Below, piece after piece: positions 1-64,000 of a DNA stretch of 64,000 bases (the stretch's first letter is position 1; each line of letters begins with the position of its first letter). The notes under the pieces were generated by a model, which was given only the letters and a program-made list of their open reading frames with translations, was not told where the DNA came from and searched no databases. A program made the position numbers and the translations under genes. Source of the stretch: a virus (Duplodnaviria; Caudoviricetes). The DNA lies in the IMG/VR virus record IMGVR_UViG_3300033076_001485, positions 32,001 to 96,000 of that record. One strand, 5' to 3'.

Positions 1-342
1 AAGGATGCTATCAATGAGATTGAGCTTTTAGATCTCGAGAATTACACTGTTGATCAAAATCAAGACGCAAATCTCATCAAACAAGACGCAAATTTAAGCA
101 TATTCATGTTGCTCGAAGATATTAGATGCGATATGCTTTGTGAAAATGAGATTAAATGCATAGAAGCAATTAAGAAGATTTTCAATGAAATTGAAGATAT
201 TGAAATTCTTAATAAGCGGGCAATATTTGTCTACGTCAGAGACATCACAGGTTTAACACCCAAACAGCTATCAATTGCCATGTCAAGCATTAGAAAGAAA
301 TATAAAGATTTGATGTTGACAGGTGATTATGATATTTTCTAA
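1..342 (+). CDS. 5'-truncated ORF; C-terminal helix-turn-helix region of a probable phage sigma-like (late transcription) factor
   Basis: Frame 1 is open from base 1 (KDAINEIELLDLENY...) to TAA at 340-342. The C-terminal NKRAIFVYVRDITGLTPKQLSIAMSSIRKKY resembles a sigma region-4-like HTH, and the gene sits at the head of a late structural cluster. Function is inferred. Confidence 0.45.
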   Translation, partial: KDAINEIELLDLENYTVDQNQDANLIKQDANLSIFMLLEDIRCDMLCENEIKCIEAIKKIFNEIEDIEILNKRAIFVYVRDITGLTPKQLSIAMSSIRKKYKDLMLTGDYDIF

Positions 343-356
343 AATAAGGAGCAAGA

Positions 357-716
357 ATGGCTGATTTTAATAAAACACTTGATTCTCTTAATGAGAAAGA
401 TAAGAAAATCAAGCAATTTTCTGACATTCTTGATACTTTAACTTCTACAGAAGATAAGAAAAAACTCTTGTGGAAGGAGATTTATGAGAATGCTGTCAAT
501 GATCGAGAGAATGCAGGCATCCTATTCACTGACACATTGATGCAAGTTAAGGGAAATGCAGCAAATCACAATATCTTAGGGCCTGTTATTGTCAAATATA
601 TTGAAAGAATGTCTCGTGCAAATGATCAAATTCTAAAACTTGCAGAGCTTATTGCTCAAGAAGAGTCAAAAGAAATGAGCATGGACGCAATTTATGACAA
701 GATTGGTGACACCTAA
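357..716 (+). CDS. hypothetical alpha-helical protein (119 aa)
   Basis: ORF preceded by a purine-rich AAGAGAG; its stop overlaps the next start (TAATG). No recognisable motif. Confidence 0.8.
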   Translation: MADFNKTLDSLNEKDKKIKQFSDILDTLTSTEDKKKLLWKEIYENAVNDRENAGILFTDTLMQVKGNAANHNILGPVIVKYIERMSRANDQILKLAELIAQEESKEMSMDAIYDKIGDT

Positions 717-2107
717 TGTCAATTTTTTCAAGAGTATCTGGACCATTTGTTATACCAAATGCAAACGCTGGAGATATGCAAACCTCTCAAAATTTAATGG
801 GAGGACATGCAGCATTTATTACTGCTAAAGTCATAGATTTCATCTCAGATCCCAAAACTTTAAGCGAAAGCAAAATTAATGAAATCAAAAATTCAGTTAC
901 AAATAGCTCTCTGATAAATTCCATGCCAGTTAATTCTATCTGGTGTCAGATAATTGAGGCAAATCGTCTTGACCAGCATATTGCATATCCATTCTTTCCT
1001 GCACATCTCTGTTTACCAATAAAGCCAGCAGAGCAAGTTTGGATTTTTTATTCTCCAACAGATCAAGTTTATTACTGGGTTTGTCGAAAACCCGGTGACT
1101 ATATTTCTGAGGATGTCAATTACACACATATAGATCGTATCGTAAATAAACCTATAACAATTGGTACAGCAGGTGTTGAGCCACAAGTTGGAGCAAAAGA
1201 TGCATTCAACGGCACACTACCAGATACAGTAAATTTTCCACAAGGAAAAACAGATAGTGTGTATGTAAAGACATCAGGCGTATTTTTTGATGATACACAA
1301 ATTATTGAACAGTCTCAAGAATATCAAGAAAAATTCATACAAGAAGCTGTTCCTAGGTTAGTTAGACAACCAGGCGATCTTGTAATGCAAGGATCCAATA
1401 ACTCAACAATAGTGTTAGGATCATCTGAAAATAAAGAAGGAAAAGGTGTCATTGACATCGTAACTGGAAGATTTCTAAGAACAAATCCAGTAACAAACAC
1501 ACGCGGCTATAAAGAAGTCGACAAAACAAGAACAGCAACATCTGATGGTCAAACTGACCTGGCGTATGATGATGCACGTGTGTATCTTGGAATGAATGAG
1601 GATGCCGACTCAGAATTTCGAGTTAATATTTCAGGCATACCAGGCAGCGGAACATCATCATGTGCTGTAGTCAAGGGAAATCATGTAAGACTTCTTGGAA
1701 GGGGAAATGTTAAGATCACATCGCAAGCGTCTGGAGCAAGTATTGTTCTACAAGAAACGGGTGATGTGATTATTGTTCCTGGCGATGATGGGAAAGTTTA
1801 TTTAGCAGGTGCTGAATCTAATCAATCTTATCTTAGATATGATGAGTTTAATGATATTATTAATCGCTTAATTGATATGATTGCAGCACTCCAAAGTTCT
1901 TTAGGTCCAGCGTCAATAGCAGCAGCAGCAGCAGCTGCATCTACAACGGCAGCTGGTAATCCTCCAGGCACACCTTTGGGCGATGCGTATGTAGAAAATG
2001 CAGTTATTATTGCAAATCCTGACACATTTGGTGCAATTGAAGCTTACACTAATCAAGTAAATAACCTTCTTCGAACCATTAAGTCTCAAAAGATATTGGG
2101 AACTTGA
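716..2107 (+). CDS. probable baseplate central spike/hub protein (gp5/gpV-like), no lysozyme domain
   Basis: N-terminal OB-fold-like segment (AYPFFPAHLCLPIKPAEQVWIF...YYW), GDLVMQGSNNSTIVLG and short beta-strand repeats C-terminally; directly upstream of gp25 and gp6. Confidence 0.6.
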   Translation: MSIFSRVSGPFVIPNANAGDMQTSQNLMGGHAAFITAKVIDFISDPKTLSESKINEIKNSVTNSSLINSMPVNSIWCQIIEANRLDQHIAYPFFPAHLCLPIKPAEQVWIFYSPTDQVYYWVCRKPGDYISEDVNYTHIDRIVNKPITIGTAGVEPQVGAKDAFNGTLPDTVNFPQGKTDSVYVKTSGVFFDDTQIIEQSQEYQEKFIQEAVPRLVRQPGDLVMQGSNNSTIVLGSSENKEGKGVIDIVTGRFLRTNPVTNTRGYKEVDKTRTATSDGQTDLAYDDARVYLGMNEDADSEFRVNISGIPGSGTSSCAVVKGNHVRLLGRGNVKITSQASGASIVLQETGDVIIVPGDDGKVYLAGAESNQSYLRYDEFNDIINRLIDMIAALQSSLGPASIAAAAAAASTTAAGNPPGTPLGDAYVENAVIIANPDTFGAIEAYTNQVNNLLRTIKSQKILGT

Positions 2108-2114
2108 TGAGAAC

Positions 2115-2121
2115 ATACTTA
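2115..2121 (+). promoter_or_regulatory. candidate late promoter core ATACTTA
   Basis: Member of the recurring intergenic ATAN(T/G)TA motif; 9 nt upstream of the ATG at 2131. Confidence 0.55.
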
Positions 2122-2130
2122 TAGCATGAG

Positions 2131-2601
2131 ATGGCAGAAAGAAGCTTTAAAAATATCGGCACAACGACCGCGCAATTGCAGGCAGCACGTCCTGTTGCGC
2201 AAACTTTTCCTATTGGAATAAAAACACCAATAGAATTTGGGGGAAATGGCAATCCCTACAAAATGCACACCTCGGTGCCTGAACAGATTAATGATAATCT
2301 TCGAAACATGATTTTAACTAATCGTGGAGAAAGGTTGGGAAAATATGACTATGGTGCCAACCTTAGACAAATTCTAGCAGATTTTGCAACCAACACTGAT
2401 GTTGAGACAATTGCAATGCAGTCTATCATGTCAACTGTTGAAAAATACATGCCGTTTATTTCACTTGACACATTTGACATGCAAAATTTGCCATCAACAA
2501 GAAATGCTCAAGCAAAATTTCAAATTAATATAGGATACAGTGTTCCAAAAATTGGAGCAAACAATCAAAAGCTTAAAATAATTCTCGAGGTAATGGGATA
2601 A
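2131..2601 (+). CDS. gp25: baseplate wedge/sheath initiator, gp25 (GPW/gp25) family
   Basis: QINDNLRNMILTNRGERL...YGANL family signature; 156 aa; immediately upstream of gp6. Confidence 0.9.
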   Translation: MAERSFKNIGTTTAQLQAARPVAQTFPIGIKTPIEFGGNGNPYKMHTSVPEQINDNLRNMILTNRGERLGKYDYGANLRQILADFATNTDVETIAMQSIMSTVEKYMPFISLDTFDMQNLPSTRNAQAKFQINIGYSVPKIGANNQKLKIILEVMG

Positions 2602-4448
2602 TGGCATCAACACTGCAACAAAAGTTAAAGCAACGCCGTCAGAGATCATATCTTGGAAAAGATTTTGATAGTTTGCGTGATAACCTCGCGACATACGCCA
2701 AGAATTACTATTCAGATCAAATTAAAGACGTCTCAGAAGCATCAGTTGCAGGTATGTTTATCGACATGGCCGCTTACACAGGCGACATGTTAACATATTA
2801 TCTTGATTATCAGTTTAATGAGTTAAGTCTTGAAACAGCTACAGATCCCAACAACGTAGATCGTCTAATTAGACGAGCAGGCGTCAAATATGGCGGTGCA
2901 TCACCTGCGATAGTAACAGTAAATTTTTATGCCATAATACCTGCCACTTCGTCAAATGGTGTATACTCACCTAATACACAGTATATGCCTGTAATACAGT
3001 CAGGAACGCAGGTTAAATCAAACTCAGGCATAATATTTGAACTAACAAATGATTTGGATTTTGCTGCTGTAGATTCAAATAGAAATTTGATCGCATCTTA
3101 TAAAATCTTTTCGCAAGATGCAAGCGGAAACCCAACTAAATTTGTTGTAAAGGCATCTGGCATTTGTTCATCAGGAAGAGTTATAACTGAGAGATTTACT
3201 ATTGATGATAGTTTTGTCCCGTTCAGAACAGTTACACTTTCAAATCAAAATGTTAATGAAATTATCAGCATAACTGATTCTGATGGAAACATCTATTATG
3301 AAGTTGAATCTTTGACACATGATGTCGTCTTTAAGGCACGCACAAATACATCATCTGATTCTGGTATTGTTGAAGACGCATTGACAGTTATTCCTGCACC
3401 TAGAAGATTTATTTCTGAAACAAGCCGTGTATCAGGTAAGACTACAATAACGTTCGGATCGGGCGATGCCGATTCACTTGACGATGATATTATACCAGAC
3501 CCATCAGAGATTGCTTTGCCCTTGTACGGATCAAATAAGACATTTAGAAAAGTCTCAATTGATCCTAATTCATTGTTGAAAACAAGAAGTCTAGGTATAA
3601 CTCCTGTCAATACGACATTGACTATATCATATCGATATGGCGGTGGTCTAAATAACAATGTCGGATCAGGAACAATTAATGCAATATCTCGCCTAGTGCA
3701 TCGTTTCCCACCATCAACCCCGCTAAGCATTGCTTCTACTATTAGAGCAACATTTGAAGTTGACAATACAGAGACAGCAGTCGGTGGAGAAGATTCTTTG
3801 TCACTCGAAGATCTTCGTGCAATTGCACTAAATTATGCAAATTCTCAAAATAGAATCGTTACTAAGCAAGATGCAGCTGCTAGAGTCTATACGATGCCAT
3901 CAAATTTTGGTAGAGTGTATCGTGTGGGTTTTAGACCCAATCCTGTCAATCCTCTTGCAACTCTTATGTACGTTGTAAGCAGAAATAGTGACGGTATGCT
4001 TGTTCTTTCAAGCGACACACTAAAACTAAATCTTAGTAAGTACCTAAATGAATTTAGGCTAATAACAGATGCAATTGACATTGTTGATGCACCTATTGTT
4101 AATTTAAAACTAAATTATAATGTTGTTTTGTACTCAACTGCGGTAAAGAATACAACACTACAGACGATTAATCAATCGCTTAAAGACTACTTTAATATTA
4201 AAAATTTCCAAATAGACCAGCCAATTCTACTATCAGACGTTACCAATATTTTGCTTAATACAGACGGTGTGATGTCAATATCAAATATTACTTTCACAGG
4301 TGCAAGTGGTGTGATTAATGGTGTGGAATACAGTGATGTATTGTTTAATGTTGATCAAAACATAACAAATGGATTACTTGTTCCCCCACCGGGCGGTATA
4401 TTTGAAATTAGATATCCAGATTACGACATTGTCGGAAATGCTACGTAG
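2601..4448 (+). CDS. gp6: baseplate wedge subunit gp6 / baseplate J-like
   Basis: YLGKDFDSLRDNL...MFIDMAAYTGDMLTYYLD N-terminus; YRYGGG; GGEDSLSLEDLR...QNRIVTKQD. Confidence 0.9.
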   Translation: MASTLQQKLKQRRQRSYLGKDFDSLRDNLATYAKNYYSDQIKDVSEASVAGMFIDMAAYTGDMLTYYLDYQFNELSLETATDPNNVDRLIRRAGVKYGGASPAIVTVNFYAIIPATSSNGVYSPNTQYMPVIQSGTQVKSNSGIIFELTNDLDFAAVDSNRNLIASYKIFSQDASGNPTKFVVKASGICSSGRVITERFTIDDSFVPFRTVTLSNQNVNEIISITDSDGNIYYEVESLTHDVVFKARTNTSSDSGIVEDALTVIPAPRRFISETSRVSGKTTITFGSGDADSLDDDIIPDPSEIALPLYGSNKTFRKVSIDPNSLLKTRSLGITPVNTTLTISYRYGGGLNNNVGSGTINAISRLVHRFPPSTPLSIASTIRATFEVDNTETAVGGEDSLSLEDLRAIALNYANSQNRIVTKQDAAARVYTMPSNFGRVYRVGFRPNPVNPLATLMYVVSRNSDGMLVLSSDTLKLNLSKYLNEFRLITDAIDIVDAPIVNLKLNYNVVLYSTAVKNTTLQTINQSLKDYFNIKNFQIDQPILLSDVTNILLNTDGVMSISNITFTGASGVINGVEYSDVLFNVDQNITNGLLVPPPGGIFEIRYPDYDIVGNAT

Positions 4449-4456
4449 GAGCTAAG

Positions 4457-5968
4457 ATGTATCTAACACTTTCAGCAAGCAAAGACGCATATATTACAAA
4501 TAAGATTGTTGGATCATCGTTTCGTGCAACTGATGCAAATCTTGGACAAGCGGGAACTCTTGATCTATTCAAGCTCTATGACGAGAATAGGATTGTGGGT
4601 GAAACAAATCCCATAGAGCTTTCAAGAGCACTAATTAAATTTGATTACAGCGCGCTGTCAAGCATGATGAGATCTAAGCTGGATATCAACGATTCATCAT
4701 TCAAGTGCACACTTGTTCTGAGTGATGTCTATGGCGGCCAGCCGACACCCACTAATTTTAAATTAATTGTATTTCCTCTATCTAGAAGTTTTGATGAAGG
4801 TGTTGGACGAGATGTTGTAGGTTTTAGAGATATTGACGTATGCAATTATTTGACTGCGTCTGTTTCAACAGGTAATGTTGAGAAATGGTTTACAACAGGC
4901 GCAGATAAGCAGGGCTTATTAGGATCAAATGATATTGACATAATATCAAGTGGCAACTTGTACGATGGAAATGGAATCGTAAATCTATGGAGAGAACAGC
5001 TTTTCACGTCAGGTGAAGAAGATCTTACAGTTGATGTAACAAGCATTGTCTCAGGAACATTAGCAGGTTTAATTCCTGATCATGGATTTAGAATTTCTTT
5101 TTCTGGATCGATGGAAACAGATGAATTTACAAGATTTGTTAAGAGATTTACTTCTAGAAACGCAACAAACGTTGGTAAACGACCAAAAATTATTGTTACA
5201 TACAATGATCTAGTTAGAGACAATCATGAAAACTTTTTCTTTAATGAGCAAGGAAATTTATTTCTATCTAACAATATAAGAGGAAATCCTAGAAACATCC
5301 TGTCTGGTACATCTTTGACTGAGGTTAAAGGTGATAATTGCATGATTTTGACTTTGTCAACAGGCTCGTATACAAAGCAATTCAATGTCTCCCAATTTAA
5401 GTGGGGTAACAATTACGTTACAGGAACTTATTATGCCTCATTTACATTAAATAGCTACGAAAATAGCAATATTCTTAATAATCTAATGGCATCTGGATCT
5501 GTCGAGTTTAAAGAGATCTGGGGATCAAATGATGGATCTGTCGCATATTTGTCAAGTTCATTAACAGTTTACCGTCCAGATATAGCACAATTTGATATTG
5601 ACCTAGAACGAATTACTGTTAGCATGACTAACATGCGCACTTCATATGAGCAAAATGAGCAGTATCGATTTAGAGTTTTCATAGAAGATATTACAAGAGA
5701 ATTTATTGCAAAAAAGCTACCAATTGAAAATAAGGGTATCTTTGTAGAAGAGATTTACTATCAAGTTAGAGATACAGATCTAAATGAGGTTTTAGTACCA
5801 TTCCACAATCCAGGTACAGCCGTGTCTAATGACACCGTTAGTCATTATTTTGATTTTAATATGATTTCTCTGCCAAGGGGAAGAACCTATACGTTCGATT
5901 TTAAGATATTACGAGAAAATTCTGAAATTATATTTAGAGACATAGCAGCAAAATTTAGAGTGAATTAA
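4457..5968 (+). CDS. putative virion (baseplate-associated) beta-rich protein, possibly with a DNRLRE/CBM96-like N-terminal domain
   Basis: AGGAG RBS; N-terminal ASKDAYI...SRALIKFD...DVTSIV...GFRI...RPKIIVTYND pattern; position after gp6. Confidence 0.55.
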   Translation: MYLTLSASKDAYITNKIVGSSFRATDANLGQAGTLDLFKLYDENRIVGETNPIELSRALIKFDYSALSSMMRSKLDINDSSFKCTLVLSDVYGGQPTPTNFKLIVFPLSRSFDEGVGRDVVGFRDIDVCNYLTASVSTGNVEKWFTTGADKQGLLGSNDIDIISSGNLYDGNGIVNLWREQLFTSGEEDLTVDVTSIVSGTLAGLIPDHGFRISFSGSMETDEFTRFVKRFTSRNATNVGKRPKIIVTYNDLVRDNHENFFFNEQGNLFLSNNIRGNPRNILSGTSLTEVKGDNCMILTLSTGSYTKQFNVSQFKWGNNYVTGTYYASFTLNSYENSNILNNLMASGSVEFKEIWGSNDGSVAYLSSSLTVYRPDIAQFDIDLERITVSMTNMRTSYEQNEQYRFRVFIEDITREFIAKKLPIENKGIFVEEIYYQVRDTDLNEVLVPFHNPGTAVSNDTVSHYFDFNMISLPRGRTYTFDFKILRENSEIIFRDIAAKFRVN

Positions 5969-5970
5969 AA

Positions 5971-8900
5971 ATGCCATCAAACGTTGTTAGAACAAATCGA
6001 CCCACAGTCTTCACAACAAATTTGAAAGCGGCATCACTGTCTAATAGAATAGACGGAATAACGATCCAAAACCAAGAAGAAAGCAATATTGGCAACCCAA
6101 ATTCTTTTAGGTATGACCAGATTGGCGCAGCATTAAAATCAACACAAGAACTCAATATTGATTATACAAAATTTGAGAATCACACATTCTTTAATTCTGC
6201 TGTAGCAAAAGTAAATGTGGCATTTGATCGAATAATAAACAACTACCCATTTGATTCCTCTTTAACAGAGATACAAGACTACGAAGATAGTTTGACAGGT
6301 TATGAGCGCTACTTACTCTCGCAGTTTTCAAAAAATAAGAATTTCCTGTTATTTGACGGGACTTCATACATTAATGTAATTGACGCAGCAGGTGCAAACT
6401 TTCCAGCTTCATCTAAAGATGACACAGGAATTGGAGTTCTAGATCCAAATACAAATAATTTTTCATTTCAAATGTTTTTTTATGCTTCTCAAGAACAAAA
6501 TGACAATCAAGTCATCTTACAAAAGAGAAGAGATGAAAATAATGCAATAACAATTGCTTTATCGCAGTCATTTTCAACCGATGATTGCAAAGCAATCTTT
6601 GCAATTTCTAATGGAATTTATTATTCAACAGCATCTGCAACTATTCAAAAAGGCACATTTAATCATTTATATTTTGAATATCGTGCTGAAGATTCGACAG
6701 GATCATTAAAAATTTTTAATAATCTAGAAAGAGTTTCATCTGAATCTGATTTTATCAATTTTGGTGGAATTGCTCTCAATTGTGCACCAATCACAATTGG
6801 AACAGGCTCGTCACACACGATTGGCGGTTACAGCTTTATTCCTAAAAATGTCCTTTCAGGAGCAATTGACGAATTAAGATTTTATCATGATGTAGTTGAT
6901 CAAGAAACTTTAGAATATAACTGGAAAAAAGAGATCTATGCAACACAAGGATTAAAGTTATATTTCAAGTTTAATGAACCAACAGGATCATACGGTGCAA
7001 ATGATGTTGTTCTAGACTACTCGGGTAATTCACTACACTCCTATATTGAAAACTTTTCACCTAGTTTAAGATTAGGAAGCGGAATTAAAAATCCGATGTC
7101 AGCAGAAGATATCGATCGCTGCCCTGTCTTATTCGCTGATTATCCTACAACTTTAGCAATGAACCAAACATTGCTGGAAGAAGCTAGAGCATATGATGCT
7201 GACAATCCTAATCTTATTACTAAACTAATTCCTGCACATTACCTTCGTGAAGGTTACACATCGCAAGGTTTTGTTGATGAAGATGGGACTATCGGCGACA
7301 ATTTAAAAGGTGACTCAATGCCAGGTACAGGTGTTATAGGATCACCCCAGATTATCACATCTATACTTTTAATTTATGCAAAATTCTTTGACGAATTGAA
7401 GCTATTTGTTGATCACTTCTCAAATCTTGTTCATATCGAATATGATCAAGATCTTTCAATTACGGATAAATTTTTACCATTTTTGGCAAATTACTATGGA
7501 TTTGAAGTTCCTTCCATGTTTAAAACAGCACTTGAAGAGCAGTTTTATGATGGAAGAAATATTACACAAAATGATGAAAAACTTGCTAATAATCTAGACT
7601 ATGTGAGAAAGCAGCTATGGCGAAGGATGCTTGTCAATATGTCAAGCATCATGAGAGAAAAGGGCACAAATGCATCTGTTCGTTCGCTATTTCATGCTGC
7701 TGGAATAATTCCAGAAAATTTCTTTACAATAAGAGAATTTGGCGGACCAAAGAAAAATTTCTTAATTGGGCGAAGAGAAACAAAGACAGAAGTTGCAACA
7801 ATGCTTGATTTTTCAGGTAGCTTAACAACTTCACTAGGCACTAATAACGCACAAGGGTTTTCAACAACAAAACCCCATATTGTGGGAAGTTATCTGTCGG
7901 GATCGAGAACAGAACCCGGCTACCCATTCATATCAGGAAATCCATCAGACGGTCTCCTGACGTCGGGGTCGTTTACGCTAGAAGGAATGTATAAGTTTTC
8001 TCCAAGACAACCTACCTTTGTCACAGAAAGCTTAATGAGATTGCATGTAACTGGAACACTTGCACCGTCAGATGCACACGGTGTAGTTCTAAACGTTATT
8101 GCAACGTCAGGATCGACACAAGAAGAAAAAACTTTATCACTTTACGTAAGGCCAAATCCTTCATCATTGTCAAGCATATTAGCGCTCCAGATGACAGGAA
8201 CAGACTTATTTGATGGAGATAAATGGAAAATATCTGTAGGAAGGTATAGGAATGATGAAATAGGAAAATTATCATCTCTCTATTACCTTAGAGCAGGAAA
8301 AAACATAGATACAGATTCTTATCTTACATTCACGACATCCTCATACTTTAATGATGTGTCTGCGACTAATGTATTACAATCATTAAGCACATTCAATACG
8401 TCGGGATCGTTTATCGTAATTGGATCACAAAGCCTAGCAAATAGTTCAATATTTTTGAATGGCGTCACAGCTGCAGCGAATACAAACTTCTCAGGAAAAG
8501 TTGCTCAACTAAGAATGTGGTCAAAATCACAAACAGAAAATGAATTTATTGAGCATGTTCGAAACTATAAGTCATTTGGCGTTGATAATCCATTAATCAA
8601 TTATTCGTTTGATACAGAATCAACAGGAACATTTGAGAGATTGAGGTTTGACTTAAGCACAGATCAGATTGTCACATCATCAGACACATTAGGACAAATT
8701 CAGTTATTTGACTTTAGTCAAAATAATTTGCTGGGTTTAGGCAATTCTTTTGAAGCGAACACACGTGTCATTAAACCGGAAACATTTTATTACTCACATT
8801 TAGCACCCAATTTTGATCAAAGCACAACTGATAACAAAGTCAGAATAAGAAGCTTGAAATATCCTGAAAATCATCCTGAATTAGGCGCAAGACTTGCACC

Positions 8901-9351
8901 TGTATACGATGTCATTAGAAGTGAAGAGCCCGATGACGATCGAAGATTCTTGATTGAGTATTCTGTTGTTAAAGCACTCAACGAAGATATAGTACGATTA
9001 CTATCAGACTTAGATTTCTTTAACGGCGCTCTTGGAAAGCCATCATACATGTACGACGAATATTATCCTGAAATAGATCAATTAAGAAAGATCTATTTCA
9101 ATAGATTGACAGATAAATTAAATTATCGTGTCTTTTTTGACCTATTTAAGTGGTTTGACACATCATATGAATCTTTAATTTCATCATTAATGCCCAAGAA
9201 AACACAGTTTTTGGGTATCAACTACACGATAGAGTCACACATGCTTGAGCGTCACAGAATGAGATACTTGTATGATCAGCAATATACACTAGGAACGGTC
9301 ACCACAGAAAATGCGTCTGGCATTAATCTTGAAACCGGAATAATCAGATAA
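5971..9351 (+). CDS. large baseplate wedge protein (gp7/P2 gpI-like core) with two LamG-like domains
   Basis: LPFLANYYGF...REKGTNASVRSLF resembles the gpI/gp7 core; LamG-type ends LSGAIDELRFY and FSGKVAQLRMW; 1126 aa. Confidence 0.65.
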   Translation: MPSNVVRTNRPTVFTTNLKAASLSNRIDGITIQNQEESNIGNPNSFRYDQIGAALKSTQELNIDYTKFENHTFFNSAVAKVNVAFDRIINNYPFDSSLTEIQDYEDSLTGYERYLLSQFSKNKNFLLFDGTSYINVIDAAGANFPASSKDDTGIGVLDPNTNNFSFQMFFYASQEQNDNQVILQKRRDENNAITIALSQSFSTDDCKAIFAISNGIYYSTASATIQKGTFNHLYFEYRAEDSTGSLKIFNNLERVSSESDFINFGGIALNCAPITIGTGSSHTIGGYSFIPKNVLSGAIDELRFYHDVVDQETLEYNWKKEIYATQGLKLYFKFNEPTGSYGANDVVLDYSGNSLHSYIENFSPSLRLGSGIKNPMSAEDIDRCPVLFADYPTTLAMNQTLLEEARAYDADNPNLITKLIPAHYLREGYTSQGFVDEDGTIGDNLKGDSMPGTGVIGSPQIITSILLIYAKFFDELKLFVDHFSNLVHIEYDQDLSITDKFLPFLANYYGFEVPSMFKTALEEQFYDGRNITQNDEKLANNLDYVRKQLWRRMLVNMSSIMREKGTNASVRSLFHAAGIIPENFFTIREFGGPKKNFLIGRRETKTEVATMLDFSGSLTTSLGTNNAQGFSTTKPHIVGSYLSGSRTEPGYPFISGNPSDGLLTSGSFTLEGMYKFSPRQPTFVTESLMRLHVTGTLAPSDAHGVVLNVIATSGSTQEEKTLSLYVRPNPSSLSSILALQMTGTDLFDGDKWKISVGRYRNDEIGKLSSLYYLRAGKNIDTDSYLTFTTSSYFNDVSATNVLQSLSTFNTSGSFIVIGSQSLANSSIFLNGVTAAANTNFSGKVAQLRMWSKSQTENEFIEHVRNYKSFGVDNPLINYSFDTESTGTFERLRFDLSTDQIVTSSDTLGQIQLFDFSQNNLLGLGNSFEANTRVIKPETFYYSHLAPNFDQSTTDNKVRIRSLKYPENHPELGARLAPVYDVIRSEEPDDDRRFLIEYSVVKALNEDIVRLLSDLDFFNGALGKPSYMYDEYYPEIDQLRKIYFNRLTDKLNYRVFFDLFKWFDTSYESLISSLMPKKTQFLGINYTIESHMLERHRMRYLYDQQYTLGTVTTENASGINLETGIIR

Positions 9352-9359
9352 GTATAAGC

Positions 9360-10088
9360 ATGTCATATACACCATTCAACGAAAGTGCACATCTTGTTAG
9401 AGGTAATTCTTCTCAAGATGGAATAGACATCTTGTCTATACGACAGCTTTTGCAAGGAAATGAGATTAGAGATCCAATGCGTCTTCGTGCAGGTGTTTTA
9501 CCTTACATGAGCATGAGATCAATACGCGTTAATGATCAAGGTCTTATAGAGAAATCAATAGAAATTAACGATCTTGGGCAAGAAATTAAAGCATCAACAA
9601 GCGCATTTGTTGATACGACAGAGCGTTGGACACCTACACAAATTATTCAAAGTGACCTATCAGAAGGTTTTCTTAAAGAGTTAGTGACGCAGCAAGTAAT
9701 TGATGAAGAAAAATACAATTCTTTAAGTGTTTTTGAGCCTGATGGATTGGAGGTGCCTTATACAGCTAGAGGCACAAAAGCAAGCTTAAATTCATCTAAC
9801 CCATTTATAGGAAGTCAATTACTCTCACCAAGATATCATGATGCTCTAGGGCAATGCGATTTTCTTGATGGACAAGAGACAATTTTGGGAATTGCAGTTC
9901 CTGCTATACAATCAGCTGACGCTTTAAAAATATTACCTTATAATGATTCAAATTCTGATGACACAGACCGTTTTGGAATTAACATTTTAAACGATGACGT
10001 GGATCTGTATGATCGTTATGCATCACAAGGCTTTGTTTACGCAAATAATGTGCGTGATTCGATAGCATTTGGCGGATTAAAGGATTAA
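9360..10088 (+). CDS. hypothetical protein, probable virion component (242 aa)
   Basis: ORF within the structural cluster; ATAAGTA late-type motif 5 nt before the ATG. Confidence 0.75.
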   Translation: MSYTPFNESAHLVRGNSSQDGIDILSIRQLLQGNEIRDPMRLRAGVLPYMSMRSIRVNDQGLIEKSIEINDLGQEIKASTSAFVDTTERWTPTQIIQSDLSEGFLKELVTQQVIDEEKYNSLSVFEPDGLEVPYTARGTKASLNSSNPFIGSQLLSPRYHDALGQCDFLDGQETILGIAVPAIQSADALKILPYNDSNSDDTDRFGINILNDDVDLYDRYASQGFVYANNVRDSIAFGGLKD

Positions 10089-10089
10089 A

Positions 10090-12444
10090 ATGTCATCAAA
10101 GTTTTTAAGAAAAACAGCTCGAAGGCTAATAAGAGATTTTGATCAATTTCAGCAAACTTATCCAGCACTTGTAAGATCAGAAGATCCTCTTAATAACGGC
10201 ATAAATTTAAAAACAAGCTTTAATGATGTCAAGACATTAGTATTTTCTGATCAAAATATTCAATTTCCGTCAATGCTACCTTTAGGCATGTCAAATTTAC
10301 CTAGCAGTTCAATTAATGCTATTGTAAATTTTAGTGCTGCTGCAATTGAGCAACGCCCGAGTTTGCCAGGAAGTACCGAGGGTCTTTCACCTTTTAATGA
10401 AACAATTTTTAATCTACCTGCAACATATGAGAACACATCGTCAATAGCAATTGCACCAGGATTTTCTACACCTGCACGCAATAAGATTGCAATACCGATT
10501 GATATAACTGCCAAACAAGAAAAATACATGTTTAGGCTTGGTTATTCTCTTACAAACTCCGACCCAGCAGGTCTTTTTTACGGACAAGCAGGTACAGGTT
10601 TTTGTTATTATAACTTTGATGAAAAGAGATGGGAAGATATTGGTCTAGATTTGAATTTTTACACAGGGCACATGGGCAACGGATCAGTTGCCAATCCAGA
10701 GACAGTTAATGGACAAGATTATTTCATGTCACAGTTTGTTGGAACTCCAAACGTCTCTTTTCCAGGAACTCCTGCGATTGCAGGACAGACAACAAATTAC
10801 ATAAAATACTTTGGTTATGATAAAATTGGAAGTCCGACAGAGTTTTTTGACGCTCCACTGGCACCACGTTACCACGCAACTGGAAGTCAAGGCTTACTCA
10901 TGTCTAACTACATTGCACAACCTTTTGCACTTGAAAGAATAGATGTAAAAATTCCTTTTGTTGCAAGAAGAAAACACGGACCAATTATAACAGGTGCAAG
11001 AGCAGAGTCGTCGTTAAGAGATATTGACAATCTTGTATTTTTCATATATCGTCAATCTGGCAATGTCAATGATCAGAAAGAAACCGTTAGATCACTAATA
11101 GCACATGAATCTTTGTCTTTTTTTAATAGCAAAATTAATTCAAACGTAAATTACACTTTACATGACCCCGTTTTTTCATACGACTATGATGAGAGTTTAT
11201 CATCAACAACAGAAAGACTTTTCACTGGATCTGTAACATTTACGACATATCCTAAAGTAACTTCCAAGAATTTTGCGGGGACAACAGCAAACACATTTTA
11301 CGATACAGTTGCAGGAACTTTTAAGCGTGCCGGTATCATAAATTTTTGGTCTGGTCCACTAGAAGCCGTTGTTTCAAGTAGCACAAACACGGTCAGTGGA
11401 GATGTAGGACCATCGGGAAACAATGATTTTTGGAGAATAAAGAATTCTACAAGAGGATCGGGCGCCGGCCTTAACATAACATTTGAGTCTACTCTTAATT
11501 CCGATCCTAGATTTTTAACTAATTACGCGACCGGGTCTCTGCAGCCACTAAATAGCTATTCGTTACCGACATCATTTTATAGCAGCAAAAATTGGTCACA
11601 ATATAACACAGCATACACACTACTCCCGCAAGATAGACTAGTTTTTGGTCTTGAATCAGATATATGCGCAAGAATCTCTGCTAATGGTTCATATATAGCA
11701 GGCATTGATTCATCGCCGCTTGGGGTCACAAGTTCATTTTTTAAGATTCTAACAGATCAAGCACAAGTAACTTTGTACGGGTCGCTTATACAAAATGGCA
11801 TTGCAAAAACAACGAATAGTATTAATCAAAATCTAGTTTCTCCAGCAGTTCATGAAATTATTGCTAACACACAAGATGATACTGATCAATTTGATAATGC
11901 TGAAAGATCACTTTATGTGGGTACTTATCTAGATAACTTTATGACAGGTTCTATGATTCTAGGTAATAGAGCAATAGCACAAAGTATTATTAACGGTCCA
12001 CAGATTGCATCGGGATCATTTATAAGATGTTTACCTTTGACGGATGGAGAAAAAACTTACTTCCAGAAAGGAATATCAACCATATTTGTAGTAACTGTCC
12101 CCTATTCAGAACCTAGAAATCCTAAAAATTATTTTAGATTTAATAAATACGGTAATTTTAGAGACATGCTTGAACAAGCACGTGACTACAGAATTTTCAA
12201 TAAATCACTCTATAAGAAGTCGGGTGGATTTGAAGAGCAGGGACCCGTTTATGCACAATTTGTTTTGTCATCATCAGAAATACCTGTCTCTGCATCTTTG
12301 ACACAATGTAATAATCTTAGCCCGTATATGACAGGAACATTTCCTTTTGATGATAGCATTACCGGATCCTTGTCGAGAGGCCCATATCCAGCGCCCAAGC
12401 AAAACAATCCATTTATACCCATAACTAACATTTTCAAGACATGA
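10090..12444 (+). CDS. hypothetical virion protein (784 aa), S/T/G-rich
   Basis: Long ORF in the baseplate cluster with many TGS/SGS tripeptides. Confidence 0.75.
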   Translation: MSSKFLRKTARRLIRDFDQFQQTYPALVRSEDPLNNGINLKTSFNDVKTLVFSDQNIQFPSMLPLGMSNLPSSSINAIVNFSAAAIEQRPSLPGSTEGLSPFNETIFNLPATYENTSSIAIAPGFSTPARNKIAIPIDITAKQEKYMFRLGYSLTNSDPAGLFYGQAGTGFCYYNFDEKRWEDIGLDLNFYTGHMGNGSVANPETVNGQDYFMSQFVGTPNVSFPGTPAIAGQTTNYIKYFGYDKIGSPTEFFDAPLAPRYHATGSQGLLMSNYIAQPFALERIDVKIPFVARRKHGPIITGARAESSLRDIDNLVFFIYRQSGNVNDQKETVRSLIAHESLSFFNSKINSNVNYTLHDPVFSYDYDESLSSTTERLFTGSVTFTTYPKVTSKNFAGTTANTFYDTVAGTFKRAGIINFWSGPLEAVVSSSTNTVSGDVGPSGNNDFWRIKNSTRGSGAGLNITFESTLNSDPRFLTNYATGSLQPLNSYSLPTSFYSSKNWSQYNTAYTLLPQDRLVFGLESDICARISANGSYIAGIDSSPLGVTSSFFKILTDQAQVTLYGSLIQNGIAKTTNSINQNLVSPAVHEIIANTQDDTDQFDNAERSLYVGTYLDNFMTGSMILGNRAIAQSIINGPQIASGSFIRCLPLTDGEKTYFQKGISTIFVVTVPYSEPRNPKNYFRFNKYGNFRDMLEQARDYRIFNKSLYKKSGGFEEQGPVYAQFVLSSSEIPVSASLTQCNNLSPYMTGTFPFDDSITGSLSRGPYPAPKQNNPFIPITNIFKT

Positions 12445-12474
12445 TGCTATTGTTATAATTAGCAATATCATGTC
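12438..12474 (+). promoter_or_regulatory. start-codon-occluding hairpin with the late-type motif ATAATTA (12455-12461) over its loop
   Basis: GACATGA (12438-44) pairs with TCATGTC (12468-74). TATTGTTA (12448-55) pairs with TAGCAATA (12460-67, one G-U). The ATG at 12470 is inside the stem. Confidence 0.6.
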
Positions 12475-13477
12475 AGGCATACTAGACTCTAAAACTCGCA
12501 TAATGGATGTTGTTCTTACAGCTGAGGGACGACGCCAGCTTGCAGCAGGAAAATTTGTACCCCAGTTCGCATCTTTTACAGATCGTCATGTTTTCTATGC
12601 AAAAGATGCTGCGAGCGGTTCTGATGATGCTTCTGCATATCTTTACTTTGAAGCAGGTAGCAGAAGCCAAGATCAAATTGTCATTGAAAATGATGATAGC
12701 GGTATGCTTATCCCATATAATGGTAATTCTGTGAGTGTCGCTCCTGACGGCAGAGTATATTCTGCGTCTCTAGAAACAATTACATCACCCACAGGACCAG
12801 GTACTTATAATCGTGTTAATTACACGCCTACAACGGGAACATTTGGCTCAATGTTTGAGCTTGTAAGCGGTTCAATATTGAATAGCTTGACTGACCAGTA
12901 TTTGATTAGAACAACTTATCCTTATGAAAAATATGATCAATTTTCTCTAACAACAGGCTCAATTGTTTTTAGAAGAAATAATTTTACACCATTCCGAGGT
13001 GCTCAACCATCAAGTCAAATTGGTGCGCTTGATCCATTCATTATTGATAGACAGCTATCACATCTTGATAATTTTAAGTTTTTATCGCCTGTGTACGTTG
13101 ATCAATCAAATGTTACTAAAAATTTAGGATCATATGATCCAATTGAGCCAATAGAGCAACTAACGTACGATGAACTCATGAGTAGCTTGTTAGGTAATGA
13201 TCCTCAATCTCCTCTCAAAGAAAAGCAAGTTGTTGATTTTGCACAAACTTCAATTCAAAGCAATGTCTTCATGCAAATTTTTGAAGGAACAACAACAAAT
13301 AGCGACGGAATTGCAATGCTTAAGAAGCTTGACTGTATTGATTTTGGTGAGTTCAAAGATGAGAATGATAAGCAGCGCCCGTACAAGCGAGTATTTTTTG
13401 TTGGAAAAGTTTATGCTGATGAGAGCGCAAGTCAAGCTCCTGCTTTTGTCAATCTCTTTACAATTGTGGCGGAATAA
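12470..13477 (+). CDS. putative baseplate/fibre-attachment protein; N-terminus paralogous to 21174-21878
   Basis: MSGILDSKTRIMDVVLTAEGRRQLAAGKF aligns with MGFLNQTTNNIIVDAVLTDLGRQFLARNDGSF. Confidence 0.6.
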   Translation: MSGILDSKTRIMDVVLTAEGRRQLAAGKFVPQFASFTDRHVFYAKDAASGSDDASAYLYFEAGSRSQDQIVIENDDSGMLIPYNGNSVSVAPDGRVYSASLETITSPTGPGTYNRVNYTPTTGTFGSMFELVSGSILNSLTDQYLIRTTYPYEKYDQFSLTTGSIVFRRNNFTPFRGAQPSSQIGALDPFIIDRQLSHLDNFKFLSPVYVDQSNVTKNLGSYDPIEPIEQLTYDELMSSLLGNDPQSPLKEKQVVDFAQTSIQSNVFMQIFEGTTTNSDGIAMLKKLDCIDFGEFKDENDKQRPYKRVFFVGKVYADESASQAPAFVNLFTIVAE

Positions 13478-15895
13478 ATGAACACAGTCAATAGCGATGT
13501 GATCACAATCATTAAAGATATGCCACAAGACGACGTTAGCATAAATGTCGTCACTGTGGGTAATAGACAGTTTTATGAATATAAGGTCAATTTTTTAATT
13601 GACCAAGTGGCAGCATATTCAGCTGATGTTAGAACAATGAAGGTTGACATTGCTTATAAAAGAGTGGGCAAGACTTTTTCTTTGTTAGGTGGTAAGATTT
13701 TTGCATCCCCTAGCGATTTCAATAATCAAATTCTCAATGGAAGAAAGAATAAGATTAATTTCATTGAGGAGACTGACAAAGAACAAGAAAATAATAATAT
13801 TATTTCTCAAAAAATTGATATTTTTTCTAGATCAAGAAAAGTTAGTAAATTTCGTTTAAAAAATTCTAAATATATTGATCTTGCCACTATTGTCTCTACG
13901 TTTGAAACAACGACAAATTTGCAACCAGGACAAATTACAAAGCTAACAGCTAGTGATCTTGTTAAAAATTCAACTCAACAAGATGTGCAAGAGAGCGGAA
14001 TTTCTTTGTATTCTAATCTCACATTGCGTGGTAAAGATCCAGCTCATCAAATTAATGGAATGAGTTTAATAGAAGATGCTACATTGGTAAGACGCGGTCT
14101 TGCTTCTGTGACACCAGCTAAGAAAAGTATTGCAGGTGCTTTTACCCCCGCAAATTTTCAAGGGAATAGAAATAGTTTGCTAGCACCACAGCTAACCGTC
14201 CAGAAAAGACAAAATCTTACTACAAACGTTTTGCTACCATACACATTTAGATTTCCAATTTCTATTAATTTTCCAAATGGAAAATTTTCTGTAATTTGTG
14301 CTATTAGAAAGGCAGATGGTTCGCTTATCCAAAAAATAGACTTTATCATCAATCACGCAAGACAAATCATTAAATATAGCATTCCAAAACAGCTACCGAC
14401 AACCGGTATACAATTCGTTTCTAAAACATCAGCACAGATTAATGTCTTCAATAGAGATCCAAGAGTTGCTAATGTTAGAATTTATAAACGTGATATACAC
14501 CCTTATCAAACTATAGATAGTCAATCAACCTTTAATAAGGTTTCAATAGTTTCTGCTGATTGGAAGCAACAGGTAAATTCTTCAAGAATACAAATAAAAT
14601 CATCAACTAATGTCTTGATAAGAACCGTTCCTATACTGACAACAGGTGTTATTTTAGGAAATTTTGAAAGCAAGACACACACAGTTAAATCTGACCTTGT
14701 GGGTGGTTCTGTTATTGCAACAGCAAACAAGGGAAGTATTACAATTGAATTGTATGGCGCACCTTCGAGCTACAAATATGTGCAATTTGTAAAAAGAACG
14801 ATCGATTTAAAGCAAAAATCTTGGATCAACATAGGAAATCCAATAAAAATGGGTGAAGGAATTCCTAGTATTGAAGACAGCAACATCTTAAAAGAAAGAA
14901 CATACGAATATTCTGCATTTTTACAAGACACACATGGCAATATTAAACGTGCAAGGACAACATCACTTGCAAGGGCCACGGACTACACGTCAGGTACAGA
15001 GATTACTGTAACACAAAAAAGAGTAACTACGCAGCTTAATTCAACAACAGTAACCTTTAATGTTGCCGTTACACTGACTAAAGACAGTGATACAACAGCA
15101 ATTTTATTAGCCACTAAGGCACAAGGTATCGATAATTATTTTGAACAAGAAACGTTAAAGCTATCGGGTGATTTGTCATCTATTACTAAAGTCAACATTA
15201 GAAGACAATCACTTGAGACAGGCGAGATTAAAGATCTAGGTGTTATCGATCCTGGTGATTTTACTGATACTGTAACAGAGAGTGTTGTTTACATCTTTGA
15301 GGGTTTGCTAAGAGGTCAATCCGATCTTTTTGAAGAAATTGCATCAGACAAGACATCAAAACGCACATTAGACCCTAAAGACGCGTTACAGAGAAGTCAG
15401 ATAGTATCATCTACGCTAACTTCAACTCCTAGAATATCAAAAATTAACTTTACACAAAAATTCTTATCAAAGAAATCCTTACTTAAGGGAACACTTTCGT
15501 ATGGTAATACTAAATCTTCTGACATCGATGCCTCAGGATTCTTGCAAGGGCGTTTAGGAATTACAGAGACATTTTCAGTAACAAAAGATTACAATAACAC
15601 AAGTATTACAAATTTTGATCTTATTGTTGCTGATGAAAATCATAGAATGTTGTCATTTGATGTAAGAAATTCAACTAATCAAAAATTTATTGATTTTTTC
15701 ATTATTTCTACAATACGAGGTAACATTAGATCTGTAATTGGAAGTTGCCATTACATCGATGATACTGTTCGTCAGCATTTTCTTGATAACAAAACAAGAT
15801 TAAAAAATGGCAGTATAACATATGTTATTACACCTGTTAAGTATGATGGGACAACTTTGAGCGAAATAACAACACAGCAGTTTGAGGTGATGTAA
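13478..15895 (+). CDS. hypothetical beta-rich virion-cluster protein (805 aa), possible Ig/FN3-like domains
   Basis: Long ORF abutting both neighbours; IEDSNILKERTYEYSAF and ITYVITPVKYDG are FN3-like strand patterns. Confidence 0.65.
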   Translation: MNTVNSDVITIIKDMPQDDVSINVVTVGNRQFYEYKVNFLIDQVAAYSADVRTMKVDIAYKRVGKTFSLLGGKIFASPSDFNNQILNGRKNKINFIEETDKEQENNNIISQKIDIFSRSRKVSKFRLKNSKYIDLATIVSTFETTTNLQPGQITKLTASDLVKNSTQQDVQESGISLYSNLTLRGKDPAHQINGMSLIEDATLVRRGLASVTPAKKSIAGAFTPANFQGNRNSLLAPQLTVQKRQNLTTNVLLPYTFRFPISINFPNGKFSVICAIRKADGSLIQKIDFIINHARQIIKYSIPKQLPTTGIQFVSKTSAQINVFNRDPRVANVRIYKRDIHPYQTIDSQSTFNKVSIVSADWKQQVNSSRIQIKSSTNVLIRTVPILTTGVILGNFESKTHTVKSDLVGGSVIATANKGSITIELYGAPSSYKYVQFVKRTIDLKQKSWINIGNPIKMGEGIPSIEDSNILKERTYEYSAFLQDTHGNIKRARTTSLARATDYTSGTEITVTQKRVTTQLNSTTVTFNVAVTLTKDSDTTAILLATKAQGIDNYFEQETLKLSGDLSSITKVNIRRQSLETGEIKDLGVIDPGDFTDTVTESVVYIFEGLLRGQSDLFEEIASDKTSKRTLDPKDALQRSQIVSSTLTSTPRISKINFTQKFLSKKSLLKGTLSYGNTKSSDIDASGFLQGRLGITETFSVTKDYNNTSITNFDLIVADENHRMLSFDVRNSTNQKFIDFFIISTIRGNIRSVIGSCHYIDDTVRQHFLDNKTRLKNGSITYVITPVKYDGTTLSEITTQQFEVM

Positions 15896-18800
15896 TGGGT
15901 TATAATTTCAGGTCCTCTCTAAATCTGCAAGTTCAAACAAAGCCGAGCATTAGAGAAATATCAGCATCTAGGTTTGCGATTACAACAGGCTCAAATGGAG
16001 CCGTGACTGTTACTACGACACGTGCAGCCACGTTAGAAGAGCAAGCAGCAAGAAGACAGTCTGCAAGAGAATCTGGCGGTCTACCTCGTCAAATTGAGGA
16101 AGTTGGTGATTATGCAAGTTTACCTTCCTCAAAAAGAGATGTATTCCTTACAGGATCACATGGATTAACTTCTCTCTACCCAGCAATTCTTTTAACATCA
16201 CCAAGAACTTCAAAAATTGTTGACCTTAACTCAGGATTGACTGCAACACCTTTTATTATTGATCTTAATAACCAGGTTAAAAAAACAGTTGAGACAAGTG
16301 TCAAAAGTGCGATAGATGTGTACACACCTATTTTGTCTTTAACTAATAACGATTATAATCAATCTCTTAATGTTGCCAATAAATACGCAGATTTTTGCTT
16401 ACAAGCTGCTTTGCAAAAAGATCGTATTATTGAGTTGACTAATATTATTAATGCTAAAGTTACATCAAGTCCTAACCAATCACAAAACATTGTGATTGAC
16501 GGCAGAGAATATCAATTTTTGAATAATTTTCCCGATGTAATTTCTTTTATGAAGAATATCGATGATAGACTAAAATTAGAAACTTTCACCGAGGGCAATC
16601 AAGATAGTGTCAATACAAAGTCTTTTGTGCAAGTATTAAAAATTCTGTATAATCAATTTCTTATAGGAAATTTAGAGATTGGCTTGTCGTCAACAAGTAA
16701 CACGTATCTCTTGGGGAGCGTTGATTATTACATCAATAACACATTAAAAAGTGTAATTTCTGTTGGAAATGACTTTAGCATAGAAAATATCGACAGTATA
16801 TCACATGATGAGTTTAAAAATACTGACAGATTAATTGATCTAGTTAGAATTGTTCAAAGAGATCTTATCATTCAAAGTTCTCAAACGCAAATGACTACAA
16901 TTGCTGGTCAAGGTGTCACGGGTCAAGATGTTTTAAGTAATTTTATTGGAAAATACAAAGATCAATACCAGAGAAGCAACACATTTTTAAGTACAGGATC
17001 ACTGGAAATTAGTGACTTTACTCAAAATGAAACAGCGCCAATAAGATCAATTCTCGTTAAAGATGATATGAATTCATCATTTAATGTTTTAGATGTTGTT
17101 AAAGGGCACGATTATTTGCTCTACGAAGAGCTTGCTAAAGAGACAAATAGCGTTAATTTAGATAACTTAATAAGTTTCTCAAATAGCTATGCGCAATTTT
17201 CATTAAAGCTTCACCAACTTTACCAGGCAATTTTTAGAGATGACCAGACAAGACAAAAATGCTTAAGCATAATAGCATCTAACTTTTTGTCATTTTTTAC
17301 GTCAACACAGGTGACACAGACTGAATTTACATCAAAATCTAGTGCTGCAAGAACTGCAGCACTCATGGCAGCAGCCATGGATCAGTCAGTGTCAACATTT
17401 TTATTTAATCTAATATGTAAGCAAGCAAGAAATGAAGATAATGATGATCTTAGAGAAACTTTTGCGTTTAATGTTTTTTATGGATGGGGTGATGGTCTTA
17501 ATAATGACAACTTGCGCGTCAATGGATCTACAGCTGATGGCGGCGGGTATTATAGAATAAGATCAGATTATTTTAAAGGCGGCCCAGGAACGTCATTCGG
17601 CATGTTTCATGCTATTGCACAAGAAATTGAAAATGCGCTAGCAAGTGAAAATCTACAAAATAATGATGAAAGAAATACTACATTTTCTTTAAATTTAACC
17701 AGAGATGCCCGCGCATTTGTTTTCTATCAGCTATTCTTAGATATCATCAGAAATTTTTACTTTGACATTGATATAAGAGATATCACTTACAAAGAATTTA
17801 GAATTAGATACAAACCTGAGCAGTATAAATCAATAAAATTTGCATTAGAGAACTTTAGTAAAGGCACTGAAGAATTCAATAATGCAGTTAATTCTTATGT
17901 TTTTTCTGATTCAAATAATGAAAGTTATCAAGAAGATGCAAGATTATTTTATTCTAAGTACCTTGCAGCAATAACAAGAAAGATAAACGATCAAGAGCAA
18001 AATTGCCTTGATATTGTCAACTTATTTATAAATCATTCTGCGCAGTTTTCACAAGCAACAACGATATTGAAATCAAGCATCGATAGCATTAAGAGAATAC
18101 TTGCAGATAATGCAATGCTTGACAAAGAAAGCGTGCTGAATGCAATTCAAACTGAGCAGGCAAGTTTAAAAAAGAATATTGTCAATAGATACTCAAATGT
18201 GCTTCGTGGCGCAACTTATCTCCCGTCAGCAATTGATCACAATTACAATCAAGCATTAAACACGAAGACAGTTGTGTCAACATTGCCTGTCTTAAATGAT
18301 CCAATTGATGAATCTTTGACAAGAAAATTTTTGATTGCTGTAGGAATGCCATCAGGTCTACTAGAAAGTTTGAGATATCAAAATTCAATTTCAACATCTG
18401 AGCATTTGTATAGCATTGATCTTGTTTTTAAGAATCTACAGATCGATCAATCTACAGAAAGATTTTTTAGTAGATCTAATCTTGACAATTATTACGTTAC
18501 TAAATCTTATACTTTTTCATCTCGTATTTTTGTCAATGAGGGATACCAGCTTGCTGATGGTGCTGATGTAAAAGCAAATCAATTATCTAATTATGAGCAA
18601 ATTTATGCTGCAACAAAATACAAGGTTATTGACGATGATGGTCTCTATAGAGATGCAACACCTGATGATCTTGCTTTCATCTTGGGCGGTAGAACTGTTT
18701 TAGATAATCATCTTACAAGTCACTATTCAAAACTTTTATTAAAAACTACAACAGGCATAACACTTGATGAGGAGGCATTTGATTTAGTGCCTCAAACTAG

Positions 18801-19272
18801 ACAATATCCAGATACAGCTCAAGAAGCAAATTATACGACAATTGTTGATAGAATTTCTATTAATTACCCTGATACAGCAGAGGGTAATCTTAATAAAGAA
18901 CGTGCTCTGCGTGATCTATCGAGGGCAATCGTCCTCGCACCCCAGCAACATAAAACATCAATGATGATCTCTAAAACATTTGAAAGAATACACGTCATTC
19001 CAATTGATATTAGTAGCGTATTAGAAGAGTTGCAAATTTCAAATAGCGATATATGTTTTATTGATGTTGTAGCAAAAATACGCCTTGAAGATAATCAACC
19101 ACCAATTAGCTTCAACCAATCACCTACACGTCGCAGTTATTCACAAGCTTCTAATGATGTCTTTACGACAATTGGTCAAACTGACGCTAGATCACAAAGC
19201 GCAAGTAGTGTTGGTTTAAACGCATTTGTTGAAACTAGTAAAAAATTTAGCGGCATGTTAGGAGGCAGATAA
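15895..19272 (+). CDS. hypothetical large, mostly helical virion-cluster protein (1125 aa)
   Basis: Long ORF with TAATG coupling to the previous gene; no recognisable motif. Confidence 0.75.
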   Translation: MGYNFRSSLNLQVQTKPSIREISASRFAITTGSNGAVTVTTTRAATLEEQAARRQSARESGGLPRQIEEVGDYASLPSSKRDVFLTGSHGLTSLYPAILLTSPRTSKIVDLNSGLTATPFIIDLNNQVKKTVETSVKSAIDVYTPILSLTNNDYNQSLNVANKYADFCLQAALQKDRIIELTNIINAKVTSSPNQSQNIVIDGREYQFLNNFPDVISFMKNIDDRLKLETFTEGNQDSVNTKSFVQVLKILYNQFLIGNLEIGLSSTSNTYLLGSVDYYINNTLKSVISVGNDFSIENIDSISHDEFKNTDRLIDLVRIVQRDLIIQSSQTQMTTIAGQGVTGQDVLSNFIGKYKDQYQRSNTFLSTGSLEISDFTQNETAPIRSILVKDDMNSSFNVLDVVKGHDYLLYEELAKETNSVNLDNLISFSNSYAQFSLKLHQLYQAIFRDDQTRQKCLSIIASNFLSFFTSTQVTQTEFTSKSSAARTAALMAAAMDQSVSTFLFNLICKQARNEDNDDLRETFAFNVFYGWGDGLNNDNLRVNGSTADGGGYYRIRSDYFKGGPGTSFGMFHAIAQEIENALASENLQNNDERNTTFSLNLTRDARAFVFYQLFLDIIRNFYFDIDIRDITYKEFRIRYKPEQYKSIKFALENFSKGTEEFNNAVNSYVFSDSNNESYQEDARLFYSKYLAAITRKINDQEQNCLDIVNLFINHSAQFSQATTILKSSIDSIKRILADNAMLDKESVLNAIQTEQASLKKNIVNRYSNVLRGATYLPSAIDHNYNQALNTKTVVSTLPVLNDPIDESLTRKFLIAVGMPSGLLESLRYQNSISTSEHLYSIDLVFKNLQIDQSTERFFSRSNLDNYYVTKSYTFSSRIFVNEGYQLADGADVKANQLSNYEQIYAATKYKVIDDDGLYRDATPDDLAFILGGRTVLDNHLTSHYSKLLLKTTTGITLDEEAFDLVPQTRQYPDTAQEANYTTIVDRISINYPDTAEGNLNKERALRDLSRAIVLAPQQHKTSMMISKTFERIHVIPIDISSVLEELQISNSDICFIDVVAKIRLEDNQPPISFNQSPTRRSYSQASNDVFTTIGQTDARSQSASSVGLNAFVETSKKFSGMLGGR

Positions 19273-19273
19273 A

Positions 19274-21124
19274 ATGACAGAAACTTACTTTTCAAAGCCA
19301 AGTCTCCTCGTTGACTTGCCAGAAGTTAGAGAATTAAAATCTGAATTTGTGTATAATTTTTTCTCTGCTGATGAGAGAGTAAATGAATCATCAAATTCTT
19401 ATGATTCTAATAGTGTTTACGGGAGAGTTGGATTTACATCAACGAACATAGATTTAACAACAGCGACATACACAGAAAATGTTGCTACGTCAAATATTAC
19501 TGATCAAGATCTTAGAGCCTTCTACGGAAGGAAGGCCATCTATCCAAGATTTGTTAAAATAACATTTAAGAACCCTGAAGCAAATATTGACAATAGCTTA
19601 AGAGTTAAAACAACAGACATAAAAAATATTGCTAGAGAGGCAGCACTAAATGTCTTTGGTAGAACAGGCGTCAGCGTTATAGACACTTCACTTGACCAGA
19701 CTGTCTACAATATTTTATCAGGTTCGGTGTTAGATTCAACAAATGAAGAAAATACCAGCGTATCAATAAGAATTCTCAATGCAATACAGAACGGTCTGCA
19801 GCCTGATGGATATCGATATGCCACAACAGACACACGTCAGAGTCAGATAAATCATATTGAAGAAGCACTACAGGGTCTTGATTATGGTTTTTCATATTAT
19901 TCTAGCATTGCAGGCACAATAACCGCAGCAAGTCTAAATTCATCAAAAAATATCTACACTGATGAAATTTCAAGTACTCAAGATTCATTAAAAAGAATTG
20001 AAGAGCAAGCAATTGCTGCAAGTAATCCATATATTTTAAGAACATCTGATTATGAGGCAGAATTTAATTTTGCCAACATCGATGTCAATATACCTTCTTC
20101 TTCTAGATTGCCTGTAATAAAGAATTATTTAATAGGTTATATTCTTCAAAAATTTTCTACTAATGCTGATGGAACAACAAAAATCTTCAGTGAAAAGGTT
20201 GTCTTAAATCCCAAGATCACATCATTACTTGATCCAGATATAGCTTATGGAAGAAAATACAAGTATAGAGTAATTGCTCTTTACGCATGCTTATTTCAAA
20301 TGAGTCAGCGTGTAGTTAACGGTCGAGGTCTAGAAGAAGATAGAACTGTAACAAAATATGTCCTTTTCTCGTCAAGAGGAATGGAAACATCTACTATCTG
20401 TGAAGAATACATCGCGCCGCCGCCACCTGTTGATCTAAGATTTAGATATCGTGCTGATAATACCGGTTTAAACATAACATGGAATTTTCCAGTGAACCCA
20501 CAGCGTGATATCAAAAAATTTCAAGTTTTTAGAAGAAAAACAATATCTGAGCCATTCCAGCTCATTCGTGTATACGACTTTGATGACTCAGCATCTAAGT
20601 CGCTAGATCCAGAAAATGTTCCCGAGAGCCTTATTAGCCGAAATCTTTTACCAGTAACAATTCATCATGATCTAGCATTTACAAAAAATAGTAAGTTTAT
20701 CTATGCCGTGTGCGCAATAGATGCACACGGGTATACGTCAAACTATTCTGTTCAACTTGAAGCAAGCTATGACAGATATAGAAATAGAATAAATACACGT
20801 GTGATATCAAGATCAGATGCACCTAAACCGTATCCTAATATCTTTCTTAATCAAGATACCTTTGTTGACACAATGAAAATGTCTGGATACACAAGAGTCA
20901 ATATTTATTTCGATCCCGAATATGTCAAGATAGCAGATCAAAGCGGTGTTGACCAAAATCATATTGTTTTTAATAACAATAGAGGAGATGACAATTCATA
21001 TAAGCTTATGATAGTCAATACTGATTTTCAACAGAGTCAAACTCTTGATATTAAAATCAATGATAGTTATGTTCAACCACCGGTTATTACGCCATCCACG
21101 GCTCGTGTTTTTAGTCCCACATAA
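19274..21124 (+). CDS. virion-cluster protein with C-terminal fibronectin type III-like domains (616 aa)
   Basis: LDPDIAYGRKYKYRV, PPPPVDLRF...ITWNFP, YAVCAIDAHGYTSNYS. Confidence 0.6.
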   Translation: MTETYFSKPSLLVDLPEVRELKSEFVYNFFSADERVNESSNSYDSNSVYGRVGFTSTNIDLTTATYTENVATSNITDQDLRAFYGRKAIYPRFVKITFKNPEANIDNSLRVKTTDIKNIAREAALNVFGRTGVSVIDTSLDQTVYNILSGSVLDSTNEENTSVSIRILNAIQNGLQPDGYRYATTDTRQSQINHIEEALQGLDYGFSYYSSIAGTITAASLNSSKNIYTDEISSTQDSLKRIEEQAIAASNPYILRTSDYEAEFNFANIDVNIPSSSRLPVIKNYLIGYILQKFSTNADGTTKIFSEKVVLNPKITSLLDPDIAYGRKYKYRVIALYACLFQMSQRVVNGRGLEEDRTVTKYVLFSSRGMETSTICEEYIAPPPPVDLRFRYRADNTGLNITWNFPVNPQRDIKKFQVFRRKTISEPFQLIRVYDFDDSASKSLDPENVPESLISRNLLPVTIHHDLAFTKNSKFIYAVCAIDAHGYTSNYSVQLEASYDRYRNRINTRVISRSDAPKPYPNIFLNQDTFVDTMKMSGYTRVNIYFDPEYVKIADQSGVDQNHIVFNNNRGDDNSYKLMIVNTDFQQSQTLDIKINDSYVQPPVITPSTARVFSPT

Positions 21125-21173
21125 GATTTAACTTGTAACTTCACGCAAAGAATATTTAGAAACAGGTGTACAA

Positions 21174-21878
21174 ATGGGTTTTCTTAATCAAACAACAAAT
21201 AACATAATTGTCGATGCAGTCTTGACAGACTTGGGTCGTCAATTTCTTGCAAGAAACGATGGCAGCTTTAATATTGTCAAATTTGCGCTAGCAGATAATG
21301 AAGTAGATTACACAATCATTCAACAATACGGGCGTCTTGTTGGTAAAGATAAGATTGAGAAAAATACTCCCGTATTTGAGGCATCGACAAATGCTAATAT
21401 TGCTCTCAAATATAAGCTTGTAAGCATCTCAAATCCTGCACTGACTATTTTACCATCACTTACACTTGATTATGGTTCAGCAGTGGTAAGTTCGAATGTT
21501 ATGTCTATATCAAGATTGACACAAAACCCAAGCGCAACTATCACAGTTAAGCAAGCAATTACACAAGGTAATTTTGTTTCACCTGAGCTGATTGATAATG
21601 CATTCGAAGTGCGTGTTAATGATCTATTTTTGGGTCTACAAAACCTAGTCCCAGATTCAGTTGATGCAAGTAATAACGCAACATACCTTATCGATCGATC
21701 ATCTGCGCTCTCAAGTGCAAGTGAATCATCTGGACAGTTCACATTGCGCCTTAAGACATTTTCACAAACACTCTTTGATGCATACAAGTCAAGCGGCCTA
21801 AACGTCATAAGAACCTATGTTAGGATCACAGGCATTAATTCGGGCGCTGTCAAAGAATTTGAAATAAGGATTAGCTAG
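21174..21878 (+). CDS. putative baseplate/fibre-attachment protein (N-terminal half of a P2 gpH/DUF3751-like domain)
   Basis: VDAVLTDLGRQFLA...IVKFALADNEVDY; late-type ATATTTA at 21152-21158 upstream. Confidence 0.6.
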   Translation: MGFLNQTTNNIIVDAVLTDLGRQFLARNDGSFNIVKFALADNEVDYTIIQQYGRLVGKDKIEKNTPVFEASTNANIALKYKLVSISNPALTILPSLTLDYGSAVVSSNVMSISRLTQNPSATITVKQAITQGNFVSPELIDNAFEVRVNDLFLGLQNLVPDSVDASNNATYLIDRSSALSSASESSGQFTLRLKTFSQTLFDAYKSSGLNVIRTYVRITGINSGAVKEFEIRIS

Positions 21879-21886
21879 GATAAAAA

Positions 21887-23074
21887 ATGCCCACATTTAA
21901 AGAAATAACAGCTGCTGATATTAAAACTAGCAGGTCAGCACTCAATCAGTTGGTCGATGTCATTCAAAATGACATCTCTGGTTCTAGCACAAGAAAGACT
22001 TATCAAGTCTTCGTTACGGGCGGGATCGGTCCAGGCGTCACATCATCACTTTTCCAGACAGTATTTGATCAAGATTACACACTCCAGACATCAAATGAAG
22101 TTCTAGACCTGACAGTGGGACTTTTCTCTGGAAGCGCCACAGTCGCCGCAGCAGTCACTGACATAGATTCAGCTGGAAAATTACTATTCCCATCACAGTC
22201 TCTTATGATGAGAGAGAAGATTAACATATATCGCCAATATGCACAAACACTTTTAGGTGATGCTGATTCTCAATTTTCTGCACCTTTTAGTGATCCAGGA
22301 ACATCAGACTATATTGATGAGGCAATTTTTATTAACTTTAAACGTTTGTTTGCTCGTGACAAGATTAAGCCACAAACATTTGCAATGAATTTTTACACAG
22401 CAAGCCTTGAATCAAACACGGCAGGCCCTAACTATACAAATGTTGATAAAACGTCAACACTTGCATCAGCAATTTTCACTGATGCAGGCAAGGGAACACA
22501 GTTTGGATTCGGTGGTCAAGTTGGTGATTTAGCTTTATCAACAGACTCAAATACAATTGTTGGCAATATCTTTTATGATCAAGGAATTCTTGTTCTTGAT
22601 GCGAAGAAAGCTATGTCAGGATCACAGCACGTTTCTGGCACTATAGACGCAATATCATCTACAGGCACAGCAGTTATTGGTAGCGCAGCTGGAAATCCAA
22701 ATGCTAAATTTATTCCCGATTTCTTCGTTTCCAGTTCAATCGATGACATTGTTGATCACTTGGCATCTTGTAGATTCCAGAGTGGTTCTCTTACAGCAAT
22801 GACTTTCCAGAATGTCACAAATATCAATTCAACACTTGTTTTCTGTCGTGCGACAGCAGACGAATTCAACTACTCAGCAAATCCAACATTCACTGATGCT
22901 GATGGGAACATTATTGTGATTGATGATCCAACAACAGATCGAACATTTAGTTACATCACAACAGTTGGTCTTTATGATGCAAATGATAATTTGCTTGCAG
23001 TCGCAAAGATGAGCAGGCCAATTGAGAAAAATGATGAAAAGGATTTGACATTTAGAGTTCGACTCGATTTCTAA
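21887..23074 (+). CDS. virion protein ending in a YITTVGLYD...LLAVAK...FRVRLDF domain
   Basis: C-terminal FCRATADEFNYSANPTF...YITTVGLYDANDNLLAVAKMSRPIEK; C-terminus paralogous to 23089-25440. Confidence 0.65.
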   Translation: MPTFKEITAADIKTSRSALNQLVDVIQNDISGSSTRKTYQVFVTGGIGPGVTSSLFQTVFDQDYTLQTSNEVLDLTVGLFSGSATVAAAVTDIDSAGKLLFPSQSLMMREKINIYRQYAQTLLGDADSQFSAPFSDPGTSDYIDEAIFINFKRLFARDKIKPQTFAMNFYTASLESNTAGPNYTNVDKTSTLASAIFTDAGKGTQFGFGGQVGDLALSTDSNTIVGNIFYDQGILVLDAKKAMSGSQHVSGTIDAISSTGTAVIGSAAGNPNAKFIPDFFVSSSIDDIVDHLASCRFQSGSLTAMTFQNVTNINSTLVFCRATADEFNYSANPTFTDADGNIIVIDDPTTDRTFSYITTVGLYDANDNLLAVAKMSRPIEKNDEKDLTFRVRLDF

Positions 23075-23088
23075 TATGTGGGAGAACG

Positions 23089-25440
23089 ATGTCATTCATC
23101 AAGCTACAGCCTGAGAACTTTGACACGTTCTCTCTTACTTTGCGCCCGAGAGCTGAATTTGTATCTTCATCATCTGGAGTAACAGGTTCAGTCCGTCTAA
23201 TCGAGCGTCCAAGCACTTATCTTAAAGAAGAAATTGCGATAGGTGAAAGAGGGACGTCAACATTTTATGAGACACCCGGTGTGCCAGGTTTTATTGAATT
23301 CATTCGTTCAAAAATGAATACAGACAGCGTTAAGCGTGATGATTACACGCGTTTTTATCTTAACGCTGTTAATTCGCTGGCAGAAAACCAGAAAAATAAT
23401 TTAGTAATACCAGCACAGCGCATCACACAATCAATTGATTTCGACACAAACTCATTCATAAAATCAACTGTTAAAAACATTTTAATACCACAGTATCGAT
23501 CTTCATATACTGACAGTGACTTTTCTTACAAGAATTATCATACAATTAATTTTTTTACATCATCAATGGTGTCTAACGATGCCGCAATCATGTATCCAAA
23601 TATTGATGATGTTTACACATTAACTGATAAATTTTCTATTGATTTGTACTTAAATCCAAGATATTTGGCAGATGCAAATGCGCATTTTAACGCGGGCGCA
23701 ATTTTGCATATGTCATCATCAATATGCTTGTCTTTGTTGACAGGATCACATAAAAATGAAAATGATCAAGTAGATAGATTTCGTCTTGCTGTCGCGTTTG
23801 GCCATAGCGCAAATGTGCCACCGTCAAGCATAGACGTAAATGCTGTTAATGGCACACGCTCATTTCCGCAAGATCTAATCTATGTTAGTGACGACAACAT
23901 GTTGAAACACAACCACTGGCACCATGTCACTGTAAGATGGGGGTCAACGGTCAACAATCGCACAGGAAGCATTCAAGTTGACAACATAACGTCATCTTTT
24001 TATTACCCGAGCTCATCAATAATTGACTTGTCTTATCCTAAAGTCTTATTTTTAGGAAATCAATACGTGGGTGCAGATGACACACAAAAGTTCTTTAATG
24101 CATCGGCGGCTTCAGATTTCGGTTTAGAGCAGATGAATCCGGGTGCTGTTGATCCTACAGGATTTACTTTTAGTAGCCCGCTTAATGCAGAAATACATGA
24201 TGTTAAGTTGTATAAACGATACATCACTACACAAGAAGCATTTCAAAATGCAATTCAAGCACCTAAAAAAGATGTTATTGGGCTTGCATTTTATGTTCCA
24301 CCATTTTTTACTAATAGCACAATTGATAACCAGTTCACTTTTCAGACACCTACAAGTTTACATAAAGTTATTCCAAGAGTTCCATTTAATACTAACCTTG
24401 CAACGCAAGCACAAGTTTTTTATCCACACCTACAAAACTTTTTAGTTGACTTAAAAAATCCTGATATAGGACGCCCACGCCTATACGGCTTTGAACCTAC
24501 AGTTGATACAGCAAAAGTTGACACATATGCATCAGAGCACATGTTTAGAAGCAGCTCGTATGCAAAGCGTGTCTACACAATTTTGCCCAACGATAATGGT
24601 CTTTTTTCTCCTAACTTTGAGTTCATATTGACTGCATCATCAGGTCTCGGTGTGATGTACCAACCCTATAAGACGCGGTTGGGTGAGGATATAACTTCAA
24701 TTAGCTTAGAAGAAATGGATCACACAACAGCACCAGGCTCATTAGGTGAAGCGACAGTCAATAGCATAGGTAGATCATATTTTATGTCACCAACGAACTA
24801 TCTCTTTGGTGGCACACCTGAAGAATATTTGGCATTAACGCAGGGAAATCTAACTACACTTCTATCATTTTCAGGTTCATCAGGATCTTTTGCAGATAGA
24901 ACAAGTAATTTATCTACAATCTATCAGATTAGTAATCTTTATTATGGTAATCAGATATTTCCAGAATCTTTTACAATTTCATCAACAGAATTGACAGGAT
25001 CTGGTGGAAAGATAAACATTACCTTGAAGGACAACGGACAAGGTGGACTTTACCGAGCCGACGCTGTTACACCAGCGCCTCGATGGGCAACCGTAGGCAA
25101 TCTCTTTTACGATGAGGGTCTTGCAATCATCAAGTCACCGCATCTCTATTACTTTGGTAAGGATAATTTTTCTGTCTCGTTTAATGGACACCAAAACATC
25201 CACACATATACCATAGATGCTATCTGTCCAGCTGGAGAGATCAATTCGTCATCTAATCCGAGTTACCTATCATTCCCACCAACAAATGAACAGAATGAAA
25301 CGGCAGATAACTTCGTGTACATCACGGGAATTAATATTCACGATGACAATTTCAATGTTATTATGAGAGCAAACCTGGCACAACCTGTGCTCAAGAGGCC
25401 CGATGAAGAATTTCTCTTTCGTCTCCGCTACGATATGTGA
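23089..25440 (+). CDS. virion protein with a LamG-like domain and the same C-terminal domain as 21887-23074
   Basis: HNHWHHVTVRW and AEIHDVKLY (LamG-type); C-terminal EINSSSNPSY...VYITGINIHDDNFNVIMRANLAQPVLK...FRLRYDM. Confidence 0.65.
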   Translation: MSFIKLQPENFDTFSLTLRPRAEFVSSSSGVTGSVRLIERPSTYLKEEIAIGERGTSTFYETPGVPGFIEFIRSKMNTDSVKRDDYTRFYLNAVNSLAENQKNNLVIPAQRITQSIDFDTNSFIKSTVKNILIPQYRSSYTDSDFSYKNYHTINFFTSSMVSNDAAIMYPNIDDVYTLTDKFSIDLYLNPRYLADANAHFNAGAILHMSSSICLSLLTGSHKNENDQVDRFRLAVAFGHSANVPPSSIDVNAVNGTRSFPQDLIYVSDDNMLKHNHWHHVTVRWGSTVNNRTGSIQVDNITSSFYYPSSSIIDLSYPKVLFLGNQYVGADDTQKFFNASAASDFGLEQMNPGAVDPTGFTFSSPLNAEIHDVKLYKRYITTQEAFQNAIQAPKKDVIGLAFYVPPFFTNSTIDNQFTFQTPTSLHKVIPRVPFNTNLATQAQVFYPHLQNFLVDLKNPDIGRPRLYGFEPTVDTAKVDTYASEHMFRSSSYAKRVYTILPNDNGLFSPNFEFILTASSGLGVMYQPYKTRLGEDITSISLEEMDHTTAPGSLGEATVNSIGRSYFMSPTNYLFGGTPEEYLALTQGNLTTLLSFSGSSGSFADRTSNLSTIYQISNLYYGNQIFPESFTISSTELTGSGGKINITLKDNGQGGLYRADAVTPAPRWATVGNLFYDEGLAIIKSPHLYYFGKDNFSVSFNGHQNIHTYTIDAICPAGEINSSSNPSYLSFPPTNEQNETADNFVYITGINIHDDNFNVIMRANLAQPVLKRPDEEFLFRLRYDM

Positions 25441-25960
25441 CACTATACTTGGGCTTGATATCTCAACATCTTGCACGGGATACGCATTAGTGACAGCAGA
25501 TCAAGGCACATTTATTGAGATTGGATATTTTAAGCTCGATAAGTTTGATGATTTTTTCGACAAATGCGACGTATTTAGAAGCGCGCTGGCTGATGTCCAA
25601 AAGCGCCATCCTGGTATCAAGAAGATTTGCATTGAAGAAAACTTGCAAGCATTCCGACCAGGATTGTCGTCTGCAAAAACAATCAACACACTTGCAAGAT
25701 TTAATGGTGCTGCGTCTTTGATCTCTTACGAAGTCTGCAAGACAAAACCCACATTTCTGAATGCAACATCAGCACGCTCGAAGTTAGGCATCAAGCTTGA
25801 TCGAAAATCAGATGTGACGACAAAGCAGCAAATTTTCGAATTTGTCAGACCTCAAGTTGATATTGAGTGGCCATCAACAAAGACAGGTAAACTCAACACG
25901 GCATGCTATGACATGGCAGATGCTTATGTTCTTGCTAGGGCAGGTTGGTTGAACAAGTAG
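25403..25960 (+). CDS. ruvC: RuvC-like Holliday junction resolvase
   Basis: ILGLDISTSCTGY (catalytic D), ICIEE (E), DMADAYVLA (D..D). The only ATG/GTG/TTG start overlaps the upstream gene by 38 nt. Confidence 0.85.
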   Translation: MKNFSFVSATICDTILGLDISTSCTGYALVTADQGTFIEIGYFKLDKFDDFFDKCDVFRSALADVQKRHPGIKKICIEENLQAFRPGLSSAKTINTLARFNGAASLISYEVCKTKPTFLNATSARSKLGIKLDRKSDVTTKQQIFEFVRPQVDIEWPSTKTGKLNTACYDMADAYVLARAGWLNK

Positions 25961-25988
25961 AAGACGCATCTTACTATTAAGATATGTC
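25949..25988 (+). promoter_or_regulatory. sigma70-like promoter TTGAAC-N17-TACTAT for a leaderless primase mRNA, overlapping a start-codon-occluding hairpin
   Basis: -35 at 25949-54, -10 at 25972-77, ATG at 25984 at the expected TSS distance. GACGCATCTTA (25963-73) pairs with TAAGATATGTC (25978-88): 10 of 11 pairs including one G-U. Confidence 0.65.
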
Positions 25989-26949
25989 AACTGTCACATC
26001 AACCGACAAGATTCGGTTCTTACGCGGAATTTTTCGTGACATCCAGGTATCACGTGACGGAAATGACGCTGCGGTACCATGCCCAAATTGCAAGACACAA
26101 GATAAAAAGAAACTGTCAGTCAATATTGACACGTGGAAATATCATTGTTGGGTTTGCGGAATAAAAGGTAATAATCTTAGATCCGTATTTAAGCAATATT
26201 ACTCACCCGAAGTTCTTGCATCGTTTAGAGCTCAATTCGGCGGTAATGATGACGACGCATTAGAGGTAGAAAAACCTGTTGAAGTTGTTACTCTACCCAG
26301 CGGAATTTGTCCAGTACCGCTCGTCAAGACTTCAAGAGATCCAAACCAGCGGGCTTGTTACACTTACCTCACAAAAAGAGGTATTACTGAGCGTGACATG
26401 TGGTACTGGAAGATGTGCACTAGTAAAGAGGGAAGATTTGATCGTCGCGTAATCATACCATCGTTTGACTCAACAGGTGATCTCAATTACTATGTGTCGA
26501 GATCAATTGATGATGATACACGTCCTCGTTACGTTAATTCAAAAGCCAATAAGACAGAAATCATTTTCAATGACTTGATGGTTGACTGGACACAACCCGT
26601 TGTTCTTGTTGAAGGTGTGTTTGATGCAGTCAGAATAGGGCAAAATGCAATTCCTATTCTTGGGTCCTATCTTCCACAATCAGCAGCACTATTTAGTAAA
26701 ATAGTTGCTCATGAGCTGCAAGTGACTCTTGCACTTGATCCTGACGCAATTGACAAGTCGCACAAGATTGCGCAAGATTTTTTCTCATTTGGCATTGATG
26801 TTAGACAAGCAGATATTAGCGGATACAAAGATATTGGTGAAATGCCGCGAGAAGTTGCACGTCAAAGAATTGCAGAAGCAAAACCTTGGTTAAAAAAGAC
26901 AGGAATGCTTCACAAGATAAGCAAAATCTCTAGCGGATCGATCTTGTAG
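25984..26949 (+). CDS. dnaG: DNA primase (zinc-binding domain + TOPRIM)
   Basis: CPNC...YHCWVC zinc ribbon, RVIIPSFD, VLVEGVFDAV, LALDPDA, KDIGEM. Confidence 0.92.
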   Translation: MSTVTSTDKIRFLRGIFRDIQVSRDGNDAAVPCPNCKTQDKKKLSVNIDTWKYHCWVCGIKGNNLRSVFKQYYSPEVLASFRAQFGGNDDDALEVEKPVEVVTLPSGICPVPLVKTSRDPNQRACYTYLTKRGITERDMWYWKMCTSKEGRFDRRVIIPSFDSTGDLNYYVSRSIDDDTRPRYVNSKANKTEIIFNDLMVDWTQPVVLVEGVFDAVRIGQNAIPILGSYLPQSAALFSKIVAHELQVTLALDPDAIDKSHKIAQDFFSFGIDVRQADISGYKDIGEMPREVARQRIAEAKPWLKKTGMLHKISKISSGSIL

Positions 26950-26964
26950 CTGATATTTAATTAC

Positions 26965-27327
26965 ATGTCTAATAGAAATAATCTTCGCAGAATGATTTTA
27001 AGAGAGATGATGGATGTCATTAATGACGATGCTCTCTTTACACAGAGAAGCCATGTTGATGACACACCTGTCGGATCTGCCTCGGACGACGAAAGTGTTG
27101 ACGAGTCAGATGTCTGTGGTTGCGGTTGCGGAGGCGCGCCAGGTGGCTGCGGTAAGGGAAAGTCTGGAACCGTAACAGCAACTGTCTTGTTCAAACGCGG
27201 TCTATATGAAATCATCGAAGATGCAATCAGCGTTTATGATCAATATGACGACGCAGATGAAATTAGCGACGAAATGGTCGCCGAGATCGAGCACTTTAAT
27301 AAAGCACTCAAGGCGTTTCGACAATAA
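26965..27327 (+). CDS. small acidic protein with an N-terminal LRRMILRE helix and a CGCGCGG..GGCG motif; probable late/head-associated protein
   Basis: ORF fills the gap between primase and nuclease genes; GATATTTA motif ends 5 nt before the ATG. Confidence 0.7.
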   Translation: MSNRNNLRRMILREMMDVINDDALFTQRSHVDDTPVGSASDDESVDESDVCGCGCGGAPGGCGKGKSGTVTATVLFKRGLYEIIEDAISVYDQYDDADEISDEMVAEIEHFNKALKAFRQ

Positions 27328-27363
27328 TATAAAAAGCACATTACCTGTCTAAGATAAGAACAT

Positions 27364-30300
27364 ATGAAAGCGTTCCATATCTCAGACATTCACTTTAGGG
27401 GCCTAACTCGTCACGACGAGTATAGGAAGTGCTTCAATAGACTGTTTGATATTGCACGAAAGGAAAAGCCTGACGTCTTTTTCATTGGTGGAGATATCGT
27501 TCACTCGAAAACACAGGGAATTACTCCTGAGTTGATCGATATTTTAACGTGGTGCTTTGAGACCATGTCAGAAATTGCTCCTGTTCATATGATCCTGGGC
27601 AATCATGACGGTTTGATGCACAACAAGAGTCGCCAAGACGCTATCTCACCAATCATTAATGCGATCGGTAATGATCGTATTAAGCTCTACAAGAAGTCAG
27701 GAGTTTATCCTGTAGGCATTCCAGGAATTAACTGGTGTGTCTTTTCGTGCTTTGATGAAGATGGCTGGGATGAAGTCAAGCCTGTTCCTGGTGACATTAA
27801 TATTGCTTGCTTTCACGGATCAGTTCGTGGTTCATCAACTGATTCAGACTGGAAAGTTGACGGAGAAGTAACAGCAGATTTCTTCGATGGATTTGACTAC
27901 GTCTTCTTGGGTGATATTCACAAGCGTCAAAATGTAACAGGTGATGGCGTCATTGCGTATCCTGGATCATTTATCCAGCAGGATTACGGTGAAGATGTCA
28001 TCAAGGGATGTCTTCTTTGGGACATCAAGACCAAAACTTCATATGATAGCAAATTCATTCATATTGTCAATGATTCACCATTTGTAACAATTGGTTATCG
28101 TGGTAATGTTGATGAAACATTTACTATGATTGATGATATGCCGTCTGGTGCACGTGTTAGGATCGCGTCAGATGTACCAGTTCCACCGACTACACTGCAT
28201 TTGATCGAAACTCGTCTACAAACCACCAAGACGCCGAAAGAAATCGTCTACAAAATCACTGAGTTTAATGGTGGTAGAAATATTGCAGGAGACAATGCGT
28301 CCACAGCAACTGATCTTCGTCAACCAAAAGTTATAAAAGATCTCATTCGTGATTATTACGCAGACGCTGCTCTCCCAGCAGATAAGCTTACACGAATTGA
28401 TGAAATCGTAGACAGATATATGAAGTCGCTAGATATAAGCAGTGACGAAGATCGAAATTACAATTGGTCACTAGACAAGCTGACTTTCAAAAATACATTT
28501 GCATTCCGAAATGACAATGTCATCGATTTTTCCAAGTCGTCAGGAATTACAGGTATCTTTGGAAAAAATCGAGCAGGCAAGTCATCCATTATTGGCAGCC
28601 TTGTTTACTGCTTGTTTAACACATCAGATCGTGGGTCACTCAAGAATCTACACATTATCAATGATAAGGAGAATTCTTGCGAGGCAGAGGCCGATATTAC
28701 AGTAAAGGGCGACAAGTATAAGATTACTCGTCGTACCAAGAAGACGTCAAACAAGAAGGGTGACATCAATGTCAATACATCACTAAGCATTAGCAAGCTT
28801 GACACAGACTTGCAACTCAGTGATGTTTCAGATGAACAGCGACGTGAGACAGAAAAAGTTCTGCGACAGCTTATCGGCACAGCAGATGATTTTTTCATGA
28901 CATCTCTTGCTGCACAGGGCAATCTCAATAAGTTTTTTGATGAGAAGTCGACAGCACGTAAGCAGATTATTGGAAAGTTTCTTAATCTTGATATTTTTGA
29001 CGCGCTGTATGAACGATCACGTGAAGATCTTGTTCCGTTACGTTCTTCTTTCAAGGGGCGCAGAGATAAGCAGCAGATTGATGCCAAGATTGAAGATGCA
29101 ACCCGTTCGCTTCACGATGAGAAAAAAAGATTTGAAGAGTTGTCTACAGAATATGACAGCCTAACAAAGAAAATTACGGGTCTACGTGAAATCATTAGCG
29201 GAGATGCTTCTGGAGAAGCAGCACTTAAGCTTCGTGATCTCGAAAAAAAGGAAGTCGCAATTGAAAGCAAGCTAACTGAGGCTAGCACAGCTCATTCTTT
29301 GGCATGTGTATCACGTGATAAACACCAGGCCCGTCTTGATAAATTTAAGAAAGTTCGTGATGCATTCTCTATCGACGAGCTTCGACAGACACTTAATCAA
29401 CAGCGTGATCTTGAAACTCGACTTGAGTCTGCAAATCGAGAACTCCAACAGCACATCAAAGCATTTTCTAGACTTAATGAAGATGTAGGTATCCTATCAA
29501 CTGTTCCTTGCGGAGACGAGTATCCAACTTGCCCATTCATCAAAAAAGCATTTGAAAGCAAGTCAAAAGTTGCACAGGAAAAAGAAGAAATTGAGCAGCA
29601 AAAGTTGCTGATAAGCAATATGCTAGATACACTTGCAAACTATGTTTCTCAAGATGTAGCAGGGAAGATCAGCAAATATGAGCAAATGCTCAATGAGGAG
29701 CGCAGCCTCCAGATCGAAGTTAGTAAGCTTGATTTGAAGATTGAGCACAACGAGAAAATAATCACAGAACAAAGTCATAATAAACAAGAAGTTGGAAGAG
29801 AAATTGATAGACTTCGTGCCGTTGTCAGTGATTCAACAGCACTTTGTGGTGTCTATGACACAATCAAAGAAGTCGAGGCTAAGATCGAGAAAGTTCGCAA
29901 AGATCAGCTCACAAATGCTAAGAATATTGGCTCATTTGAGTCGTCTATCGAATCTCTTGCAGCAGAAAAAGAGACACTTGAAAAAGATCTTGTTGATCTT
30001 GAGATTTATGAGCTTTTCAATGTTTCCATGTCAAAGAAGGGTCTACCATCTCGTCTAATTTCTAAACTTCTTCCACTTGTTAACGCAGAAATCCAGAATA
30101 TTCTTCTAGGCGTTTGTAATTTCACAGTTGAGCTGGAAGTTGATGATGAGTCTAATTCACTTGAAGTTTACATTAACTACGGTGATAAACGACGGATAAT
30201 TGAGCTAGGATCTGGCATGGAGAAGATGATCTCAGCAATTGCAACTCGCGTCGCGCTCATCAACATGTCTTCACTTCCAAAGTCAAATGTGCTTATTATT

Positions 30301-30483
30301 GATGAAGGCTTTGGCGCGCTTGATGACGCAAATCTTGAAGCATGCACTAGACTCTTGAAGTCTCTGAAGAAATACTTTGGTCAGATCATGATTATCTCAC
30401 ATGTTGATGCAATCAAAGATGCCGTTGACAATTTTGTTGAGATTAATTGGATCGATGGCGGTGCAAATGTTAGATACGAATAA
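27364..30483 (+). CDS. Mre11(SbcD/gp47)-Rad50(SbcC/gp46) fusion nuclease-ATPase
   Basis: Phosphoesterase motifs HISDIH, GGDIVH, GNHD, FHG, GDIH; Walker A GKNRAGKSS; coiled coil; signature-like GSGME; Walker B/D-loop IIDEGFGALD; H-loop ISH. Confidence 0.93.
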   Translation: MKAFHISDIHFRGLTRHDEYRKCFNRLFDIARKEKPDVFFIGGDIVHSKTQGITPELIDILTWCFETMSEIAPVHMILGNHDGLMHNKSRQDAISPIINAIGNDRIKLYKKSGVYPVGIPGINWCVFSCFDEDGWDEVKPVPGDINIACFHGSVRGSSTDSDWKVDGEVTADFFDGFDYVFLGDIHKRQNVTGDGVIAYPGSFIQQDYGEDVIKGCLLWDIKTKTSYDSKFIHIVNDSPFVTIGYRGNVDETFTMIDDMPSGARVRIASDVPVPPTTLHLIETRLQTTKTPKEIVYKITEFNGGRNIAGDNASTATDLRQPKVIKDLIRDYYADAALPADKLTRIDEIVDRYMKSLDISSDEDRNYNWSLDKLTFKNTFAFRNDNVIDFSKSSGITGIFGKNRAGKSSIIGSLVYCLFNTSDRGSLKNLHIINDKENSCEAEADITVKGDKYKITRRTKKTSNKKGDINVNTSLSISKLDTDLQLSDVSDEQRRETEKVLRQLIGTADDFFMTSLAAQGNLNKFFDEKSTARKQIIGKFLNLDIFDALYERSREDLVPLRSSFKGRRDKQQIDAKIEDATRSLHDEKKRFEELSTEYDSLTKKITGLREIISGDASGEAALKLRDLEKKEVAIESKLTEASTAHSLACVSRDKHQARLDKFKKVRDAFSIDELRQTLNQQRDLETRLESANRELQQHIKAFSRLNEDVGILSTVPCGDEYPTCPFIKKAFESKSKVAQEKEEIEQQKLLISNMLDTLANYVSQDVAGKISKYEQMLNEERSLQIEVSKLDLKIEHNEKIITEQSHNKQEVGREIDRLRAVVSDSTALCGVYDTIKEVEAKIEKVRKDQLTNAKNIGSFESSIESLAAEKETLEKDLVDLEIYELFNVSMSKKGLPSRLISKLLPLVNAEIQNILLGVCNFTVELEVDDESNSLEVYINYGDKRRIIELGSGMEKMISAIATRVALINMSSLPKSNVLIIDEGFGALDDANLEACTRLLKSLKKYFGQIMIISHVDAIKDAVDNFVEINWIDGGANVRYE

Positions 30484-30712
30484 AGGTACACCCTTGTTTT
30501 GTCAAATCTGTGAAACAGTTATGACAGGAATACGCGATGCTGAATATCATCGTCTTCACGGCTGTTGTGAAGAGTGCGGTATTAATTGGGCAGAGCGTAG
30601 ACGCAAAGAGTGGAGCGCTGGCTGGCGTCCCAGTAGTGAAGAAGTGTCTGATTCTATAAAGGATCGAAGAAGACGTATATTTATTGAAATAGATAGACTA
30701 AGAGGATCATAG
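30467..30712 (+). CDS. small zinc-finger protein (CQIC...CCEEC)
   Basis: Two CxxC pairs. Start moved from 30401 to the in-frame ATG at 30467 to minimise overlap with the upstream gene. Confidence 0.7.
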   Translation: MLDTNKGTPLFCQICETVMTGIRDAEYHRLHGCCEECGINWAERRRKEWSAGWRPSSEEVSDSIKDRRRRIFIEIDRLRGS

Positions 30713-30713
30713 T

Positions 30714-31097
30714 ATGCTTTCAATGCAACAAATCAATACACTGGGTCAGCTGATTGATACAACTTTTGGAAAAAGTTCAACTACAGCATCACCAACCATG
30801 TCAATCAAGATGTCTTTACAAGGCAATGCATTGATTGTCAAGTACACAACAATCGTTCATTATGCATCAGAACATTCTATGCGTGAGCAGAGCAAAGAGC
30901 ATGAACGTGCTGCAAATCAACTAACTAAGAAGTCTGTTGATGAAGTTGAAAAAGAATTCAAGAAAATTGAAGGCAAAAGCCTAAAGCTTACAAAGAAAGG
31001 TTCTGATAGCGGAATTGAGCTAATCAGCATGTCACCTTATAATCCACGTAAAGTTGCTTATTTTAGACTGAACACAACATTTGAAATCGATGTATGA
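30714..31097 (+). CDS. hypothetical protein directly upstream of terminase (127 aa)
   Basis: GAGG RBS; ATGA overlap with terL; ATATTTA at 30677-30683. Confidence 0.8.
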   Translation: MLSMQQINTLGQLIDTTFGKSSTTASPTMSIKMSLQGNALIVKYTTIVHYASEHSMREQSKEHERAANQLTKKSVDEVEKEFKKIEGKSLKLTKKGSDSGIELISMSPYNPRKVAYFRLNTTFEIDV

Positions 31098-32689
31098 ACA
31101 CAAGCAACAAGTCAAGACAAGTATCTGAAATAATACGATGTGGCAAAGATCCCACGTATTTTTTCAACAATTATGTTAAGATACAGCATCCTACTAAGGG
31201 AACAATTCCATTTAAGACTTTTCCCTTCCAAGATAACTGTGTTCAAGATTTTATCGAAAATCGTTTCACAGTTATAGTCAAGAGTCGTCAGCTTGGTTTG
31301 TCGACTCTAGTTGCTGCATACTCAGTTTGGCTTGCTCTTTTCCAAAAAGATAAAAATATTCTGATTATTGCAACAAAATTGGGTGTTGCACAGAACTTTA
31401 TTAAAAAAGTCAAGACGATGGTGAGTAATCTCCCGTCGTGGATGGTCCTACCACAAATTACTCTAAACAATCGTCAAATGATTGAATTTAGTCATGGATC
31501 ATCTATTAAAGCCGTACCAACATCAGAAGATGCAGGACGTTCTGAATCTCTTTCGTTGCTTATCATCGACGAGGCAGCATTCGTTAGAAACTTTGATGAG
31601 CTCTGGACAGGTCTTTACCCGACAATTTCAACCGGTGGTCGCGCTATTGTTCTTTCAACGCCTAACGGTGTTGGTGGTCAATACTATAAGCTCTTCACAG
31701 AAGCAGAAGCTGGCTTAAATGAATTCAAGTCAATTCGTTTAAATTGGGATGTCCACCCAGAACGTGATCAATCGTGGTTTGAAAAAGAAACACGAAATTT
31801 GTCTGCTAAAGAAATTGCACAAGAATACTTGTGTGACTTCGCCGCATCAGGTGAGACATTTCTTAATGATGATGACATCAAGTGGATCAGTAAGATCATA
31901 CGCCCACCCGCTGACCGTGGTGGTCCTGATCGCAATGTGTGGATCTGGAAGCAACCGCTAACAGAGCACAAGTATATTATTTCAGCAGACGTAGCTCGCG
32001 GTGATGGTAAAGATTATTCATCTTTTCACGTAATTGATACATCTGAGGGTGAAGTTGTTGCCGAATATAAGGGAAAAATTGCACCTGACAAGTTCGGAGA
32101 ACTACTAAATGAATACGGCTTGCTGTACAACAAAGCACTGATGTGTCCAGAGAATAACTCATTTGGGTTTGCGACTATTGTCAAGCTTAAAGATTTGGGT
32201 TATCCAAAGATGTACTACAACAAAAACAAGTCTGTGTATATCGGTGATTATGTTCCTCCTGCTGAGACAGAACTTGCGGGTTTTACGACAAGCGGCAAAT
32301 CACGCAATCAAATTCTTACAAAGCTTGAAGAAGTTATTCGTAATAAACAAATAATGATTTATTCTTCTCGATTCTACGAAGAGCTTAAGACGTTTGTTTG
32401 GAATGAAAATAAAGCACAAGCAATGAAAGGAGAGAATGACGACTTGATCATGTCGCTTGCAATCGGAACTTGGCTTTATGACGCGTCAAGCGATTATGGA
32501 AAAGATGGTGATAAGCTAAATCAAGCAATGATAGCAGCAATGGGTTTTAAGAATAAACAGTTTAATGGTGCCTCAAATGATGTAGTATCAAACAAGCACC
32601 AGCAAGAAGCAAATCGCGACAGAGTGTTGCGAGGATATTCAAGGCCAATGGGATTGCCACCAGAATTTATGTGGCTAATAAAAAATTAG
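31094..32689 (+). CDS. terL: terminase large subunit (T4 gp17-like)
   Basis: KSRQLGLST Walker A, LIIDEAAF Walker B, STPNG, nuclease ISADVARGDGKDYS, ENNSFG, NDDLIMSLAI. No intein. Confidence 0.96.
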   Translation: MNTSNKSRQVSEIIRCGKDPTYFFNNYVKIQHPTKGTIPFKTFPFQDNCVQDFIENRFTVIVKSRQLGLSTLVAAYSVWLALFQKDKNILIIATKLGVAQNFIKKVKTMVSNLPSWMVLPQITLNNRQMIEFSHGSSIKAVPTSEDAGRSESLSLLIIDEAAFVRNFDELWTGLYPTISTGGRAIVLSTPNGVGGQYYKLFTEAEAGLNEFKSIRLNWDVHPERDQSWFEKETRNLSAKEIAQEYLCDFAASGETFLNDDDIKWISKIIRPPADRGGPDRNVWIWKQPLTEHKYIISADVARGDGKDYSSFHVIDTSEGEVVAEYKGKIAPDKFGELLNEYGLLYNKALMCPENNSFGFATIVKLKDLGYPKMYYNKNKSVYIGDYVPPAETELAGFTTSGKSRNQILTKLEEVIRNKQIMIYSSRFYEELKTFVWNENKAQAMKGENDDLIMSLAIGTWLYDASSDYGKDGDKLNQAMIAAMGFKNKQFNGASNDVVSNKHQQEANRDRVLRGYSRPMGLPPEFMWLIKN

Positions 32690-32697
32690 GAGCTTAG

Positions 32698-34743
32698 ATG
32701 GCCAAAAATGAAAATCTCTTCTCACGATTAACCACACTATTTAGAAGTGGTCCAGTCATAAAGAGAAGAGTCAGAGACTATAAAACATCAGAAAAGACAA
32801 CCTCGGCTTTTGAGCAATTTAGAAAGGCACAGAGCTATGTGTATAGTTCGGCAATGTCTGCATATGGCTCTTACGATAGAATGGCACGCTATTCAGACTT
32901 TCAAGAGATGGAATACACTCCTGAAATTGCATCAGCACTTGACATTTACTCTGAAGAGACAATTTCTCCAGATGAGAAGGGAAATGTACTTCACATCTAT
33001 TCTGAAAATCCTACAATTCACAAGCTTTTGAATGAGTTGTTTTATGACACCTTGAACGTCAATTTTAATTTGACTTCTTGGTCAAGGAACATGTGCAAAT
33101 ACGGTGACTTCTTCCTGTTCAACGATGTGTCACCCGATCTGGGTGTTGTCAACGTGTACCCCATTCCTGTTAATGAAATTGAACGTGAAGAGGGATACGA
33201 CAAAGATGATCCCATGGCAGTTCGATTTCGCTGGGTAACACAGGGCAATCAAGTTTTAGAGAACTGGCAAGTTTCACATTTTAGAATTCTCGGCAACGAT
33301 GCATTTCTTCCATACGGATCATCTGTGTTAGAAGCTGCTCGTCGTATTTGGCGCCAACTAATTCTTGTAGAAGATGCAATGTTGGTTTATCGTGTTGTTC
33401 GTGCACCAGATCGTCGTGTTTTTTACATCGATGTTGGAAACGTTCCGCCTGAAGATATTGCCAACTACATGGAACAGGCACAAGCGCAACTTAAAAAGAG
33501 TCAAGTCGTCGATAAGCAGACAGGACGCGTCGACTTAAGATACAATCCGCTCTCGGTCGATGAAGACTATTTCATTCCTGTTAGAGGCGGTCAATCAGGG
33601 ACAAAAATTGATCCTCTTGCAGGCGGTGCAAATGCCGCTGCAATCGAGGACGTCCAGTACATCCAGAAGAAATTATTTGCTGCTTTAAAGATCCCTAAAG
33701 CCTATCTTGGCTACGACGAAGGACTCGGAGCCAAAGCAACTCTTTCTCAAGAAGACATTCGTTTTTCAAGAACAATTGCAAGAATTCAGAGAACAATCGT
33801 TTCTGAGTTGAACAAGATTGCAATCATTCATCTTCATTCTAACGGTTTTGACGGACCAGATCTTCTTGACTTTGATCTAAAGCTTACAAATCCTTCAACT
33901 ATTGCAATGCAGCAAAAGCTTGAACTCTATAATACGAAGTTCCAGATTGCAGCATCTGCAGTTGGTGTTGCAGGATTGGTAGACAAGCGATGGATTAGAA
34001 AGAAAGTGTTCCAGATGGCTGACGAAGAGATTGATTCAATTGAGAAAGGCCTTATCAAAGACAAAGAAATGGAACTCCAGGTTGAGGCAGTCAAACTTCC
34101 CGAAGACAAATCAACAATGCCCGATATGTCTGTTGCCGGTGCATCAATTCCAACAAGCCCATTCGCATCGCCGCCGTCGTTGGGTGGTGAATCACCCACG
34201 CCTGAAGCACCAGCGCCAGGAGCAGCAGGCGGAGAAACATCACCTGGTCCAGAGACGGCATCAGATAATCGAAATAAAATGAGGCTAGATCTTTTGGGAG
34301 AACCTGATTTTGATTTCTCGCGCCTGTCTATCAATGATGAGAATGCACCAATCAAAGCACAAAGCACAGTTGATGCTATTGGACGTAAGCTTCTAGGCGA
34401 GCGTCTTGAAGGAAAAACAAAAGCAGATCGTGACAGATACAATGCAAAGCGTAGAAGGCGCGGTCACCTACATGGAATGTCTGATCATTCTTCTATGGTG
34501 ACACATGATAAAAAGGATCCCACAGATTCAGTAATGAATCCATTCGGTGCAAAAAAAGATCTCATCAATCCATTTAAAGATGTGCTTAAAGAAATTGAAG
34601 ATGATGATGATTTCAGCGAAGACGGCGATTACATATTCACAGACACAAGAATGTCTGAAGTTAACAGCGTCATAGGTGCTTTGCGTCGTAGAAAGATAGT
34701 TAACAATCAGATCTCTGCGTCAAATACGACAGAGGAGGACTAA
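32698..34743 (+). CDS. gp20: portal protein (T4 gp20-like) with a long low-complexity C-terminal tail
   Basis: PEIASALDIY, EDAMLVYRVVRAPDRRVFYIDVGNVP, EDYFIPVRG, KKLFAALKIPK, EDIRFSRTI. Confidence 0.95.
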   Translation: MAKNENLFSRLTTLFRSGPVIKRRVRDYKTSEKTTSAFEQFRKAQSYVYSSAMSAYGSYDRMARYSDFQEMEYTPEIASALDIYSEETISPDEKGNVLHIYSENPTIHKLLNELFYDTLNVNFNLTSWSRNMCKYGDFFLFNDVSPDLGVVNVYPIPVNEIEREEGYDKDDPMAVRFRWVTQGNQVLENWQVSHFRILGNDAFLPYGSSVLEAARRIWRQLILVEDAMLVYRVVRAPDRRVFYIDVGNVPPEDIANYMEQAQAQLKKSQVVDKQTGRVDLRYNPLSVDEDYFIPVRGGQSGTKIDPLAGGANAAAIEDVQYIQKKLFAALKIPKAYLGYDEGLGAKATLSQEDIRFSRTIARIQRTIVSELNKIAIIHLHSNGFDGPDLLDFDLKLTNPSTIAMQQKLELYNTKFQIAASAVGVAGLVDKRWIRKKVFQMADEEIDSIEKGLIKDKEMELQVEAVKLPEDKSTMPDMSVAGASIPTSPFASPPSLGGESPTPEAPAPGAAGGETSPGPETASDNRNKMRLDLLGEPDFDFSRLSINDENAPIKAQSTVDAIGRKLLGERLEGKTKADRDRYNAKRRRRGHLHGMSDHSSMVTHDKKDPTDSVMNPFGAKKDLINPFKDVLKEIEDDDDFSEDGDYIFTDTRMSEVNSVIGALRRRKIVNNQISASNTTEED

Positions 34744-35603
34744 TGAATATCCAGCATAATAAGAAAAGAAACGTTGGCATTATTTATGAGCTACTGCTAC
34801 GAGCAGTATCAGCAGCAATTGTTGAGGGCGACAAAGATCGCGCGCAACTTGCGCTGGATATCATAGAGAAGTACTATGACAAGAAAACAGAACTTTATAA
34901 AGAATATCGTCTTTTTAATGCTCTGATCAAGTCAACTGTTAGTGATACGCCTGTTGCTGCTGCTGTTCTATCAGAAGCAAAATCAGCAGCTCGCAGATCA
35001 GATCACAAAAAACTTGATTATGAAAAATCAATGCTAATCAGAGCAATTAATCATAATCTTCAAGACACAGATTTCTATCAAAGAAGAGTACCTGATTATC
35101 GTCTTTATGCAACAGTTCAAAATTTAATAAATGAATGGGCTGCAGGTGACACGTCAGATTTGACAAAGATGGTAATGCTTGAGGGACAAGTTGTCCAATG
35201 GCTGCTCAAAGAAAAAAGTGAAGAGAACACTGATTTAGATACACCCGCACCTGAAGTTGATGGTCTTGTTGTCAAGATTATGAATGAAAAGTTTAATGAG
35301 AAGTATTCAGGTAAACTAAATCATGATCAAACAAAACTTATTCAAGAATACATCTTTAGCATAGAGAGCGGTGAAGAGAAGAGCTTTGTAAGTCGTCTTA
35401 ACAGTTTGCGTGAAACTGCACTTAATCAGCTAAATGCACTTAAGAGTACAACAGACAATTCTACGCTCCAAGATAGAATTCCTAAAGTTGAGAAAGCTCT
35501 GCGATCTCTTGTTTTTGAATCGCTAAATGATGAAGTAATTTCTCGATTTATGACAATTTCTCAATTAATCACAGAGCTAAGTGAGGAGGATGACAATGTC
35601 TAG
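34743..35603 (+). CDS. helical protein between portal and protease, probable prohead core component
   Basis: GAGGAGG RBS; HNKKRNVGIIYELL N-terminus; position in the head operon. Confidence 0.7.
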   Translation: MNIQHNKKRNVGIIYELLLRAVSAAIVEGDKDRAQLALDIIEKYYDKKTELYKEYRLFNALIKSTVSDTPVAAAVLSEAKSAARRSDHKKLDYEKSMLIRAINHNLQDTDFYQRRVPDYRLYATVQNLINEWAAGDTSDLTKMVMLEGQVVQWLLKEKSEENTDLDTPAPEVDGLVVKIMNEKFNEKYSGKLNHDQTKLIQEYIFSIESGEEKSFVSRLNSLRETALNQLNALKSTTDNSTLQDRIPKVEKALRSLVFESLNDEVISRFMTISQLITELSEEDDNV

Positions 35604-36207
35604 CGATAATATGGTTCTTTTAAAAGAGTGGTTGCCTCTCCGCTACTCACCTGATATTGTTCGTGAGTCAAAGCTTACCAATGGTGGCAGAGTTATGCTT
35701 CGAGGTGTGATCCAAAGAGCAGACACACTTAACCAGAATGGTAGAATTTATCCACGCGCAATCCTTGAAAGAGAGATTGATAATTACCAGAAGTTTATTC
35801 GTGAAAATAGAGCGCTAGGCGAATGTGATCACCCAGACACATCAGTCGTTGAATTAAAGAATGTCTCGCACATTGTTAGAGAAGCAAAGATGGATGGCGA
35901 CACAGTGACGGGTGTTGTCGAGCTTTTAGATACACCTAGCGGTAAAATCCTACAAAGTCTAGTTGAGGCAGGAATTACGCTCGGTATATCATCACGAGGC
36001 GTAGGTTCGACAAGAAAGCAAGGTGATGCTGTCATTGTGCAAGATGACTTCCAGCTAATCTGTTTTGATATTGTATCAGAGCCAAGTACACCTGGTGCTT
36101 TCATGATGAATGAGAGTCGTGTAATTTCTGGCAGAGAACTCAAGAAGACATTTACAAAGTCTGATCGTGTTAATAGGATCTTTACAGACATACTAGCATG
36201 GAAGTGA
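35596..36207 (+). CDS. gp21: prohead protease (T4 gp21-like)
   Basis: NQNGRIYP, ALGECDHP, NVSH, LLDTPSGKIL, GISSRGVGS, FDIVSEPSTPGAF. Start set at ATG 35596 behind GAGGAGG. Confidence 0.95.
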   Translation: MSSDNMVLLKEWLPLRYSPDIVRESKLTNGGRVMLRGVIQRADTLNQNGRIYPRAILEREIDNYQKFIRENRALGECDHPDTSVVELKNVSHIVREAKMDGDTVTGVVELLDTPSGKILQSLVEAGITLGISSRGVGSTRKQGDAVIVQDDFQLICFDIVSEPSTPGAFMMNESRVISGRELKKTFTKSDRVNRIFTDILAWK

Positions 36208-36208
36208 T

Positions 36209-36721
36209 ATGAAGTTATCAAAAGATGATCTAAAAGAAATTGTTAAAGAATGTCTTGTAGAGCTCCTAAGTGAGGGTCTAGCAGGTAATAAAAGTTTATC
36301 TGAGTCTAGAGCTACAAGAAATCTTCCCGCACAGCAGACGCGTCAAGTAATGTCACCGCTATCGGGTAGATCGACATCTGCTGGTGCACAACAACAAAGA
36401 ACGTCAATGTATGATAAAATGTCTTTCATGCCCCAGAAAGAGCAAGTTCAAAAAGTTGCGTCACAGAAAAAGATTAACCCATTAAGCATGGTTAAGGATC
36501 TGACATCAGATCCTATATTGGCAGGAGTTCTTGCAGAAACAGCATCATCTGGCCAGTACCTTAACATGGGTGAGAGAGAAAGGCCCACACATGATGATCA
36601 AGTTATGTCAGGAGGAGATGCAGCAGCACGTATGATGCTTCAAGCAGATCCTACTGATATGTTTGGCGAAAGTGCAAACAAGTGGTCAACACTAGCTTTT
36701 GCCGACCCCATCAGAAAATAG
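36209..36721 (+). CDS. hypothetical head-module protein with an N-terminal LKEIVKE helix
   Basis: ORF following the protease; LLSE and LSES motifs. Confidence 0.75.
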   Translation: MKLSKDDLKEIVKECLVELLSEGLAGNKSLSESRATRNLPAQQTRQVMSPLSGRSTSAGAQQQRTSMYDKMSFMPQKEQVQKVASQKKINPLSMVKDLTSDPILAGVLAETASSGQYLNMGERERPTHDDQVMSGGDAAARMMLQADPTDMFGESANKWSTLAFADPIRK

Positions 36722-36774
36722 CAAAAATGCAAAGTTAGTGATAATTAGCTAATGTTCCCCTATAGGAGTTTATT

Positions 36775-37071
36775 ATGAAGAAGCTTACACCCGAGTTGCT
36801 TAGAAGAATCGTCCTCGAAGAGAAGAAGAAGGTCGAGGCAAAGCACGCAAAAGAGAACGCAAAGGCCAAGAAAGATCTCCACCTCGAGGAAGAGGGTGAT
36901 ACACAGTGGGCCGACGCAACACCCCCACACGCCACTGAGTACAAGCCCGGTGACAAGGACATGAAAGCTGCTAAGATGCTCAAAGAGGAGGAGATGCGTC
37001 TCCGTCGTCGCCTCCAGGCAGTCATGGAGCGCCGTCTTGCTCTCAAGCGTCGCATCATGGAAAGCCTCTGA
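36775..37071 (+). CDS. small highly charged head-module protein, probably high-copy prohead core/internal protein
   Basis: AGGAG RBS; ATAATTA at 36741-36747; N-terminal LRRIVLEE; capsid-like C/G-ending codon bias. Confidence 0.75.
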   Translation: MKKLTPELLRRIVLEEKKKVEAKHAKENAKAKKDLHLEEEGDTQWADATPPHATEYKPGDKDMKAAKMLKEEEMRLRRRLQAVMERRLALKRRIMESL

Positions 37072-37102
37072 TTTCTTAGATTAGCGAGATTAAGGAGGTA
37101 AG

Positions 37103-37684
37103 ATGGCAGTCAATTATACTACAGTTGTATCACCAGACGACGGCGCAAAGACGGGAGGTCTGGGAGATCGCAATCAAGGAAACTTGAAAGCCATCTTTCC
37201 ATCTTCACCCGTCTACAAATCTGAATACACGCCAGAAGCAGCTAAGAATGTTGCAATTGCAGCATTGAATGGCGGCGGCGGCCCAGGTGATAGTGTTCCC
37301 GGCTTAGACATTGTCAACGGCGTCTTAGACGACGGCGGTTATATGTTTAATCAAGTTGATCTAAAATTTGCCGGACGTCGTTCAGGCGGCGTGGATCCGC
37401 TTTATGCATCTCCAAATCTTGACGATGTTGTTACGGGCGGAGAAGGATTGCCATCATCGGCATATACACCTAATCCTGCATCACCAGGTGAAGGTAATGG
37501 TGTCGATCCTTTTGCTATTCCTGAATATACTGGCGTGTTGCCATACAATGGCGATGCAGGTCAAGCTTCTGCAACGCAGTTTGGCCGCGGTGAAGGATCA
37601 TCTGCAAATCCTGCCAATACAGCATCTGAAATTTCACGTGCGACTATTGGCAAATTTATGCTCGGCACATCTAAGATAACCTGA
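37103..37684 (+). CDS. Gly/Pro-rich hypothetical head-module protein (193 aa)
   Basis: Strong AAGGAGGT RBS; lies between protease and scaffold genes. Confidence 0.8.
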   Translation: MAVNYTTVVSPDDGAKTGGLGDRNQGNLKAIFPSSPVYKSEYTPEAAKNVAIAALNGGGGPGDSVPGLDIVNGVLDDGGYMFNQVDLKFAGRRSGGVDPLYASPNLDDVVTGGEGLPSSAYTPNPASPGEGNGVDPFAIPEYTGVLPYNGDAGQASATQFGRGEGSSANPANTASEISRATIGKFMLGTSKIT

Positions 37685-37685
37685 C

Positions 37686-38258
37686 ATGCACGACGCTCCA
37701 CCCACAACACAAAGATTTTGGTTTAAGGGTGATGCAAATGCAGGTGCAGGTTACGGCACATTAAAGAAAAAGTTCTCAGGTGGTGAATATACCACTGTGG
37801 GAACTTTTCCTTATATAGACGACGATCAGTCTCTTGAAGATCCAGAGATTGAAGATCTGATGCACACACAAGATTTTATAAATAAAACGGGATACACATC
37901 AGTCGCTAAACCCAGATCTCATGTAAGAAAAGATAATGCATCTTTTACAAAAATGAGATGGAGCACACCGCTAGAAGAATCTTCTGTTATGAAAGGAATA
38001 ACACCCTTTCCTGCTTCAATGCTATATGGAAAGTTTGATGGTCCTCCTGTGGGCGGTGCTAGCGTTAATCAATCATATACTAATATGCCGGGTCGTCTTG
38101 TTGGAAATCAATATGGATCAACACGAGCAAGCAAATTAGATGATGATGATCTGATTACAATTGATCGTTTGCACGATTTAATGGATCCAGCTACACGCAA
38201 TCTTGTTAAGCAACGCTTAAAAATAAAGATCGTGCAGGATAGTTCACAAAGTTCATAA
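37686..38258 (+). CDS. hypothetical head-module protein (190 aa)
   Basis: ORF packed tightly between its neighbours. Confidence 0.75.
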   Translation: MHDAPPTTQRFWFKGDANAGAGYGTLKKKFSGGEYTTVGTFPYIDDDQSLEDPEIEDLMHTQDFINKTGYTSVAKPRSHVRKDNASFTKMRWSTPLEESSVMKGITPFPASMLYGKFDGPPVGGASVNQSYTNMPGRLVGNQYGSTRASKLDDDDLITIDRLHDLMDPATRNLVKQRLKIKIVQDSSQSS

Positions 38259-38285
38259 TATGTATTGAAAGCAGGGTACCAGTTA

Positions 38286-39722
38286 ATGTCAAAAACACTT
38301 TATGACGAAGCAATCGCCGATGCAAAGCGACTCAGAGAAGTTGCTGAGACAAATGCAAAGAACGCAATTGTAGAAGCAGTCACACCACGCATTAGAGAAT
38401 TTATCGATAAGCAACTTGTTGGTGATAGCACCAAACCAGTTGCTGCAGAAAAGTTTTTAGTCGATGCACTTAACGAAGGCGTTGAGGACACCGACGAAGA
38501 AGTTGTTCTTGATGAAGCTGCTCTTAAATCGCTTGTCAGTCTTTTCACACCTAAGCAGGCAACTGCTGCAAAAGACGAGTTTCAGCAGGCATTTGATCAG
38601 CTTAGCGAGACAGAAAAAAGAAAACTTCTGAATCTTATCAATGAGGAAGAAGAGGAAGAGACAGTATCGGGCGCTCAAGCGCAGGAGAAGAAAATGGACG
38701 AAAATCTTTATGAAATTGATCTTGATGATCTCAAGAGCGAGATCGCAGCTGCAGCTTCTCCTGGCAAGCCAGCCCCTGGCCTCAAGGCAAAGCCCGCTGC
38801 AATGCCACCTAAGCCCGGCGCACCAATGAAGAAGCCTGCCTCCATGCCAGTCTTCGAAGACGACATGATGGATGACGAGAGTGCACTCGACGAGATGGAC
38901 GAGCTAGATCTCGATGAGCTTAATGAGTCATCACTTGCTATCGATCTCGGTGATCTCGAGCTCCCAGAGGACTTTATGCCCACCGTTCGCGTCGTCCCTG
39001 ATGAAGAAGAAGAGGACGAAATGCTTTCAGGCGAAGAGGCAGAAGGTATGGAAGATGGCATGGAAGCAGCATCTGACGAAATGCCAGAAGAGGAGACAAC
39101 AGCTCCTGTTGCTGAGACCTTCTACGTCGATGAGAACATGCTTCGTCGCGAGCTTCTACGCCTCCGTGAGGCACGCAAGCAGAAGGAAGATAAGCTTCTT
39201 CCCAAGAAGAGCCTCAAGAGCGCGTCACATGTCAAGGCAGCTGCAAAGGCATTTGGCGATGCTTCAATTGAGGAGGTTGACGAGGTTGAAATGAACGCTC
39301 TCGATACAGCCAAGAAGCACAAACTTAAGAAATTAAAAGAGGCACGTGATAATCGTGAACTCGAAAACAAGCTCAATGAATACAGAAGCGCAGTTGAAAC
39401 GCTTCGTGAGCAAATGACTGATATGAATCTCTTCAACGCCAAGTTGCTCTACGTCAACAAGATGTTGCAGTCGAAAGAATTGACGCCTAAACAACAGAAG
39501 GTAGTCATCGAGGCAATTGACGGTGCAAGCACACTTCGCGAAGTGAAGATGCTTTACAAGAGCCTTACTGAGTCACTCACAGGAGGAAATGGTTCCTCGC
39601 TGAATGAGTCAGCTTCAAGGTTCAATGCCGGTGGTTCTTCTAGAGCCACATCATCCTCAGCTGCTCGCACAACCGAGACAGCAGAAGTTGACCGTTGGGC
39701 TCGTCTCGCCGGTCTCAAGTAA
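38286..39722 (+). CDS. prohead scaffolding/core protein (gp22 position)
   Basis: EAIADAKRLREVA N-terminus, very acidic middle, coiled-coil C-terminus NLFNAKLLY...RWARLAGLK, several L-x-E sites; directly upstream of the capsid gene. Start set at ATG 38286. Confidence 0.8.
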   Translation: MSKTLYDEAIADAKRLREVAETNAKNAIVEAVTPRIREFIDKQLVGDSTKPVAAEKFLVDALNEGVEDTDEEVVLDEAALKSLVSLFTPKQATAAKDEFQQAFDQLSETEKRKLLNLINEEEEEETVSGAQAQEKKMDENLYEIDLDDLKSEIAAAASPGKPAPGLKAKPAAMPPKPGAPMKKPASMPVFEDDMMDDESALDEMDELDLDELNESSLAIDLGDLELPEDFMPTVRVVPDEEEEDEMLSGEEAEGMEDGMEAASDEMPEEETTAPVAETFYVDENMLRRELLRLREARKQKEDKLLPKKSLKSASHVKAAAKAFGDASIEEVDEVEMNALDTAKKHKLKKLKEARDNRELENKLNEYRSAVETLREQMTDMNLFNAKLLYVNKMLQSKELTPKQQKVVIEAIDGASTLREVKMLYKSLTESLTGGNGSSLNESASRFNAGGSSRATSSSAARTTETAEVDRWARLAGLK

Positions 39723-39755
39723 TTTAATTTGTTCGTATTCAAGGAGTAATATATT

Positions 39756-41690
39756 ATGTCAAAGGCATTTAGCCTTAATCACCTCACAGAGGGCATTAAG
39801 GATCGTAATAACAGCGTCGAGGGTCAGCGTCTCGTTGAGAAGTGGACCCGCACCGGTCTTCTCCGCGGCCTCGAGGGCCCAAAGCGTGACAACATGGCAC
39901 GCCTCCTCGAGAACCAGGCAGCCCAGGTTCTTCGTGAGGTCAACAGCATCGGCAATGGCGGCGGCAGCACCACTTCTTCTGGTGACATCCGCGGCTTTGC
40001 TAACATCGCATTCCCCATCGTCCGCCGCGTGTTCGGTGGTCTCGTGGCTAACGAGCTCGTCTCCATCCAGCCCATGAGCCTCCCATCCGGTCTCCTCTTC
40101 TACCTAGATTACACCTACGGCACCAACGTCGGTGGTAATCTCGGCGCAGACGGTCTCGGCACAAGCGCAGTGAGCACATACACCGCAGGCAAGTCAATCT
40201 ACAACAACCCAACCGGTAAGGGCATCCGCAGCGGATCTCTCGCCACCGGTGGCCAGTACGACCTCGTCGGCACATCCTACTCACAGGTCCACCAGAAGAA
40301 TGCCAATGTCCAGCTCTGGGCATCTGGTGCATTCCACACCGGCAACTCAATTGTCGCTGGCATCTCTGCATGGGCAACTGGCACTGACGGCAAGCTCCTC
40401 GGCTTCGACCCACAGATCACCAACCTCATCGAGGCAAATAGCGGCGGTCCAGGTGCAACAGCAGGCGACGGTGTATTCTCCTTCGCAGTCCTCAAGACAA
40501 GCGGCTTCACCAACCTCGACGCAACTCAGGTGAAAGACATTTCTCTCTTCAGCAACGGTCTAACAGTAACCATTCCCAACATGGGTCTGGCTACAATCGG
40601 CGAGACTGTTCAGGGTGGTTCAGGTCTCCTCAACGTTCGTCGCCTCAACCAGCTCGGAACATTCTCCGGCGGCGTCTTCACACCAAACCCACTCGTTGAT
40701 CTTGCAGCTTCAAATGCCGCAATCCTCACCGTTGTGTCAGGCGTCTTCACACCTGCAGCATCCGTTGTAACAGGCCCCTTCCTCTCAGCATCATACGTCG
40801 TCTCCGACGCCTTCAGCGCTGATCCCAACGATGCATCCGCACTCACCGTCCCAGTCTTCGAGTCTGACTTTGGACCATCCGGTGCAGGTTACAGCCCAAC
40901 ACCCGTCATCCCCGAGATCGACATCAAGATCGAGTCCATCGCGGTAACTGCAACGACCCGCAAGCTCCGCGCTCGCTGGTCACCAGAGCTCGCTCAGGAC
41001 CTCAATGCTTACCACAGCATGGATGCCGAGGTTGAGCTCACCCAGATCCTCTCAGAGCAGATCGCTCTCGAGATCGACCGCGAGATCCTCAACGACCTCC
41101 TCACTCAGGCCAACGGCGCTAACTTCTTCTGGAGCCGCGCTCCTGGCAAGTTCGTCAACAAGGTCACCGGTGCTGAGATCCTTCAGGGCACCAACTCACC
41201 CGGCCCCCAGTTCACTGGTACCGTTCGTGAGTGGTACGAGACCCTCATCGAGACCATCATCGACGTTGCTAACGAGATCCACCGCAAGACCCTCCGTGGC
41301 TCGGCCAACTTCATCGTGGTTTCACCCGATGTCGCCACCGTCCTCGAGGCTTCAGTGCTCTACAAGCCCAGCTACAGCCTCGACGGCCAGGGCCAGGTCG
41401 GCAGCGGCTTCTCCATCGGTGCAACCCCCGTTGGCAGCCTCTCCAACCGCTTCACCGTCTACAAGGACCCCTACTTCCCACGTAACAAGATCCTCGTCGG
41501 TTACAAGGGTGGTAGCTACCTCGAGACCGGCTACGTCTACGCTCCTTACGTCCCACTGATCGTCACCCCCACCATCTTCGCTCCAGAGGACTTCACCCCA
41601 CGTAAGGGCGTGATGACTCGCTACGGCAAGAAGATGGTCCGCAGTGACTTCTACGGCACCGTAACCTGCCTCGACATGAACATCATCTGA
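39756..41690 (+). CDS. gp23: major capsid protein (T4 gp23-like) with a large insertion
   Basis: LLENQ, PIVRRVF, VSIQPMSLPSGLLFYLD, TRKLRARWSPELAQDLNAYH, EIDREIL, YAPYVPL, FTPRKGVMTRY; AAGGAG RBS. Confidence 0.97.
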   Translation: MSKAFSLNHLTEGIKDRNNSVEGQRLVEKWTRTGLLRGLEGPKRDNMARLLENQAAQVLREVNSIGNGGGSTTSSGDIRGFANIAFPIVRRVFGGLVANELVSIQPMSLPSGLLFYLDYTYGTNVGGNLGADGLGTSAVSTYTAGKSIYNNPTGKGIRSGSLATGGQYDLVGTSYSQVHQKNANVQLWASGAFHTGNSIVAGISAWATGTDGKLLGFDPQITNLIEANSGGPGATAGDGVFSFAVLKTSGFTNLDATQVKDISLFSNGLTVTIPNMGLATIGETVQGGSGLLNVRRLNQLGTFSGGVFTPNPLVDLAASNAAILTVVSGVFTPAASVVTGPFLSASYVVSDAFSADPNDASALTVPVFESDFGPSGAGYSPTPVIPEIDIKIESIAVTATTRKLRARWSPELAQDLNAYHSMDAEVELTQILSEQIALEIDREILNDLLTQANGANFFWSRAPGKFVNKVTGAEILQGTNSPGPQFTGTVREWYETLIETIIDVANEIHRKTLRGSANFIVVSPDVATVLEASVLYKPSYSLDGQGQVGSGFSIGATPVGSLSNRFTVYKDPYFPRNKILVGYKGGSYLETGYVYAPYVPLIVTPTIFAPEDFTPRKGVMTRYGKKMVRSDFYGTVTCLDMNII

Positions 41691-41712
41691 TGTTCTAGCC
41701 ACTAGGCAAACA

Positions 41713-41743
41713 GGCGGCCACCCTTCGGGGTGGCCGTTTTGTT
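41713..41743 (+). terminator. intrinsic terminator after the capsid gene, C(UUCG)G tetraloop
   Basis: CGGCCACCC-TTCG-GGGTGGCCG followed by TTTTGTT. Confidence 0.92.
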
Positions 41744-41854
41744 ATGGAAAATACGCCAGAGATCACCAGATGAGGCGCATGATATTTAGTTCTATGTGAT
41801 GTTATTTACATCATAAGACGCGAAATAGATCTGATTTTTTACTACAGTTCAATT

Positions 41855-41885
41855 CGTGATATTTATTTTAATAGGAGTTATCATG
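41855..41885 (+). promoter_or_regulatory. late-type motif ATATTTA (41859-65) in the 5' arm of a hairpin covering AGGAG and ATG 41883
   Basis: CGTGATA (41855-61) pairs with TATCATG (41879-85, one G-U), plus an inner TTTAT/ATAGG stem. Confidence 0.5.
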
Positions 41886-42290
41886 GGAAGACGTTGGTGG
41901 CAAAAAGAAGCAAGGGTTAAAGCTGAAGAAGAACGTCTTGCTTCAAAAAGAGCGGCTGCTCTGCTTAAAACTGCAAGTGAAGCAATCAAAGATGGTCATA
42001 TAACAGTTGCTGAAGTTATTTCAGTAGCAGCTGCTGTTGAGGAAGTCGTTGAGGCAGTGTACAATGATTTTGTTTCTGACAAAGATGAAAAATCGCCAGA
42101 CCAGAATGACGGTGTAGAAAAAAATAATGTCGAAGTAGAAGAATCTGTTGAGTCTGAGGAGACAACAGAAGAAAAAATAGAAAATGCTATTGAAGCAGCA
42201 GCCCCAATAGCAGCAGCAATTGTGACAAAAGTTGTCAATAACAATCAGAATCACAAGAATAATATTAATAAAAACAAGCGTCGCCGCTGA
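41883..42290 (+). CDS. hypothetical acidic low-complexity protein
   Basis: AGGAG at 41873-77 supports ATG 41883 over the track's GTG 41856; Glu-rich middle, Asn/Lys/Arg-rich end. Confidence 0.7.
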   Translation: MGRRWWQKEARVKAEEERLASKRAAALLKTASEAIKDGHITVAEVISVAAAVEEVVEAVYNDFVSDKDEKSPDQNDGVEKNNVEVEESVESEETTEEKIENAIEAAAPIAAAIVTKVVNNNQNHKNNINKNKRRR

Positions 42291-42478
42291 TGTTAGAAGA
42301 AATTAGAAAAATAATACGTAGCATTCTTCAAGAAAGAATTGTTAAATTACCCAATGGAAAATGGGCAGTTTACCCAAAAAAAGGTGGTAAACGCTTGGGA
42401 ACACACGATACAGAAGCAGGCGCAAAACGTCAGCTTGCTGCTATAGAAATTTCTAAGAAAATGCACGGTTCACGTTAG
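42290..42478 (+). CDS. small basic protein (62 aa), N-terminal IRKIIRSILQE helix followed by a KRLGTH...AKRQLAAIE module
   Basis: TGATG coupling to the upstream gene; compact beta-beta-beta-alpha-like pattern. Confidence 0.75.
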   Translation: MLEEIRKIIRSILQERIVKLPNGKWAVYPKKGGKRLGTHDTEAGAKRQLAAIEISKKMHGSR

Positions 42479-42498
42479 TAATCTACGTATGTTTACAG

Positions 42499-42536
42499 TT
42501 GGGCACGATACTTACAGATTGTAGGAACGTGCCCAA
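42499..42536 (+). promoter_or_regulatory. RBS/start-occluding hairpin containing the late-type motif GATACTTA (42507-14)
   Basis: TTGGGCACG (42499-507) is the exact reverse complement of CGTGCCCAA (42528-36). An inner CTTACA/TGTAGG stem covers the AGG of the RBS. ATG at 42536. Confidence 0.7.
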
Positions 42537-43711
42537 TGTCTACTTTTGCAACAACAGCAAATCCAACACCGTTTGGCGTGTTTGATCTTGAGACCGATTA
42601 TATTACTGATGCAGATAAGATGGTTGTTTTCGTAAAGCGAAAACTGGGAGATGATGTGCTCTCAGTTGAGCTTACTAAGAAGCAAATATGGGCCAACTTT
42701 GAAGAAGCATGTTTTGAGTATGGATCAATACTCAATCAGTATCAAGCAAAAAGCCAACTTGTCAATTGGCTCGGATATGCAACGGGTACACTGTCAGGAT
42801 CAGAAAATCTTTATCCTCGCGAGAGCTTAGAATTTTTGACAAGATTTGCAGAACCTTACGCATCTGAAGCCGACATTGGTGGGTCTTATAATCAAATTTC
42901 AGGTTCAATTCCGCTTGAGCCCGGACGTCAAGATTACGACATCTATCAAGAGTTGGTTGATTCATCTGGAATCCCTATTGTTAGTTCATCTCTTAACACA
43001 ATGAATGGGAAAATGAGAATTAGTGAAGTATTTCACTTTTCACCTCAGGCAGCATACAGATTTTTTGATACAACATCAGCAATTAATTATTTAAATAACG
43101 CATTTTCATTTGAGTCGTTCACACCTGAGACAATTTTCTACGTCTTACCAGTGTTTGAGGATGTTTTAAGAGCGGGCCAGCTTGATCTCTCAAACAGAGT
43201 GAGAAGATCAAATTATTCATATAAAGTCATTGGTACTAAAATAAGAATTTATCCAATGCCAACAAAAATAACGACACCAATGCCGCGCCTCTTTATCAGA
43301 GTCAAATTTATGCAGGATCCAATACATCCTGCATTCGCTGACCGATCAATTTATGGTGTGTCAAATCTTTCTAACATACCATTTGGTAATTTGCAATATA
43401 ACAGAATTAATAGCATTGGTCGACAATGGATACGCCAGTACACACTTGCATTGTCAATGGAAACGCTTGGAATGATTCGTAGTAAAATGGGTACTTTACC
43501 TGTTCCAGGCGGCAATGTAACGCTTAACGGCGCTGATCTTGTCTCAAAAGGCAGAGAGGATAAAAAAGAATTCGTAACAAAGCTCAAAGAGATGCTTGAT
43601 ACCATGACATATGATAAGCTAATAGAGCAACAAGCAACTCGTGCAGAAAACTTGAGCAAGCAACTTAAGTTTATACCACCGCCCAATGGCAAAGCAATAT
43701 TCACGGGGTGA
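42536..43711 (+). CDS. gp13: neck protein / head-tail adaptor (T4 gp13-like)
   Basis: RKLGDDVLSVEL N-terminus; QWIRQYTLAL...LGMIRSK...PGGNVTLNG C-terminus. Confidence 0.85.
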   Translation: MSTFATTANPTPFGVFDLETDYITDADKMVVFVKRKLGDDVLSVELTKKQIWANFEEACFEYGSILNQYQAKSQLVNWLGYATGTLSGSENLYPRESLEFLTRFAEPYASEADIGGSYNQISGSIPLEPGRQDYDIYQELVDSSGIPIVSSSLNTMNGKMRISEVFHFSPQAAYRFFDTTSAINYLNNAFSFESFTPETIFYVLPVFEDVLRAGQLDLSNRVRRSNYSYKVIGTKIRIYPMPTKITTPMPRLFIRVKFMQDPIHPAFADRSIYGVSNLSNIPFGNLQYNRINSIGRQWIRQYTLALSMETLGMIRSKMGTLPVPGGNVTLNGADLVSKGREDKKEFVTKLKEMLDTMTYDKLIEQQATRAENLSKQLKFIPPPNGKAIFTG

Positions 43712-43714
43712 TAA

Positions 43715-44380
43715 ATGGCACGTCTTTTCATAACAGAACGAGAGATGAATTTTGTCAATGACATAATGAAGGAAGTTGTCAAAGATGTTATTGGTCAAAA
43801 GATTTATTATTATTCAATATCAGAAATTAAATCACGTGTTCACGATGTCTATGAAGAGGCACCAAATAAAATCTTTGAAAATCCCATTGAAATCGATGCT
43901 CTAGTAAAATATTCAGCTCAAGAAGTAAAAACGGGACGATTTGGATCAGAAGAATATTACAACATCGAGTGCTATATTCAAGTAAGAGATTTAATTGATA
44001 AGCACATAGATGTCAAAGAAGGTGACTTTTTTTCTTACGGCGACTCATTTTTTGAGATTACAAAGGCGCCAAAATCTGACGTTATTTTTGGTCAAATTGA
44101 GCACAAAAGTTATATTACTGTGTCAGGTAAACAAGCACGCAAAGGTCAGTTTATTACACGCGTTTTGGGCCCAACTTCAGAAGAATATTCAGATTCTGAC
44201 GCAATTCAATCCACATTTGTTCAACAGCGCGGATTTGAAGAGAACAAACTTGGAAAGACAGGAGATGTACGTGATCTTCAAAAGAACGGTGTACTTGATG
44301 CGCCTCTATCAGGACCTGCAGAAGTTTCTCCCCGTGGTGATCCGCAGAAAGTCGGATCGTCATTTTACGATGAGTCTTAA
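43715..44380 (+). CDS. gp14: head closure / neck protein (T4 gp14-like)
   Basis: IGQKIYYY, VYEEA, VKEGDFF..GDSFFEI; position between gp13-like and gp15-like genes. Confidence 0.75.
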   Translation: MARLFITEREMNFVNDIMKEVVKDVIGQKIYYYSISEIKSRVHDVYEEAPNKIFENPIEIDALVKYSAQEVKTGRFGSEEYYNIECYIQVRDLIDKHIDVKEGDFFSYGDSFFEITKAPKSDVIFGQIEHKSYITVSGKQARKGQFITRVLGPTSEEYSDSDAIQSTFVQQRGFEENKLGKTGDVRDLQKNGVLDAPLSGPAEVSPRGDPQKVGSSFYDES

Positions 44381-44382
44381 AA

Positions 44383-45579
44383 ATGGCAGATAAGCTTAAA
44401 TCAGGTTATGAGGGAACTAATGTTCCAGAAGATTTTTCAATCCCATCAGTCGGAATTGAAGATATCGATAGAGCTGTTTTTGATCTATTCAACACACGTC
44501 TTGCTTTTGAAACAAAAGTAAATAATCAAACAAATCGTGTTCCAGTGATATTTGCCTCTGGTGAAAGATTTGCTCTAACACGTAGAGATAATCCGCTTAG
44601 AGACAACAATAATGTTCTAATTTTACCGCTAATATCAATTAAAAGAGGCGCAATAGGTCATAAGACGCAAGCAGATGTCTTTGGGACAGCAATTAATATT
44701 AGAAAAACATCAGATTATTATATTAAAAAACGACTTGATAAGTCAGATAGAGATTATCAAAAAGTTACAAATAATCTGCGTCTTAAAAATCAAAAAGACG
44801 TTGCCACTAGAAGTCACATTTCTAATACAGATACGTCACCAGGCACACAATCTGTTGTAGGAGAAGTTGCATCTAGACGTCAAGGCGGTCCTCTAACCTT
44901 TAGAGATCCACAAAAATTTAAACTTCTTAGTAATGATCTTACAAACAATATTTATGAATTCATAACAGTTCCATATCCAAAATTTGTAGGAATTACCTAC
45001 AATGTTGTTTTTTGGACGCAGTATATGCAAGAAATGAATCAATTAATTGAAACATTTATGATGAAATTTGATGGTCAAGCACCAGAGTTTGTGCTTGAAA
45101 CTAGCAAAGGTTATAAATTTACTGCATTTGTACAAAATACTTTTACTAATAGTGATAATTTTGATGACTTCACAAATGATGAACGCATCATCAAAATGAG
45201 TTTTGACATAAAGGTCCCAGGGTACATTATTGCGCCAGAGCATCCTGGTCTACCTTCACCATTTAGAAAATTTGTCAGTGCACCACAAATTAATTTTGAA
45301 ATTTGGGAGCAAAATGCGCAGCTTGTGACTGACCCACAATCAATTAATTCTCAAGAAATTATCAATAAATTTTCGTTATCAGATATAGTGCCATTAAATA
45401 GCGAAGGTCATGAGATATCGAAGCGCGGTGATGATAAATTACATGTTATTGAAAAAATACAAAATCCTTTTACGGGTCAGGAGCAAACAAGTTATTTAAA
45501 AGTTACCTCCCGTGTTCCTAAAGCAGGTGAGACAATACTTACGATGCAGAAGATTAAGAAGATAGATGTCATTGAGTGA
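44383..45579 (+). CDS. gp15: tail terminator / sheath stabiliser (T4 gp15-like)
   Basis: VPVIFASGER, LPLISIKR, VPYP...ITYNVVFWTQYMQEMNQLIE, FDIKVPGYI; upstream of the sheath genes. Confidence 0.75.
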   Translation: MADKLKSGYEGTNVPEDFSIPSVGIEDIDRAVFDLFNTRLAFETKVNNQTNRVPVIFASGERFALTRRDNPLRDNNNVLILPLISIKRGAIGHKTQADVFGTAINIRKTSDYYIKKRLDKSDRDYQKVTNNLRLKNQKDVATRSHISNTDTSPGTQSVVGEVASRRQGGPLTFRDPQKFKLLSNDLTNNIYEFITVPYPKFVGITYNVVFWTQYMQEMNQLIETFMMKFDGQAPEFVLETSKGYKFTAFVQNTFTNSDNFDDFTNDERIIKMSFDIKVPGYIIAPEHPGLPSPFRKFVSAPQINFEIWEQNAQLVTDPQSINSQEIINKFSLSDIVPLNSEGHEISKRGDDKLHVIEKIQNPFTGQEQTSYLKVTSRVPKAGETILTMQKIKKIDVIE

Positions 45580-45598
45580 GCTTTTAGCCCGGGGACAG

Positions 45599-45606
45599 GA
45601 TAGTTA
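45599..45606 (+). promoter_or_regulatory. candidate late promoter GATAGTTA (second copy ATACTTA at 45535-45541)
   Basis: The identical GATAGTTA recurs before sheath 2 and before the tube gene. Confidence 0.6.
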
Positions 45607-45629
45607 TATTCGGCTTTAAAGTCGGAGTA

Positions 45630-48600
45630 ATGATGGCAGAGACAACTTTTCGGTCACCCGGGTTCTTCGAGCAAGAGATTGATCTTTCAGCTCCTGCAGC
45701 ACCTGGAGTAACAGGCGTTCCAGTCGGTGTAATTGGAACAGCTGAAATTGGCCCCGCGTTTGTCCCAGTGACAGTTGGCAATGTTGGCCAGCTACAGCAA
45801 ATTTTTGGTTCACCGCGTGCTTCTGATATTGGTTTGCAGGGAGCAAGCCAGTACCTAGAAAACGGCACAGCGCTAACATACGTTAGAGTTTTAGGGTGTG
45901 GTGCAAATTCTACAACAGCAGATTTTAGCACAACAACATCACAAGGCACAGTAAAAAATGCAGGTTTTGTTATTAAAGGAACATCACCTGCAGGCGGGTC
46001 TGACAATAGACACGTGGGTGCATTGCAGTACATAACGGCTAAACACTGGGTATCAGCATCTGCAGATGTGGGTTACCCAATTTTCACAGACAACAATAGC
46101 TTTAGCGTTGCATCAGGTGATAATTTTGTCCATCTCGTAAGAGGCATGGTCATGATGGCATCGGGAACGCGTTTGCAGATTCTTGACCACGATCAAGCAT
46201 ATGCACCTGCAAACGTAGCAGATGATGCAGCAACCATTGGAAGCACAGTTGGATCAAGTCTTTATAGAAAATTTAAATTAGTAATTTCTAGTTCGGCTCA
46301 AGGCTATTCAACTGGGGATGGTCAAACTTGTGTTAGAATTTTAACAGCATCTCTAGACCCATCAGATTCAGCTTATATTAAGAATATTCTTAATACAGAC
46401 CCAACAAGGTTTGAAACTGAAGAGCATCTTCTCTACGCAGATTTTCCTGTAGAATCAGAAATTGCAATTGTTTCAACAGAAACAGGCGCTGTAGCAGTTG
46501 TGTCAGGATCAGCAAGCACATCAAGCACATCAGGCGATACATCACAATCATTTAGAGACGCATTTGGTAGATTTGATACGAGATATTCGTCAGCAAAGAC
46601 GACATATTTTATCTCCCAACCATACGGCTCAAGTGAATACGATCTTTTCTATTTTGAGACTCTGAATGATGGTGCTAACACATCTCAAAAATATAAGATT
46701 TCAATTAGCACTCTTGCTAAATCAAATGATCCTGCAAACCCATACGGGACATTCACAGTTCAAGTAAGAGATTTTTATGATACAGATAAAAATCCTGTGA
46801 TCATTGAGCAATACCCAAATTGCACTCTTAACCCAGATGACAGTGATTATGTTGCTAAAAGAATTGGCGACCAGAAATCATTCTTTAACTTTGATGCTCT
46901 AGTCCCAGATGAGAGAAAATCTTACACATCTGGTACGCGCAAAAATGTGTCAAATTGCATTAGAATTGTAATGCACCCAAGTGTAGAGTCTAAGAGAATT
47001 CCTGCAGATGCATTGCCATTCGGTTTCAGAGGATTGCCTGTTATTAAGACAACAGACACTCTAACAGACGGAACAGCAGGACTTGCTGGCTTCGGATCTT
47101 CCCCAGCAAGAAGACTTGCAGGTGTTTTCCCATCAGATAGCTTAGTAGAGCATACGGGCTCTGTTTTGCCTCCAGTTCCAATGCGTTTTAAAGTTACAAC
47201 AAATGCTGTAAACCCATCGGGAATATTTGTCGGTAACCCAGGTAATCTTGAATTAACCGACGCATCTTACTACTGGGGCATTAAATCTGAGACAGTTCCT
47301 TCAACAGGAAGCGTCAGCAATGCTATTTTAAGATCTAATGATAGCTCTACATTTAATAATTTGCTAGCATCATACAGCAAGCTTCTGGGCATTCAAAAAC
47401 TAGACGTGCTTGTAACTGGATCGGCAGCTGATGCTTTTGCTAATAACAAGTTTACGTTGGCACGAGTAGCGCTAAATAATTCACTCAACGGTAGAACAGT
47501 TGTTAATGCACTGTCTGATTTAACTGGAACTGCTGAGCAGCACATGCTTGAAACAGCATATATTAGAAATGGCACAGTTAATCCTACAAATTACACAGTT
47601 ACACCAACAGGTGAGGGTAATAGACTAACATTTGCATCTCTCTACTCTGTAACATCGTCAATCTACTTTAATAAGTTCACAAACTACGCAAAGTTTACAA
47701 ATATCTTTGCAGGTGGTTTTGATGGTCTTAATATTCTTGATCCCGATATGAATAAGATGAATGACAGATCTATGTCATCAGAGACAGGTGGCAAAGCGGT
47801 AGCATCTGTCAACATTGGTCTGAATTCATCTTACACACCCGGCGCAGGAACAAGTAATAGCATTGTATCAGCATACAGAACAGCAGCTGAAATACTAACA
47901 AATCGGTATGCATCAGGAATTAACGTTCTTGTTGCGCCTGGAGCAAGAGATTCTTCTGTAACAAATTACATTGCTTCACTTGTCCAGAATTATGGATTTG
48001 CAATCTACTTGATGGACATTCCTGGTTATGATTACAATGGAAATCGTCTATATGATGATAGCGCTAGCCGACCTGACGTCCAGCAGACTGGTAATAAATT
48101 CGCAAGTAGACGCTTGAATAATAATTTCACTGCAGTTTATTTCCCCGATGTTTCAATGCAAGATCGCGGCGGTTCTACACGCAAGATTAAGGCACCTGCA
48201 TCTGTTGCGGCACTTGCAGCAATTGGATACAATGATTCTGTATCGCATCCTTGGTATGCACCTGCAGGATTTAATCGTGGCGCACTTAACTTTGTCACAA
48301 CAACAGCAGTTAGATTGAATTCAAATGATCGTGACTTCTTGTACGATAATCGAATTAATCCAATAACATCATTCCCAGGTACGGGCTATGTAATATTTGG
48401 ACAGAAAACACTGCAGGTCGGAAAATCTGCACTCGATCGTGTTAATGTTCGTCGTCTTGTGAATGAAGTCAAGAGAACGGTTAGCAATATTGCAAGTAAT
48501 TTCTTGTTTGAGCAGAATAATGCAGCTACAAGAGCTTCATTTGTTGCTCAAGTAAACCCAGCACTCGCACTAGTTCAAGCACAGCAGGGTATTGAAGGAT

Positions 48601-48749
48601 TCCGCGTAATCGTTGACGAAACCAACAATACACAAGCAGATGTGATTGCAAACCGGTTAAATGGCCGAGTCATAATCATCCCAACACGTGCAGTTGAGTT
48701 TATCTCAATTGATTTCATTGTTACAGATAATGGCGCAAGCTTTGCGTGA
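45630..48749 (+). CDS. gp18: tail sheath protein, copy 1
   Basis: SPGFFEQEIDLS, GPAFVPVTV, WYAPAGFNRG, RINPI, FGQKTL, SALDRVNVRRL, FEQNN, IIPTRAVEFI. Confidence 0.95.
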   Translation: MMAETTFRSPGFFEQEIDLSAPAAPGVTGVPVGVIGTAEIGPAFVPVTVGNVGQLQQIFGSPRASDIGLQGASQYLENGTALTYVRVLGCGANSTTADFSTTTSQGTVKNAGFVIKGTSPAGGSDNRHVGALQYITAKHWVSASADVGYPIFTDNNSFSVASGDNFVHLVRGMVMMASGTRLQILDHDQAYAPANVADDAATIGSTVGSSLYRKFKLVISSSAQGYSTGDGQTCVRILTASLDPSDSAYIKNILNTDPTRFETEEHLLYADFPVESEIAIVSTETGAVAVVSGSASTSSTSGDTSQSFRDAFGRFDTRYSSAKTTYFISQPYGSSEYDLFYFETLNDGANTSQKYKISISTLAKSNDPANPYGTFTVQVRDFYDTDKNPVIIEQYPNCTLNPDDSDYVAKRIGDQKSFFNFDALVPDERKSYTSGTRKNVSNCIRIVMHPSVESKRIPADALPFGFRGLPVIKTTDTLTDGTAGLAGFGSSPARRLAGVFPSDSLVEHTGSVLPPVPMRFKVTTNAVNPSGIFVGNPGNLELTDASYYWGIKSETVPSTGSVSNAILRSNDSSTFNNLLASYSKLLGIQKLDVLVTGSAADAFANNKFTLARVALNNSLNGRTVVNALSDLTGTAEQHMLETAYIRNGTVNPTNYTVTPTGEGNRLTFASLYSVTSSIYFNKFTNYAKFTNIFAGGFDGLNILDPDMNKMNDRSMSSETGGKAVASVNIGLNSSYTPGAGTSNSIVSAYRTAAEILTNRYASGINVLVAPGARDSSVTNYIASLVQNYGFAIYLMDIPGYDYNGNRLYDDSASRPDVQQTGNKFASRRLNNNFTAVYFPDVSMQDRGGSTRKIKAPASVAALAAIGYNDSVSHPWYAPAGFNRGALNFVTTTAVRLNSNDRDFLYDNRINPITSFPGTGYVIFGQKTLQVGKSALDRVNVRRLVNEVKRTVSNIASNFLFEQNNAATRASFVAQVNPALALVQAQQGIEGFRVIVDETNNTQADVIANRLNGRVIIIPTRAVEFISIDFIVTDNGASFA

Positions 48750-48751
48750 TT

Positions 48752-48759
48752 GATAGTTA
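48752..48759 (+). promoter_or_regulatory. candidate late promoter GATAGTTA
   Basis: In the 30-nt gap before sheath 2. Confidence 0.6.
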
Positions 48760-48779
48760 AGGATAAGAGAGGTTAACAA

Positions 48780-51749
48780 ATGATCCCAGGCGTTTACTCA
48801 GGCGAAGTTGATCTAACAGGCGTATCAACGACACCCCCATCAGGTCCATCAGTAGGTATTGTTGGAACAGCACAATCTGGTCCCGCATTCGTTCCTGTGA
48901 GCGTGGGATCTGTTAGCGATTTTAATCGCGTTTTTGGCGAAGCAACTAGCACAAATTACGCAGCTATCGCAGGACAGCAATATTTTGCAAATGCAGCGTC
49001 ACCTTCTTCAGTTACTTTCCTACGCACACTAGGCGCAGGTAATGGACAGCAAAGAAGCACATCAACAGGTCAAGTAACAAATGCTGGCTTTTTGGTTGGT
49101 GAAAAGCAAGTGCAGGTAAATGGTGTAGTTGGAAGAAATCCATACGCAACAGATGGTGGTGTTCCAGGAAGAACTTACTTTTTAGGCTGCTACATGTCTG
49201 AGAGTGCTGGCTCTTCTATATTTTCTGATGCAGGAATTCAAGTAGATTCAAAAGCACACCCAATTTTACGTGCAGTTCTGCTTGCCCCATCAGGAGTAAC
49301 ACTTACACTTTCAGGTAATTTTAATACCAACAACACGCCTTCGACCTCAGCAGCAACATCAGGTGGCCCAAATGGTGCATTAACGGGTTCAGTAAACATA
49401 ACAGATTCAACTTTTGTAATGTTACTAAATGGGTTTACAGGAGAGGTGAATTCAATTACAGCATCATTTGATGTTGCAAATCCAAATCACTTTTCTCAAA
49501 ATGCCAGCATCAATAGAGATCCAACAAGAATTGAAGAGCTTGGTCACGTTCTTTACGCATACTACGATGTTCCATCATCTTTGGCAGTCGTTACAGGCTC
49601 GGGTATCTTGGACGCAGCATCGGCAAGAGCTTTTGCCGGAATTGAAGATGCAGCATTTATAACAACAGGATCACTTGCAAGAGACACAAGTTCATCGACA
49701 ACACCAAATTATGAAAACTTCAGAGATCGTTTCACGCATGCTAAAACACCTTACGTGGTGTCGCAGGATTTTGGCGGAACAAAATATGATCTTTTTAGAG
49801 TTCATACACTCGGCGACGGTGAGTTTACTAACACAAGATTTGTCTTTGCAATACAAAATATAGTTCCGGGTGTCGACAATGATACATACGGAACATTTGA
49901 TCTAGTTCTTTACAGCTATCCTGTTGGACAAGTATTTAATCTTACACCTGTCGCTGGTGTAGACTTCACAGGATTGACTCTCGATCCAGATTCACCCAAT
50001 TATATTGCTGCTAGAATCGGCGACCAAAGTACATACTTTGACTTTGATAAAGGCGTAACATCACAGAAGATTGTTACAGACGGTGATTATCCAGTAACAA
50101 ATCCGTATGTAAGAGTTGAAATGTCAGATATGTTCCTGGCAGGTGAGGTTCCTGTTGCGGCATTGCCAATCGGGCACAGAGGTTATGGACACCTTGTGAC
50201 ATCAGGCAGCCAGCTGTTGACAAATCTCTCTGATTCACTTCGCTTTGCTTCTGGTCAGACAGACGTCTTAAAACGCGTTATTGAGCCACCCATTCCTTAT
50301 CGTAGAAATATTGCGAATGGTGGCGTTGTTGATACATCTCTCTACTGGGGAATGCAGTTCACAGATGTACCTGGAGTAACTGATTTTAATTCTACAACTT
50401 CAAAGATGACATATGTTGATAGTCACACTAAATTCTTCCCAGGATTTTCACCTTCAAATATGAATTTCTTTGTAGATAATAATCCAGGTGCAGCAACGGT
50501 TGATGGCAACGTAAGAGACTCTGATCTTTTTAACAATAACTTTTTCTCACTTGAGAAGATTAAGGTAGTAACTGGTTCGTCTGCTATCAATAATCGTGCT
50601 GACAGCACACAGTGGGCAAATGCTGTTTATGTTAGAAATGGTAACATACCTGCAAATGATACAACAAAAACACGTGCTTTCCGCATTGACGATCTAAGAG
50701 AGACAGGTAATCGTCAATTTGCATCGTTCTTGTTTATTGCTCAGGGCGGTTTTGATGGCGTTAATATCTTTAATGCAGATAAAACTAAATTAACAAATGA
50801 TGCAATCAAGAGAGAAATTGATGATACAGCAGGACAGGGTGGGACAGCAGGCCCAACAGTAGCTGCTTATCGCAAAGCAGTTGATATAATGGGCAGCAAA
50901 GACGATGCTGACATAACACTTCTAACAATACCCAGCATAAGAAATAGTGCAATCACAGATTACGCAATCAGCGCAGTTGAAAATCGCTATGATTCACTTT
51001 ACTTGATGGACATCGAAGAGCGTAACAGCTATAACGTCGTTCTAACGGGCTCATATGACGGTTCACAGGTCAGCATCTCTAACACAATTAATGCCTTTAG
51101 AAATCGTGGCCTCAACACATCATTTGCAGCTGCATATTTCCCAGACATTAATATCCCATTCAATGGTACAACAACACGTGTACCACCTAGCGTTGGTGTT
51201 TTAGGGTCATTTGCTTATAATGATAGAGTCTCTTACCCGTGGTTTGCACCTGCAGGTGCAAATCGTGGCGTGATTACAACAGCAGGAACAGCAGCAACGC
51301 AGATTAAGCAGGGAACTCTTGCTGATTCAATCTACGATGCGCATATCAATCCAATTCTTGACATTACATCAAATTCTGATAGAAAACTTGTAATCTATGG
51401 ACAGCGAACACTCCTAGCAAAAGCATCAGCACTTGATCGTGTTAATGTTCGTCGTTTGCTTATCTACCTACGCAGACAAGTACGTGCAGTTTCTAATCAG
51501 ATTATCTTTGAGCCCAATACAGCAGCAACGCTTGAGCGCTTCAATAGTCTCGTTAATCCTATCCTTGCATCAATCCGCGCTAAGGGCGGACTTGAGCGAT
51601 ACAAGGTTGTGATTGACTCGACAACAACAACACAAGCAGACATCGAGAACAATACCATTCGTGGTAAGATCTTTATTCAACCCACACGCTCTATTGAGTT
51701 CATCGCACTAAGCTTTGAGCTCACTAATGCAGGTGTGACGCTTACTTGA
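48780..51749 (+). CDS. gp18: tail sheath protein, copy 2
   Basis: PGVYSGEVDLT, GPAFVPVSV, WFAPAGANRG, YGQRTL, SALDRVNVRRL, FEPN, IQPTRSIEFI. Confidence 0.95.
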   Translation: MIPGVYSGEVDLTGVSTTPPSGPSVGIVGTAQSGPAFVPVSVGSVSDFNRVFGEATSTNYAAIAGQQYFANAASPSSVTFLRTLGAGNGQQRSTSTGQVTNAGFLVGEKQVQVNGVVGRNPYATDGGVPGRTYFLGCYMSESAGSSIFSDAGIQVDSKAHPILRAVLLAPSGVTLTLSGNFNTNNTPSTSAATSGGPNGALTGSVNITDSTFVMLLNGFTGEVNSITASFDVANPNHFSQNASINRDPTRIEELGHVLYAYYDVPSSLAVVTGSGILDAASARAFAGIEDAAFITTGSLARDTSSSTTPNYENFRDRFTHAKTPYVVSQDFGGTKYDLFRVHTLGDGEFTNTRFVFAIQNIVPGVDNDTYGTFDLVLYSYPVGQVFNLTPVAGVDFTGLTLDPDSPNYIAARIGDQSTYFDFDKGVTSQKIVTDGDYPVTNPYVRVEMSDMFLAGEVPVAALPIGHRGYGHLVTSGSQLLTNLSDSLRFASGQTDVLKRVIEPPIPYRRNIANGGVVDTSLYWGMQFTDVPGVTDFNSTTSKMTYVDSHTKFFPGFSPSNMNFFVDNNPGAATVDGNVRDSDLFNNNFFSLEKIKVVTGSSAINNRADSTQWANAVYVRNGNIPANDTTKTRAFRIDDLRETGNRQFASFLFIAQGGFDGVNIFNADKTKLTNDAIKREIDDTAGQGGTAGPTVAAYRKAVDIMGSKDDADITLLTIPSIRNSAITDYAISAVENRYDSLYLMDIEERNSYNVVLTGSYDGSQVSISNTINAFRNRGLNTSFAAAYFPDINIPFNGTTTRVPPSVGVLGSFAYNDRVSYPWFAPAGANRGVITTAGTAATQIKQGTLADSIYDAHINPILDITSNSDRKLVIYGQRTLLAKASALDRVNVRRLLIYLRRQVRAVSNQIIFEPNTAATLERFNSLVNPILASIRAKGGLERYKVVIDSTTTTQADIENNTIRGKIFIQPTRSIEFIALSFELTNAGVTLT

Positions 51750-51751
51750 TA

Positions 51752-51759
51752 GATAGTTA
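51752..51759 (+). promoter_or_regulatory. candidate late promoter GATAGTTA
   Basis: In the 30-nt gap before the tube gene. Confidence 0.6.
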
Positions 51760-51779
51760 GAAATAGGAGAAAATTCATT

Positions 51780-52268
51780 ATGGCAGAGACACTCTCAGTC
51801 ACCGATATGCTTCCTAATAAGTTTGAGCCAAAGCGTCAACATCGCTGGGTCTTCGCGCTTGAGGGAATTGACTCATATCTCGTGTCAAAGGCATCACGCC
51901 CAACATTCACGGGTGGAGAAATCACAATCCCATGGATCAATAGTCACCGTTACCTCGCCAAGAGATTTACATTCGGTACTATTAATATCACTCTTCACGA
52001 TCCAATTGCACCTTCTGGTGCACAGCAAGTGATGGAGTGGTTAAGAACACATCACGAGATGGTGAGCGGTCGTACAGGTTACGCAGACTTTTATAAGCGT
52101 GATTGCCAGCTTAAGATGCTTGATCCTGTTGGAACTGTTGTTGAGCTTTGGGATTTCAAGGGCGCATTTATCACAACAGCAAACTACAATGGTGTTGATT
52201 ACACGAATGATGATATCATGAAGATTGATCTCACATTACGCTTCGACAATTGCGTTCTCCAGTTCTGA
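51780..52268 (+). CDS. gp19: tail tube protein (T4 gp19-like)
   Basis: FEPKRQHRW, ITLHDPIAPSGAQQVMEW, LDPVGTVVELWDFKGAF, LTLRFD; 162 aa, directly after the sheaths. Confidence 0.92.
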   Translation: MAETLSVTDMLPNKFEPKRQHRWVFALEGIDSYLVSKASRPTFTGGEITIPWINSHRYLAKRFTFGTINITLHDPIAPSGAQQVMEWLRTHHEMVSGRTGYADFYKRDCQLKMLDPVGTVVELWDFKGAFITTANYNGVDYTNDDIMKIDLTLRFDNCVLQF

Positions 52269-52286
52269 TTTTTATATTTACACAGT

Positions 52287-52320
52287 AAACTCCTGCCTAT
52301 AATGTTAGGCAGGAGTTTTT
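52287..52320 (+). terminator. terminator-like hairpin after the tube gene that also sequesters the next gene's RBS
   Basis: AAACTCCTGCCTA-TAATGT-TAGGCAGGAGTTT then TT. AGGAG (52311-15) is the RBS for TTG 52324. Confidence 0.8.
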
Positions 52321-52323
52321 ACT

Positions 52324-53178
52324 TTGGCACGAAAAAATGATGTTTTTGCGGCAAGCAGCAATGATAAGCGGCAGAGTGCACCTGAGGGTGTAATTCGTCA
52401 AGATATCATGAAAGAATTTGATTGGGAAGTACCAGTTGATATTTCTCCTCTTCCTTCACAAGGCAGAGTTTATCCTGTAAATTCTTCTTTGCACGGTAAA
52501 GAGTCACTTGCAATTAAAGCAATGACAGCAAAAGAAGAAGATATTTTGATGTCACGTGCTTTTTCTAAGCAGGGAACAACAGTTACTGAATTAATTAGAT
52601 CTTGTGTTGTTGATAAAAATTTTGATCCTGGCGATTTGCTTGTTGGTGATAGACAAGCATTGCTCGTTGCAATTAGAATTACCGGTTACGGTGCTGATTA
52701 TCGACTCGATCTAGATTGTCCTGCATGCGACAAAAGAAGCACAGGAGAGTTTGATTTAAGCTCACTCGAGCTTCAAAGACTTGAGATTGATCCTGTCACA
52801 CCCGGTGCCAATGAATTCTTGACTGTCTTACCCGTCTCTAAAAAGCGTGTAACATTTAAATTTATGACAGGAAAAGATGAGCAAGAGATGAATTCTCTTG
52901 TTGAGCGTAGAAGAAAATTGCTTGGTGACGGCGCAGAGAACGTTATTACGACTCGCTTGTCATTCCAGACCCTGTCTGTCGAGGGAATCACTGATAAGAA
53001 TAAGATCGGCATGTTTATTGCTAATATGCCCGCAAGAGATTCGCTTCATCTAAGAGAGCATATTAGAAAACACGAACCAGGCTTGAACATGAAGTCAAAT
53101 TTTCACTGTTCTCTCTGCGGTGCAGATAGTGAGGTGACGCTTCCTTTGGGCGTAAGCTTTTTTTGGCCTACGACCTGA
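52324..53178 (+). CDS. tail/baseplate-hub assembly chaperone (T4 gp26/gp51-like)
   Basis: LPSQGRVY, MTAKEEDIL, GDRQALLVAIRITGYG, CPAC and CSLC, ends FFWP; between tube and tape measure. Confidence 0.8.
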   Translation: MARKNDVFAASSNDKRQSAPEGVIRQDIMKEFDWEVPVDISPLPSQGRVYPVNSSLHGKESLAIKAMTAKEEDILMSRAFSKQGTTVTELIRSCVVDKNFDPGDLLVGDRQALLVAIRITGYGADYRLDLDCPACDKRSTGEFDLSSLELQRLEIDPVTPGANEFLTVLPVSKKRVTFKFMTGKDEQEMNSLVERRRKLLGDGAENVITTRLSFQTLSVEGITDKNKIGMFIANMPARDSLHLREHIRKHEPGLNMKSNFHCSLCGADSEVTLPLGVSFFWPTT

Positions 53179-53374
53179 GTACAAAGAAGAGCAATTAGAA
53201 GAAGCTTTTGCTTTTATGATGCAAATGAATGTGTCTTATGACACATTCTATAAAATGCCTGTCAAAATACGCAGGTGGTTTATCGAGCGTCTGATAAAAT
53301 ATCGAACACCTAAATCTGATAATATTGCAGACAATATGGATGTTCCACTGTCATCTTTGTTTAAAGATAAGTAG
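53156..53374 (+). CDS. unlisted ORF, probable frameshift extension of the tail chaperone (lambda gpT-equivalent)
   Basis: Open from just after TAA 53153-55 to TAG 53372-74: FFGLRPEYKEEQLEEAFAFMMQMNVSYDTFYKMPVKIRRWFIERL...; no RBS before the first ATG (53216); entered via the T7 run 53158-64. Confidence 0.75.
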   Translation, partial: AFFGLRPEYKEEQLEEAFAFMMQMNVSYDTFYKMPVKIRRWFIERLIKYRTPKSDNIADNMDVPLSSLFKDK

Positions 53375-53392
53375 AATTAAGAGGGCATGTAG

Positions 53393-55648
53393 ATGTCTGC
53401 AAGTGAAGCTCAAAGAGAATTAGAGATACAAACTCTAATTACAAAACAATTTGCGATGCAAGCTAAGCTTAGGCGCGAAGTAGTCATCGGTCAAGCGGAC
53501 GCGCAAAAAGAATATGAAGCTAATTTAGCTTTGATACAAGCGCAAAATGAAGAAGTACAAAAATATGATAGAAGTATTAGAGTAGCTAGAGATAACACTA
53601 CGCAGATGTATGATGCTAACTCTCGCGCATCTGCTGAATCAACATCTATGATGTCGAAGTTTACAGCGACACTGGGTGTCTTTAATCAAGAATCTTTTAG
53701 TGCTGCTAAACGCCTATACGATCTATCAGCTGAGCGGCGCGAATTAACAGATGAAATCTCAGCTACACTAGGCGGATCTTCACGCATCTTTACGTTGCTC
53801 GGTCAAAATGCTAAGAGCTCAACAGAACTAATCGATTCAGCAAATCAAAATGTTACCGGTAAATTAAAAAAATATTATGAAGACTTCGGCGGCGTAGCAG
53901 GTGCCACATTTAAAGAATTAAATGATGGGCAAATGAATTTTGTTGCTCAAGTTAATTCAACCGATCGAGCATTTTTAAATTCTCAAGCAGCGATGGATGA
54001 ATTTTATCGCGCATCATCAGGCTATAAGAAAGACCCAGCAACAGGTCAATTTGTTCCAGATAGTTTCTTCATGGTGCAAGGTGTTCCTCTTGATATTGCG
54101 ATGGGTAGCAAAAAGAAAGCATTTGAACCATTTTTAGATATTTTAAATGATGAAAATCTAAATCAGCCTTTTGCAAGAAAGATGCTTAACCCTGAGGCGA
54201 TGGACGAATCGCTTAAGGAACTCAAAAGAATTAATGTTGCAATTACTGGTCTAGGCATGCAGTCGAAGTCAGTAACAGATCTTGTTAGAACTAATTTTAT
54301 AAGATCTGGAGAGGCAACCACAGATTACTTTGACGAAGTTGTAAGAGCAGCTGAAACTGGCCAGAATGCATTTGGCTATTCTGCAAACATCATTGTAAAT
54401 GACATCTATAAGATGACGCAAAACATTGAAATGTTTGGTTTTAGATCGGGCGATGAATTTGCAAAAATTGCTTCTCGAGCCAAAGATTTGCATATGACAA
54501 TTGAAGATGTGCAAACTGCAATGGGTAAGTTTGATACATTTGAATCAGCAGCGCAAACTGTCGGTCAATTGAATGCTGCACTTGGCACAAATTACGATGC
54601 ACTTGAATTGATGACGCTAAAATATGAAGATCCTGCGCTAATGCTTGAAAAATTACGCGAAGGATTGACATCGACAGGCAAGACATTTGATGAGATACCA
54701 ATCACATACAAGAGGATGATCACGCAACAGCTTGGAATAACAATGGAAGGCTTGCGTGGAATGATGGACGGTAATGTTCGTTCTCTTGAGGAGATGACAG
54801 AGCAGCAAAATAAAGCAAAAAGTGAGCTTGAAGCGGGAACACCGGAACAGGCACAAGTTGCGCTTGACGCACGTTTAGAGCAGCGTTTCAAAATAACAAA
54901 TAGCATGATAGAACAAGCCGAAGACATGGCAGGCATGGCAGAACGTGTGGCCAAAGTATTTGCGCAAGACGGCCTAAAAGTCTCAGAAATGGCAGAAAGA
55001 ACAAAAGATTCTATGCACGTTTTAGCACAAACATATACAAAAAATGTTGCTCCTGCTGTTACAGAATTAGCAAGAACAATTTCGACTGCAGATGATGTTC
55101 TTGTGTCAGGCGCAATGAGTTTCACATCAAAAGCAATTGAAAGCAAACTTTCAAAAATTGCAATAGACACATCAGTGACAATTTCAAAATTGGTCCTTGA
55201 TCAAGTTGAAGAAATCTTAAAAAAGATATTTAAATCATCACCAGAGCTTGACTCGTTAATATCAAAAGCTAGATCATCACAAGTGACTGGCACAACACCT
55301 GTTAAAACACCTCCGGCAGAAGATCTTGTAATGAAAGGTGAGCTTGACGAAGGCGATAGAGTAATTTTGTCCAATTATGGAAGCATACTTAGATCAACTC
55401 TTGTTGACAAAAAAGATACGCTTATTGCTTCACCTTCCGTAGAAAAGTCTAATGTCAATGAGAAGATCGAGCCTACAGCAACAAGAACAACATCACCTGC
55501 AATCCCCGCGGTTTCTGATGCTATTCGTGCATCTCTCCAGGGTGTAGGTACGTCACTTCGAATTGAGCTTGATGTAGGACAATTGACAGATCTTGTTTTG
55601 CGCGACATTATGATGAATAAGCCAAACGTCTTTGGAGGCGTCGGATGA
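53393..55648 (+). CDS. probable tape measure protein (751 aa)
   Basis: Helical Ala/Glu/Lys/Met-rich; KFDTFESAAQTVGQLNAALG segment; follows the chaperone pair. Confidence 0.75.
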   Translation: MSASEAQRELEIQTLITKQFAMQAKLRREVVIGQADAQKEYEANLALIQAQNEEVQKYDRSIRVARDNTTQMYDANSRASAESTSMMSKFTATLGVFNQESFSAAKRLYDLSAERRELTDEISATLGGSSRIFTLLGQNAKSSTELIDSANQNVTGKLKKYYEDFGGVAGATFKELNDGQMNFVAQVNSTDRAFLNSQAAMDEFYRASSGYKKDPATGQFVPDSFFMVQGVPLDIAMGSKKKAFEPFLDILNDENLNQPFARKMLNPEAMDESLKELKRINVAITGLGMQSKSVTDLVRTNFIRSGEATTDYFDEVVRAAETGQNAFGYSANIIVNDIYKMTQNIEMFGFRSGDEFAKIASRAKDLHMTIEDVQTAMGKFDTFESAAQTVGQLNAALGTNYDALELMTLKYEDPALMLEKLREGLTSTGKTFDEIPITYKRMITQQLGITMEGLRGMMDGNVRSLEEMTEQQNKAKSELEAGTPEQAQVALDARLEQRFKITNSMIEQAEDMAGMAERVAKVFAQDGLKVSEMAERTKDSMHVLAQTYTKNVAPAVTELARTISTADDVLVSGAMSFTSKAIESKLSKIAIDTSVTISKLVLDQVEEILKKIFKSSPELDSLISKARSSQVTGTTPVKTPPAEDLVMKGELDEGDRVILSNYGSILRSTLVDKKDTLIASPSVEKSNVNEKIEPTATRTTSPAIPAVSDAIRASLQGVGTSLRIELDVGQLTDLVLRDIMMNKPNVFGGVG

Positions 55649-55848
55649 TGAATGTGAACAATTTATTTGATCTTTCTGTGGAAGAAAAAGCTGTCCTTGC
55701 TCAATTTGAGAAAGAGATTGATAAAGTTATACTTGCACCCGATCCTGTCATCTCTGAGTCTGTGATAAGTAAGATTGAAGCAACGTTAACAAACATCATT
55801 GAGGAGATCATTAATCGTGGCAGACAGGCAGACAAGAGCAACGCTTAG
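55645..55848 (+). CDS. small hypothetical protein (67 aa)
   Basis: GGAGG RBS at 55634-38; ATGA overlap with the tape-measure stop. Confidence 0.6.
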   Translation: MMNVNNLFDLSVEEKAVLAQFEKEIDKVILAPDPVISESVISKIEATLTNIIEEIINRGRQADKSNA

Positions 55849-58800
55849 AGATTTTCTCTCATCCCGTGGATCTCCAGCATCATCCATTACATTATCACCC
55901 AACCCAAGTGATACTGCGCCTGGTGATCTTATTAATGAAGGAGATGATTTAGGAAATGATCCGAACACAGGTAGCCCTGTCGTAGGATTTGATGGACTTG
56001 CAGCAGCATATGTTGCCTTTCTAACGCAGCAAAATAACAATCTCTATGAGATTGCACCCAATGGTGAAATGGCACCGCCATCTAATCGAGGCAATGCTCT
56101 ACAAGATCCAGCACAGCAAGGTGCAGTGAGAGTTTTTGCTAGACCGGGCACGACGCTTGGCCAAGCAATGAATCTTTCTAATAGCGGCATTCAAGATGAG
56201 TCTGATTATCCTGTTGCATCTTACTTAGATAAAACAGGCGCCACTGCAGGATTGAGTGGCGATAATCTCTTATCCTCTGTCTATGGGAGATCACTCGACT
56301 TAACAGGCAATCCAGAGATTGACACATACGTTGATGTCAACACACAGAGCGGAAAAATGCAGACAGGCATTTTGCAGACGCTTGACAATAACAATCGTGC
56401 GGCACCGCCTGTGAATCCCGGCGAATTGTCATCAGTTGCTATTCCAAATAGAATAACAATCAATGAGATAGATCAACAGACACTGCAGACTGCACAGCGA
56501 AATTTTGGTCAATACAGCAAAGACAATGGCGAATCCTCACAAGCCTACACATACGACAGATTAAGAGATGTAGGTGCATGGATGATTGCTTCAGCAGCAG
56601 GATACAATATGCCCGAGGGTGAAAACGACCCACAGAGCGTTGAAAGTTTTTTCACCCAGGGCATCAATACTGACGCAAGCATCAGCACAGTTGCAAATCA
56701 ACTTGCAACAAAACGCGGTGGAGATGTACTGACAACAGGCGACACGCTTGCATCAAACGCACCAGGTTATCCAAAACAAGCATCCGGAGCGTCAATGCGC
56801 GACGGGCGTGGAGTTGTTAAGCCACCTGACGAGAACGCAAGGTACTCAGCACAGACAACAACGTCCTACACATCAGAGACACCCTTCTCAGATCCTGCAA
56901 GAAAGGGTAACATCAAACTATCTCAAGCAAAAGCTTTATTAGCGATCAATAAACTTGCTGAACTTATTAATTCCAATTTAGTCAAAGATCCCACGCTTGA
57001 AGATGAAGACACACTTAAGAGTCTCGGACCTTACTTTATGGGCGGATCGATTTACAGTCGCGTCAATGCTTTGAATAGAATGATCTTAAATGTTTCTTAC
57101 GTTCCCACACGCAGCGCTTATAAAGATGCCGTTGTCGCAGGAATGGCAGTTATGCTGGGTAAAGATGTTTCGTCTGGCGGAACTCCTCGACAAATCGGTG
57201 ACTATTTTGGTACAATGCCACAAGCACCAGGTTATTGGGAAGCTGTTGCCAAGTCTGCTGTTGATACAATCCGACAAATGCGTGTTACTAGCAACGTTGA
57301 AGATAGGTTATCGCCTCAATATTATGTTGATCTCGGCAGAAGCAAAGCTGTCAAGATGATGAATGCTTTCGCAACTATCGGTGATATTGTTCTTCAAGTT
57401 ACAGGAAAAACATTTGATCCTAACACGATCGGATCAGACATTAAAACTGCAGCGGGCATCGAGCAAGTTGATGATCTGCCTGTTACAGCAGGAACGCGCA
57501 TATCAAAGAGCAGAGAAGGAACGGGTAGATCGCCTCTTGCACTGAGCTGGCGAGGTAACAGTCTACCCGGTCTTTACATGCTATCTGATGATGTTGTTCG
57601 TGCGTCTCTCCAGATGGGTAACTTGGTTACGGGTGAAAATCCTGCGAGAGGTATGCTTGCATCTACGTTAATTGATAAAACTTATGTAGATCCTTCGCTT
57701 AAAGGATCAAAAGCTCGTATCCCTGGAGAAATTGTTAAAATCATCGAAGATAAACTAGATGCTGAATACGTGCCTTTCTATTTTCATGATTTAAGAACAA
57801 ACGAGATCATTTCGTTTCATGCATTCCTTGATACACTATCGGACTCGTTCTCGACGCAGTATAGCTCATACAAGACATACGGACGTGCCGATCCCATCCA
57901 GATGTACTCAAGCACAACGCGCTCAATATCACTATCATTTACAATTGCTGCTACTTCTCGAGAGGACTTTGACGAGATGTGGTACAAAATCAATCGTCTA
58001 ATTGCGTCTGCATATCCCAAATACACAAAAGGTCAACTTGTTCAGAATAAAGATATTACTTTTGAACAACCATTTAGTCAGGTGATTGGTGCAACTCCAC
58101 TGATGCGTCTCCGCGTGGGAGATGTGGTCAAGAGCAATTACTCAAGATTCAACTTAGCAAGATTTTTTGGTATCGGAAGTGAAGGAGTTGACGTATCATC
58201 TTTTGGCAATCAAAATAAACAAACAACACTACGAGCTGCAGAAAATGATTTAGATGTAAATTTAGCTAAAGACTTAGCTAAAGGTGTTGCAGGCTTCGGA
58301 GCATTAAGTGATACGTTATCTATGTCAAAATTCTATGCATTATTTGGTTCTCCTGTTAAAACGTTGTCATCTCTTGCTGAAGCAAGAGGATCTGAAATTA
58401 ATAGTGGCGTGTTCACTAACATTGCTACAGTCACATCAAATTTTCTAGTTAATGGATTTGTTAATCCGCTAGGATACTACTTGATGACCACGTCAACACA
58501 AAGCCCAGATTCTATTGGCGCTGATGAAAGTGGTTTTAAAAATTTCATTAACAATCTTACAGTATCTTACTTAAAACCAAGGGCGCGCCCATATGATGTC
58601 GTAGATGGCTCTGGCAATGTTGTCGGTAAATTTGTTGCGCGACGATCACTAAAAGTTGTCATAAAAAATCGTCTTAATCCAAGAAATAGAACACAATCAC
58701 AGGACGCCGTTTTAGGAACAACAAATCCGATAGCCGACCAAGATGTGCCCACTCAAGAGACACGCTATATTGTGTCTGTAATAGATCCTTCGCAAGTCTT

Positions 58801-59383
58801 ACCGATTAAGCGTGATGGTGAAACAGAATTTTCAATTGGATCGCTTGGATCTAATATACTCGTTACACATGATGACTTACAGCCCGATCTGGGTAGAGTA
58901 TTTGCACCTGCAGCGCTCCTTATCAACCCAATAGAAGCAGGTAAAGATATTGGTCTAGCAGCAGCTGATTCTTTAGCGGCTGCTGCTAATTTCAATGCAT
59001 CAAATTTTCTTGATAATGCAGCCAATGCATCGGGAGCAAAAGGATTTATGTCTCCTGTCAACAACACAATTGTAAGATCTTTTGAAAACAACAAGGGACG
59101 CGGACTTGCAGGAGTCATCAAGCAGCTTTCATTTAACTGGATAGATTTTAACTGGGAGACTGACTGGGGTGCTCGAGCACCCATGGGAACAAAAGTGACG
59201 ATCTCATTTGATTGCATCCACGATCTTCCGCCAGGGCTTGATGAGAGTGGTTACATGCGTGCTCCGACACATAACGTTGGCTCTGTTATGAATACAATTG
59301 CAGGCGACCCGTATGACGACCAGGGCACAATTTCACGCGCCAACTTCGCAAGACAAGGCGCATCTAGTGTGGTGAAGAAGTAA
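55817..59383 (+). CDS. large baseplate hub / tail-tube initiator protein (gp48/gp54-like tube-fold domain with long extensions)
   Basis: FHAFLDTLSDSF...YGRADPIQMYSSTTRSISLSF...YPKY...PLMRLRVGD...GVIKQLSF. Start set at GTG 55817 behind GAGGAG. Confidence 0.7.
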   Translation: MADRQTRATLRDFLSSRGSPASSITLSPNPSDTAPGDLINEGDDLGNDPNTGSPVVGFDGLAAAYVAFLTQQNNNLYEIAPNGEMAPPSNRGNALQDPAQQGAVRVFARPGTTLGQAMNLSNSGIQDESDYPVASYLDKTGATAGLSGDNLLSSVYGRSLDLTGNPEIDTYVDVNTQSGKMQTGILQTLDNNNRAAPPVNPGELSSVAIPNRITINEIDQQTLQTAQRNFGQYSKDNGESSQAYTYDRLRDVGAWMIASAAGYNMPEGENDPQSVESFFTQGINTDASISTVANQLATKRGGDVLTTGDTLASNAPGYPKQASGASMRDGRGVVKPPDENARYSAQTTTSYTSETPFSDPARKGNIKLSQAKALLAINKLAELINSNLVKDPTLEDEDTLKSLGPYFMGGSIYSRVNALNRMILNVSYVPTRSAYKDAVVAGMAVMLGKDVSSGGTPRQIGDYFGTMPQAPGYWEAVAKSAVDTIRQMRVTSNVEDRLSPQYYVDLGRSKAVKMMNAFATIGDIVLQVTGKTFDPNTIGSDIKTAAGIEQVDDLPVTAGTRISKSREGTGRSPLALSWRGNSLPGLYMLSDDVVRASLQMGNLVTGENPARGMLASTLIDKTYVDPSLKGSKARIPGEIVKIIEDKLDAEYVPFYFHDLRTNEIISFHAFLDTLSDSFSTQYSSYKTYGRADPIQMYSSTTRSISLSFTIAATSREDFDEMWYKINRLIASAYPKYTKGQLVQNKDITFEQPFSQVIGATPLMRLRVGDVVKSNYSRFNLARFFGIGSEGVDVSSFGNQNKQTTLRAAENDLDVNLAKDLAKGVAGFGALSDTLSMSKFYALFGSPVKTLSSLAEARGSEINSGVFTNIATVTSNFLVNGFVNPLGYYLMTTSTQSPDSIGADESGFKNFINNLTVSYLKPRARPYDVVDGSGNVVGKFVARRSLKVVIKNRLNPRNRTQSQDAVLGTTNPIADQDVPTQETRYIVSVIDPSQVLPIKRDGETEFSIGSLGSNILVTHDDLQPDLGRVFAPAALLINPIEAGKDIGLAAADSLAAAANFNASNFLDNAANASGAKGFMSPVNNTIVRSFENNKGRGLAGVIKQLSFNWIDFNWETDWGARAPMGTKVTISFDCIHDLPPGLDESGYMRAPTHNVGSVMNTIAGDPYDDQGTISRANFARQGASSVVKK

Positions 59384-59679
59384 TGGCAAGAAGTAGATAC
59401 ACATTTGTGAGTCGTTTTAATGATGGGCAAGGTATTGGCGCATGGCCAGGAAGCACATCGTTGTTCAATGCTGTGTTATCTGGCGTGCTTGAGGCAGATA
59501 CAATTGTATTGACTCAAGGCCAGCGTCTCGACCATCTTGCGGGTCAGTATTACGGTAACGGAAGTTATTGGTGGGTCATCGCCGCAGCAAGCGGAATTGG
59601 ATGGGCACTACAGTGTCCAGCAGGAACTGTTATTAAGATTCCAAAAAATTTAGATGCTGCATTAAGCATAGGACGATAA
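59383..59679 (+). CDS. LysM-like baseplate protein (gp53 / P2 gpX-like)
   Basis: GQRLDHLAGQYYGNGSYWWVIAAASGI...PAGTVIKIP. Confidence 0.85.
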   Translation: MARSRYTFVSRFNDGQGIGAWPGSTSLFNAVLSGVLEADTIVLTQGQRLDHLAGQYYGNGSYWWVIAAASGIGWALQCPAGTVIKIPKNLDAALSIGR

Positions 59680-59680
59680 A

Positions 59681-62600
59681 ATGGCAGTTCCACCAGATCT
59701 AAAGAATTCTAACTTTACACCCACATCTGAATTGCAAGACGCTTATTTGTCTTTGAGGCAATTCTTAACTTTAAGAACTAATGAAGAAATATTTTTATTA
59801 TCAAACAATTCTGATTCTATTAAAACTCAAGTAGATGATACTCAAAATGGAAAATCACTTGCGATGTCGACAATTATGTCACCCGATGGTGCTTTTTTAA
59901 GTAAAGATATGCCTAAGATTTTACAGGAATTAGGTTTAAAACCTGACGGTATTTCCGGACAGATGAGTACAGACGTTGGAGATATTAATGTCTTTGGCGC
60001 AACTGACACAGAGTACGGACCTAACTTGTTTAAAGTTTTTGAAATCAACCCAGCAGCATTTGATGTTTCTAATCTTGTTGCTAGAGACCAGAAGTTGTCA
60101 TATCAAAGTGAGATTAGTAAACAAATAGTTGCCCTTAACGAGAAAGCCAAGCCAATTAGAGAAGAACGAGATAAGCTCGAGGAAAAGAAAGAAGAAGACA
60201 GAACACAAGAAGACAAAGATAGAATTGATGAATTAAACACGCAGATAGGAAAAATTAACGATCAAAGATCTAAACTTGTTCAAGAATCAGGTAAAGCATT
60301 TGAGGATGCCGCTAGATTTACCGGAGAGCGGCAAAGATCTGTCATTAGGAATGATAAACAAGACTTAGTTTCTCTTTATAGACATAAATCAAAATATCTA
60401 GATCCAGCATCGGCATCCTCAGATTATTGTAATGTTTTTTTTAACGCAATTGATAGCATTAATCTGTCTTTATGCGTTCCTTATTTTAGAATGAACATTA
60501 TTGACCGTTTTGCAAAGAAGAAAGGCAGGCTTTCTAAGCTTTCTCTTTCATCATTTTTAAATCAAAGTGCCGGTGTAACAGAAGATAAGATCTTTTATGA
60601 AGCAATGCCTTTTACATCAAACGAATCTACTAGGATAGCAAAAAAATTAAAAAGTGGCAAAGTTGTGAGCATGGAATCATTTTTTGCACCACAAACATTG
60701 CTTCCTGATCCTACAGAAATTCTTTCCAATCCACGAAGACTTGACACCTCAGTTCCACTTTTATCATTAAATAGTTTTAGCATAGGAATAGAAACAGTCG
60801 GCATTGCGCTTATGTCAAAAAAGACCGCTGATTTGTCAATTACATTGCATGATAGATCAAGATTATCAGATATCTCTCCTCTCGTCTCAGTGGGAAATTT
60901 TTCATCATTATATTTTGAAATTGAATGGGGCTGGATACATCCGCATGGAGATGCTAAGTCTGACAATGCAGTTGCTCGATTCTTAAATAATTTACGATAC
61001 AAAGAGATATTTTCACCTGTTTCTTATAACATGACCATGGGTGAAAATGGATCTATGAATATCAATATAAGATTAATTGGGGGCACATCGATTGATGCAG
61101 TCAATGGCTCAATCTTAAACGGTGGATTTTTAACAAGAGCATATGCATCACAGATGCTTGATCGGTTGATAAAATCTGAAATACGAGATGAGCAAGGAGA
61201 AGAGGCGGCTACAGAAGAAATTAGAGCTGTAACTAAAGTTCTTATTGATCAGTCAAGGACAGCAGACATGATTGATCGATCTTTTGCTGATAGAATCTTT
61301 CGATATGTTGATAACGTTGATAGATCAAGTGTCGAACGAGCACGCTTAATCGAAGATTTAGTGCAAATCTTGAAAGAAGTTGATTATTATAAAAATGAAG
61401 AAATATTTAACATTCTTAAAAAGAATTTGCCTAAAATTGAAAAATTTGCGCCTGCAGCCGATAATTTTCAAAAAATTAAGAAAAAATATGGAGATTTGAT
61501 CAAATCAGAAGATTTTACATCTGTTGGCGGCTACCTTGCACTACTTGTCGGTATGCCTCTTGCAGCAACTGGTCTTTATTCAGAAGTTCAAATACATACA
61601 TTTAAATTTAATCATGAAGCGGGTGCAATGGCAGACACCCAAATCAGCGATGCACCCATTAGAATACAAGATGTTTTTAAACATCCAGACCAGCCAGGAT
61701 CATTGTCAAAAAACACAAGTGTATCAAATGCATTGGCACTATTAGGAAATTATCTTAGCAACCCAAAGCAACCGCTTTACGAGATTGCAAGTGAAAATGT
61801 ATTTAACCAGATCAAAGTTGGTGATAGCACAAAAGAGAGCAAAGACCCAGTCAGTGCTGTAGATGAAAATGCTGTTTCTGCTGCAGAAACTTTTGAGAAA
61901 CCAGAAGGCTTTACGACACCAAATATCAGATACATAGTCAGAAGCGTACCTGCTAAAGAGTATTATGATGATCAGGCGGGAGGCAGCACCAATACGCAGT
62001 CTATCGCAAATTATGTAATTAATTCAGAAAAGTCAGTAGCACAAATCATAATTTATGATGCAAATTCATCACCAAATTTTGACAAGATTATTGGTGCTTA
62101 TTCTTACTCAAAATTAAAGGGTAAAGACGGTAAAAAGATCACACCAGATTTTGCTAAAGAAATTTTTAAAAAATCTTTTCCATCCATAATTTATGGTGCA
62201 GCTAATTCTGTCTTAAAATCTGTCAATGTTTCAACAGATATTAATAATACTATTGCACTGCAAAATATCATAGATATGGGCAAGGACATTTATTTAGCGC
62301 GTAGTAAGTCTGATTCGTCAACTGATGTCGGTGAAATCTCTCTTTTCCCAGGATCAGTAACTGTAAACATGGTTGGATTGCCCATTATAGAGCGAGGTCA
62401 AGAAGTCTACCTTGATCTTGGCACAGGCACAACACTCGATGCACTTTATTATGTCACATCGGTTAAGCATGACTTCCGACCGGGAGATTACACAACAAGT
62501 CTTACATTGACCTACAAGGGCCAGGGTTCTGTGATGAGTTTGACAACCATGCTCAAGCAGTTCAATAATACGCAGCCAAAAGACCAGAAAGCAGAAATTG

Positions 62601-62800
62601 TAGAGAAGCCCAAGGAATCTGCACCAACAAAAACAACCGAAAAGGCACAAGCACAAGAATCAGATTCACAGAAAAATCTTCTAAGAAAGATAGATGCAGA
62701 ACAAGCATCACGCCAAGCAGAATTCTCCAATAAACTAGAAGCAGAAAATGATGCTGCTCGTGCGCAAGCATACGCCAGGTCTTTAAAAAGATCTCCATAA
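59681..62800 (+). CDS. probable baseplate hub protein (gp27/P2 gpD-like), enlarged
   Basis: FEIEWGW; C-terminal VTVNMVGLPIIERGQEVYL...YYVTSVKHDF..GDYTTSLTL; follows the LysM gene. Confidence 0.65.
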   Translation: MAVPPDLKNSNFTPTSELQDAYLSLRQFLTLRTNEEIFLLSNNSDSIKTQVDDTQNGKSLAMSTIMSPDGAFLSKDMPKILQELGLKPDGISGQMSTDVGDINVFGATDTEYGPNLFKVFEINPAAFDVSNLVARDQKLSYQSEISKQIVALNEKAKPIREERDKLEEKKEEDRTQEDKDRIDELNTQIGKINDQRSKLVQESGKAFEDAARFTGERQRSVIRNDKQDLVSLYRHKSKYLDPASASSDYCNVFFNAIDSINLSLCVPYFRMNIIDRFAKKKGRLSKLSLSSFLNQSAGVTEDKIFYEAMPFTSNESTRIAKKLKSGKVVSMESFFAPQTLLPDPTEILSNPRRLDTSVPLLSLNSFSIGIETVGIALMSKKTADLSITLHDRSRLSDISPLVSVGNFSSLYFEIEWGWIHPHGDAKSDNAVARFLNNLRYKEIFSPVSYNMTMGENGSMNINIRLIGGTSIDAVNGSILNGGFLTRAYASQMLDRLIKSEIRDEQGEEAATEEIRAVTKVLIDQSRTADMIDRSFADRIFRYVDNVDRSSVERARLIEDLVQILKEVDYYKNEEIFNILKKNLPKIEKFAPAADNFQKIKKKYGDLIKSEDFTSVGGYLALLVGMPLAATGLYSEVQIHTFKFNHEAGAMADTQISDAPIRIQDVFKHPDQPGSLSKNTSVSNALALLGNYLSNPKQPLYEIASENVFNQIKVGDSTKESKDPVSAVDENAVSAAETFEKPEGFTTPNIRYIVRSVPAKEYYDDQAGGSTNTQSIANYVINSEKSVAQIIIYDANSSPNFDKIIGAYSYSKLKGKDGKKITPDFAKEIFKKSFPSIIYGAANSVLKSVNVSTDINNTIALQNIIDMGKDIYLARSKSDSSTDVGEISLFPGSVTVNMVGLPIIERGQEVYLDLGTGTTLDALYYVTSVKHDFRPGDYTTSLTLTYKGQGSVMSLTTMLKQFNNTQPKDQKAEIVEKPKESAPTKTTEKAQAQESDSQKNLLRKIDAEQASRQAEFSNKLEAENDAARAQAYARSLKRSP

Positions 62801-62826
62801 AGATAGCATTTTCTTATTTAACAATA

Positions 62827-62871
62827 TTGTTCAATTGTTTTGTGCATGGTAAGTTTTAACCATGCACAAAA
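62827..62871 (+). promoter_or_regulatory. sigma70-like promoter TTGTTC-N17-TAAGTT (extended TGn) within a perfect 13-bp hairpin covering the polA start codon
   Basis: -35 at 62827-32, TG at 62847-48, -10 at 62850-55, ATG at 62862. TTTTGTGCATGGT (62838-50) is the exact reverse complement of ACCATGCACAAAA (62859-71). Confidence 0.7.
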
Positions 62872-64000
62872 ATGATGTGGTTGTTATCGACAGGAAATAT
62901 CTTGGAACAGCTAGCAACCTCCAGGTGAAAAAAGATTGCATTTCCTTTTGTGATGACCAAGACACAAGTGACAAGTGGGTGTGGTCTCTTGACAACACAT
63001 TTAATAGCTTGCGTCATATTGAACTTGTGACTGGATTCAAGGTTGGGTCACAACCTCCCAAAGCACACGATGCAGCATGGACAGCACTAGGTGTATCACC
63101 TCCATGGGCGCAGGCATTGCCACCGCATGTCTTCAAAACATGGCTACAGAAATTTACCAGAGAGCTTCTGGATCTCCGAGACCAATGGGCTGACAGTTAC
63201 TATGGCAATGAATTTCAAGTTCAACAGAGATTACTGCAGAAATTGCAGCAGCCTTTTGTTGATGTGTCTGTCATTAAACGGATTGATGACGATCGAATTA
63301 GAGCATTTGAGCCCGATCGCAACGGGCTTGCTCCTAAGTCAACATACGATATTTGGTCATCAGTAACAGGTCGAATGTCGATCGAAACTGGACCCAATAT
63401 TTTGACGTTGGACAAGAAGTATCGAAGCATCTTTAAAAGTAGATTTCCTGACGGTGAGATTATCCAAATTGACTTCTCGTCGCTTGAGCCTAATACTTTC
63501 TTAGCAATGCAGGGAAAGCAATTCACTAGTGATGCGTATTCTTGGGTTGCATCGCAGATTGATGTTAGTGTTCCTCGCGATGTTCTAAAAGTTGCTGTCA
63601 TGTCGGCGCTTTATGGAATGTCACCGTCCAATTTTGCCAAGAAATTTTCTGATATTCCTGACGCAAATGATCTTCTATTTCAAGTTCGTGATGCTTTCGG
63701 CGTCGACAAGATGAATAAACACTATCGCGAGCAGCTAGACGCAGAAGGACATATCACGAATCACTATGGGCGAATTATCAAGTGTGATAAATCATCACCA
63801 CTTGTAGCACATGCAGTTCAATCAACTGCTGTAGATGTTGTCTGCCAAGGATTTACAACACTTCTTGATGAGTTTGCAGAAGACAAACTTGATATAGTTC
63901 CGCTTTATTTGATTCATGACGCGCTGATGATCGATGTCACACCACACGCTAAACTGCACTTGCAAGAACGCCTAAAAAACGGCGTGCATATTGCTTCGCT
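62862..64000 (+). CDS. polA: minimal family A DNA polymerase, 3'-truncated by the window edge (not in the ORF track)
   Basis: Manual translation is open to the window end: SVTGRMS..GPNI, motif A IDFSSLEP (D at 63471), motif B RDVLKVAVMSALYG (63576-63617), NHYGR, VQSTAVD, motif C IHDA (H at 63915). Confidence 0.88.
   Translation, partial: MHKNDVVVIDRKYLGTASNLQVKKDCISFCDDQDTSDKWVWSLDNTFNSLRHIELVTGFKVGSQPPKAHDAAWTALGVSPPWAQALPPHVFKTWLQKFTRELLDLRDQWADSYYGNEFQVQQRLLQKLQQPFVDVSVIKRIDDDRIRAFEPDRNGLAPKSTYDIWSSVTGRMSIETGPNILTLDKKYRSIFKSRFPDGEIIQIDFSSLEPNTFLAMQGKQFTSDAYSWVASQIDVSVPRDVLKVAVMSALYGMSPSNFAKKFSDIPDANDLLFQVRDAFGVDKMNKHYREQLDAEGHITNHYGRIIKCDKSSPLVAHAVQSTAVDVVCQGFTTLLDEFAEDKLDIVPLYLIHDALMIDVTPHAKLHLQERLKNGVHIAS

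Follow-up and report, generated by a model that had tools for sequence, protein, structure and literature searches.

Hairpins enclosing promoter-like boxes at gene starts of an uncultured, distantly T4-like myovirus

Among the 104 genes of a 123-kb contig from an uncultured, distantly T4-like myovirus, 11 strong hairpins are built to a common plan, in which a 5' arm is followed by a -10-like box and then by a 3' arm that overlaps the Shine-Dalgarno sequence (SD) or the start codon. The box is either of the TATAAT type or the strand-specific motif GATANTTA, and is found in the loop or at the 5'-arm end. We give an even chance to the reading that these hairpins silence read-through mRNA in the style of T4 e, soc, 49, and I-TevI, at one site (52287-52318) in combination with a terminator like those of promoter-early stem-loops (PeSLs). 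The window analysed here, a stretch of 64,000 nucleotides whose numbering is used throughout, is part of this contig. One strand carries nearly all genes, which are tightly packed and co-oriented. No phage record found exceeds ~51% identity to the major capsid protein, and the closest named isolate, a Flavobacterium phage, reaches 47%; a DNA-level search of a phage collection for close annotated relatives produced no match.

We folded positions -50 to +20 around all 104 starts and compared the folds with dinucleotide shuffles, using a cut-off of z < -2.5. Genes were called with our own greedy longest-ORF caller, and some of its starts are wrong; 41856, for example, should read 41883. Here, 13/104 starts passed the cut-off compared with 11/300 control coding positions, and the median start (n=104) was without structure (z +0.12). 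The whole contig contains eight perfect stems of at least 12 bp, against a chance number that we roughly estimate at ~0.3, and six of the eight end between -9 and +19 relative to a gene start. When a raw MFE cut-off was applied to the whole contig, start-proximal hairpins were not enriched (16/344). The raw-energy list was unhelpful because GC-richer coding regions dominate it, so that perfect-stem counts and z-scores were needed.

Nine hairpins of this kind had been listed in the initial annotation, four of which proved far beyond chance:

12438..12474, + strand: bulged hairpin of 15 pairs, overlapping the start of a 335-aa gene (function unknown)
42499..42536, + strand: hairpin before a head-tail adaptor-like gene, 9-bp perfect outer stem
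52287..52318, + strand: hairpin separating the tail tube gene from the baseplate hub gene, perfect 13-bp stem with a 6-nt loop
62838..62871, + strand: hairpin over the polA start, perfect 13-bp stem

The first (dG -13.5 kcal/mol; interval z -3.9; cross-promoter arm test z -3.7) holds the upstream stop TGA (12442-12444) in its 5' arm, GACATGAT.., and the ATG at 12470 in its 3' arm, ..ATCATGTC. Its loop contains an extended -10, TGTTATAAT, with TATAAT at 12454-12459. A -35-like TTTTCA lies at 12431-12436, and the combination TTTTCA-17-TATAAT with TG was flagged in the promoter scan; the predicted leader of the 12470 gene is ~4 nt. At the adaptor-like gene (dG -19.1 kcal/mol; interval z -6.7; arm test z -3.7), the 5' arm TTGGGCACG (42499-42507) starts 20 nt after the upstream stop, the loop carries GATACTTA (42507-42514) and an SD-like AGGA (42523-42526), and the last base of the 3' arm CGTGCCCAA (42528-42536) is the A of ATG 42536. 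The predicted transcription start site (TSS) of this gene is ~42520.

The hairpin before the baseplate hub gene (dG -21.4 kcal/mol; interval z -7.2; arm test z -6.7) starts 18 nt after the upstream stop and has TATAAT (52298-52303) at its arm/loop junction. Its 3' arm, TAGGCAGGAGTTT, holds the SD AGGAG (52311-52315) and is followed by a T-run, with the hub start TTG at 52324. At polA (dG -17.9 kcal/mol; interval z -5.9; arm test z -6.3), the hairpin starts 37 nt after the upstream stop, and its loop contains TGgTAAGTT (TAAGTT at 62850-62855). At a distance of exactly 6 nt, this box is followed by the polA ATG (62862), which belongs to the 3' arm and has no SD.

Across all 11 hairpins, the predicted TSS falls 3' of every base of the 5' arm (11/11), and the 3' arm ends between -6 and +9 of the start codon. 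TSS positions were predicted by analogy, at +7 after a -10 and +6 after a late-type box, giving predicted leaders of 0-4 nt or 11-19 nt. This is the geometry that had been proposed, and both proposed motif classes, TATAAT-like and GATANTTA, occur inside hairpins.

If read-through mRNA is silenced in this way, transcription from upstream would fold the start of ~11/104 genes into a sense-strand RNA hairpin, affecting within the window the 12470 gene, the adaptor-like gene (42536), the baseplate hub gene (52324), and polA (62862). Each gene would have its own promoter box in the loop or at the 5'-arm end, either GATANTTA or a TATAAT-like -10 that often has no good -35. The gene's own transcript would begin inside or just before the 3' arm and would lack the 5' arm, leaving a free SD or a 5'-terminal AUG, and translation would be tied to the firing of that promoter, as in T4 e, soc, 49, and I-TevI. 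Together with its T-run, the 52287 hairpin would in addition serve as an intrinsic terminator behind the abundant tube gene, making a PeSL-like composite. The hairpins, their placement, their conservation with covariation, and the sense-strand bias are observed; the promoter role of the boxes, the TSSs, and the translational silence of read-through mRNA are inferred. With leaders this short, a hairpin that encloses the promoter must reach the translation start anyway, and the forced overlap with the SD or AUG is by itself no sign of selection for translational control. Where a gene is leaderless, read-through mRNA would in any case be poorly translated from an internal AUG lacking an SD, and the hairpin may add little.

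The other sites from the initial annotation fared less well. One was marginal, and another was unsupported:

25963..25988, + strand: weak hairpin before the primase gene, 6-bp stem ATCTTA/TAAGAT plus extension, loop CTAT
41855..41885, + strand: claimed hairpin, unsupported, with a GATATTTA box at 41858-41865, SD AGGAG, and real start ATG 41883

The primase hairpin had a dG of -6.5 and an arm test z of -2.4 (p 0.03), with a -50..+20 z of only -0.8. TACTAT (25972-25977) lies 6 nt before the primase ATG (25984), which is leaderless geometry. The primase site is weak in the window. At 41855-41885, folding of the exact interval gave a dG of -4.2 and z -1.5; the arm test, which like the -50..+20 test was placed one base off these coordinates, gave z +1.6, and the orthologous site in a relative, G001, had z +1.55. 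The hairpins proposed at 21133-21173 (z +1.1) and 26945-26965 (z +0.4) were not supported, nor was 45607-45629, a small 7-bp hairpin downstream of a GATAGTTA box whose -50..+20 fold was not significant (z +0.9).

The boxes themselves are unevenly distributed. GATANTTA occurs 23 times on the + strand of the contig and never on the - strand, and 13/23 copies lie within 45 nt upstream of a start. For TATAAT on the + strand, 9/37 boxes do so, with ~1.4 expected from genome share. We regard the boxes, which are enriched, strand-specific, and conserved, as putative promoters. A TAnnnT hexamer stands exactly 6 nt before the start codon in six cases compared with 1.0 expected, a spacing that makes the leaderless starts predicted in the initial annotation plausible. 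Generic sigma70 -35/-10 scans showed no excess over shuffles (53 vs 47.3; 78 vs 68.0), and this pattern alone is uninformative here.

Arm pairing across the box was concentrated at gene starts: 7/22 box sites near starts had a cross-promoter z < -3, compared with 1/36 elsewhere. The hairpin is present at only about one third of box-bearing starts. Three boxes before tail genes gave positive arm test scores:

45599..45606, + strand: GATAGTTA box of tail sheath gene 1, without a promoter-spanning hairpin, arm test z +0.4
48752-48759: GATAGTTA box of sheath 2, arm test z +1.5
51752-51759: GATAGTTA box of the tube gene, arm test z +0.7

The initial annotation had assigned late-motif hairpins to virion genes and sigma70-type hairpins to replication genes. 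This split is contradicted by the TATAAT-type hairpin guarding the baseplate hub gene and by TATAAT boxes upstream of the genes for a prohead protease, an NDT-fold protein, an epimerase, and PhoH.

Conservation of the structures varied by site. Structure z-scores of 51 orthologous starts correlated (r = 0.79) with those of a relative 45-97% identical. The structure is conserved in relatives at 52287 and 42499, partly at 62838 and 25963, and not at 12438. In three lineages, the hub hairpin pairs in 39/39 cells, 8/13 pairs are changed on both sides (compensatory), and both the T-run and a TAnAnT box persist. These pairs were counted by script on ungapped 32-mers, because a MAFFT alignment of the three hairpins introduced gaps. 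At the adaptor-like gene, cross-promoter pairing with z < -2 was detected in 24/56 distinct relatives, which display many unrelated arm sequences around one conserved box; G001 has the same box and wholly different arms. A promoter-spanning hairpin was present in 1/5 adaptor relatives with a separate upstream terminator vs 21/50, a difference that was not significant.

In G001, the hairpin over the polA ATG differs in sequence, is rich in G·U, and is only weak (E -6.4); beyond G001, one polA relative was found, with its 5' end missing. At the primase site, the 19-nt stretch ATCTTACTATTAAGATATG is invariant in nine relatives, most with a 9-bp stem, and this invariance makes covariation impossible. 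The promoter boxes at 12438 are kept in 8/8 relatives, with the stem weakened or broken in several, among them G001 (z -0.14), the closest long relative, in which neither this hairpin nor the one at 85500 is conserved. An exact-motif arm test in G001 found no excess pairing (2/22 vs 4/18 controls), partly because orthologous boxes are degenerate and longest-ORF starts imperfect.

The sense strand folds better in 29/32 cases, with 83 G·U pairs compared with 21. This bias indicates RNA structure, in read-through transcripts, and implies only that RNA with both arms is under selection. Inverted repeats flanking -10 boxes could instead act on the DNA, as operators or as cruciforms that influence promoter opening, or be palindromes arisen by chance in AT-rich spacers, and a separate 12-bp palindrome, AACAATATTGTT, does overlap the -35 region of the predicted polA promoter. 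We find this explanation hardly credible, since the arms differ in every hairpin and offer no common protein site, the imperfections are G·U pairs on the sense strand, pairing is preserved by compensatory changes, and the frequency is far above that of shuffles. RNA-level structure on the sense strand and an intercistronic location in a co-oriented genome would also fit mRNA processing or stability, with stems that protect 3' ends or serve as endonuclease sites as in T7 RNase III processing. Such a role is very unlikely: the hairpins are anchored on the downstream start (-6 to +9) rather than on the upstream stop, an Rfam search of the window returned no family match, and stems of 9-14 bp are short for RNase III.

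Tight packing in a single orientation also raises translational coupling, in which ribosomes on the upstream gene melt the 5' arm and the promoter boxes are coincidental or secondary. The hairpins start -7 to +37 nt from the upstream stop, with one at 202. The stop is inside the 5' arm at 12438 and 2-11 nt before it at four others, and at these 5/11 hairpins, terminating ribosomes could open the stem. The remaining 6/11, including 42499, 52287, and 62838, start 12-202 nt after the stop, beyond the reach of a terminating ribosome, and coupling leaves the conserved -10-like box in the loop unexplained. We consider it improbable.

Silencing of read-through mRNA has a documented precedent, as the initial annotation had noted. 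In T4 e, soc, 49, I-TevI, and I-TevII, a hairpin sequesters the SD or AUG in early read-through mRNA, and a late promoter inside the structure yields transcripts of the gene's own without the 5' strand (PMC3014915). The present hairpins resemble this class in placing the SD or AUG in the 3' strand of the helix (12438, 42499, 52287, 62838) and a predicted promoter of the gene's own in the 5'-strand or loop region. They differ in that the box is GATANTTA or TATAAT-like rather than T4's TATAAATA, and in that leaderless transcripts are predicted for several genes, whose AUG follows the box by 6-10 nt and lacks an SD. The phage is also only distantly related to T4.

When T4 was passed through the same pipeline as a calibration, 12 of 110 annotated starts had z < -2.5, compared with 13/104 here. 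The scores for e (z -3.7), 49 (-3.25), and I-TevII (-3.6) passed the cut-off and soc (-2.4) fell just short, and sites in the window scored from -2.6 to -6.1. The claim that this phage uses systematically what T4 reserves for a few genes was therefore not borne out: the pattern is a new example rather than a new principle, and is equally frequent in T4 itself. Our own folds of annotated T4 starts also gave strong hairpins with a sigma70-type -10 in the loop at regB (TGGTATAAT, for example), denV, modB, motB.2, and dmd, with the SD in the 3' arm at regB, denV, and modB. Such T4 hairpins correspond to the sigma70-type version that had been thought special to the present phage. These data suggest that the textbook "four genes" understate how frequent the layout is in T4, which may be the more interesting lead.

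The cassettes could also be transcriptional insulators that combine a terminator or attenuator with a promoter, stopping upstream transcription and restarting it. PeSLs, known from the T4-like phages RB49, phi1, PST, and nt-1, are composite terminator/promoter cassettes built on a repeated, sequence-conserved ~100-bp motif whose -35 is strong and whose upstream part is AT-rich; they cluster in hyperplastic ORFan regions, and their stem lies upstream of the SD (PMC2839356, PMC4122927). The hairpins described here are likewise intergenic in a dense genome, with a putative sigma70-like promoter and a stem-loop overlapping or adjoining the -10. PeSLs insulate downstream genes, and the best fit here is 52287-52318, with its stem, T-run, and TATAAT; it ranks first among the terminator-like sites in the region and the sole one of the 11 with an intrinsic-terminator U-tract by sequence. 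This site appears both terminator-like and, as a candidate, promoter-bearing, and its 13-bp stem, 6-nt loop, and T-run kept in three lineages would make a textbook terminator.

The insulators might further be recombination modules, their overlap with starts incidental to short leaders, and gene 73695 (contig coordinates less 32000), together with its hairpin cassette, does occupy another position in G001. As an account of the whole set, we think insulation rather unlikely. A U-tract is missing at 10/11 hairpins, the -35 is poor or missing, the SD or AUG falls within the 3' arm, and the host genes include core genes. Arm sequences differ in every hairpin, with only short boxes recurring, which leaves little homology for PeSL-type recombination, and we encountered no shared long motif of the PeSL type across the intergenic regions of the genome.

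If silencing of read-through mRNA is correct, the T4 principle of translation only from a gene's own promoter would extend to large aquatic myoviruses of a distant, uncultured clade, which would use another late-type promoter box and probably leaderless mRNAs. More tentatively, promoter-embedded start hairpins may be a general, under-appreciated means of insulating neighbouring genes in T4-like and far-T4 phages. They would occur at ~10% of genes with both host-sigma-type and phage-late-type promoters, including a leaderless variant in which the -10 occupies the loop and the AUG follows 6 nt later within the 3' arm, and the adaptor arms would have been repeatedly reinvented across dozens of uncultured lineages. 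The terminator-promoter hairpin of the hub gene and the adaptor hairpin, with its many independent arm variants, are natural test cases. The layout is also of value for annotating promoter boxes, start-codon choice, and operon boundaries in such genomes. As context, ordinary terminators do occur in this genome, as after the major capsid gene:

41715..41736, + strand: canonical intrinsic terminator, CGGCCACCC ttcg GGGTGGCCG, then TTTTGTT

The window comes from a single virus contig of 123,469 bp (bases 32001-96000), on which greedy ORF calling placed 104 of 110 ORFs on the + strand. The source virus is an uncultured far-T4 myovirus. No close phage was found in the annotated phage collection, and the best major capsid protein matches, to an uncultured 484-kb phage, Flavobacterium phage immuto and a Microcystis phage, were 47-51% identical. 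Many relatives are present in IMG/VR, among them G001, a syntenic 164-kb contig with 45-97% amino-acid identity. The structural genes referred to below are as follows.

39756-41690, gp23-type major capsid protein
42536-43711, adaptor-like protein
45630-48749, tail sheath paralog 1 (1039 aa)
48780-51749, tail sheath paralog 2 (989 aa), in tandem with paralog 1
51780-52268, tail tube
52324-53178, baseplate hub, T4-type

Both sheath paralogs are very long, and each has its own GATAGTTA box in front. A RuvC-like resolvase, a primase, a fused Mre11/Rad50-like nuclease and a family A polymerase were also identified. The nuclease ORF (27364-30483, 1039 aa) matches SbcD/Mre11-like profiles up to residue 365 and SbcC/Rad50-like profiles beyond it, and thus looks like a fused gp47-gp46. 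Three window ORFs (27364, 45630, 59681) are exactly 1039 aa long, which is probably a coincidence.

The initial annotation described nine gene starts at which a hairpin encloses a promoter element. Each was evaluated by folding the interval against dinucleotide shuffles, by an unbiased fold of -50..+20, and by an arm test, in which the 24 nt preceding the promoter-like box were paired with everything from that box through gene position +10 and the duplex energy was set against that of shuffled upstream arms. Four hairpins proved robust: 12438-12474 (dG -13.5 kcal/mol, arm z -3.7), 42499-42536 (-19.1, -3.7), 52287-52318 (-21.4, -6.7) and 62838-62871 (-17.9, -6.3), the last two with perfect 13-bp stems. 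The site at 25963-25988 was marginal (dG -6.5, arm p 0.03, -50..+20 z -0.8). By the three tests, a promoter-spanning hairpin was not above chance at 21133-21173, 26945-26965, 45607-45629 or 41855-41885; at the last, the arm and -50..+20 tests sat one base off the true start, shown by the ortholog to be ATG 41883. Part of the sheath-gene SD is taken up by a small hairpin at 45609-45627 (TTCGGCT/AGTCGGA), whose stems are identical in G001; since the GATAGTTA box is 5' of this hairpin, whether the TSS cuts it hinges on the exact start.

Folding -50..+20 at all starts against shuffles revealed an excess of structure, with z < -2.5 at 13/104 starts compared to 11/300 control coding positions. As the median start was unstructured, a distinct subset of gene starts is strongly folded. 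Perfect stems of at least 12 bp occur eight times in the whole contig (about 0.3 expected by chance, by our estimate); of these, six adjoin gene starts and another forms a classical terminator.

Two short motifs, GATANTTA and TATAAT, mark intergenic regions. All 23 copies of the 8-mer GATANTTA in the whole contig are on the + strand, and the - strand has none. A start codon follows 13 of them at a distance of no more than 45 nt, most often 24-32 nt; copies of this kind stand in front of the tube, the adaptor and each of the two sheath genes. Examples in the window are:

26952, + strand, GATANTTA
42507, + strand, GATANTTA
45599, + strand, GATANTTA
48752, + strand, GATANTTA
51752, + strand, GATANTTA

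Related forms, ATAnTTA and CTAnTTA, persist ahead of the adaptor gene in distant relatives. By analogy with the T4 box TATAAATA, from which it differs in sequence, we infer that GATANTTA is a candidate late-type promoter box of this phage. TATAAT is present in 37 copies on the + strand and 30 on the - strand; a start is found no more than 45 nt downstream of nine + strand copies (~1.4 expected), six of which sit within a hairpin loop or 5' arm. Cross-box pairing at z < -3 was found at 7/22 box sites near starts versus 1/36 elsewhere.

The proposed placement of the promoter inside the hairpin fits the predicted geometry: in all 11 strong hairpins of the contig, the predicted transcription start lies 3' of every 5'-arm base. 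Their 3' arms end between -6 and +9 relative to the start codon, and the predicted leaders are 0-4 nt, or 11-19 nt with an SD at the extreme 5' end. A TAnnnT hexamer exactly 6 nt upstream of the start codon was observed six times (1.0 expected), which makes it plausible that several genes, including polA, primase, prohead protease and epimerase, are expressed from leaderless mRNAs. The polA box, TAAGTT, has the same 6-nt spacing, though it falls below the score cut-off of this count. Starts with a -10-like hexamer 6 nt upstream and no SD are:

25972-25986, in the window
62850-62864, in the window
72218, on the contig (contig coordinate less 32000)
86786, on the contig (contig coordinate less 32000)

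Just 5' of the polA hairpin, a perfect 12-bp palindrome, AACAATATTGTT (62820-62831), shares bases with TTGTTC, the -35-like element of the putative polA promoter, and could be an operator.

Across 51 orthologous starts, structure z-scores in G001 and the source virus were correlated (Pearson r = 0.79). Compensatory changes were found at the hub hairpin, which both G001 and a 49%-identical relative retain: over the three lineages, standard pairs fill 39/39 cells while 8/13 pairs have changed on both sides. A T-run follows the stem in 3/3 lineages, and the arm/loop junction retains a TAnAnT box (TATAAT, TATACT, TAGACT). Close relatives of the adaptor gene carry two unrelated hairpin "alleles" flanking an invariant GATACTTA. 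In 24 of 56 distinct adaptor upstream regions (protein identity 68-93%), the segment ahead of the box pairs with the SD/start region at z < -2; z falls below -3 in 11, and many different arm sequences are used. The arms of all hairpins differ in sequence, ruling out a common protein-binding site. The primase stretch is invariant in nine relatives, most with a 9-bp stem, and is therefore uninformative on covariation. For the 335-aa gene starting at 12470, the promoter TTTTCA-17-TGTTATAAT is retained in 8/8 relatives, several of which have a weakened or broken stem. The hairpin over the polA ATG in G001 is weak and differs in sequence.

Of 32 hairpins, 29 fold better on the sense strand, where G·U pairs number 83 versus 21 on the antisense strand, an excess larger than base composition produces in shuffles; the selected structure is therefore RNA containing both arms, that is, a read-through transcript. 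In T4, read-through mRNA folds the SD/AUG into a helix, while transcription from the gene's own promoter, which lies inside the structure, yields an open message (PMC3014915). Silencing of this type is the best-supported reading here, with function predicted by analogy: read-through mRNA would have its SD or AUG folded into a helix, and the gene's own promoter would fire within the structure, leaving the message open. Translational coupling, RNA processing or stability elements, and DNA-level palindromes are less probable readings, as each accounts less well for the conservation of the loop box, the start-codon position and the sense-strand bias. Pure transcriptional insulation is weaker on the same three points. 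The hub hairpin (52287-52318), 3' of the tube gene, does by its sequence also have a bona fide intrinsic-terminator shape, ranked first among terminator-like sites of the region in a simple scan, and is similar to PeSLs, the composite terminator/promoter elements of RB49-type phages (PMC2839356, PMC4122927). That scan did not pick up the terminator directly 3' of the major capsid gene (41715-41736), which is strong and GC-rich and has a T-run.

While geometry, conservation and the RNA-level signal favor silencing of read-through mRNA, the claim that this phage, unlike T4, uses such hairpins systematically and in both directions failed on calibration. An identical pipeline run on 110 annotated T4 starts (NC_000866, 1-50000 and 60001-70000) recovered the textbook cases e (z -3.7), 49 (-3.25) and I-TevII (-3.6), with soc (-2.4) slightly short of the -2.5 cut-off. 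The two phages were alike in frequency of structured starts: 12/110 in T4 at z < -2.5, nine at < -3 and three at < -4, compared to 13/104, nine and five. A sigma70-type -10 also lies inside a strong hairpin at T4 early/middle genes, the SD being in the 3' arm at regB, denV and modB:

8161, NC_000866, motB.2
13130, NC_000866, modB
20553, NC_000866, dmd
62740, NC_000866, regB
65355, NC_000866, denV

The layout thus seems commoner in T4 than its four textbook late cases, and the promoter-in-hairpin starts described here are a further example of the kind known from T4. Nor did the suggested division hold, with late-motif hairpins guarding virion genes and sigma70-type hairpins replication genes: the hairpin at the baseplate hub start is of the TATAAT type, and the prohead protease, NDT-fold, epimerase and PhoH genes also have TATAAT boxes upstream.

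Beyond the window, a 130-aa gene (contig 105695-106087; 73695-74087 in window numbering) has its own promoter-in-hairpin start. Its G001 copy (139377-139763) occupies a non-syntenic place with a different hairpin, of the TATAAT type, an arrangement that recalls PeSL-type cassette shuffling.
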